Shown in pieces: positions 1 to 50,000 of a stretch of 50,000 bases of DNA. This stretch comes from Chiloscyllium plagiosum. Taxonomy: Eukaryota. How positions within the stretch are numbered: position 1 is the stretch's first letter; every line of letters starts with the position of its first letter. The stretch spans positions 1-50,000 of the forward strand of contig NW_025214738.1 of NCBI RefSeq assembly GCF_004010195.1. Direction: 5' to 3'. The notes beneath the pieces are model-generated. The model ran no database searches and had not been told where the DNA came from. It saw only the letters and a program-made list of their open reading frames with translations. The position numbers were made by a program, and so were the translations under genes.

Positions 1-1313
1 TACCTCATCTGATTTGCTCATTTTTGATTTATCCAATTTTCTATCAGAATTCCCATTTTTAATTTTTTGCTTTTCCTCTTTGGTCTTGCTTTTATCATCT
101 CCTTTCTGTTTGATTTCATCAACGGGGTCATCCCCATTCCTTTCTTTGTGTCTCAATGTCTCCCTTTGTTTTTCTCGCTTAATTACTTTTTCACAATTTA
201 TTTTCTCCTTTTTGTTAGCCTTCTCTGTGTGATGGGAAGGTTTAATTTTTGTGCTGCCCACTTTGTCATTGTGTGCCTTAAACTTTGAGCTATTCAGGTC
301 ACCACCTTTATTCTTTTTATCCTTTGGCTCTTTTCCTTTAAGTTTGTCTTTATTAGATCGTGAAATCTTAGATGAATGTCTGCTGGACTTCAACTTTTGT
401 TTTTCTCTATTCTCTTGTCGTTTACGTTCAAAACGGCAATCATCTACATCATACTGAACTGCAATTTCTTTCATTGACCGTCTATTCAAATCTTTAGCCT
501 TTGAAGGAAATCCTTCATTAGACTTATTGTCACAAAGCACAGCATTTCGAAACTTTGAAATGTCCCCTTGACTTTGCGGACAGTTATCATTAATTTTGCC
601 TTGAGAGTCTGGAAACTCCATCTCCTCACAGATCTTAGAGTTCAAGCGGTGGCAACGCTTCTTTCCTGCAGGTGTATAGGGCGTTTCTGAGCTGTTCTCT
701 CTGGGCCTCTTGGTTCCAGGTTTTATTGTCCTTTTTTTAGACATTAGCCTTGCTGAATAATTCAACAAAGGATCATACTCTAAATCAGTGCATGGCTTGG
801 TGTTGTCAATCACATATTTGTTACTGGGTACAGAGGTAGAATATTTGACTGGCTTATTCATGAGTGTTGGAACATATTTTAATGAATTACCCTTTGCATC
901 AGCTTCATCATCGGTGTCCAAAGTATACTTACTGAAACAAGCAGTAGCTGAAAGTGGCGTTGGGGTGTACTCTACATTGCTATTTAGACCATAACTATCT
1001 GGATTATATTCTAAAGAGTTTTTCAATTCATCCTCAATCGGTAAATGCTCTGTACAACTCTTGTTCTTGCCAAGTGCCTTCTGTGTGGATGGCACTGAAG
1101 GGACATATTCCTCTTCTGTATCCAGAAGATCCTCATATCGCAAAAGCCTTTTCTGCTCTTGTTCAACTTCATTCTTGACAACCTCAATGGCTTTGTTGAC
1201 CAGTTCCAATTCCAGCGTACTGGAGCTGGATTCTGTAAATTCACTTGATATTCCATCTCCATTTCTGGATGAACCCTTAGGAAGCTCAGGATTATAAGGA
1301 TCATAACCATGCT
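1..1313 (-). CDS. REXO1: REXO1 coding exon 2 (partial, runs to the window edge)
   Basis: Acceptor ...gttgtctttctttAG (AG at 1315-1314) is followed by an open frame down to position 1: (E)HGYDPYNPELPKGSSRNGDG...TLELELVNKAIEVVKNEVEQEQKR...KYVIDNTKPCTDLEYDPLLNYSAR...KRPRENSSETPYTPAGKK...KEIAVQYDV, then a K/E-rich region. The motifs GYDPYNPELP, LELELVNxAIE and KYVxDNxxPxTDLEYDPLxNYSAR match my recollection of vertebrate REXO1. The phase-1 junction fits exon 1. The exon could end at position 4 (GAG|GTA) or continue beyond the window. Confidence 0.93.
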
Positions 1314-1939
1314 CTAAAGAAAGACAACATTAAAGTACTGTAAATATTAAGGGTTGAAATATCTACAAAACTGAATTAGTCTCCTACAAATACAATTTAA
1401 TTCTATCAAAATAGCACCAGAATAAATATTGCAACTAAAATGAATGCAAAGATCACTTGACAAAAGTACATTTTATCATGGTGAGGTACTTACTATTTCC
1501 TTCTCCTTCCTTTTCTCCAAGTGCTCCATTACCAAAGCAAAAATACTGCTTACAATTTAGAATAAATGAATGAATGAATGAGAACAGCATGAAGAGAATG
1601 GAAAATAGTTCCATTTGGTGTGAAGTCAGAACCAAGATATTTGTGTTTTCATTTAGGAATCCAATCACCTAAAATGAGCTTGTTGCTGTTAACTGAACTA
1701 GGTATGAACAAAATACGCAGTGAAAATGTAGTGGGTGAAAATCATAAGCAGCAGCTTCAAAAGGTTTCCTTGTTTGTTAACAGCATTCACCAGCTAACTG
1801 CAATTCTGCTGCAGTGTAGTAAAATGTAAAATATTGTGCTTTCACCCCTTAAACCTTTCGTTTCCTCAAGCAATCCTACTCCCATTCAAGGTCTGGGAAT
1901 GATTGCTTCAGTGATAAACATTATCTTTGTCTTGCTACC

Positions 1940-2295
1940 AAAGTCACCATAGTCCTATCGTACCATATGGTGACTTGCTCATTAGAGACATGATTGGTAA
2001 TAGTTTAACCTGAGGGCATCACAGGAGAGTAGTTATGAACGAATGTCCTTCATGGTATCTTCAACTCGTACAGAAATTAGCATCACTCTGCACTGCAAAT
2101 GAGCCATCTAGGCAGAAGTGGGTACTGCAGATGCTGGCGATTAGAGTCAAGATTAGAGTGGTGCTGGAAAAGCACAGCAGGTCAGACAGCATCAGGAATG
2201 AAGGGCTTTTGCCCGACAAATCGATTTTCCCGATCCTCAGATGCTGCCTGACCTGCTGTGCTAAATCAGCCATCCAACCAACTGAGCTAACTGTT
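1940..2295 (-). mobile_element. Old tRNA-headed SINE, third family (interrupted by the PLE at 2109-2262)
   Basis: Homologous to 25345-25540 (plus): GTTAGyTCAGTTGG.T.GAT.GCT..TTTGCA.TG.AGAGTGATGC...CCCTCAGGTT...CTAT.GTGACTT. Confidence 0.6.
2109..2262. mobile_element. Penelope-like terminal-repeat insertion (family A), inverted arrangement
   Basis: Inverted arms 2171-2193 and 2240-2262 (AGCACAGCAGGTCAGrCAGCATC) flank a decayed hammerhead (ATGA AGGGCTTTTGCCC GACA). TSD AAATsAGCCATC (11/12) at 2097-2108 and 2263-2274. Inserted inside an older SINE. Confidence 0.78.
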
Positions 2296-5200
2296 CCCAG
2301 TAGCAAGATAATTCTCCAAGAAGCAAAACAAAACCAAAATTTTAATCTAACAGGAGGCACACATATATCAACAGCTACTTCCAAAGTACCATTGATAAAA
2401 GCTTAGGAGCATTTTGCTCACCTGCTGTCAGCACAGAAAAACAAAGATTGATAGATTTCTAGTTATTACCGTCATCAGGGGCTTTGTGATAACATAGTAA
2501 ATGGTGTTGAGGCAGATGATCAGCAATGATCTAGAATGACAGAGCATTCTCGATGCAGAGTTCTCTACTCCTGTTCCTACGTTCCTATTTTCCTTCGAAG
2601 TAACTTAGTTTATATACTTCACCTCTATAGTAAGACAGGCTATTAAAAAATCACTTTTTTTAAAGCCAATCGAACATTCTGATCCCAATATCTATGAGAT
2701 GTGAGCATGTCGATATTGCTGCTGCTGTTACAAACAGCAATGTAGTAATGAATCTTGACCTGAAAACAAGTTTTATTTCAAGCTATCTTCACGCTAATAC
2801 AAACTAAATCTGAAACTTAAAATATATCCATTTTTGAAGACTGCCTACGTAATTCATTATAGGGACTTTCCAGCTTTTAGTTCTCCAACAAAATTTCTTT
2901 ACACCAGGTAATAGTACCAATTAATCTGCTATTGACTCCATCTGAACTCTTAATATAAATGAAACTCAACAACACAAAGCGCAGACTGCAATTATCAGTG
3001 ACTTGATAATTATAGTAAAAATAGACTTAGAGATAAACGCAAGGTCATCAATCTTGGAATATGAACTCTGTTCCTCTCCTCACAGATCCTACATGATCCA
3101 AGTACTTATAATACTTGTTTCAGATTTCCAACATGTTTTAAAGTTAAAAGATCCTATAGTAGGATGGAGATATATTCAGGTTCCTGAAAATAAATAATTT
3201 TCCTTTGTTTTTTAGAACCAGATTTTCATAAAGAAGGTCTTCTTTTATTTACTGGCCTGTAAACAGGCCATAAAGCACTGCCAAATCCCAATCTTGAGTG
3301 ACTTACTAAGCATTTTAATAATAACAGATCCTTTTCAAAACAAAGGCTCCTAATATTTCTACACCTGTCAATCTTTGTGATTTACATGCAGACAAATCAG
3401 TTAAAACAAACAGAAACTCCTTGCAGAGTCACAGATTGAAAAAGATGTCAGGCAGTTTCTGCTTCCGTACCATTAAATCAGAAGCCAAGGCAAGCTATGA
3501 TTTTATTGCATTCTTCCTGTATGTTGAGGGCTGGATGTTTAAATTTCTGAGAAACTGACTAAACCACTTCTTATAGTTTGCTCTCACAAACGTCATCAAG
3601 ATAGTCACCACATTTCTGAAGTTGAGTTATTAACTCTGAAACAATTGTAGCTATGTATTTATCTTGTTTATATCTTTGAGAAATTGTCTTTTAAAATATA
3701 ACAAATTGAATTTGTAAAGTCAGAAGTATTGGTTTCTAGGAGTACATCACACAAAGAGGCATATCACAAAGAACCACAATGGCATAAATATTGTTGGACA
3801 ATATCACTATACTGCTTTAATGCAACTCTTTTGAAGTCTTAGTTTTCCTAAAAGACTGACAATTTTTCCTAAATCCTCAAAGTAACTTCAAAGAAAGAAC
3901 ACCATTACAAACAGGTTAGCCTAGAGAAAGGAGGGCCATTAACACTAGGTGACCAAGGGTCCACCTGCACCATTATTCTTCAATCCAAGTGGCTGTGATG
4001 AATAAACTATCCTAAATCAAGGAAATTCACAATTGCTGTTGAGTTGCATGGGAGAGAAAGGGTACGATAATCAATTTTTCATGGTTAGACAAAAAGATAT
4101 TATACAAAGATTCCAGGAAAAGTTTGCACAGTAATGGCATAACACAATTACATCACATTCACAATGTGACATAATTTAGCTTTGTGTGGCTCTGTAGCCC
4201 TCAAACCATATTTTAGGGAAATTTTAAGCTGTAGTACTGACTCAACAATACACACACACACATCTTCAGGTTCTTTAATCCAACTGAAAGATTAATTTAA
4301 TTCAGAGGAAAAGCAATGCAGAACTTCTGGAGGCCAGAAAATTCACCATATAAACTATAAACTTACGAGATGGTCAAATTTCCAATCACGGATCTGCAGA
4401 GTTTTAAGATCTCAAGAGCATTAATATAGTGACACAGTAATACAATTCTATATTTAGAGTTTGGAAAAAAAATTAAATTGATTCCTTAATTGTTTTTAAG
4501 TTATTTATAAGCATTGAGGTGTGGCTCTGCCGGTAATGTCAGCTTTCTCGTATCTATCTCAGCAACGACAAGTGGGCAGCCAGCATCACAGCAAAGTTGA
4601 ATCCTGTTCCCATTTAACATTTAGATTTGTATATTGCTCAGTGTATCGACAATAAATATCCCAAAGTTGGACATATCAGTTAATATTTTGCTATGGTTTT
4701 TTAAATAACCTACTGACAAACTGTTAGTAACATTGAACATAAAAGAATAAAATGAACCAAGTACTTTAAATAAAGATGTAATTAAGCAATAAACAGATGC
4801 AGTTATACCCACACTGAGCAATACACAAGCCTGTAAACAACAAACTACTCCTGAATAAAGATAACTACCAGACTTATTTGAATGCATCAACAGTTGAATG
4901 TATTTTTAGCATAATGAATGAAGCATTTTATTTTAAATGCACTAACTTCCAAACTAAACAGTAAAATTCCTTGCATGGCTACATCAGGATAGAAACAAAT
5001 ACAGTACTTTCTGTAATATGCAAGTATTTGCACTAGAAAAGCACAAACCTGTAATAAAAAATTACAACGCGTTCTGATATATGAATATTTGCATTCCACG
5101 GTATTTTAAGCATTATCTACCTAGAGAATGATTTACCCACAGTACAATGCCACACGCTATTCCTTTCCAAAGTCTAAATTTAGATCTGTAGACAGACAAA

Positions 5201-6249
5201 ACAGTTACCATAATTTTGGTTGCTCAACAGGTATGAAATATACTTGTTCATGTCTTTCTAGAATTCAACTTTGCACCATACCACTCTCTGCACCACTCAT
5301 GTTTGCAACACACACTGCTAACAAGGGACCACTTGGTTTCTGAAGTCAATATGCTTTTAGTATCAGAGATCCCAGGGTTACGCAGCTGCTATTATCTCAT
5401 TAGCCCATCCCCTTAAAAAAAACCTTTCTCTGCATGAGGAAGGTGCTCGCTTCCCAGTGATGATTCACATTCAACTTACACTTCATAATTCTGAGAGCGT
5501 TCAAGATGAACATTACTCACAATTCCACTGACCTGTAAAAAAAATTGAGATTCAAATCAAAAGGCAATCAAAAAGTAGTTGTTTCTAATTCAAAAACATT
5601 ATGGTCAGTGCTAAAAAGCAGCCACACAAACTGGAAGTTTGCTTTCTAGAAGAGTTCAGTGCAGGCTGGACAGAATGTATAACCCTCCAATGATCCTAAT
5701 GGGTTTGTTCCATGGATTATAATAAACCTACATTCAAAAATCAGACCTGAAAACAGTGCTTTTATAACATACACAACATTCAATTTCTAACCATGTGTCA
5801 ACGCCCAAATCTTTTTTGTTGGTCCCAGTCGGGAGACCTTGGGGAATTAAACTCAGCTCAGTCAAAAATATCTAGGTGCAACTTATGCAAAGGTGAAGAC
5901 AGAGGCAGCTTTGCAAATGAGTCACACAGTTGAGTTGCTATATTCTATTCTGTGTCAAACTAACGAAGTCCAGTGGGGTGGCACTAGGGTCAGCCCTAGT
6001 ACAAGCAGATGAAAAGTCAGCCCAGACTCCACCTTAATTTGCAATGTTTATTGTTAAGACATTTCAATTGTGGGCATCAGCTGAGAATACAATGCCACCT
6101 ACAGGTAAACAGACTGCTCATCATACCTACTTACTCATGCAAAACAGCCACCTTGTTAAAAACAACCATAAAGCACTTTAGAGCCCTGAAATGCCATTCA
6201 ACGTTAACTAAATTTGGGCAAATTTATTGTAAAAAAAACTAATTCATTC

Positions 6250-7040
6250 GCACTAGATTGTTGTCATCAGTTCCTTGGCATAGAGATTACTCTAGTAAAC
6301 GCTAGACAAGTTCTCAGATGACTGAAGCCCAATTTCAGATTCACTTTGTGGGAAAAGTTGTGGACAAGTGGATTTTGCAGCCTGGATCAGTTTCTTTTCC
6401 TTCCCTCTGCTACTCCTGTTCACCTCAAGGTTGAATCACTGAGCCTCAAAGTGGACAGTGACTTGATGAACAAGGCCGTGCCATACCAAACAATCAGCAG
6501 GCTTTCTGCACCCAGTCTGTAGTGTTAATGCTATGCCTTACAGTGAACTCAAGTGCGTCCCTATTACTTTTCTTTTGGCTACAGGATAACTTGGAGTAAA
6601 GAATCTGCCAAGGCTGAGGTTTTCAGATACGTGGAACAGAATTGGTTTTTCAGGGACTTGTGGAGATGCAGCTTCATGGACGGATGCTCATTGATCCAGT
6701 AGTCCTTCCATTTGATCCCCAGGATTCAATAATGGCATCACTGGTAGAAATTAAAGGATCCTGTGATATCCAGGTTTCGCTGCAGTGCAGATGGTGTTGG
6801 AAAGTTTTAGCATCCTTTGCATGCTCTGTGTTAACATCTGTAAACAGTCATCTTAAACTGAAGGTCATGGATGTCCATAGTGGTGAACTTTGTTTTTGCC
6901 CAGAAGCAACCAAGGTTGAAGATCTTCCCATTCAGACAATATTGATTGCCAACAGTCAGGTCAGTGCCATAACACTATACCAACCATTTCCAAACTGGCA
7001 TACATGTTTCCAAATCTACCTCTTAATTTATGCTTTTACC
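6250..7040 (-). mobile_element. Highly decayed LINE 3' region, probably RTE clade
   Basis: Minus-strand remnant FYQ*CHY*ILGIKWKDYWIN resembles the RTE C-terminal FHxRCLRxILxIxWxDxxxN motif. Many stops are present. Confidence 0.5.
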
Positions 7041-8692
7041 TCTGAACTTATAGTTCTTTCAACAAATGAGCATTTCAGACTCAAACTAATGCTGTTCTGT
7101 ACTCAGCACCAGAAAACATTCTTGCAGTAAAAGGTGAAACTGAATATTTCTGAAAAAATATTTATACAATGAAGAAATTGCTTTTGAAGATATAGTCACT
7201 ATGGTAATAGAGGCTATTGTAGAACCTAGTTCCAACCTGAAAACTGGCAGGTCCAATAACGCAATATTGCCTGTATCAAACCTTCTGATACTGGGTGCTA
7301 TTTTTAAAATATATTTTAAAAAAGCAAGCCACACAGAAGAAGCACAGCGTAAAATATATTCACTCATGCAGACATAATCAGCCACAGGTTTGATATTAAT
7401 TTATGACAATGAAATTATTTAAATTAAGCAGAAAAAGAATCGAAATGTGGAAATCAGAGATAAAAATAAAGAAAATCTACTCGAAATACAAAACAGCAGG
7501 ACTAATCATGGAAAGAGGAAGATTATGTTCAATGTTTCCAGTCTTCTGGCTATTTGTCCACCTGAGAGCGCAGTTGGGGTTATAGTGCAGAGTCAGAAGA
7601 CAGGAAATGTTTAAGCTTACCTTGCCAGATGCTGCCAAACTTTGCATTTTTAATTTCAGTCAGACAGCTGGTGGTATACTTCAATGGATTCATACAGATA
7701 AGTTTCTCTTATCCTGAATATTATCCAGCTAACTCTGATTACGTAAATGTACTCGTGTCAAGTGATAACCAGATTGAACTGGATGGCAAGCCTCGAATTA
7801 TATGGGCGACCGTTTAAGTTTCAATGCTCTGGTATGAAGAATTGAGAGTGCATGATCAGGAGCAGTAGCAGCTGGCACCTGTGGGTGCATACAAAGCAAA
7901 ACAAAGAGCCTATACGCAGAATATGGAGGAAGCTGACAGCCAGGACATTGAAAACCTAGGGTTAACGTCAAGCATGAAGTAAGTTCATAGTTACATTTGT
8001 TAGAATACAAACTTATTCAAAAAAAAGGGACAAAAGCCAACTTGTTCAATGGTTTTAGTAGTCTGGGCGATGTGGTGATGAGCCAAAGTAGACCAGTCAG
8101 CTGAACAGCATTACAGATTCTATGTTTCAAGTCCTATCTGCTCCATGGGTGCATAATTTCTCTGAACATGCCAATTAGGAAATATCCACAGAGGGATAAA
8201 TAAGTCAATTCATAATTGTCCGATGTCAAACTTTAAGGGATCTTGTGGCACAGAAGTAGAGACCCTACTCAGAGCCAGGAGGCCAGATTAAATTCCTACC
8301 TGTTGCAGAGGCGAGTGATAACATATCTGAAGAGGTTGATGTTTCAGAGAAAATACTTTTGTCTTCACATTCCAGGATGCAAGGCCACAGGAGTTAAATT
8401 AAGCCTGAATTTCTGTATCTGATGGCTGTCTAACATGACTCAAAATGATTCTAGGGCCAAGACAGATGTGGTTGCTTTCACATTGTTTATCAAATGGTTT
8501 AACAAGACATTTTAAAATCTATTCGTTACTTTCAACATTAATTGTATATATGATTAGTGAGATGGTACAGTGCAATTGTTTCATTGCAGTATGTAATACA
8601 TGTTCTGACCTGTTCTAAATTTCCCCGCTCTGTATGATATCAGTACCGTAATATATCAATTTGAAAGAGAAACAGATTTTAAGTTGAATTGT

Positions 8693-8843
8693 TAAATAAT
8701 GGATGAGTATATGAATAGGAAGGGCTTGGAGGGATATGGGCCAGGTGCTGGCAGGTGGGACTAGATTGGGTTGGGATATCTGTTCGGCATGGAAGGGTTG
8801 GACCGAAGGGTCTGTTTCCATGCTGTACATCTCTATGACTCTA
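8693..8843 (+). mobile_element. CR1/HER1-type LINE 3' tail
   Basis: ...GGACCGAAGGGTCTGTTTCCATGCTGTACATCTCTATGACTCTA. The same tail occurs at 12655-12765, 13045-13555 and 37936-38630. Confidence 0.8.
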
Positions 8844-9303
8844 ATAATTATACTCACTACAGTAAATAGTTTCTACTTAATTAACTGTTTTGAAAAAACA
8901 CTTTTCAAACTCAGAAGTTTCAGCAGGCCTCAAAGTTGGTCAACACACACCGAAAGGATATAAAGGAGACAAAACAAAAAAAAAAAAAAAGAGTAATTTG
9001 GCTGCTTTAACACGGAATTGGTCATGACAAGATACGCATTCTGGTCAAGATTCCTGCTGCTCTGCACACCATCCTGTGTCATCACTTCAAAAATGTCCAG
9101 CACACTAAAACCAAAACAAAAACTTCAGTTCCACAGCATCAGACCCTTTGAAATAGGTTATCAAATTCAAAGAAAAATGTAAATCACTCACTGTACTATT
9201 TAATTGTCCTATTTAGTAATATTTTGTTTTTATTATATTTCTGACTTTCTGAAGGCACTGATTTCTTGGAGTGCTATTATGTGCAGGCACTTCTCACACA
9301 TAG

Positions 9304-9417
9304 GTTAAAACAATGACTGCAGATGCTGGAAACCAAATTCTGGATCAGTGGTGCTGGAAGAGCACAGCAATTCAGGCAGCATCCAACGAGCAGCAAAATC
9401 GACGTTTCGGGCAAAAG
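9304..9417 (-). mobile_element. Penelope-like 3' fragment (family A), truncated inside hammerhead helix II
   Basis: Nearly colinear with 44012-44127. Perfect 14-bp TSD CTTCTCACACATAG at 9290-9303 and 9418-9431. Confidence 0.85.
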
Positions 9418-9594
9418 CTTCTCACACATAGCCAAATTAATGTATTAAATTAAACTGAAGCATTGTTTTTCTTACTGAGGCATTATGCTCAACCACTGTC
9501 CATTCAAGAACCATCTAATTGTACTACCAGATATCACTTGTTGTAGGAAATGGAAAACTACTGCACATTTTCCCCACTAAGCTAAAAGGCAATG

Positions 9595-9935
9595 AATCAT
9601 AGAATCACTACACAGTATGAAAACAGGCCCTTCGGGCCAACAAGTCTATACCAACCCTCCAAAGAGTATCCCACCCAAACCCATTTCTCTACCCTATTAC
9701 TCTACATTTACCCCTGACTAATACACCTAACCTACCCATCCATGAACACTATTGGTAATTTAGCATGGCCATTAACCTAACCTGCACATCTTTGGATTGT
9801 GGGAGGAAACCAGAGAAAACCCATGCAGACATGGGGAGAATGCGCAAACTCCACACAGTCGCCTGAGGCTGGAATCGAACCAGAGTCCCTGGCGCTGTGA
9901 GGCAGCAGTGCTAACCACTGAGGCACTGTGCCGTG
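9595..9935 (-). mobile_element. HE1-type V-SINE
   Basis: Reverse-complement match to 32598-32911 including A/B boxes, V-domain and tail. Confidence 0.88.
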
Positions 9936-11957
9936 TTGTTGTTTATCAATTAACTTAAAACCGGTTTCTCTTTCAAATTGGTGTATTAAGGTACTGGTAT
10001 TAAATGGAGCAGGGAATTTTAGAACAGTTCAATACAGCATGTCTTACACACTGCAATGAAATAATTGCAGTGTATCATCTCACTAATCATTTATAAAATG
10101 AGTGTTGAAAGTAACAAATTAAATGGATTAAATGAATTTTGACAGACAGTAGTCAAGAGGAGTTAACTTATCATACAGACAAGGTCTTTCCTCACATATT
10201 TGGCCCAGCTACTCACAACATAAAATAAATGCAGTGGATCTTATTGGAAATATAATGTTGTATTAATGTCATACAGTTATCTTTGTGCAAATAAGCCAGC
10301 AAGCTCAAGCATTTGGAGATAGTGAGATTTGTAAAATCTTCAAAATGTGCCCTTAAATATGAAAAGGTTATGACACCATCATATGGCCATAATTATCTCG
10401 TCTTCCCTCCCCCCACCCTCAGCAAAATCCTAACATCCCACACAACATAACTGACAAATGCATGCCACATGTAATCGGATCACACGTTACTACAATCTCA
10501 TTTCCAAACTATCATGTTTTAAAACTGCTCCCTGATAGACACTTCTGTTAAATACAGTTGGATCCCTTATTTTAGCACATTGAATGGAAGAGGATGGTGT
10601 TTGGGAAATCTATCCAGATAATTAATCCTTGTTATTTTCTTCCATGACATTCAAGTAATTTTAGAGTACAAATAGGAGACCCATCTCTGTGAGCTCAGCA
10701 AGCAGTGATAAAGTGTAGTTGACTTGCTCCCGGTGAATTGCTAACCAACTCCTCTCCTTCCATTCCCATACTGAGGTAATCCCTGAACTCCATGCTACTA
10801 ACATGAAAGAATATTTATAGACATACCTACAAGCATAATACCAGAAGAAGCTGGGCCCTTAACCATGAAAACGTTGTGACATCACCATGCTGCTTTCTAG
10901 TCATCTGCCTTATTTTCAAAAGCATAAAACTAAATGCAGTCATCAAAACAGATGCTGCATGAAGACAATAACCCTCCAGCCTGTATGGAGTAGATATGTG
11001 GGAACTGCCTTGCTAAATCCAGCAACATAACCCAACCAAATTCACTCCAATTCATCATGTGAAAAAAAAAGCATCAGAACTTTGTGTACAAATACAATTT
11101 TAAAACTTGGGAGCTAACTAACATTATTTAACCATAGGCCCAGGTTCAAGGCCTACTTATTCCAGAGCTGTCACTGGATGTCTGAATAGGTTGATTAAAA
11201 ATATTAGCATGGTGTATGTCAAAGTATGCATACCATTTATATTTGCATGACCTTCACCAGACTATTTCAATTCCAGTCATTGTGGAACTTTGCAAATTAG
11301 TCAGAATATATACTATTTATGCCACAGATGAAGTCACATTACCACAAGATCCAAAATGTCATTACAGACATTTTATAAAACAATGTTTTATGCAACAGCC
11401 TGATTCTCTTATGCACAGTATTAAATCATAGATCAGCATAGAGGATTGACTATTCTATATATGCCATGTTAGAATATTCATAAAAAACAAGAAACAAAAG
11501 AAGATGGAAGACATTTTGTTAAATGTTGTATTTTAAAAAAAGGTGATGCACTTAGGATACTTTCACCTAATAGACCAACTGAACACAGGCAGACAGAAAT
11601 CACAGGATCAAGTAATGCACCTGGACTGGACTCCTGGCTCCCAACCAGAGCACTGCAGTACTGTTAAGCTATCAGGGTTAAACAAAGTGGGCTTGTGTGG
11701 ACCAAAGACCATTTGCTGTATATTCTTTGTTTTTCTTCTCAATCGGCAGTCTTCTCAAATTTTCCAACCAGTATTCCGATCTTATGGACATAGCTACAGA
11801 TTTGTAATTTAGAAATCTTTAAATTTCTATGGCTACTTTGGATACAGAATGATAACTATAAGATTTCAGTCAGTCTTCTGAGCAAAGGCCCCATGAACTT
11901 TGATAACAAAACACTATTTGATCGCTATCTTAGGTAGTGGTATTAGTTATACACATA

Positions 11958-12290
11958 GGAGGCAATGACCTAGTGATATCATCAATGGATGTTAATCCCA
12001 AGACCAGATAATGTTCTAGGGACATGGGTTCAAATCCCGCCAGATCAGATGGTAGATTTTGAATTCAATAAAAAGAAAATCTGGAATTAAGAGTCTGGTA
12101 AGGACCACAAATCCATTGTTAATTGTAAGAAAAACTTCTAGTTTACTAGTGTTCTTTAGAGAAGGAATCTGCCATCCTTACTTGGTCTAGCCTACAGATG
12201 ACTCCAGACCCACAGCAAAGTGGTTGACTTTTAATTGCCCTCTGGGCAATAAATGCTGCCTAGCCAGCGATGCCCTCATCCCATAACAAA
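11958..12290 (+). mobile_element. tRNA-headed SINE, second family
   Basis: A-box-like TGACCTAGTGA and B box GGTTCAAATCCC. Tail GGGCAATAAATGCTGCCTAGCCAGCGATGCCCTCATCCCAT. Homologous to 40915-41238 (minus). Confidence 0.75.
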
Positions 12291-12654
12291 TAAAGAGAAA
12301 ATGGTCATTTAACTTGTGTATCAATTTGCATGTACACAGTGCCTTTAAAAGAATAAAACCCCCATTGGGATTTATTTACAAATTCAAAACATTTGATACA
12401 AACATGCAAAAACATATAAGCATGTTTTTGTCATTATGATTTAACAGATAGGTTTTAAGAAGCAACTTACAGAAGGCAAGGGAGATAGAGGCAGAGATTT
12501 AGGAAACAAATTAAAGAACTTAGGACCTTGCCAACTGAAGACAAGGCACCTGAACTGAGTGATTAAAGTTAGGAATTTTCAGGAGACCATAACTGGCATA
12601 ATGCAAAGGTGTGTTCTTTTCAATGTGGATCTTTGCAAGAATGGAGTAAATTTC

Positions 12655-12765
12655 AGAATCATAGAGCTATACAGCATGGAAACAGACCTCTTGGGCCAAC
12701 GTTTCCATGCTGACCAGATATCCGAATTAATCTAGTCCCATTTGCCAGCATTTGGCCCACATTCT
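12655..12765 (-). mobile_element. CR1/HER1-type LINE 3' tail
   Basis: Reverse-complement match to 8730-8843. Confidence 0.72.
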
Positions 12766-13044
12766 TCCAGAGATAGGGAAATCTATGGAGTTGAAAACAA
12801 AAATGAGAATTCGAGGCTCAACTGGTAGCCTAAGTAAGTCAATGAGGTCATGACAAATAAGCAAGATGGGCTTGCTACAAGTTAAGATATGGACAGACAT
12901 TTGCCATAGAGAGATAAACTGTGGATGCTGTACAACAGTGCTTTGGAACACAAGTCTCGAAATACCAGACACATTGAACAGTTTCAGCAGATAGACTGAG
13001 GTAAAGGCAGAGTTAAGTGATGGTATGGAGTTGGAAATAGCTGA

Positions 13045-13555
13045 TTAGAGTCAGAGATGTACAGCACCGAAACAGACCCTTCAGTCCAACTCATCTATGC
13101 TGACCAGATATCCTAAATTAATCTAGTCCCTTTTGCCAGCACTTGGCCCATATTCTTTTAAACACTTCCTATTCATAAAACCATCCAGATGCTTTTTAAA
13201 TGTTGCAATTGTACCAGCTTCCACCACTTTCTCTGGCAGTTCATTCCATACATGCACCACCCTCTTGTGTGAAAAGTTGCCCCTTCGGTCCTTTTTAAAT
13301 CTTTCCTCTGTAACCTTAAACCTCTACCAACTAGTTTTGGATTCCTCTGCCCTGGGTTAAAGGCCTTGACTCTTTAGTCTATCCATGCCCCTCTTGATTT
13401 TATGAACTTCTGTAAGGTCACCCCTCACCCTCTGATGTCCAGGGAAAACAGCCCCAGCAAATTCAGCCTCTCCCTAGATCTCAAATCCTCCAACCCTGAC
13501 AACATCCTTGTAAATCTTTTCTAGCCTCTTTCAAGTCTCACAACATTGTTCCTAT
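13045..13555 (-). mobile_element. CR1/HER1-type LINE 3' fragment
   Basis: Colinear with 37936-38440. Contains the end of ORF2 and the 3' tail. Confidence 0.82.
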
Positions 13556-14317
13556 ATGTGTGATATTCAAATTGCTGTAGGCTTACAGAAATGACAATAT
13601 CGTTGAAAACCAGGAGAGAGATAGCACCTATAAGCAACAAGTAGTTATGGTCATAAAAGGTGCATGATAAAGGACTAGAAGCTCATGTTGGGGTAAAATA
13701 AATAACTTAGCACAGTCTTAAACTGTTGCCTCAGAGGGGGGACAGAAAAAAGGATGGTGACCAAAGATGGTAGTTTCCTTCATCCTGAAATTTAGTTCCA
13801 GGATGTTTCTCATCTAGAAATTGCAGTCAGACAAGTAGTCTGACAGTTTAAAGGCAGAGGAAAAAAGGTAGAACTGGATCCACGTTGCTCTGATTTTGGA
13901 TGTCATTAACATGGGTGCAGTGTCAAAGATTAATAACTACATAAAATCCTAAGAAATAAGAGCAGGACAATGCCATAAAGCTCAATAAGCCTACTCTGCC
14001 ATTTGAAAAGATCATGGTTGACCTTGAGCTCCAAGTGCACTTTGCTGCCTGCTTGCTATTTCCTCTTATTTACTGAGAAACAAGAACTGTCTAGCTCAGC
14101 CTTATATATCTTCACTGATGGCAAATTCACAAATCTCGTGGGCAGTGAATTCCAAGTATTCACACACCTTGAAATTTATCATCTCAGTCCTAAATGAGCA
14201 GCCCCTTAACCAAAAATGTGCCCCTTGTTCTAGATTTTCCAGCCAGGAGAAATAACATTTCAGTATCTATCAGTTCCTTTCATTTTTATCTCATTCTTCT
14301 AAAATCCAAAGAACATA

Positions 14318-14503
14318 CTGGATGTAGGTTTGCCTTTTTTTTGTTTAGAAATAGAAAGCAAGAATCAGCAGCAGTGCTTGGCCCAGAGGCCCACTGATGA
14401 CGTTACCTAGTAGGGTGACGAAACATACGGAAATGAACCTTCCAGCTCAGCGAGCAATCCTATATCCAGAACCTCAACCTGAGCTACAAATCTTAAAACT
14501 CAT
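14318..14503 (+). mobile_element. Penelope-like terminal-repeat insertion (family C) with short inverted 5' segment
   Basis: Contains the hammerhead at 14391-14430. 14318-14333 is the reverse complement (14/16) of 14454-14469. TSD AGAACATA at 14310-14317 and 14504-14511. Nested in a CR1-type LINE fragment. Confidence 0.75.
14391..14430 (+). ncRNA. Minimal hammerhead ribozyme motif (family C), core intact
   Basis: CCA CTGATGA C GTTACC TAGTAG GGTGAC GAAA CA TA CGG. Core at 14394-14400, 6-bp helix II (14402-14407 with 14414-14419), GAAA at 14420-14423. The helix III palindrome and first helix I pair are mismatched. Confidence 0.7.
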
Positions 14504-14552
14504 AGAACATAGCTTCAAATTATTCAGCCTCTCATATAGGACATCACCCCTA

Positions 14553-15108
14553 TGAGAAAGTTTACAAGGTATGAGCTGGTAAGGAAAGAGTGAGGTTTTG
14601 AATTTTGTGAAACAAAAGATTTAGCTGAGTATGACTCAGATCAGATAAGAACTTGCAGTTAACAATGAGGTGCTGGAGGCAAGGGTAGTGGGTTAACAAG
14701 TGGAAAAGCATTCATTATGTACAGCCACTTAACAAGATGAGGTGGCATTCAGTACGTAAAGTCAGTTAACAAGGGGAAAAGTATCCATTATGTGAAACCA
14801 GTTAACAAGGTTAAGAACATTCATTGTGTAACAGCAGATGGCTTAATCTTTACTATTGACACTTGCTGATTGTAATGGTCACCCAATTGATATATATGTT
14901 GCCTTATCTGGATGCTCCTCCCTTTGAATGACTATGTATTTCACTAAAAAACTGCTGTTCGAGAGAAGACCATGAACCCATGTCCCTGTGCACATAGGCA
15001 ATCGTTCCCTCCCTCCAGGGCCCGGAATAAAGATGAAGGAGGTAAAGCTATACTGTGTCTCTGAGCATTTTGCTTTGACTAAAGCAGGAAAGGGACAACT
15101 TATCGATA
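14553..15108 (+). mobile_element. Probable solo LTR with tandem U3-like repeats
   Basis: About 555-bp block that interrupts a CR1 fragment. It starts with TG and contains five ~36-bp tandem units, CCAAT (about 14883) and AATAAA (about 15026). No clear TSD. Confidence 0.5.
14659..14838 (+). repeat. Five degenerate ~36-bp tandem units
   Basis: TTAACAA recurs at 14659, 14693, 14729, 14766 and 14802 (spacing 34-37). The last four units share (C/T)AT(T/C)CA.T..GT. Confidence 0.75.
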
Positions 15109-17189
15109 AGTCAACCTTTACGTACTGCCTCCAATATAAGTATATCCTTCCTTAAATACAAGAGACTAAATTTGCACATAGTATTGATCTCACCAAAACT
15201 CCATACAACTGTAGCAAGACATTTTGATTCTTATCCTCCTTACAATAAAGGCCAATATGCCATTTTCTACTGAACCATGTTCTGTTTCATATGCCTTGAG
15301 AGATATTACATCCAAACCTCTTAGAGCATTGTTTAACACCTTTTAAAATAAGTTATGCTTTTCTATTTTTATGAGCAAAGTGAAAACCTCAAACTTGCGC
15401 ACCTTATACTCTATCTACAACTACGTTATCCATTCATTAACATGTCGATACTCATTATGCAGCTTCCTGTACCCTCCTCAAAGCTTACATTCTCATTGCT
15501 TTCTATCATCAGTAAATTCATAGTTGGTAATATATCTGTTTATGACCTGGGGTAAGTGACAAAGGGTGGAAAATTCCCCATTTATAACAATAGTCTCTCA
15601 TTTACCTGAGCATTACCATTGACCAGAAGCTCAACCAGACTCGACACAAATAGAGAAACTAGGAATACTGTGGCAACTTACCTTCTGACTTGTCAAAGTC
15701 TGTACACCATCTACAGAGCACATGGATCAAGAACGAGAAGGCACACGTTTAAGATCATTTGCAAAAGAAGTAAATGCAGTGAGTGAGAAAACGTTTTCAC
15801 ATGGCAAATGGTTCATGTCAAGAATACACAACACACTATGGTGGAGCCAGGATTCAATCAAATACTCAAGGGCATGGGATGATTATTTAAATAGAAACAA
15901 CACACAGGATTAGGAGGAAAGAACAGTAGAAAAGGCACAAAGCCACAAACTGCAGACATGATGGGCTAAATGCCCTTGTTTTGCACTATAACAATTCTCT
16001 GAATCCGAGGTAATGTAATTTTTTTTAAAACGTTGTGCTGCAAAATGTGAAAGCATATACCAGATATGTTTGAAAAGAAAACTTGATAATCAAAATTTTG
16101 TTTAGAGATGCAGAATTCTAACACCTACTCTACAGTTTCAAACATATTACATAGAATGCAGGCGATAGAAACAGGTCATTCAGCATAATTGGTTTATGTC
16201 AGTGTTTTTGCACAACAGGACCATCTCCCACTTTTACGTACATCACCTTCTATTCCTTTTTCTGTCCTTGATTCTCGAGCTTCCTTTTAGCTGCATCTGT
16301 TATTATTATTTTAACAATTTGGGGTAGCAACATCCACATTCTAATTACTCACTCAGTAAGAAAGTTTCTCCTGAATTTAACGTAATTATTGATGACAGTG
16401 AAACACTGGCTGATTACCTTTTCTTCACAATTTTGTTCCAAAAGTTGAGGCCAGTTGTCTGTTCATCTTTGTCTGAAGCTAAAATAAGCCAACTTATTTT
16501 AGACTGGAGGCCAGACAAATGCAACTCAGTGTCTATTTACCAAGACAGTCACCATCAGACTAGCTGCAGAAAAGGGTGAACACAATTTCAGTCAGCTGCA
16601 TTCTAACCTCATGTCTTCATCAAAACTAATACTTGCATGGAACTAAGGCATGCTTCCAAAAAAAATGACTGCTATTAAATTTATGGTTTTCTCAACATTA
16701 CAATAATGAACAAAAGGACTTCGATAACTGCAATGCATTTTGGGACATCTTGAAGCCGTGGAAGTTGTTATAAAAATTTAAATGTTTTTATTTCTTTACA
16801 ACTGATAAATAATGAAAGTGATTAGGGTGAGAATGAAGTAATGAATAAATGTCTACAAATTGTAACTTTCAATTTACATGCAAAAACATCTAAATTGACA
16901 TCAATGTTTTTACAATAGCGAATAGATCTGTTTGCTTTCCCTCCTTACGTAATTTTGCTTTGTAAAGACCTTAAAAACTACCAGCTGTCTTTTAAAAGGA
17001 ATTTCAATTTGCACTAGTCCTGGGAAAGCAACTTCTCAGATTTTTCAAAGTTGAGAACAGTGTACTTGAAGAAATAGAACTGTGATAATCAAAGCCTCTG
17101 GTGTTTTAACTCCAGCTTCCTATTATATTTTGGATTGTTTATGGAAATACCTCATATCCAATGTGCAATTTTCCAGTGTACTATTCAGA

Positions 17190-18545
17190 GGTCCATTTAA
17201 TTCAGTTTAAGACTTTTTTTGCCCTTGCAAGTATAATTGAAGGCCTTCAAAGAGGAAACAATTCGGGTGTAGTCTAAGCCCGTACTGAAGAGGGAAAAGG
17301 AAAAGCTCATGGTATTAGAGATAATGTATTGACGTGGACAGAACTGGTTGGCAGACAGGAAACAGAGTTGGAATAAATGAGTCCTTTTCAGAGTGGCAGG
17401 CAGTGACAATTCAGGTACCGCAGGGTTCCCTGCTGGGATCCTAGCTGTTCACAAAAACATTAACGATTTGGATGAAGGAACTGAATGCAATATCTCCAAA
17501 TTTGCAGATGACACAAAGCTGGGTGGCAGTGTGTACTGTGAGGAGGATACTAGGAGGCTGCAGGATGATTTGGTCAGACTGGCTGAGTTGGGCAAATGCA
17601 ATATAATGTGGATAAATGTGATGTTATCCACTTTCATGGCAAAAACAGGAAGGCAGATTATTATTTGAATGGTGGCAGTTTAGGAAATGGTGAAGTGCAA
17701 TGAGGCCTGGGTGTCACAATGGCACAGTCATTGAAAATTGGCATGCAGATGCAGCAGGCAGTGAGGAAAGCTAATGGCATGCTGGCCTTCATAGCAAGAC
17801 GATTTGAGGAGAGGAGTAGGGATGTCTTGCTGTAGATATACAAGGCCCTGTGAGGCCACACCTTGAGTATTGTGTGCCATTTTGGTCTCTTAGTCTGAGG
17901 AAGAATATTCTTGCTATTCAGGGAGTCCAATGAAGGTTCACCAGACTGATTCCCAAGATAGCAGGACTGACATATGAAGGAAGACTGGTTCAACTGAGCT
18001 TGTACTCACTGGAATTTAGAAGAATGGGGGTGGAATCTCATGGAAACAGGCTAGACGGGGATGAATGTTCTCAATGTTGGCAAAGTCCAGAACTAGGGGG
18101 TCACCATTTCAGAATATGGGGTAAGCCATTCAGGACAGAGAAAAGAGGAAGAACTTCTTTACTCAGTTGTGAACCCCTACCCCTGGAATTCTCTACCATA
18201 CAAAGCTGTTGGGCCCAGCTCGTTGGAGATGTTCATGAGTGAGCTGGTCATGGCCGTTGCGGCTAAAGGGATCAATGGGAATGGAGAGAAAGCAAGAGTA
18301 GCATACTAAAATTCTTGCTGGCCTTCATAGCAAGAAGATTTGAGGTGAGGAGTAAGGGTTCATTCCTAAAGAAGGGCTTTTGCCCGCAACGTCGATGTTC
18401 CTGCTCCTCAGATGCTGCCTGACCTGCTGTGCTTTTCCAGCACCACTCTAATCCTTACTAAAATTCAATTATGAGCCATGACCATATTGAATGGTGGTGC
18501 AGGCACAAAGAGCTGAATGCTCTACTTCTGGACCTATGTTTCTAT
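17190..18545 (+). mobile_element. CR1-type LINE ORF2 (reverse transcriptase) 3' fragment
   Basis: Peptide INDLDEGTECNISKFADDTKLGGSV...LQDDL contains the CR1 RT FADD catalytic motif. Frameshifts and stops are present. Ends in a (CTATGTTT)-type tail. Confidence 0.9.
18315..18455 (+). mobile_element. Penelope-like 3' fragment (family A) with a captured local sequence at its 5' junction
   Basis: 18361-18452 reads CATTCCTAAAGAAGGGCTTTTGCCCGCAACGTCG...CAGCACCACTCTAAT (decayed hammerhead). 11-bp TSD TACTAAAATTC at 18304-18314 and 18456-18466. Confidence 0.8.
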
Positions 18546-18554
18546 GTTCTAAGT

Positions 18555-19043
18555 AGCCTGAATGTGTGTGGCCAGCTCTCTCAGACAGGATTTCTACTTT
18601 TTGTTTTAGCTTTAAGCAGTTTTTTTTGGGAGTCTCATCAGAGTTGGAAGCTGCTGGAGTTTTGAAGAAGCAGAAGTTATTTTTTCCGCTCTCTTGGTAA
18701 CAGCTGGAAGTTGGGGTTTCTCTTCCTATTGCAAGCAGTGTATGTGAGAAAGTTTGATTTCTGAATTTGCCTTGTTGCCAATGGGTATGTTCATGGGATG
18801 TTCCTATATTAGAACAGTTAATGTTACTGAATTGTTCCGTTAAATTTTCCCAAAGAGTTGTTATTCTTTCTTTAGTTGTATTTTAACTAGTGTTTGAATA
18901 ATTGTGTTTTGTTTAACATTGAGTAGTTTGATTGGACAAATTGCATCTGGAACACAGCATTTTACATTTGCCGTTAAAATAAGCAAAAGGGTTGAGACTA
19001 TCTTCTTAAAATGTTTTGAGAGCGTCTGGTCTGGTCCATAACA
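18555..19043 (+). mobile_element. LTR-like fragment (3' end CCATAACA)
   Basis: Ends in CATAACA like the other solo LTRs and has similar composition. No 5' end or TSD was found. Confidence 0.4.
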
Positions 19044-19234
19044 AATCTCTCACCACTTTGGGAGGAAGAATAAAAAAAACTGTTTTACATTTTCCAACAT
19101 TATAACCTGTAACATATTTGCCCACATTTAATCCACCTATATCCCTTATAGCCTTCTTCTGCCCTCTCAAGAACGTACTTCCCTGCCTCTTTGTGCCATT
19201 AGTAAATGTAACAAACATACCTTAATCCCTTCAT

Positions 19235-20110
19235 CCAAGTAGTAATTGAGAAATGGATCTTAAAAATGGATGAAATAAAAGCAGTGAAAGCAGCAGAAAG
19301 TTAACTATTCACAGCACCCAAAAGTAGGAGTCTCCCAAGCCCGATGTGGCTGAAGTAAGCAAGGTTGGAAAGAGGCTGCTTTCATCGCACTGTTTCAATG
19401 CAGACATGGGAGTGGCACTAGAAAACTAGGAGATTGCAAAGATATCCTTGTTCAAAAATAAAAGAGTGAATCAGATGTTAATAGGGCAAGAAAACAAAAT
19501 TAGTGAACATAATCCAGGAAAAAAATAATTTTCACTTTGAAGAATATAGGTTAATAAATGTCAACCAGAGATCTGTTAAAGAAAAACTGTCTGACCAATT
19601 TGCTTTGAATGATATAGCAGAGATGGTTGAATAAGGTAATGCAGTTCATGTTTACATGGACTTGCAAAAAGCTGCTTCATAGTATACTATATAATAGAAA
19701 CTAAAGTCAGTGGGAGTTAAGGGATATGGATAGCTAAGACAGAAATCAGAAAATGGTGATGATTGATATTTTACAGTGGACAGGTTATATAGATTGAAAC
19801 AATACCAACAAAATTCACAGTAGGGCCATTGCTCTTTTGGAAATATATTGATGACCTGGACATGGGAATAGGAGTATCAGTCTGAAATTTGCACCAAGCT
19901 ACAAAATGTGAAAATGTAGGAAACAAGTATGAGCTTAGCACATACTTCAAGAGGGCAGATAAAACTGGTGAGTAGAGTGGCAAGATAATTGATTTACTTT
20001 AATGCAGGGAAGCGTGAAATGATACATTTTCAAACAAAAAAATGGCAGGCAATATAAATAGAAAGTACAAATTTAACATGAAAGCACAGAGAATGGCACA
20101 AGGTTTGTGT
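19235..20110 (+). mobile_element. Heavily decayed CR1-type LINE RT fragment
   Basis: Remnants such as TACATGGACTTGCAAAAAGC and ATATATTGATGACCTGGA parallel the younger CR1 copies. Confidence 0.55.
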
Positions 20111-20119
20111 ACATCAATT

Positions 20120-21670
20120 TCAGTTGGGATGGTAAGGGGAGATATTAGGTGTTTTAAAAAGTATACAGGCGCACAAATCCCTAGGTCCCAATGAGATGTT
20201 TCCCAGACTGCTATTGGAGTCAAGGGAGGAGATTGCTAGGGCCCTAGCAGAGATACTTAATATCTTGCTGGTCACAGGTGAAGTGCCAGATGACTGGATG
20301 AGAGATAATGTGGTTCCTTTACTCAAGAGGAGCAGCAGGGATAGGCCAGGTAATTACAGAACAGTTAGTTTGATGTCAGTAGTTGGGAAATCATTAGAAG
20401 TAATTCTGAAGGCAGAAATAATTAATACTTGGAAAGGGAGTGATCAGCGCTGATTTGTTAGAGAGAGATCCTGTCTGACTAATTTAATTGAGTTTTTAAA
20501 AAATATATTGAAGAAGGTAGTGCAGTTAATGTGGCTTACCTGGACTTCAATATGGCCTTTGACAAGGTCCCACATTGAAGGTTGGCTCATAAAATAAGAT
20601 TCTGGATCAAGTTGGTAACTGGATCCAACTTTGGCTTACAAATAGAAGGCAGATTGAGGAGATTTGTTTTTGTAATTGTAAGCCCATGAACAGCAGTGTA
20701 CCACACAGCCTGGTGCTGGGATCTTTCCTTTTGTTATTTACATTTAATGGCTTGAACATGGATGAAGAAAGTATAATCAGCAATTTTACAGATGACACTA
20801 AAATTGCTGGTTGTTGTTGATACTGAGGAAGATGGTCTCAGGCTACAGTCTGATGTTGATCAGCTGGCAAATTGAGCAGAGCCATGGATGATGGCATTTA
20901 ATCCCGATAAGAGAGAGGTAATGCATTAGGTCCCTTTGGTGTAGTGAGGAATAAAGGGAACTTGGTGTACAAATCCATAGATATTTGGAGGTGTCAGCAC
21001 AGGTAGACAGGGTAGGCATATAGATGCTTTCCTTCATTAGCCAGGGTGTAGAATTTAAGAGCAAGTGTGTGTGCGTGTGTGGTGGTGGGGAGATCTTATG
21101 GAGGTACACAAAATTGTGAAAAGTATAGAAAACGTAGATTGTAAGAATCTTTTCCCCGTGGCAGATGTCTTTAAAACCAGAGGGCATTACTTTAAAGTGA
21201 GGAGTAAGTGCTTGAGAGGTGATTAGATTAGATTATTTACAGTGTGGAAACAGGCCCTTCGGCCCAACAAGTCTACACGGACCCACCAAAGCGCAACCCA
21301 CCCAGACCCATTCCCCTACATTTACCCCTTCACCTAACACTACGGGCAATTTAGCATGGCCAACTCACCTAACCTGCACATTTTTGGATTGTGGGAGGAA
21401 ACTGGAGCACCCGGAGGAAACCCACGCAGACACGGTTGGAATGTGCAAACTCCACACAGAGTCACCTGAGGCGGGAATTGAACCAGAGTCTCTGGCGCGG
21501 TGAGATCGGAGAAAGAATTTTTTTCACTTGAAGGATGGTATAAAATGCCTGAGAGTGTGGTACAGGCAGATACTCTCAACATTTAAGAACAATATGTACG
21601 AGTACTTAAAATGCCAGAGATCGTAGGGAATGGACTAAATGTAGGTATGTGGGATTAGTGTAGTTTGGTG
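20120..21670 (+). mobile_element. CR1-type LINE ORF2 fragment with internal deletions
   Basis: Peptide GEVPDDWMRDNVVPLLKRSSRDRPGNYRTVSLMSVVGKSLE, followed by YLDFNMAFDKVPH and FTDDTK remnants. An HE1 SINE is nested at 21223-21503. Confidence 0.88.
21223..21503 (-). mobile_element. HE1-type V-SINE, 5' truncated, nested in a CR1 LINE
   Basis: Close reverse-complement match to 32640-32905 with a (TTAGA)n tail. The A box is missing. Confidence 0.88.
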
Positions 21671-22517
21671 TCGTTGCTCATGGGGCGAGTGAGCCCAACG
21701 TGGCAGAGAGCGAGGTCCTCCAACATCTGCAGCGGCAGACAGCAGACAGCCTGAGGCTGCCGCGATTGAGTACTGTGTGATCTGGAGGTGAGGCCCAGCG
21801 CAGTCTGCTTGAAGGACTGGAATACTGTAATTATTTTTCTAATTTATTCCTAAGATCCTATATCTAGGACCTTTGTACATAATATGGCAAGGTAAATGGA
21901 GACTTCATAAACTTTTCACTGCACTCGAATACATGTGACAACATATATAATTATACTTCTACTCAAGTAAGCAGCACTTAAAAGCACAGCAAACCCCTAA
22001 TACAACTCTGAAGAATCAGCCTATACTATGTTCAAATCTCTAAAGTGGGCTGAACCCACGGTTTTACAATTAGCCATTAATAACACTAAAGTAGAGCTTT
22101 TTAGTTTTCTAGAAATGTTGAAACTTTTTTACACATATTATTTCAGTCACTTCAGGTTCACACATACAAATAAATTAAGAGTACCAACACTCTGATGTAG
22201 CCGGTTACGATTTAAGCTGATGTTATTACTGGACAAAATCAGATCTCAGCCTGAAATATGCCTCGATAAATCATACAGATTTATTAAAACTTTAAAAAAG
22301 ATCTTCCACCAAAACAAAAATACAATGCTACAGATTCAAGTTTCACAATTAAAGAATGTTATAATACAAAAGAAATGAAGATAAAATAGAAGAAACCAAA
22401 CTATTTATAGATGGCACAAGTTTAAAGATTTTAAAACACACAGTAAAATACAACCCCATTATTTTAAAAAGCAGTTCTTTACAGTACTTGGAAATAGCGA
22501 GGACTGCATCATCAAAG

Positions 22518-22815
22518 TGGGTGGCACGGTGGCTCAGTGGTTAGCACTGCTGCCTCACAGCAACAGGGTCCCAGGTTCAATTCCAGCCTCAGGTGACTGT
22601 CTGTGTGTAGTTTGCACATTTTCCCAGTGTACTCCGGTTTCCTCCCACAGTCACAAAGATGTGCAGGTCAAGTGAATTGACTATGCTAAATTGCCCATAG
22701 TGTTAGGTATATTAGTTAGAGGGAAAAGAATCTGGGTGGGTTACTCTTCGTAGGGTCTGTGTAGGCTGGTTGGGCCGAAAGGCCTGTTTCCACATTGTAG
22801 GGAATCTAATCTAAT
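22518..22815 (+). mobile_element. HE1-type V-SINE
   Basis: Same head, V-domain and tail as 32598-32911, with a small internal deletion. Confidence 0.88.
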
Positions 22816-22820
22816 CAAAT

Positions 22821-23190
22821 CAAAATAAGGCCATACACAAACTTGTGGAAGAAAATCTCATCTCCCACCTTGGGAGCTTACAAATTTATGGCCTCAACAT
22901 AGAATTCACCACCTTTCAAAACTCCCCACCCCAAACTAGGTCCAGCCCTCCCTCTCCATCCACCCCCTTGACCTGACCTAACCTATCTATCTTCCTTCCC
23001 ACCCATCCACTCCAATATTCCCACTGACCAAATCTCAATCACCTCCTACTTGCATCCACCTATTGCCATCTGACCTACCTTTCCCCCAGCCCCAATACCC
23101 CCACCTCATTTATTCCCCTCCCCAATTCTGAAGAAGGATCCTGCCTAAAATGTCGACTCTCCTGCTTGACCTACTGCGCTTTTTCCAGAG
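22821..23190 (+). mobile_element. Penelope-like element 3' end: GIY-YIG endonuclease C-terminus, C-rich tract, decayed hammerhead
   Basis: Translates as QNKAIHKLVEENLISHLGSLQIYGLNIEFTTF, matching the ExxxIxxLxT/SxxxxGLN terminal motif of PLE GIY-YIG domains. A pyrimidine-rich tract follows, then CTGAAGA A GGATCCTGCCT AAAA TG TC GA at 23128-23156. Confidence 0.72.
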
Positions 23191-24062
23191 CCATATTTTA
23201 ATCAAATCTTTACAGTACTAATACCAGACAGAATTCCCTTGTCTTTCTCATCTTGGAGGGCCTAATTGTACTGTGGCTTCGACATCACATCTTGAAAGTC
23301 CAATAATTTCTACACTGAACCTTCATACAACTGGGCTTAGAGACTTTCTCAGCTTAAAGTAGCTTCAAATACTTGAGGTCTAGAAGTTCTAGACTAAACT
23401 CCTTCCAGGGAGGTAACAAATTTCTGAACAGTCCTAAACTACCTCAATTTCTCAGGAGCATCTATTTTACACAGCCAGCTTCAGCAAAGACATTTGTAAA
23501 ACTTCTTAAAATTCATTTTAATTCAAAGTCTTTTTTCCAAGCTCCAAACAATCCAGAATCTTCGATAATGAAAACCCGATGCACTAGATTGTTTACATGT
23601 AAGCTTTCTCAAATTAATCAAAACCCCCTTACATTCAAAAAGATTTCACACTAATATTTCAAAAGAAATCACCATGGCTACACAAATATTTACAAGTTAA
23701 TCATTAATCCCCAGAGAGACAGATCAAAATCCACAAATTACTGATTGAAATCCAAACTCTAAATGATCGTTAAATATATATAAATCACACACTTTACATC
23801 AGAACCCTCACTTTTTACCATGCTATAAAAATCATCCTCAGCCAAGGACTTTCCAGATAATGAGTCAAGATTAACATCAAGTGAAAAGAAAGTGCGCTCA
23901 GGAAGTGACCAAAGAAATCAAACATGTAATATGTTTGACAAATTAAACAAAATTTCTTGAAGTGACCAAATGAATTAAACAAGTAAACATAGTGCATATG
24001 GAATTTTGAGGGCATCCCACAAAGCTACTCAGAAGACTTGTTATAAAATGATCAAGTGTATA

Positions 24063-24709
24063 CAGAGGAACCTCGATTATCTGAACGAGATGGACAGGCA
24101 ATATTTCGTTCAGATAATCGATTACTTGGTTAATCGATTAAATGCCTTTCCTCTGGGGCTCGGAGTTTTTAAAGTCTGCTCCCTGTTCAGGAAATGAGGC
24201 AGCAGCAGATCACATGCTCCCCCCCGCCCAACGCCGCTCTCCGCATGCCCTTAAAACCTGTCCAACACCAACCCCCCACCTCCCCCCCAAACCCTGTCCA
24301 ACACTGTCCCCTACCCACCCGCCTTTCCATCCCCTCTCCAGGGCAGCTGGACTGGACACCTTCAACAAGACTGCTGCTGCTGCCTTTGTGGGGTAAGTTT
24401 CCAAATAGCACATACACACACAACATTTTACTGCAACATTTTGACAAGTTCCACCTTTACCCTGTACAGGACAACGTTGCAGAGATTATCTGGGGAAGGG
24501 AGGTTTAGGGTACACCTCTCTGTAGAACTCCAGGGAAAGTGTGGGCAGAGAGGGAGGGCTGAAGGTCAGTCATTTGGAGACGGTGCCTGTTTAATCATTG
24601 TAAACAAAAGACACAATCAGTGTTGGAAATACGTCTGAGGTAATGTTTCTATCAGGACCTTGCAATCTCCTTCGAATAATCAGATATTCGGATAATTGAA
24701 GTTCCCCTA
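24063..24709. mobile_element. Non-autonomous Tc1/mariner (Tigger/pogo-like) DNA transposon
   Basis: TIR CAGAGGAACCTCGATTATCTGAA versus TTCGGATAATTGAAGTTCCCCTA (18/23). TA at the left flank. Subterminal repeats of the GATAATC motif. Confidence 0.75.
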
Positions 24710-25039
24710 CATATAATACTTTTGGAAATGTGAAAAGAACAAGAGGGTTTGTTAAGAGAAATTAGAATAACAGAAGCTGTACAGATTGGAAGTCCCAAAT
24801 TCCAGAAATCAACTGGAAATATTTTTCTTTGTACACAGATAATTGGAGTACTGTATTGGAGAAGAATATCAACTTATAATGTTAACATTGTACAAGAAAG
24901 GCAAACAGTAAAGTGATTGTAAAATATTTCAGGGCGCAACAAAGATTACAATAAAAATGAATGTGGAGAACTGTGTGCAATAATTTTATTACCATAATTA
25001 TATCTTTTTCTTCAATATAAAGGTTTATTGATTTTCGAA

Positions 25040-25232
25040 TAGTCAGTTCTTCTATTACACGATGGTTGCATTCTTTTGCAACATCGTGTTATAGAAAAAT
25101 TGTGCTTTAGAAATAGCACTTAAAGTGTCAGCAATGTGATTGTGTTACAGCCAACACACATTTTAAATGCTCATGCTTTAGAAACAGCTTCCCAGATTCA
25201 TCAATTGCATTACAGCAAATTTGCATTACAGT
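25040..25232. mobile_element. Partial Tigger-like MITE
   Basis: Local palindrome TTCTATTACACGATGGTTGCA...TGCAACATCGTGTTATAGAA and repeated TG(C/T)(A/G)TTACAG motifs. The right TIR is not evident. Confidence 0.45.
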
Positions 25233-25344
25233 TACTACCTCAGAATTTCAGTAATTAAAAAGGTCTTAAACTAGGGGGAAAGAAAAGTACAAAGTGGTCA
25301 CCATCAATCATTTGACCAGAAATTGGCCAAGTCGCAAATGACTT

Positions 25345-25540
25345 AGAGTTGGTTAGTTCAGTTGGCTAGATAGCTAGTTTGCAATGTAGAGTGATGCCAA
25401 CAGCGCAGGTTCATTTCCCTCATTAGCTAAGAAAACCACTAAGATCCCATTTCGTCTACCTTGAAATGTTGCAACCCTCAGGTTGTTACCACCAGTCAGT
25501 CAATCCCTCTGCAATGCAACAGAGAAACTATAGTGACTTA
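25345..25540 (+). mobile_element. Old tRNA-headed SINE, third family
   Basis: A-box-like TAGTTCAGTTGG and B-box-like GGTTCATTTCCC. Matches the copy at 1940-2295. Confidence 0.6.
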
Positions 25541-25548
25541 ATCTTCCA

Positions 25549-26264
25549 TGTCTGGAATACATGGCCCATTGTAGCAGCCTCCTAGCTGCCCAAACACTGA
25601 TAGATTGCTAACTTGAACAACAAGCGATGCTGGGTACACTGGCCAAGTGAAACACTGAAATATCAAAAATTCTACACCAGGCAGTGCAAACATTGCAGTA
25701 AAGTGCTCATGATATTAACATAATATAAAAGGCAACAGTTTTATTCTGCCCAGACACCCTCAACAATCTATACATGAAACTAAGGACAGCCCAGACAGAA
25801 AGGTACCGGGTCCGACTACATAAAAGAAACTGACAGTAGCATGCTATCTAAATGATTGACTCTTGTTTAAAACTATTAAGTATATTTCCTTGATTGGCCA
25901 GAACTATAGAAAGTTCCAGAAAACCATCTAAAAAGTATAAAAACATATCTCTCTTGGAACCATCTGAGAAGACCAGCATGGCAAAAAGCAGAGATTAGCT
26001 GACCATCCAGAGAGAGAGAGGAAGAAAGCAACTTTGCAGACCCAGAGACACAGCCACAAGTAGAGCACCTGCGTAAATTTATGAGTGACTCCAGAAGTAT
26101 TGTAACCTTAATGGGCCAAATAGGATTAGTGATAGTATATTTAGTATTAAAGATTTTTGTAGTTCTGTTCCTAATAAAGTGGGAACGTTGTGGTACCAGC
26201 TTGCATTCATATTGATTTGACCGCTTTAGTATTGTATAACACCTGGGTAAATTCTTTCATAACA
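25549..26264 (+). mobile_element. Probable solo LTR
   Basis: TGT...TCATAACA ends, with ATTGG, GTATAAAA and AATAAA in LTR order. Flanks TTCCA and TTCTG could both derive from a TTCCG TSD by CpG decay. The left end is uncertain. Confidence 0.55.
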
Positions 26265-27409
26265 TTCTGGTTGGAGTTCTCTACAACTTGTTTAAACTGT
26301 AACAGACAACATCAGGTTCAAGTCCCATCAACTCCACAGGTGTGTAACAACATCTATGAAAAGGTCTATTGGAGAACAAAAATCCACTGATGTGAGATAA
26401 GCAAAGACAAAACTGAAATTATCAAAAGGCACAAACTTAGTATTCAGACAGAATACACAAAAACAAGCTTGTATTTCAAGGAACTACTTTTAAATATTAC
26501 ACGCTTTTACATAACATAAATGCATGACATGACATCTTTATTTATGTTCTCCCTAATTTCTTGTGCTGACTTCTGAGTTCTGTGCACAGTATGCTTAAAG
26601 GGAAGCAGGATCATATAGCTGAAAATGACCAAGTACACACAGGGTTTCCCAATGTCTCACATCTGTGCAGTATTACAGTACAACACATTGCTAAGCAGAT
26701 AATACAACTGATCTTTCTTTCACTAAGAAAATCTTGCAAGTACTCCTTACTGATCTAGACATTGGGTACCTGTATTTTAATTAGAGGTATAGCTTAGTGC
26801 TTAAACAAGGAATTTTGTTGTTGCAGTCAACAAGATGTGTAAAGTGAACCTTTCATGCCTCACCTGATTGCATACTTTCATTGCTTTTGTCACAATCAAC
26901 TGAAAGATATAAAAGGATGTAAAGAAGCAGTAAATTATGGATTAAACCAGTACACCTTCAAGAAACTGTATAGATTGGGAAAATACAGCTTGAAAATAAA
27001 CAAGCCAATAGTAATGATTTAGTAAATAGGAGGAAAGTAAGAACAAGTAGTAGTGTTAAATTTAAGTCAGGAGTTGGAACCGTAGTTCAGTTTTGAATAC
27101 ATTACAGAATGTACATCAAAGCTACTGAATATGGAGAGTAGGTTCAGGAGAATGACACACATAAATTCTTGGTCTCTTGGAATCAAGAAATATGAGGACC
27201 ACGTAGGAAAATGGACTGACATCAGCCAAGATCATATTACTCAGAAAATGTTCAATGGGTCATATGATCTACTCCTGCTTCACATCTTGTACACTTTGCA
27301 TGAAAAATTAGCTCTGGAGAACTGACGAACTGTGATTAATTCCATTGGATCAAATAAAGTGAAAGGAGACCATTGTGTTGTTTTTCAAAGCTACTAAGAG
27401 TTGTTCTAA

Positions 27410-27640
27410 GGTAATGGTGGCTCAGTGATTAGCACTGCTGCTTCATAGTGCCAGGGATTCGGGTTCAGTTCCAGCCATTGATGGATGACTGTATGGATTG
27501 AGCTTGTATGCCCTCCATGTCTACATGGGTTTCCTCTGTGTGCTCTAGTTTCCTCCCACAGTACAAAGATCTGCAGGTTAGATGGTTTGTCCATGTGTCC
27601 AGCATGGTGAGAGATGTGTAGGCTAGGTGGAATAACCAAA
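27410..27640 (+). mobile_element. Degenerate HE1-type V-SINE
   Basis: TGGTGGCTCAGTGATTAGCACTGCTGCTTCATAGTGCCAGGG...GGGTTTCCTCTGTGTGCTCTAGTTTCCTCCCACAGTACAAAGA. Confidence 0.78.
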
Positions 27641-27777
27641 GATTGCTGAGTAAATGAACAGAAGTTTTGAGGGCTTTCTTTATACAGAATTGCTGGAATA
27701 TAGGCATTCAGGTAGAAATCATTCCATTTTTGAGAAGAAAAATATTTAAACCAGATGCAAGGACTAAACTAAAGAAT

Positions 27778-28090
27778 CGCAAATGCTAGAAATCTGATTC
27801 AATAACAGAAATTGCTGGAGAAACTCAGCAAGTCTGGGAGCATCTGTGTACCACGATTTGGAGGAGCCAGTGTTGGACTGGGATCGACAAAGTTTAAAAA
27901 AATCACAACACCACGTTATGGTCCAACAGGTTTAATTGGAAGCACTAGCTTAAGAAGCAGTTCGTCGAAAGCTAGTGCTTCCAAATAAACCTATTGGACC
28001 ATAACCTGGTGTTGTGTGATTTTTAACTTTAACAGCATCTGTGGAGACTGAGCAGAGTTAATGTTGAGACCAGGGATCCTTCTCCGGAAC
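27778..28090 (-). mobile_element. Decayed PLE-type terminal repeat (family D), interrupted by a family B insertion
   Basis: Homologous to 47410-47540 (TGCTGGAGAAACTCAGCA...AGCATCTGTGGAGA...CAGAGTTAATGTT). It is split at AGCATCTGTG by the 27849-28033 insertion. Confidence 0.65.
27849..28033. mobile_element. Penelope-like inverted terminal-repeat insertion (family B)
   Basis: About 62-bp inverted arms 27889-27951 and 27969-28030, each ending in the hammerhead 3' half (AAGCTAGTG). 10-bp TSD AGCATCTGTG at 27839-27848 and 28034-28043. Homologous to 35389-35569 and 32419-32487. Confidence 0.82.
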
Positions 28091-28862
28091 ATACATTGTT
28101 CCTTTTGACCTTTTCGTTATTGCTGTACAAAAAGTGTGCTTCAAAAACTGGAGAAAAAAAGATGCACTGCAGATGGATTTATCTAAATTTGTGTACAAAG
28201 ATAATAATTACTTTGAATCTTATTTAAATTAGACTAATGACAATAGACCAGTGATCAAGTTTTTATAATTAGTTAGAGTTATTAGAAAGATGGAGGCCAT
28301 TGCACACTTCTCAGATTCTGGAGCATAATGTTGATTACACCAACATTTGTTGGATCTGGACTGGCTGATAAGCTAAGAAAATGTAACCACAACAAAACCA
28401 TGTGTAGTTTGAGGTCAAGTTACATGGACATTTTTTTCCCCAAACGTGTCACACCCTTTTTATTGACAGATATCAGTTATTGCAAAACAGTTACATAAGA
28501 CGAGAAACATATCTCAGATAAACACACAAATGAACCTCATAACAGAAGTTTCCCGTTTTGTCGTTGGATCTAATGGTGACTCCATATAGAAACTGGCTGG
28601 CCTTGACACTTCAAAGACTATTACAGTACTGAATAACACACCCCAAACACAAACGTGTACAGGGAGGAAAGCCCTCCCACTTCCCCAAAGGGAAAGTCTG
28701 TTCAATAATATGATCCACAGTTTAGGCACAGCACCCAGATGGAGACCACCTCACTCTCACACAGAATAAAATACCCCAACATCAGGTATAACCAAGGAGG
28801 GTTCAGGAAGGAGACCCAGGCTCCACAAGACAGAGCTAGGAAACCTGCTGTTGCCGACTCAC

Positions 28863-29028
28863 CTCGGTCGGCTGTTAGACACTGCCCGTCTCCCTCCGGC
28901 TTCTCCCTGGGCTTCTGGCTGCGGTGCCGAAAGTGACAATAAGGCCGGTTGCAGGAGCCGCCATCGCCGCTGCCACCGCCGTAAAAGGGGCACTCGATGC
29001 TGCGGAAAAACTCGGTGGAACGCAGCAT
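28863..29028 (-). CDS. REXO1: REXO1 coding exon 1
   Basis: ATG at 29028 (ACAATGC) encodes [55 protein letters not shown]. This matches the REXO1 N-terminus as I recall it (MLRSTxFFRxIxCP...[10 protein letters not shown], a C-x12-C-x4-C-x3-H motif here). The exon is 166 nt and ends at a consensus GTGAGT donor. Confidence 0.95.
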
Positions 29029-29205
29029 TGTGCACTCGGGGCCCGGCCTCGGGGACAAGGCATAATCCCCCTCTCGGCAGAAGATAATGATTTGGTGGAG
29101 GGGAGATGGAATCGGAAGCCGAGGCGGCCTTCACGCTCGGGGACAACTCCTCCGTTCCTGTCCTCTCACCCCCTGAACACCGCCCGCCCCCCGCTGCCGC
29201 CCGAC

Positions 29206-29217
29206 GCCGCCATCTTG
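29206..29217 (-). promoter_or_regulatory. YY1 consensus site (CAAGATGGCGGC on the gene strand)
   Basis: Plus-strand GCCGCCATCTTG matches the extended YY1 motif typical of housekeeping promoters near the TSS. Confidence 0.75.
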
Positions 29218-29231
29218 GTTCCTGCCAGACT

Positions 29232-29241
29232 CTGACGTCAG
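29232..29241. promoter_or_regulatory. Full palindromic CRE (CREB/ATF site)
   Basis: CTGACGTCAG, a 10-bp palindrome containing TGACGTCA, about 15 bp upstream of the YY1 site inside the CpG island. Confidence 0.72.
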
Positions 29242-30147
29242 TGAGGCCTACTCAACCACACGCGCATTTTGGAGCCATTGGTGGGGGGGAAAGATAAATA
29301 GAACAAAATTTACAGTTATATAGCACCGTTTACCACCCCAGAGCTGTTCCTCGGGGGTCCTCAATGATGATGAACACACCTTTAAAGTCACTGCTCTCAC
29401 GTTGGAAGCACTGCAGCAAGCTCTGTTAAGTTTCATGACCAGATAGAAGCACAGAACATTCTGGAGAAACTCAGTTGGTCTGGCAGCATCTGTGGAGCGA
29501 GAAGCGACTTCATGACTGGATAATCTGTTTCTTCTTTGTACTGTTAGTTGGAGGATTTTTTTTTACTAATTTGTAGGACATAGCCATCGCAAGCTGTGCC
29601 AACATCTATTGCCTGTCCCTAGTAGAGGAGTTGGTGGTGAGTTGCCTTCTAAACCTATCCTGTTCGTGTACCCATCCAGAAGCCTTTTAAATGCAATTGT
29701 ACCTGCCTCCTTGGCCCATCTGCACCCTGCCTATTTTGGTGTCATCTGCAAACTTACCAATCATGCGAAAATCATTTTGTAGCACATCATTGCTACAAAA
29801 TGATTGCTCACAGGCCACCAGTCCAAAAAGCAACTCTCTACCCCACTTTCTGTTTCCTACCTTCAAGCGATTTTTGTATCCAATTGACTAGTTCTCTCTG
29901 CATTCCATGTGATCTGATGTTACTTACCAGTCTACCATGTGGAACCTTTTCAAACACTTTTCTGAAGTCCCTATAGACAATGTTTTCTACTCTGACTTTA
30001 TCAGTCTTCTTTGTCACCTCTTTGAAAAACTCATTCAAAGTTAGAGAGATACAATTTCCCACACATACAACCATGTTGACGATCCCTAATCAGTCCTTGC
30101 CTTTTCCAAACGGATGGATACCTTGTGCCTTAGAATCCCCTCCAATA

Positions 30148-30263
30148 GGAGACAGTAAGGTCTGCAGATGCTGGAGATCAGAGTTGAGAGTGTGTTGCTG
30201 GAAGAGCACAGCAGCATCTGAGGAGCAGGGAAATCGACGTTTCAGACCGGAGCCCTTCATCAG
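30148..30263 (-). mobile_element. Penelope-like 3' fragment (family A variant)
   Basis: Carries the hammerhead core. 12-bp TSD TCCCCTCCAATA at 30136-30147 and 30264-30275. Nested in a CR1 fragment. Confidence 0.82.
30233..30263 (-). ncRNA. Minimal hammerhead ribozyme motif (family A variant), helix I lost
   Basis: Minus strand reads CTGATGA A GGGC TCCG GTCT GAAA CG TC GAT. Core and ACGU palindrome are intact and helix II has two G-U pairs. The insertion is truncated exactly at the first C of the core, so the 5' strand of helix I is missing. Confidence 0.68.
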
Positions 30264-31010
30264 TCCCCTCCAATAACCTACCCACCATGGACTTAAGGCT
30301 CACCAATCTTTAGTGTCCTGGCTTTTCCTTATAGCCTTTCATAAATAACGGCACAATATTATCAAATGACCATTCTTCTGCATGTAACCCGTGGTTGTCA
30401 ATGATACAAATATTTCAACAAGGAGCCCAGCAATCTTTTCCTTAGCTTGAAGTTCTGGGAAACAGCTGATCAGGTCCTAGGGATTTATCTGCCTTAATGT
30501 GTTTTAAGACCTCCAGCACCTACTTTTCTGTAGCTGCCCTTATCTAGTGGGGAGTATTCCATTACTCTCAAGACTTGTGCCTTGTAGATGGCGGACAGGC
30601 TTTGGATGTCAGGACATGAGCCACTTGCTGCACTAATGTCTGACCAGCTCTTGTAGCCACTGTGTTTATATTGTGAATCCAGTGGAGTTTCTGGTCAGTG
30701 TAACTTCATGGATGTTTATGGCAGGGGATTCAGTAATAGTAACACCATTAAATATTAAGAGGTGGTGTTTAGATTGGCCTTTATTGGAGATAGTCATTGC
30801 CTGATACTTATATCAGGGATAACACCAGACTCATCTTTGAAATCATACTGTGGATCTATAAAAAATCAATTAAGATAGGCTTTGAATATTAAAAACCCAT
30901 TGAAACAATGGCTGTTAACAGGACAGTGGTTAGTGTTACAGTGGAATGTCAACCTAGTCTTTTGTGCTCAGGTCCCGAAGTAGGACTCAAACAGTTTTTT
31001 TGATTCCAAG

Positions 31011-31809
31011 TGTTATGAAGTTGCAGGCGTATACTGTACCTTTAAGCGAGAGAGAATGCTGTTCTGAACTGAGAGCTTACAAGTGCCTGTGTATATGACG
31101 AGATGGCAGTCCTAGAGTGTACTGGAAAATTGAATATTTGTAACATTTAGCTGTGAAATGGACACCTGAGTTTTGGTTGTTGTTTTGATAACAATTCGAA
31201 TTTAACCAATTAGTTCAAATTTTGCCCCAGGATGCAAAAATCCAGTTGAGTTGGAATTTATTATTTTGCCAACATCAAACCAATGAGACGATCCAATGTT
31301 GAGGGTATAGAAATGTGGGCAGAGAATTGAAAATTGGAGAGAGAGCAACTGCCATCAAGACAGAAACACATTAAGATCTAAAATCTTGCTGTCCAAGAAA
31401 TTAGGAAACATTCTCTATCAAACATACCTTTTTGATATGAAACATAAGTAAAAAGGAAGAAAACAACCCAAGAGATCCTCAGCCAGAAGAAGAAAAACAT
31501 AGAAGATGACAGAGGCTGTGTGGTTTTGAAATTAAGTTGATGTAACTTTAATAAGTATCTTATTGGAACAGCATATTGCTATAGAGTTGGAGGCAGATAA
31601 TAAGCAGTTAAAAGAAAGGGGAAGCTTAGAATTGCGAATACTTGCCTAATGTTCACTTTTAGATTTAAAAAATAAATTGGTATTATTTTCTTTAAATAGT
31701 GGAATTTATGAGTTCTTTGGCACTCATATTTTAACGGACTATGAGGCGAGGTAAGCTTTTCTGGGTGATTGGTTTTCTTAACAGAGGGGTTCACCCCTGT
31801 ATCATAACA
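31011..31809 (+). mobile_element. Solo LTR (799 bp), Gypsy/ERV-like
   Basis: Perfect 8-bp terminal inverted repeat TGTTATGA...TCATAACA. 4-bp TSD CAAG at 31007-31010 and 31810-31813. Internal CCAAT boxes, TATA-like GTATAGAAA (about 31305) and AATAAA (about 31670). Confidence 0.85.
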
Positions 31810-32418
31810 CAAGAATTTATGGTACACAGAAAGATGACACCTTGCTGTGTACCATAAATTCAATGAGTCAAAAAGCACAGATATAAACTCTTTGGTTCCA
31901 CTCATCTATGCAGGCCAGGTTTCCCAAACTTAAGCTATTCCCATTTACCTGCGTTTGGCCCATATCGCTCTGAAGCTATCCTATTCATGTACCATCTTCA
32001 ACTTTTCTTTAATAAAATGATTTGTCATATTCGTTCTCCATGGTTTATATGATTGTCAAAATCAAGGAAGTACTTTTTTGAAAGCCTAATTCTGTTTCTG
32101 TTTCCACGGATTTTATCTGACCTGCTAAGTACTTCCAGCATTTTTATACATGTTTATACTTGAAATTTCCAGTATCAGTAATTCTTTTCCAAAAACATTT
32201 GGGAGGTTTTAGGGGTGATTTGGTATATGGGTTCACCGCTACATTATGATATAAGTACAACTAGACTGCATCATCAGTGATGTGACGTGCCCACTTAGAA
32301 GAAAGTTCTGGTGGAATTCAGCCCAACCCAACAATGCCAATGTATATAGCGTGTACAGTTAATAAAGATTTGTCAGTTTTCACAAGCATGCTGTCCAGTC
32401 CACATTTGTCTAAAATCA

Positions 32419-32487
32419 ACTATAACCTGGTGTTGTGTGATTTTTAACTTTGTACATTCCAGTCCAACACCGGCATCTCCAAATTAT
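32419..32487 (+). mobile_element. Penelope-like extreme 3' fragment (family B)
   Basis: ACTATAACCTGGTGTTGTGTGATTTTTAACTTTGTAC...CAGTCCAACACCGGCATCTCCAAAT matches the reverse complement of 35388-35453. Confidence 0.7.
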
Positions 32488-32597
32488 GATATCCCAGAAA
32501 CTGCATGTGATATTAATGGTGATAGTGCTGTGGGTGTGCCTAAACTACCAAGGACTGCAATGATTCAGAAAGCTAGCTCAGAACAACCTCCTCCAGT

Positions 32598-32911
32598 GGG
32601 CGGCACGGTGGCACAGTGGTTAGCACTGCTGCCTCACAGCGCCAGAGACCCGGGTTCAATTGCCGCCTCAGGCGACTGACTGTGTGGAGTTTGCACGTTC
32701 TCCCCATGTCTGCGTGGGTTTCCTCCGGGTGCTCCGGTTTCCTCCCACAGTCCAAAGATGTGCAGGTCAGGTGAATTGGCCATGCTAAATTGCCCGTAAT
32801 GTTAGGTTAGGGGTAAATGTAGGGGTATGGGTGGGTTTCGCTTCGGCGGGTCGGTGTGGACTTGTTGGGCCGAAGGGCCTGTTTCCACACTGTAATCTAA
32901 TCTAATTTAAT
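32598..32911 (+). mobile_element. HE1-type tRNA-derived V-SINE, full length and young
   Basis: Pol III A box TGGCACAGTGG and B box GGTTCAATTGCC. Central V-domain GTGTGGAGTTTGCACGTTCTCCCC...GGGTTTCCTCCGGGTGCTCCGGTTTCCTCCCACAGTCCAAAGA. LINE-like tail GGGCCGAAGGGCCTGTTTCC plus (TCTAA)n. CpGs retained. Candidate TSD CTCCAG at 32591-32596 and 32912-32917. Confidence 0.92.
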
Positions 32912-35388
32912 CTCCAGAGCAATTAGGAATGGGCTGTAAATACCAGCTTGGCCAATGCCATCCACATCTCATGAATGAATAAAGTTATGAAGGACAAAAC
33001 TCACTTCTTAATGCAAACATAGAGAAGCAATGAAATCAGCTTTGCTTTTACCCTCACCAAACAACAAAAAATTCTGAACTGGAACATTCTGGTGTGTAAG
33101 GAAGTACAGATCTGGAAGTGGCTCTTTCTGTTTGGCCCACAGTAAGTCCTTGTGTATTTGTCGCAGATGTAATCATTATTTATAAGTTTAAATATGAAAA
33201 TACAACATAAATATGGATTTGCAAAATTGAAAAATGAGTATTTCTGATAGATATCCGATAATACTTTATTAAAACAGATTTATGGCCAGACTGATAAATC
33301 ATATTAATATTAGAGAATGGGTCTTCACGTCTGTTCCACTGTGCTGATTAGTAATTTAATTGCATCTACTCTATCCCTAAATGCTCTTGCCTACCAAATG
33401 TTTATCAATTTCAGTTTTAAAATTTCATTTGATCTTGTCTCAGCAGTCTTTGGGGAGGAGAGGTCAGGTTTTCCACTATATTTTGTATGAAGAGTTGTGT
33501 TTTGGCATTAATCACATCTGAACTCTAATTTTTTAAGATGTGTTCTCTTTTTCTTGACTTTACCACAAAGTCACCAGAATTTTTCAGGAGTCTCTCACAC
33601 ATGTGCTTGCTCTTTAAAAAAACCTCTCTTTGTATATAACATATACGTGTACTGTTGTTTCACAGAAAACTACAGTTGACTTTTCTCTTTTGGGAAGGAG
33701 AGAGGGAAAAAGACCAATAATAGATTCTTCTAGCATTTATTTTAAAAAGTAGGACATCTACCTTCAAAAGTATCTTTTTTATAATATTCTTTGTTGACAA
33801 TGTTTACATATTCTAAATAGTACAACTACTTTTAGCATTTCCCTAGCATCAGATTTCTCAATATTCAGGAGGATTATTTGAAATGAGCTTTTTTCTTCAA
33901 AAGTAAGCAATTTAATTGGAGTTGCTATAGGAAATATTCATCAAATATTTTATTGATCTTGTTTGCATTTATTAGCCAATTTTACTTTTCTTGTTATGGT
34001 AAACAACAGTAATATAAAATATTGAAAACTATGGGATTTGAAGTTTCTGTAGATAATATTCCACATGTGGCCTGTTGCTTTAAAATATGTTTGGAAGAAG
34101 TTTTAGTAAAAGAGTAGCTTATTTTACTGTACGTGTATGTATGTGTATGAGAGAAAGACTACTTTTGTTATTGCGTAATTATGTCATTTTAAATTGTATA
34201 GCACATTCTTCAGTCATGTGCTTTTGGCTTTGTCTGAACACATAAGTGCCAAACATGTAGCTGACCAATCTTCCAAAACCTGAGGTGAACGTGTTTGACT
34301 ACACAGCACCTCCTTGAACTTGACTGAGGAGCCTTAGCACATTAAGTCTGCTCTTTAATTTGAATATAGTCTGGTTCAGAAACTGGCACAAGCATGTGAT
34401 TACAAATATCTACATTGTCACAATATACCATGCATGAGGGATAAAATTGTCTTACAATATAAAAATAAAGCAAATAATCAACATTTTCACTTAGATTAAT
34501 TAAACTAATAATTTAGAATATGTTCCTTTGATATGCCATGATTTTGTTTGGTTATTACAGAAATAATCCTGGTTTCATAGCTGTATTAAAGTACAGCTCG
34601 TTCCTGATTAATATAAAATGATGTTAATGGACTGGTTGCACTCAGTAACTAGATTGCAAAACAATAAAGTGACTAATGAACCATATGGTATAGTTATTTA
34701 TATTCGAACCACAAACTAAAAGAGAAAATGGTTAACTGCATAAACTAGACAGGTATGTAGGCTGGGTTCATAGTAGCAACATAAAGCAGGCTAAAACTAT
34801 TCCACCAGGAGCTAAATTTATTTGGCAAATAGCTTGTACATACAGATCAGCAAGTCCCATAGCTCAAACTCTCATCTGTGCTGACTAGCTGATTTCAGTT
34901 GGGATGTCTCATTAAAAAAATACGTTTAGTCAAGGAAGATCAGTTAGTGTAGCAGCTCCTGATTGCCAGTTAGAAACCTCTTGTGGAAAGCCCATGTTGG
35001 ATGAGGATGACATTAAGTTAAACTATTTCTCCTTCAATCAAATTTATGACTGACACACATTGTCAAAGTTCAGACAACACAGAATTGTATTTGATAAAGA
35101 CCAGCTGCGTTTAAAAAAATTTAGGAACAGGACACACTTTTCCTTCTCAGCTGGAGACTGCTGATTACAGTTAATTCCCCCTTTTAAATTCACAAGTTGT
35201 GCAGAGAGGCTGAAAGGTATCCATTATAAAATCTCTGCTTAAGAAGAAAAGAATAGATCCAGTAAATACAGACCATTTGTTCCTAAATCAACTGTTGGAA
35301 AACATATAATCCATATTTTAAAATCAAATTAGTCAGCACGTACAGCGAATAATGAGAGGTAGCCAGAGTTTATTTGTTAAATTCAAGA

Positions 35389-35569
35389 TTTGGAGGTGCC
35401 TGAGTTGGACTGGGGTGGACAAAGTTAAAAATCACACAACACCAGGTTATAGTCCAGCAGGTTTAATTGGAAGCACTAGCTTTCGGAGCACTGCTCCTTC
35501 ATCAGGTGGTTGTGATGAGGCAGCACCTCGAAAGCTAGTGCTTCCAAATAAACCTGTGTGATTTTTAAC
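35389..35569. mobile_element. Penelope-like inverted terminal-repeat insertion (family B) with two back-to-back hammerhead motifs
   Basis: The minus arm carries the intact hammerhead at 35474-35508. The plus arm carries a decayed one (GTGATGAGGCAGCACCTCGAAAGCTAGTG, 35512-35540). 16-bp flanking direct repeat TTTGTTAAATTCAAGA at 35373-35388 and 35570-35585. Confidence 0.85.
35474..35508 (-). ncRNA. Minimal type I hammerhead ribozyme, PLE-type, structurally intact (family B)
   Basis: Minus strand reads CAC CTGATGA A GGAGC AGT GCTCC GAAA GC TA GTG. Helix I is CAC/GTG (3 bp), core CUGAUGA, an extra A before helix II, helix II GGAGC/GCUCC (5 bp), GAAA, a palindromic AGCU mini helix III, and NUH = CUA. 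Predicted cleavage is between 35477 and 35476. Confidence 0.85.
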
Positions 35570-36204
35570 TTTGTTAAATTCAAGACATCTTTGAAAATAT
35601 TACTGAAGTGAATCTCTATGACTCTACAACATTTATATAAATAAAGGAAATACAGAAAATGCAGCATATATAGATTTTCAGAAGATGCTCAAAAAGGATA
35701 CTATTTATAAGAATGCAGGCAGTGGTCTAGGAGGAAATTTGAATACTTGATAAGAAACAAATTATTAAACTGAATAGGGTTGTTTCACATTGAAGACAAA
35801 TTGGAAGTGGCAAACTCAGCATTGGATACACAATTGTCCATGATATCATGGATGTTTTGGATTTGGACCTTTGGGACACAATATCAGAACTTAATGACAA
35901 CACAAAAATTCAAGTTTGTTACGTTGTGAAATGGCAGGCAGTTGACATATGAAATTTGAAGTTGCAGTTCATTTACTTGGAAAAGCACAGAATCGATACA
36001 TAAATTCAATATAAAGATCCCAAATGTATAGAGGAATATAAGAAACAATGGTAAGTAAGTATAATAATTCCTTGAAAGTGTGAATTGTAGGAAAAGTGAT
36101 TCAAAAAGAGCACAATCAAAATCAGAAATTGCTGGAAAAGCTAATGAGGTCTGGCAGCATCTATGGAGAGAAGTCACATCACCAAAAACTAGAATCCAAG
36201 TTCA

Positions 36205-36790
36205 TCAGGGTATATGGAAGACAAATATTCCTTGATTCAAAGGGAATGGAATATAAGATTAGAAAACTGTACAAGGCATTATTCAGACCATACCTGGAAT
36301 ATTGTGAGTAGTTTAGGTTCCCTTATCTAAGGAAAGAAATATTAGCATTGGAGGCAGTCCAGCTAAGGTTCATTAGGTTGATCCCCAGTGTATAGGGATT
36401 TTCTTCTGAGGAGAGGTTGAGTATTCATTGGAGTTTGGAAGAATGTGAAGACACATTGAAACACAAAATTCTTCAGGGTATTCACAAGGTAGATGCTTAA
36501 AGGTTTTTTTCTTTTTGTGGAGAGTCTAGGATGAGAGGCATGACCTTAGTGCAAGGGTTCCCCATTTAAAACAAAGATGACGAGGAGTTTTTCCCTCAGA
36601 ATAGGGAATCTGTAGAATTCTTTACTGCGGAGGGCTGTCAAGGCTGCTTCGTTTAAGTATATTCAAGTCTGAGATAGATAGATTTCTAATCATTAAGAGA
36701 ATCAAAGCATAAAGGCATGAGATTGGACTTAAAGATTATTCGATCAACCATGATCTAATTGAAAGGCAAGGCACACCCAATGGATTATAG
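36205..36790 (+). mobile_element. CR1-type LINE 3' fragment
   Basis: Peptide KGMEYK...LYKALFRPYLEYC and downstream ALEAVQLRFIRLIP, typical of the CR1 ORF2 C-terminus. Confidence 0.78.
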
Positions 36791-37935
36791 GAGGTGGCAT
36801 CAGGCTCTCACTAGCTTTCCAACCAGCAAGTACCACATTCATCAAATTTCACTCATTGAGTTCAATCAAACTACTTTAGGAGTATTTCCATCATTGAACC
36901 TTCTGTATTTCAGTGGTACACTGTGCAACTATGACTTAGACATTTAGTTTGCATACATTTTGGCTAAAATTATATGTATTTAATGATCTACAATGGGCAG
37001 AACAGGTCTGCAACAATACGTGGAAAAGTATCCAAACCTGAGCAGAACAGTGGAAGCTTACACATACCCATCCCTCTCCAATGTATCAAAATCAGTTATT
37101 CCTCCTCAGAGGTTAATTCCATCAATCTATTCCCCATTGTGTTTCAGATTCCTCCAGCATATTAATTATTCCCTTCTCTCCTTTGTGATATAAGAGAAGA
37201 CAGTTATGTGATGGACAATCTTTCCCCATCTTTTCAAGGTTAGGTTGGTTTCTAGAATTTTCTGCCTTCAAAACTTTGGTATGCTTGAATCAAAAATCAT
37301 CCAGATTCTGTTTGCTAAAATAATTTTCTTTCCCCACACTGAGAACAAGAGCTTCCATTTACAGCATTTTAATTGTGCATCTGCCAGGGCCCAAACGTTA
37401 AGCATGCATTCTGAAAAACAAATACCTTCTATTGTAACTTGCAGTCTGTTCAAGGTTTATGCAAGATTTGCAGTTGCAAAGAATATCTTGGTGCAAGGTG
37501 CACTAAACCCAAAATAGAATAGCCAGAATACAAAATGATGAATTGCAAAACATAATAATGAATAAATGTGTAGTATGTAACAGATGTTTCAACAGAATTT
37601 AGCTTTAAAGATTTTTGTTCTTTAAAAATAGTAAAGATGTGTTTTGCAAATGCACCGAAAGGGCCTGTACTGTGCTGTATTGTTTTATTTCAGATCACAA
37701 ACTGTTTTCAGTGTTTTGTGTTATGTTAAGCAAGGTTGGACAGGTTGTATGCGTTGTATTTCTGAATTAATAGTGAATGAATATAATGGTCTAATTGTTG
37801 TAAGTAGTTCAATTCTGAGTTTAGAGTAATTCCACTGTTTGTTGAGAACAACCCAGCCAACCATGATATTTATTCAGCTGTTAGCTCTTACACCAGCTAT
37901 GTAACCACTGAAATGTTAAGGGCTTTGTAGTAAAA

Positions 37936-38630
37936 TAGAGTCATAGAGATGTACAGCACAAAAACAGACCCTTTGGTCCAACCCGTCCATGCCGACCAGA
38001 CATTCCAACCTAATCTAGTCCCTTTCACCAGTACCTGGCCCATATCCTTCTAAACCCTTCCTATTCAATACCCATCCAGTTTTTGCCTTTTAAATGTTGC
38101 AGTTGTACCAGCCTCCACCATTTCCTTTGGCAGCTCATTCCATACATTCTCTGCATGAAAGATTTGCCCTTTCGATCCCTTTTAAATTTTTCCCCTCTCA
38201 CTCTAAACCTATGCCCTCTAGCTCAGGACTCCCTCACCCCAGCGAAAAAACCTTGTGTATTTACCCTATCCATGCCTCTCATGATTTTATAATTCTTTAT
38301 AAGGTCACCTCTCAGCCTCCAACACTCCAAACACCCCAGCATATTCAGCTTCTCCCTCTAACTCAAATCCTGCAACCCTGGCAACATCCTTGTAAGTCTT
38401 TTCTGAACCCTTTCAAGTTTCACAACATCCTTCCTGATAGGAGCGAGATCAGAATTGCACGCAATATTCCAAAAGTGGCCTAACCAATATCCTATGCAGC
38501 TGTAACATGACCTCCCAACTCCTACATTTAATGATCTGACAGTAAAGGAAAGCATACCAAATACCTTCTTCACTATCCTATCTACCCACAACTTTACTTT
38601 CAAGGAACTATGAACCTACACTCCAAGGTC
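37936..38630 (-). mobile_element. CR1/HER1-type LINE 3' fragment
   Basis: Peptide RKDVVKLERVQKRLTRMLPGL plus the characteristic 3' tail. Confidence 0.88.
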
Positions 38631-38736
38631 ATATTAATTGGAGCAATCCATTCAATTTGACGAAGGGCGTGGGCTACAGTCAATCCTAGGGATCATCTCA
38701 ATTAAAATCAATGGATTATTAGTCTAAGTACTTATA

Positions 38737-38933
38737 CAGGAGTCCCTGATTAATGAACATACAACTTTTCAATGCTTGTACTTATGAACGTGATCCCATA
38801 CAGCAGTATCATTTTAAAGATCTGGCATATGAACATTTCCTTGTATTTACATACTGCATTATAGTTCCCACTTGCATACAAATCAACTTGCAGACTCAAA
38901 AATGGAATCTGTTTATAACCTAGGGACTGCCTG
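38737..38933. mobile_element. Tigger/pogo-like MITE (197 bp)
   Basis: TA|CAGG-AGTCCCT ... AGGGACTGCCTG|TA, giving TIRs with a TA target duplication. Confidence 0.7.
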
Positions 38934-40914
38934 TAATAAATAATTCTTGTTCAGTACAGAAACCTGTTCCATGCTTCCTATGAACTACAGTCATAAAGTC
39001 AGGTAAATTGGGGTACGACTCTGGGATTAGTGGGGCTCAATTGATAATGTGCCACCCAGTGGGCCGTAATAGAAAGAGGTTCAAGCATTGCAGATGTTGC
39101 CCATCAGATGTAACTTACAGTTAAGGGTGTGTGAGACATCTTATTAAAGATTGAGCTCTGTTTAAGTAGAAGCAATAACATTGCGGTTACTTCAGTACAG
39201 CAGAATTAAAATTCTGGAAGTCTTCATCCAACAGTCTTCATTACACATTCACCACATGGACTGCAGCAGTTCAAGGAGAATGCTCAACACAAACTTCTCA
39301 AATATAACAACAAGGCAACTACATCTCAAATTGATGAATATCAATAGCAGCCTTGCTAGTGATGCCCATATCCAGAGAACCTGTTTTTTTTGTAAAACAT
39401 CTCAGTGACAAATACAATCCACTTTATCTTTGATTTCTTCACAAGATGGTAACATCTCCTTTATAATAATAAATTTCTGCTGCCAATTACCTATTTTTAG
39501 CTCTTGTAATCATACTGCCTGTTGTCATGTCTGATGGGATAATCGAGAAACATTAGTCAACTAATTTGGTTCACATTGAAGATCCTAATTAAGTACTTTC
39601 ATACCCAGCTGTTGAATCTGTCCAAAATTCTTTTTTGTCTAAGTCATAAAGATCTTCAAATTATGCCCTTACTCAAGGGATGAAATTCCCATAGTAAGCC
39701 TTTAATTAGAGGAGAACAGTTTGAACAGGTAGCTCTTCATCTAATAAGACACACCTTTATGAAGGTTCTGAATCCCATAAGGTCTACTCTCCTTTGCAAT
39801 AGAACCCACAACAACATAGCTTAGGGGCTTGATTTCAAAGTAATGTCTCATGAAAAATTACTGAAACTAATGAATGCAACAGACATGATTAATGCCTTAA
39901 ACTGTCATTTCAACTGGAATGCAAATTAAAAATCTAATCTAATCGGAAAAAAAAGGATAGAATCTCTACTGGTGTTCCCCTATTTCCTGCCAGTGCATCA
40001 GTAGACATTCAGGAGAAGTTATTCAGAATGTTTGAATATTTGTGAAAATGTTTGACTGAATTATACGTGGAGAGTCATGATCATTTCACTTGACTTAGAC
40101 AAATTTGTGTGCAGGAAGAGTTGCTGGCTGCACATTTTCAGCTCTGGCTTTCAGAGCTTGAAGTATAAATTATATTGAAATCACGGCAAAGCATGAAGAA
40201 CTAGGAGTCTCTATCCCTAAACTGTGTATAAGATTTTGGGATATAGGCAAGAGACACAACAAAGAACACAACCACATCACCCAAAGAGGAAAACAGAATT
40301 GCTGAATTTGCTAGTGAGGAAGAAATTTGTTAGTCTCATGATTCTTGTCAAGGTACATGTGCTTATCACTTGCTTCCTTTCAAAATATTGCCTTACAGTT
40401 TTTTTAAATTTGGACAAGCAATTACTGCCAATCCAGAGTCACTACTACATTGCTTTGCTTTGGCTTTGGATTCAAATACAGGCCAGAATGTGGTAAGATT
40501 TGAACATCAGAACATTAGATTAGATTTTGGATTACTAGCCCAGTGACATTACCACTGCCTCCCCATGTTTACATCACTTCACTATAAGTTTAGGGCAGCA
40601 ACACAGAGGTAATATATTTGCATCTTTGGTAACTTCGCTTTCCAAATGCACAGTGCAAGGAAGTATGTAACCCAACTAATCTTTAAGCACAGTCATGCAA
40701 ATAGATGGTGCATGTTGTTACTAAATTAGTAAATATGGACTAGTGAATTTTAATTTCCATCATCTGATTGTTGTACCTGTGACCTTTCAGAGATGAAATT
40801 GTTTCTTGCAAAGGAAGAAACATGGAGCTAAAATGACTGCAGTGGTCACCTGAACACAGGTTGTGCAAGCTTTTTGAGATCCAAGTGGGTTAACCAATTT
40901 TTTTTTACCTTTAC

Positions 40915-41238
40915 TATGTTGGTGTCATTGTCTAGGCAGCATTTGTTAGTGAGTAAATTAAGAGTGAACAAGATGGCTGTGGGTCTGTAGTCACATGCAG
41001 GGCAGATCAGGTAAGAATGATAGGTTCCTTCCTTAAAAAGGGCTATGGACCAGGTGGGTTTTTCCCCAAAATTCAGAAATGGATTCATGGTCATCATTAG
41101 ACTCTTAATCCAGATTTTTAAAATTGAATTTAAACTGCACTTTCTACTGCAACAGGATTTGAACCTAGGTCCCGAGAACATTACCTGGGTCTCTAGAGTA
41201 ACAGTCCAGCAATAATACCACTAGGCCATCATTTCCCC
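40915..41238 (-). mobile_element. tRNA-headed SINE, second family
   Basis: Reverse-complement homolog of 11958-12290 (GGCCTAGTGGTATTATTGCTGGACTGTTA...GGTTCAAATCC). Confidence 0.75.
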
Positions 41239-41254
41239 TTGCTATTGAGGTTAA

Positions 41255-41927
41255 TGTTTTATCTAAAAACAGCAGAACTAGGCAACCAAATCGGCATCAA
41301 GAAATTTGGCCTTCTTCCTTCACTTACATTTATATGATTATTTCACATATCAGAAGTCAAAGACATGAGCCAACTTGGAAAAACAATCAAGTTAGAGTAA
41401 GAAATAATACACTGAATTATACTTCAACAGTTGTTTTTTCAGCAGCAGAAGAGAAAGAAAGAAAAATGAATTTGTGGCAATAGGAGCTGGAACGCACTCT
41501 TTCCCAATCTATTTCTCTTGTTATCTCAGAACACAGAAAACTAAGGAAACAGCTTTTGCTGAGAACTTATAAGATATCTACGGATTCTGTTACTACTGAG
41601 GATACGTTGAACATCTGTGATCTCAAGGACTTTTTAATATTGTAACCTCTCCCTGTTTATATAAAACACTCTCCTTTTTAAACTTGTTATTTGTCTGTGA
41701 AAATGGGTTTGATGATGCGTTTTGTTACACTTTTTCAGGGTTAGTAGGTAATAAAATTCTTTTTTCTTTCACTTAAGAAAACCTGCAGTAAATTGACTCC
41801 TTGACTTTGTTTTATTTGAAGTATATGATAGCTGTGTGATTAAAAGAAGTATAAGTATTTGTTGCAACCAAATGAAAGAAAATTAAAAAGGAATCGACAC
41901 CCTCCCCCTCATCATTATATCATAACA
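41255..41927 (+). mobile_element. LTR-like element (3' end TCATAACA), 5' boundary uncertain (possibly 40716)
   Basis: Same TCATAACA terminus and AATAAA (about 41750) as 31011-31809. Candidate flanks CATGT/AATGT if it starts at 40716. Confidence 0.45.
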
Positions 41928-44011
41928 AATGTAACTCTAGCCATTGGCAAAGGTACTAATTTACCATGAAATCCATGAAATAGAATAACATAGTAGAATA
42001 TGCCAATATTTTTGAAAAAGGTGAGAGAAGACTTGTGTGAACCATAATTCCTGGCATTGTTCAGTTCTTTTCCTGTATTGGAGAAAAAATGGCTGGCACT
42101 TTCAACCTCTTCAATAGCACCTGGAATGAGCTGTCATGCAAGGTAAATCATAAGGTGGGATTGAATGGCAGAGGACCGCGCCTATGTCATCTACCAACCT
42201 CTGTTGGAATTTTGAAAAAAGCAGCTTTGGTGACAAAAAGCCCACACAGTCACAGGCCAATTTAAGCACTGATGTGAAAGATTAGTGGGTACCACCTGTT
42301 GGTATTTTACCATTGCTGATTGTGGGTTGTGGTGGGCACACTGGGGAAGACAGTTGGATAAACCCTAGCAGGGAGCTCGGGAAGGAGTTGGCAAGTTCAG
42401 GTCATTGTGGCCAACCCAAGCCTAACCTTTTTTTACTCTGTGCCTCTACAACCACCAGCCCTACACCCCGCCCCACCATCACACCACACCCCCTATTGTG
42501 GCACCCTTCATTTTGGCCTACCTGACTGTGCCTCCCCATCCCAGTTAAATTGATCCAGTTACCACAATATCTCGTCTCTCGCCATTGTATTCTTGGGTGA
42601 TAGACTGAAGTTCCATCAATAGCCACCATTCCCGACAGCTCAATTGAGTCTGGAGAGCTGTTAGACATCTGATTGTCAAGAAATTCTTGGTGGCACAACT
42701 TCGTCCCATGTGGGGTGGAAACCTTAACGTGAGGCAATGAACAAGTCAAAGGCTATAGGTCAATGCAGTTTCAGCAATGCAAAGGTTAGCTCAACTCTAA
42801 CCTCTGTGACACCACTGCTCCTGTCTGAAATTTAACCCAGTGTAACTCAATTTTTTAAACTCAGAAAATGGAACAATTTTACCTCTTTGCAGCTTTGCTT
42901 TCTACCTTAACCAACCTGTATTTATCATGTTAGAATTCTACGGAATGGAGTTTGATCCTGAATAATTGTGTCACAGTGCCTCCAAGTGGCATTTTTAGTA
43001 ACTGCAATGAATGAGGTTGGTAATTCCAAGTTCGGGTGAAAACAATTTGGTTTCTTTATTTGTTAACTGCTACAGCACTTAGATAAGAAAGACAAAACGC
43101 ACCCAATGTTCACATTCTGATCCTTTCTAGTAAGTAGAGAATGCAAGAAATTTTGGGGAAATGCCACACACCCCCAAACTCCAAAAAAATGTGGTATAGA
43201 TGCAAAAATTTGGTATTTGACAATTTGTTTAGCCATTGATGGAGGCACTCCAAAATCCAGCTTGCAACTCAAAACAAAACTGCTATTCTCAGTACATATG
43301 AAGTGACGCCTAGTTTTATAGTCACACTGTAGATGGCTCATGTTATTTGGACATTTTCACTTACATTTTGTGATCATGAATCAGAACACAAAATACTCAA
43401 TAATAATCTTGGCCTATCTTGGAAGCAATAAAATAAAGCAATAGAGATGAAAGCTATTTGATTGATTACACACATATGTAAATCATTCTAAATTCTATGG
43501 ATTGGTCACACAGAGAAGATTAATGCGCTTCTGCATTGAGATTATGAAATGCACTGCACAGCACTCTGCACTTCACATGAAGTGAAGCTTTAAAATGTAG
43601 TTAATTTAATCAGAGGAAACTCTAACCTAATAAGAATAGGAGGAGAAACTGTTTCTGCTCGAATCTAGAATGCTAAAGGCATCTCACAATAGAAAATGGA
43701 TCTCAGCAATAATATAATCATATAGATCTCTACCTATTATCGCAAGAGAAACGGCTTCTGCATGAATGTATTGAAACGCCCCTACAGCAAATCCATAAGA
43801 AAACATATCAAAAGAGCTTCAGTAAATGTTGTTGTAACAAGAGCCTCGACATCTATTAACACCATTTCTAACCCAGAGCCACTTTGCTCAAGGATAGGAT
43901 AATAAGAATGGCAGTAGTCATTTTGCTTCTTGAGACTGTTAAGCCGTTCCATAAGTTAATGACTGAATAGTATCTCAATTCCAATTAGTCACTTTACATT
44001 CTGTGATCTGG

Positions 44012-44352
44012 GTAAAAACAATGACTGCAGATGCTGGAAACCAGATTCTGGAGTAGAGTGGTGCTAGAAAAGCACAGCAATTCAGGCAGCATCCGAGGAG
44101 CAGGAATATCGATGTTTCGGGCAAAAGCCCTTCATCAGGAATGGAACTGGGGTGAGGTGGGGGAAGGGGAAATGAGGAAACTGGTGAAGTCCACATTGAT
44201 GCTCTGGAGTTGAAGTGTTCCGAGGCGGAAGATGAGGCATTCTTCCTCCAGGCATCGAATGGTGAAGGAGACGGTGAAGGAGGCCCAGGACCTCCATGTC
44301 CTTAGCTGAGTGGCAGGGGGAGTTGAAATGTTGGGCCACAGAGCGGTGTGGT
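44012..44352 (-). mobile_element. Penelope-like element 3' end (family A): GIY-YIG C-terminus plus hammerhead-bearing terminal repeat
   Basis: Minus strand encodes QPHRSVAQHFNSPCHSAKDMEVLGLLHR, then after a frameshift RCLEEECLIFRLGTLQLQSINVDFTSF. This matches the VAxHF..H and ExxxIxxLxT..(G)IN motifs of PLE endonucleases. The hammerhead follows at 44108-44142. TSD TGATCTGG at 44004-44011 and 44353-44360. Confidence 0.85.
44108..44142 (-). ncRNA. Minimal hammerhead ribozyme motif (family A), core intact
   Basis: Minus strand reads ATTC CTGATGA A GGGC TTTT GCCC GAAA CA TC GAT. Core and helix II are intact. The helix III palindrome ACGT seen in sister copies (9.4, 18.4, 30.2 kb) is ACAT here, consistent with CpG decay. 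Helix I has only 2 clear pairs. Confidence 0.75.
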
Positions 44353-46604
44353 TGATCTGGAAGACTTTGTGAACTCAAACATCTTGTAGAAAATGCACTA
44401 GAGGTATTATTATGGATAAAAATTAAGAGCACCCAAATTCTATATCAGGGTACATGACATTATATGCATTGAGGGATCACTTCTGCCTGATCACAGATGT
44501 ACTAATTCTTTTTCATTTATTTCATATGAATGGACAGAAGATAAAGAATTTTCCATGAATGCTGAGCTTGTTAAAGGCAGTGACTCTGATTGCTAAATCT
44601 AAAAACTCTTTAAACTTCACCAGCGAAAATGAGCCACTTATACATGCATGTACAGAAACCTATCAGGACTGTAGAAAGAGATGAAATGTGGTTGAGGAGG
44701 TTCAAAAATGGAGTTTCAGGGAAGGTGGACACATATTTGGGTGCCACAGCACATTTAAGAACTTTTCAGAAGAAGTGAATGTTGGAGGTGGTCCATTAGT
44801 TTGTAAGGATAGAGGGGCCAAGGGCTGGGTTTTTATAAAGAAGGGTGTTGATAACAAATTTGAAGAAGAGCAGATAGCCCCTGAGGGAAGGGAATAGTTG
44901 GTGATTTACAACTCACACAGGAGCTAAGAAGGGAGGTTAGGTATCCAGTAATTTGAATTAATAAGGCTGCAATAGCATTCAGAAATTGCCTTAACTGCTA
45001 AGTGCATTCAACATTTTCTGTTTTTATTTTGGATTTCCAACATCTACAGTAATTTGCTTTTGCTGCTGAATTTTATTTGATTAGCTGCAATGACTCTAGG
45101 CATTAAACCAAACAAATGAAAACAATATCTCTAAATGGATTCAATACTTAAATGTGCCTTCAATTTGGTGCCTTTCCAAACTGAAAAGGACAATAAGCAG
45201 ATAAATGTATACATAAAAAGAAAAAAGGAACCTTACACTAAAATTATGGCTGTTCTGCCTTGACATTTGATTCAAATGATTCTTCAAAGCCCATTCCTTT
45301 AAGTTATCCTCAAGAGTTAATGACATAATCAAAAGATTGTGGATGAGAATGATCACAAAGACTGGAGACTTGTTTAAATTACTGAAATTTTACCATGAAG
45401 ATCTCAACATTAAAAATATAGTGCTATTCCATAATTTAGAAACTCTGATTCCTTTTGTTGATGCTTTACTTCCAGATGTTTATTACCATAATGCAGAAGG
45501 CCTTTCTCTATAGTCAACTTTCTAATGAAGGCTTAAATGTAGACAAAAAGAGATTCTCAGAATAATGAGCAAACAGCTGGACAAGACTGCTGGTTGGCTT
45601 CCTCTGAAAAACTCCAGATTACCTTGTAGGGCAACTTATTCCTGAAAAACCAATGAAGATTATCTTTTCTCTAAGATGCTTTGAAAAATCCGTGTTCTGT
45701 TTAGGAACATGACCAAATATGGGAGCACACATTCAACTGACTATCTCTTGTCATGAACCTTGTCATTCTGGCTGTATGCTTTAACGAAAATAGAAAGGAG
45801 GTTGCCAAGTCTTGTCACTCATGACAGTGTTTGGTTATGTCATTTATTTGGTCAGGTAATATACCTTTGAGGCAGCAGAGAGGATACATCCCGAACTATG
45901 CACACTCACTGAAGGAGCTGTGCTGTCAAAGGACTTCACTCTTAAAGTCAATTTATATAATACCCTTGCATATTATCTTTGAGTATTTGCGAGATGTCAA
46001 AATGTGACTTATGCTGAGACTTTGATGCAGTGCAGTATAGCAAACAGGTCCCAAGTCTATCTCAGCCAGAGCGAGGACTGCATCCTGCACTGTTGGTATT
46101 ATTCAAAAGCAAAAAATAGCCATTTATGCAGCACTCCCCCCACCCCCAAACAAGTTCTACATGATGGATCTTAAGTTCTTCCTGAGATTTGTTTCTATGT
46201 TTCCTTTAAAAGCAGTCGAAGTAATATTCCAATCTTTGCAAATGGATAAAGTAACTATATGTGTACATCTGGTCTCCTAGAATCTGGAGTCAATGAACAA
46301 ACTCAACTAAACGCTGACTGTAGGCCAAGATCAAATTGTTAAAGTGATCTACGTATGCATTTTAAGCAACAAGCTTAGGGTCGTCTGCAGTTAATTGAAC
46401 ACTTTTGGATCAGAAAACAATTGTAGAACAGCATTACAGTATTATAAAGAATGCCAATACTTTTTTTTAATTGTACTTCTCTGGCCCAGCTAGATGCCCC
46501 ATACTGTCTATCTTTGGATCGACTTACCTCTGTGAGCAAGGGCTTTTCAAGTATGAATTTCATCAAAAGCCAGGTGAATGTAAAAGTTAACATAAAGCAA
46601 AGGA

Positions 46605-46778
46605 TTACAGATATTTGAAATCTGATCAAAATCAAAAAGTGCTGAAGATACTCTGCAGGTATGTCAGCATCTGTGAAGAGTGAAACAGAGTTCACGTTCA
46701 GAGCCCAAGAAGTGTTCTGAGTATGTGTTCTCTCCACAGATCCTGCCAGACCTGCTGAATTTCTTCAGCACTTTCTGA
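46605..46778. mobile_element. Older inverted PLE-type terminal-repeat insertion (family D)
   Basis: Imperfect inverted arms at about 46636-46687 and 46726-46774 (AAAGTGCTGAAGA...GCATCTGTG / CACAGATCCTGCCAGACCTGCTGAATTTCTTCAGCACTTT). Confidence 0.62.
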
Positions 46779-47409
46779 TGAAAGTTAACTTTCATGTTTG
46801 AAAATGAAAACGACAGCACAGTGTTCAGATTTCAAACAACTCTCCAAAGAAGTTTACCTTCAGAGCTTGTAAGAGGTATTCATTTTTATTTACAGAAGTT
46901 AATGTTAAATAATAGCTTGTTTTATTATTTTTTAACATCTTCAACATGAGAAAGCATTCATTAAATTAATATCTTTTTGTCAAAAACTTTAAAAATATTT
47001 GTTTATCAACATTTTTGTTTGACAGTAAATATCTTTATGAATGCCACAATAAAATGGTATTGCATAGAAATCCATAAATGTGTCACTGACTGGTTTTTAA
47101 TTGTATTGATGTTTGAATAATTGCAAAGTGGTATTTAAAACATTGTGTTTTTGGATAAATTTTGTTTTCAAGTGACTCCTCTTGTCATTAATATTATGGA
47201 CCCTGAAATATCCTTTACCATTGTAGGGCAATACCACTTTCTGTCCCAAGCACAACTGCCTAGCACTACATGAGCTTTTTGGGAGAACATAGGCACCATC
47301 CCCAAACCTGTAATTCCTACTGGAAACTTGTTTAAGACCAGGCCTCTGTGTATCCATGTCCTAGAGGAACTTCTGGCTTTCCATACAACTACCTGAGATA
47401 GAATGATAA

Positions 47410-47540
47410 AATAAGGAACTGTGGATGTTGGAGATCTAAAACACACAAAAACAGAAAGTGAGTGATTGAGCATGTCTGGTAGCATCTGTGGAGAGAAAAC
47501 AGAGTTAATGTTTCGAGTCCAGTGACCCTACTTCAGAAGA
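47410..47540 (-). mobile_element. PLE-type terminal repeat (family D)
   Basis: Contains the degenerate hammerhead at 47502-47538. It shares the downstream CACAGATGCT(G/A)CCAGAC...TGCT...CCA(G/A)CATC layout with family A. Further scraps lie near 3.1, 7.5-7.65, 29.45-29.5, 32.1 and 36.1 kb, and a family A scrap lies at 48.75-48.8 kb. Confidence 0.65.
47502..47538 (-). ncRNA. Degenerate hammerhead motif (family D)
   Basis: Minus strand reads TT CTGAAGT A GGGTC ACTG GACTC GAAA CA TT AA. It has a 5-bp helix II, GAAA and helix I TT/AA, but core A9 is T, so it is probably inactive. Confidence 0.6.
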
Positions 47541-50000
47541 AATTTGTGTTTCTGTGTGTACCTTAGACAGTAGGCTGAAGACGTAGGCTGTTATACTGTC
47601 AGAGCTCATAGACCTACCTACCTACTCATTCTAAGTCCCAAGTTCAGTGATAACATGTTGATTATCTTGTCTAAAAAAGATAAAACAGGCCAATAAAGAT
47701 TCAAAGGAATTTTTCTTTTATTCTTTCATGCAACTTGGGCATCACTGTCAAGGCCAGTACAGTGCTTGTTGATACAGTAATCGCTAATTGACCTTGACTG
47801 AATGGCTTGGTACAGCACTACAGAAGGTGGCTATAGGTCAACCACACTACTAAGGGTCTGGAGTCACATGTAAGCCAAAATAGGTAAGATTAGCAGATTT
47901 TCTTCTCATAGGGATGTTAGTGAAACAGTTTTACAACAGTTTTAAGATTACTAAAACTAGCTCAGTTTGCAATCTTTCTAAGTTATAAATCTCTGATCAA
48001 GAGCAATTAATAGGAAATTGATTTTGAAACAACTGGTAACAAACAATTGGCTTCGTGTTGGTTACGTTCTGCAATCAGGTTCTTGTCTACCTTTCAGATT
48101 TCTTGTTCCACATGGTGCCATTGAAAGCATGAAGTACCTGGGAAAGAACCCAAATCTGGTCAGTCAGGCTTAATTGAGCCATTGAGACTGCTGTCTTAGT
48201 TTCATTTGAGAATAGTGAGCTCTGTATGCATTAAAACTATCAGATGCTCTCATCTCAGTCACTGTTTCAAATGTTTGGATACTAACAATCTGACTTGCCT
48301 GCTTACTCAAACATTCCAGAGAGTGGGAGTTCCACCAGAAACCCATTGGCGCTGATAATGGAGCTGGGGGCAAATATATAAATAAATAAATTACAACCGG
48401 GAACAATATTAGAAAATATATCAATGTTTACTATTATTCAGCTGGCAGGGTGCATATTCTGGTTAGTTCCTGGTGTCAAATGTGTAAATACAATCCAAGA
48501 CTCAGGCAATGGCAAGCAAAAGACCTAGGCTACATTGCTTCTGTGAACGCTGACTCGTAACTGCATTTAATTAGTTAATGGAAGACTGCGATTCTAATAA
48601 TTTGCCCACCTGAATATACTTGCAGAACACAATGGTAAATAAATAATACCTTTTGTGTGTTTCAGCAATTCTGCTGAATTGTTCTGAATTAGTAACATCT
48701 AATAAAATATAATTGAAGTGCACATGATGACAGAAGTTACTTATGAGAAAGTGAGGATTGCAGATGCTGGAGAGTCAGAGTGAAAAAATGTTGGTGCTGG
48801 AAACTAATTTCACAAAATTTATTACTGATTTTAAAATAGTCCATCTTACATAATTTTCTGCTCCTCAGCTTTTTTAACTTCTTTAGCGAACATTCCTTCT
48901 AAGTAAATTTAATTTTCCTTGTTCTCTTTCACTTACTCACAAGTCCAATATTCTGTTGGAACGTAGTGAGGGGGAGGTGACTTGGCACTGGATTAGCCAT
49001 TCTGTCTACCACCCTTCTCACTTCTGGGAGAGCAGGATGCGCTTAATTGCCAAAGACAACTCTCAGACAAACCAACAGGAACAAGAAATGATCTTGAATT
49101 TATGAGAGGAATTTTATGCCCTCAGACGAGTGGTTCCCAAGCCTTTTCCCTCCCAGACCCCATTTCAAGGCTAATAAGTTGTTGCAAGCCTCAGTGAGAA
49201 ATGTCAGAGTGGGAGGGCAATTCCCTAGTGGCCAGTGCTTCCTCAATGCTTGCAATCCCAAAGTTTCAGCTCACTTTGGGAAGCCCTTCTTTAGACTCTG
49301 TAAACCATAAAACAATAGGCCAAAGATAAAACGGTGGACTGGGTGACATGGACTATGGCGAGGTTGTGGCAGTATGAGGCGTGAAATACAATGACACCTA
49401 CCTCAATGTAGCGAGCAATTTGCTGCATCTTTGCTGAATGGTAAGGCAAGCAGTAGCAAGTTGCTTGTCAAACATCCTATCAGTGCCACAAATTGTCTCA
49501 ATAACATTGAACTTGCTATCTTACTAGATCAAACAAGCTAGATGTTGTGAATTCTTGACTTGGAAACCAGAGCAGGTGCCTAGTAACTTCAGCTTACCAA
49601 TGGTTCCAAAGGAACAGCATGTTGTACACAGGGCATCAACATCTCAGTGCATACTCCATGGGTACTATCTCATGTCCACAGAAACTGGCATCCAACATAT
49701 CATAACCTCTACAAACCCTCATGGCACATCTCCGATCCACTTACAGGATGCTTCTGCACTTAACAGCTGTCCCTCAGTTCGTGGTACAACTTATCTCCAT
49801 AATGCTGCTGCAAGGGCACTGTGTACTCAGGGACATGCACCCAGGTCATGGCCTGAACCGGGCTGTATTTCCAGCCTGTTCACATGCTGTCATAGCACTC
49901 ACTGACTCTGAGCTTACCTGGATACCAGTCAATTCTGGGATATCTTGGCAGTGGTGTACAGTTATTTGGATGAGAATTGGATGAGAGGGGCACCATAAGG

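What the first reader, a model, noticed from the sequence alone, without database searches (positions are those of the whole stretch)
2109..47540. At least four distinct hammerhead-bearing repeat families in one 50-kb window, with different helices around the same core
Seen: family A CTGATGA-A-GGGC TTTT GCCC-GAAA-C(G/A)TC (2.2, 9.4, 18.4, 30.2, 44.1 kb; related copy at 23.1 kb). Family B CTGATGA-A-GGAGC AGT GCTCC-GAAA-GCTA (27.9, 35.5 kb; tail only at 32.4 kb). Family C CTGATGA-C-GTTACC TAGTAG GGTGAC-GAAA (14.4 kb). Family D CTGAAG-TA-GGGTC ACTG GACTC-GAAA (47.5 kb; decayed at 28.07 and 46.7 kb). Helix II sequences differ but always pair, the single extra base after the core is kept, and helix III is a 4-nt palindrome (ACGT or AGCT) or its CpG-decayed form. 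This is covariation-type evidence for a selected RNA structure. Inference: roughly one copy per 4-5 kb would imply a very large genomic hammerhead load in this lineage. I cannot tell whether these specific families are already described.
Basis: partly seen in the sequence, partly recalled or inferred. Interest (0 to 1): 0.7.

Follow-up and report, generated by a model that had tools for sequence, protein, structure and literature searches.

The report
Dead Penelope retrotransposon ends with hammerheads
The repeats are real and are most likely broken end-pieces of a known kind of jumping gene (Penelope-like) that carries a tiny hammerhead RNA motif; only four copies keep the motif's core and even the best one is predicted to misfold, so this is mostly ordinary shark genome debris.

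Summary
Motif real: 4 full-core hits against a mean of 0.03 in 500 shuffles. Of 12 listed copies only 14.4, 30.2, 35.5 and 44.1 kb keep core plus helix II. Only 35.5 kb also keeps helix I and the palindrome, and its own inverted arm is predicted to mask it. A and D share a 3' tail, so there are three lineages, not four. Two A copies follow Neptune-type GIY-YIG remnants. Target-site duplications, inverted 5' arms and one-sided 30-38-nt tails fit Penelope-like element (PLE) ends. The pattern (extra base, paired helix II, palindrome, several families per genome) is the consensus published by Cervera and de la Pena 2014. The covariation reflects selection on past master elements, not on these loci. 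Extras: about 10^5 near-identical copies each of A and B (rough); family B RNAs are polyadenylated about 28 nt past the predicted cut; 9 of 17 copies start near the core. The scan found this before (929 notes, at least 36 genomes, including this one).

The parts
2109..2262 (.). Family A insertion, foldback: long 3' arm on minus, motif-bearing arm on plus, core broken by a micro-inversion at the junction; in REXO1 intron 1
   Evidence: (12-nt duplication, 1 mismatch)
9304..9417 (-). Family A insertion starting inside helix II; no CUGAUGA
   Evidence: (14-nt perfect duplication)
14318..14500 (+). Family C insertion: short inverted arm, full core at 14394-14427 with 7-pair helix II, decayed palindrome, 31-nt one-sided tail
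   Evidence: (duplication score 9, not above null)
18352..18460 (+). Family A insertion, two core mutations, no long tail
   Evidence: E 2.5e-5
22822..23196 (+). A-lineage PLE 3' end: GIY-YIG C-terminal remnant (22821-22919), about 200-nt pyrimidine-rich spacer, decayed motif from 23128
   Evidence: 16 of 33 proteins, best E 5e-7; 10-nt duplication; E 0.39
27759..28089 (-). Family D insertion with decayed core, split by the family B insertion
27849..28033 (.). Family B foldback insertion nested in D; the arms meet in helix II, no core
   Evidence: 58-nt arms, 17 nt apart; 10-nt duplication
29465..29514 (-). Old family D 3' fragment
30148..30263 (-). Family A insertion starting exactly at C3; full core, helix II and palindrome; helix I 5' strand absent
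   Evidence: 12-nt duplication; E 4.6e-4
32419..32489 (+). Family B tail only
35389..35569 (-). Family B insertion: only copy with core, helices I and II and palindrome (35505-35477), ATTAAA at 35467-35462, family poly(A) site at 35450/35447, inverted arm on plus
   Evidence: (16-nt perfect duplication)
36113..36172 (-). Family D 3' fragment
44012..44352 (-). Family A PLE 3' end: frameshifted GIY-YIG C-terminus (to 44142) joined directly to the motif (44138-44111, palindrome decayed) and full tail
   Evidence: 19 of 33 proteins, best E 2.8e-13; E 8.9e-9
45005..45050 (+). Family D tail fragment
46592..46780 (.). Family D foldback insertion, no core; the CTGATGA at 46775 is formed at the junction with flank
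47405..47538 (-). Family D insertion, A9 changed to T, decayed palindrome
   Evidence: E 0.011
48742..48802 (-). Family A tail fragment
28864..29028 (-). Host gene REXO1 coding exon 1 (context)
   Evidence: (91% to Hemiscyllium ocellatum REXO1)
1..1326 (-). Host gene REXO1 coding exon 2, cut by the window edge (context)
   Evidence: 94% over 445 aa

Best explanation
These 17 short repeats are most likely dead, 5'-truncated insertions of the terminal repeat (pLTR) of three Penelope-like retrotransposon lineages in a carpet-shark genome, each carrying the known minimal hammerhead motif, which would cut only as a dimer or with the element's protein. Shown: the motifs, their decay, the A/D shared tail, GIY-YIG remnants upstream of two A copies, duplications at 6 copies, inverted arms at 5, and poly(A) addition on family B RNA. 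Inferred: the element's reverse transcriptase-endonuclease nicked the target, started cDNA at one of two sites about 85 and 120-130 nt past the core, and usually stopped early or flipped strand. Helix sequences diverged between families because the masters had to keep the fold; each inserted copy then decayed neutrally, CpGs first. Cleavage at these loci is unlikely.
For: ORF link: tblastn of 33 proteins hits 44357-44142 (55%, E 2.8e-13) and 22821-22919 (61%, E 5e-7), same strand and just upstream of the motif. These shark and ray proteins carry RT and GIY-YIG with a Cys-rich linker (sequences), the Neptune mark (PMC8557442; PMC3846280). Zebra-shark P0004 reads through into LMKGLRPKRQ, the motif translated. 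Insertion marks: 6 of 17 duplications score above the best of 150 random boundary pairs. Inverted arms of B end at +85 and +87, main arms at +117 to +123; C differs by 31 nt, matching the 30-40-nt PLE tail. Motif equals the published consensus. A model built from 22 non-shark motifs finds 44.1, 18.4, 30.2 and 47.5 at E 0.011 or better; 7 of 131 fetched loci also hold PLE ORFs. Decay: 8 of 12 listed copies fail the core test. B35.5 has helix II probability 0.0 once its inverted arm is included.
Against: No ORF remnant links B, C or D to a PLE in this window, and the 36-aa frame through C found 0 relatives in 1.84 billion proteins; their assignment rests on anatomy and, for D, on the tail shared with A. 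11 of 17 copies have no duplication above the null, and I set the boundaries by eye. The model missed C and gave B only E 0.84 (it was built on A/D-like patterns). A2.2's arms differ by about 60 nt, not 30-40. No genome was available, so no family consensus or true copy count. Cleavage was not tested.
Confidence: 0.88

Rival explanations
1. The short copies come from dedicated non-autonomous masters (SINE-, MITE- or retrozyme-like) mobilised in trans by a PLE, rather than being by-products of full-length elements.
For: 15 of 17 copies are about 150 nt or shorter on the main arm. B27.9 and B35.5 share the same inverted-arm end, and both read ATTAAA on the main arm and AATAAA on the inverted arm. 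Depth over the A motif (8.1e5) exceeds that over the ORF remnant (3.6e5) in run X6. Animal retrozymes are described as PLE derivatives (bioRxiv 10.64898/2026.07.22.740005).
Against: Each foldback has its own junction. Two A copies run into ORF sequence. No tandem array overlaps any copy (2 arrays found). Family B RNA reads continue upstream of the motif (82 reads).
Confidence: 0.15
2. The motifs are active, selected ribozymes at these loci and affect host transcripts.
For: Four copies keep the full core. Seven insertions lie in REXO1 intron 1. One family supplies poly(A) sites to RNAs somewhere in the genome.
Against: Only 1 of 12 listed copies keeps every element and it is predicted to be locked in a long hairpin. 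The decayed palindrome gives no dimer helix (+1.3 against -3.1 to -4.5 kcal/mol). No same-strand intact partner lies nearby. No orientation bias in the intron: 4 of 7 sense, core-bearing arm 4 of 5 antisense, p 0.375. No pile of read ends at any predicted cut (weak test). Published min-HHRs are inactive as monomers and need protein in the anole element.
Confidence: 0.04
3. Chance matches to a short pattern.
For: Relaxed patterns do pick up unrelated sites: 3 of 8 hits with one mismatch allowed are not family cores.
Against: 4 observed against a maximum of 1 in 800 control sequences; all four sit at the same place in repeat families.
Confidence: 0.01

Closest known systems
Minimal type I hammerheads (min-HHR) in pLTRs of metazoan Penelope-like elements (Cervera and de la Pena 2014, PMC4209133; read: main text parts 1-2 of 4, supplement file 2 part 2 and term search; supplement file 1 not available)
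   Same: Consensus CUGANGAH, G..C helix II, GAAAN palindrome NUH; short helix I; several consensus families per genome (6 in coelacanth, 8 in Xenopus); mostly single truncated copies; pairs on opposite strands. The painted-turtle row has the same GC-type palindrome followed by CCAAAUAAA as family B.
   Different: No shark row in the part of the alignment seen; 'shark', 'Callorhinchus' and 'Leucoraja' have 0 hits in the 2 supplement files searched. Reported loads were about 4,000 and 9,000 motifs; here roughly 10^5 close copies per family (rough).
Neptune-clade EN+ PLEs (PMC8557442 and PMC3846280, passages read)
   Same: RT, Cys-rich linker, C-terminal GIY-YIG; 5' truncation, adjacent inverted copy, 30-40-nt tail at one end, 8-10-bp duplications.
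   Different: Only the last 33-75 codons survive here, broken; no full element in the window. Clade of B and C not established.
Poseidon element PAc of the green anole (Frangieh et al. 2024, PMC11167929; parts 1-2 of 4 read)
   Same: Two internal RT start sites that define the tail; no RNA reads ending at the cut. Family C has an open frame from the core through its tail, as PAc's ORF starts at stem II.
   Different: C's frame found no protein relative; nothing here was tested biochemically.
Animal non-LTR retrozymes (bioRxiv 10.64898/2026.07.22.740005; parts 1-2 of 5 and term search read)
   Same: Type I hammerheads, PLE-derived, present in the one chondrichthyan sampled.
   Different: Retrozymes are tandem arrays; these are single dispersed insertions with duplications and inversions.

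Membership tests
PLE minimal hammerhead (min-HHR) | Core CUGANGA ... GAAA ... NUH | tested here: met
   4 of 12 listed copies intact; the rest decayed or truncated
PLE minimal hammerhead (min-HHR) | One extra base between A9 and G10.1; G10.1-C11.1 pair | tested here: met
   Extra base in 4 of 4 strict hits; G-C in 3, G-U in A30.2
PLE minimal hammerhead (min-HHR) | Palindromic 15.2-16.2 allowing a dimer helix III | tested here: met
   ACGT at 30.2, 9.4, 18.4; AGCT at 35.5; duplex -3.1 to -4.5 kcal/mol; decayed at 44.1, 14.4, 47.5
PLE minimal hammerhead (min-HHR) | Short helix I closing the core | tested here: inconclusive
   3 pairs at 35.5, 2 at 44.1 and 47.5, first pair broken at 14.4, absent at 30.2; predicted probability at most 0.03 in monomers
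PLE minimal hammerhead (min-HHR) | Self-cleavage as dimer or with protein | not testable with these tools
   No assay; no pile of read ends at the predicted cuts in one single-cell run
EN+ Penelope-like element | RT plus GIY-YIG ORF upstream of the motif, same strand (family A) | tested here: met
   GIY-YIG C-terminal remnants at 44.1 and 23.1 kb; RT part not in the window
EN+ Penelope-like element | ORF link for families B, C, D | tested here: inconclusive
   No remnant; C frame 0 hits; D shares A's tail
EN+ Penelope-like element | Inverted 5'-truncated copy next to the insertion | tested here: met
   5 of 17: 2.2, 14.4, 27.9, 35.5, 46.7
EN+ Penelope-like element | 30-40-nt tail at one end only | tested here: met
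   B27.9, B35.5, C14.4 (30-38 nt); D46.7 about 46; A2.2 about 60 does not fit
EN+ Penelope-like element | Target-site duplication | tested here: met
   6 of 17 above null, 10-16 nt
EN+ Penelope-like element | Tandem pLTR-ORF-pLTR full-length unit | not testable with these tools
   No genome held; none in the window
Non-LTR retrozyme | Tandem units, each with a complete hammerhead | tested here: not met
   2 tandem arrays in the window, neither on a motif
Rfam hammerhead families | Match to a curated model | tested here: not met
   0 hammerhead families among 9 matches at E up to 10

The most novel reading that the evidence does not exclude
Shark PLE ends are laid out like a retroviral R-U5: the RNA starts at about the hammerhead's first base, is polyadenylated 56-59 nt later in the downstream repeat, and is reverse-transcribed from internal sites at about +85 and +120. 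The mass of 110-135-nt copies would then be strong-stop cDNAs inserted without a strand transfer, ORF-bearing copies would need a jump across the hammerhead-bearing repeat, and 44.1 kb would be a mis-landed jump. The hammerhead would mark the redundant terminal segment rather than cut. Support here: family B copies extend about 60 nt past the used poly(A) site, so they cannot be primed from the polyadenylated end; 9 of 17 5' ends fall within -10 to +16 of C3. The strong-stop idea is taken from earlier scan notes; RT stalling at helix II explains the 5' cluster equally well.
Probability: 0.3. Interest if true: 0.6.

Novelty: new member of a known kind. Interest (0 to 1): 0.2.

Why it matters
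As it stands, it extends a 2014 observation to carpet sharks, at a copy load perhaps ten or more times that reported for coelacanth or frog. Rfam does not detect these motifs, so annotation misses them. The role of PLE hammerheads is still open. Abundant shark copies give a large natural record of where PLE cDNA starts and stops, and family B may hand poly(A) sites to host transcripts. Nothing here shows a function for these particular copies.

Tried and rejected
No whole genome was held, so no genome-wide descriptor count or family consensus. Rfam: no hammerhead match. Pfam on the window's own fragments: 0 families for the 3 PLE pieces; the link came through homolog P0001. Family C frame as a Poseidon N-terminus: 0 hits. 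Antisense bias in the REXO1 intron: not supported. Gene on the right half: run X21 gave almost no depth on unique DNA in 33.5-50 kb and X22 laid nothing; no RNA holder was listed on record; this says nothing either way. Genomic footprint of cleavage: only D29.5, old and with an uncertain edge, starts near the cut (1 of 17). Viral contigs: 10 pattern hits, none similar to the window at E 1e-4; not followed up. No metagenome locus matched the shark families. ESM Atlas gave no usable hit for the host exon. Lunse et al. on dimer cleavage was not held; known only through a review passage (PMC6765202). Literature searches for a shark PLE hammerhead study and for PLE polyadenylation listed none; subscription journals, Dfam, Repbase and bioRxiv supplements were not searchable. 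No tRNA genes.
Full report
Setting. The window is from a shark. The ORF starting at 29028 on the minus strand is REXO1 exon 1, 91% identical to the epaulette-shark protein, the best of 163 hits; exon 2 lies at 1-1326. So 1.3-28.8 kb is REXO1 intron 1. CpG observed/expected is 0.24. No genome was held.

Noticed in passing
window 1-1326 and 28864-29028 (-): REXO1 exons 2 and 1 with a 27.5-kb first intron and a GC-rich start region; seven PLE-end insertions lie in the intron with no orientation bias.
   Followed up: yes
window 35447-35467 (-): Family B carries a used poly(A) site; in both foldback copies the main arm reads ATTAAA and the inverted arm AATAAA, which is unexplained.
   Followed up: partly
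window 44138-44145, 18358-18366, 2190-2205: Three family A copies have a junction 4-7 nt upstream of C3; at 44.1 kb the ORF end is joined there directly, without the long spacer seen at 23.1 kb.
   Followed up: partly
window 14397-14550 (+): An open frame runs from family C's core through its tail, as in Poseidon elements; the 36-aa piece found no relatives.
   Followed up: yes
window 27849-28033 and 30148-30263: Nested insertions: B inside D at 27.9 kb; the 30.2 kb A copy sits in an RT-like LINE fragment (tblastn hit at 29898-30035).
   Followed up: partly
window 18352-18362 and 18450-18460: A18.4 has a short inverted copy of its last 10 or so bases at its 5' end instead of a direct duplication.
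   Followed up: no
window 9852-9933, 21220-21459, 22516-22817, 27404-27595: Several copies of an abundant SINE (HE1-like, name recalled, not from a call); a second repeat family at 8.7, 12.7-13.5 and 37.9-38.4 kb.
   Followed up: no
window 14692-14831: Degenerate 36-nt tandem array, 3.9 copies.
   Followed up: no
P0004, P0024, P0028: Shark and ray gene models include PLE sequence: P0004 reads through the hammerhead as protein; P0024 and P0028 are named host proteins fused to a PLE GIY-YIG end, probably mis-annotation.
   Followed up: no
L022, L049, L050 (whole loci); L024:317-3397: Metagenome contigs with PLE ORFs, tandem in L022, L049 and L050, beside minimal hammerheads.
   Followed up: partly
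L001-L010: Ten phage-collection contigs match the minimal hammerhead pattern; not examined.
   Followed up: no
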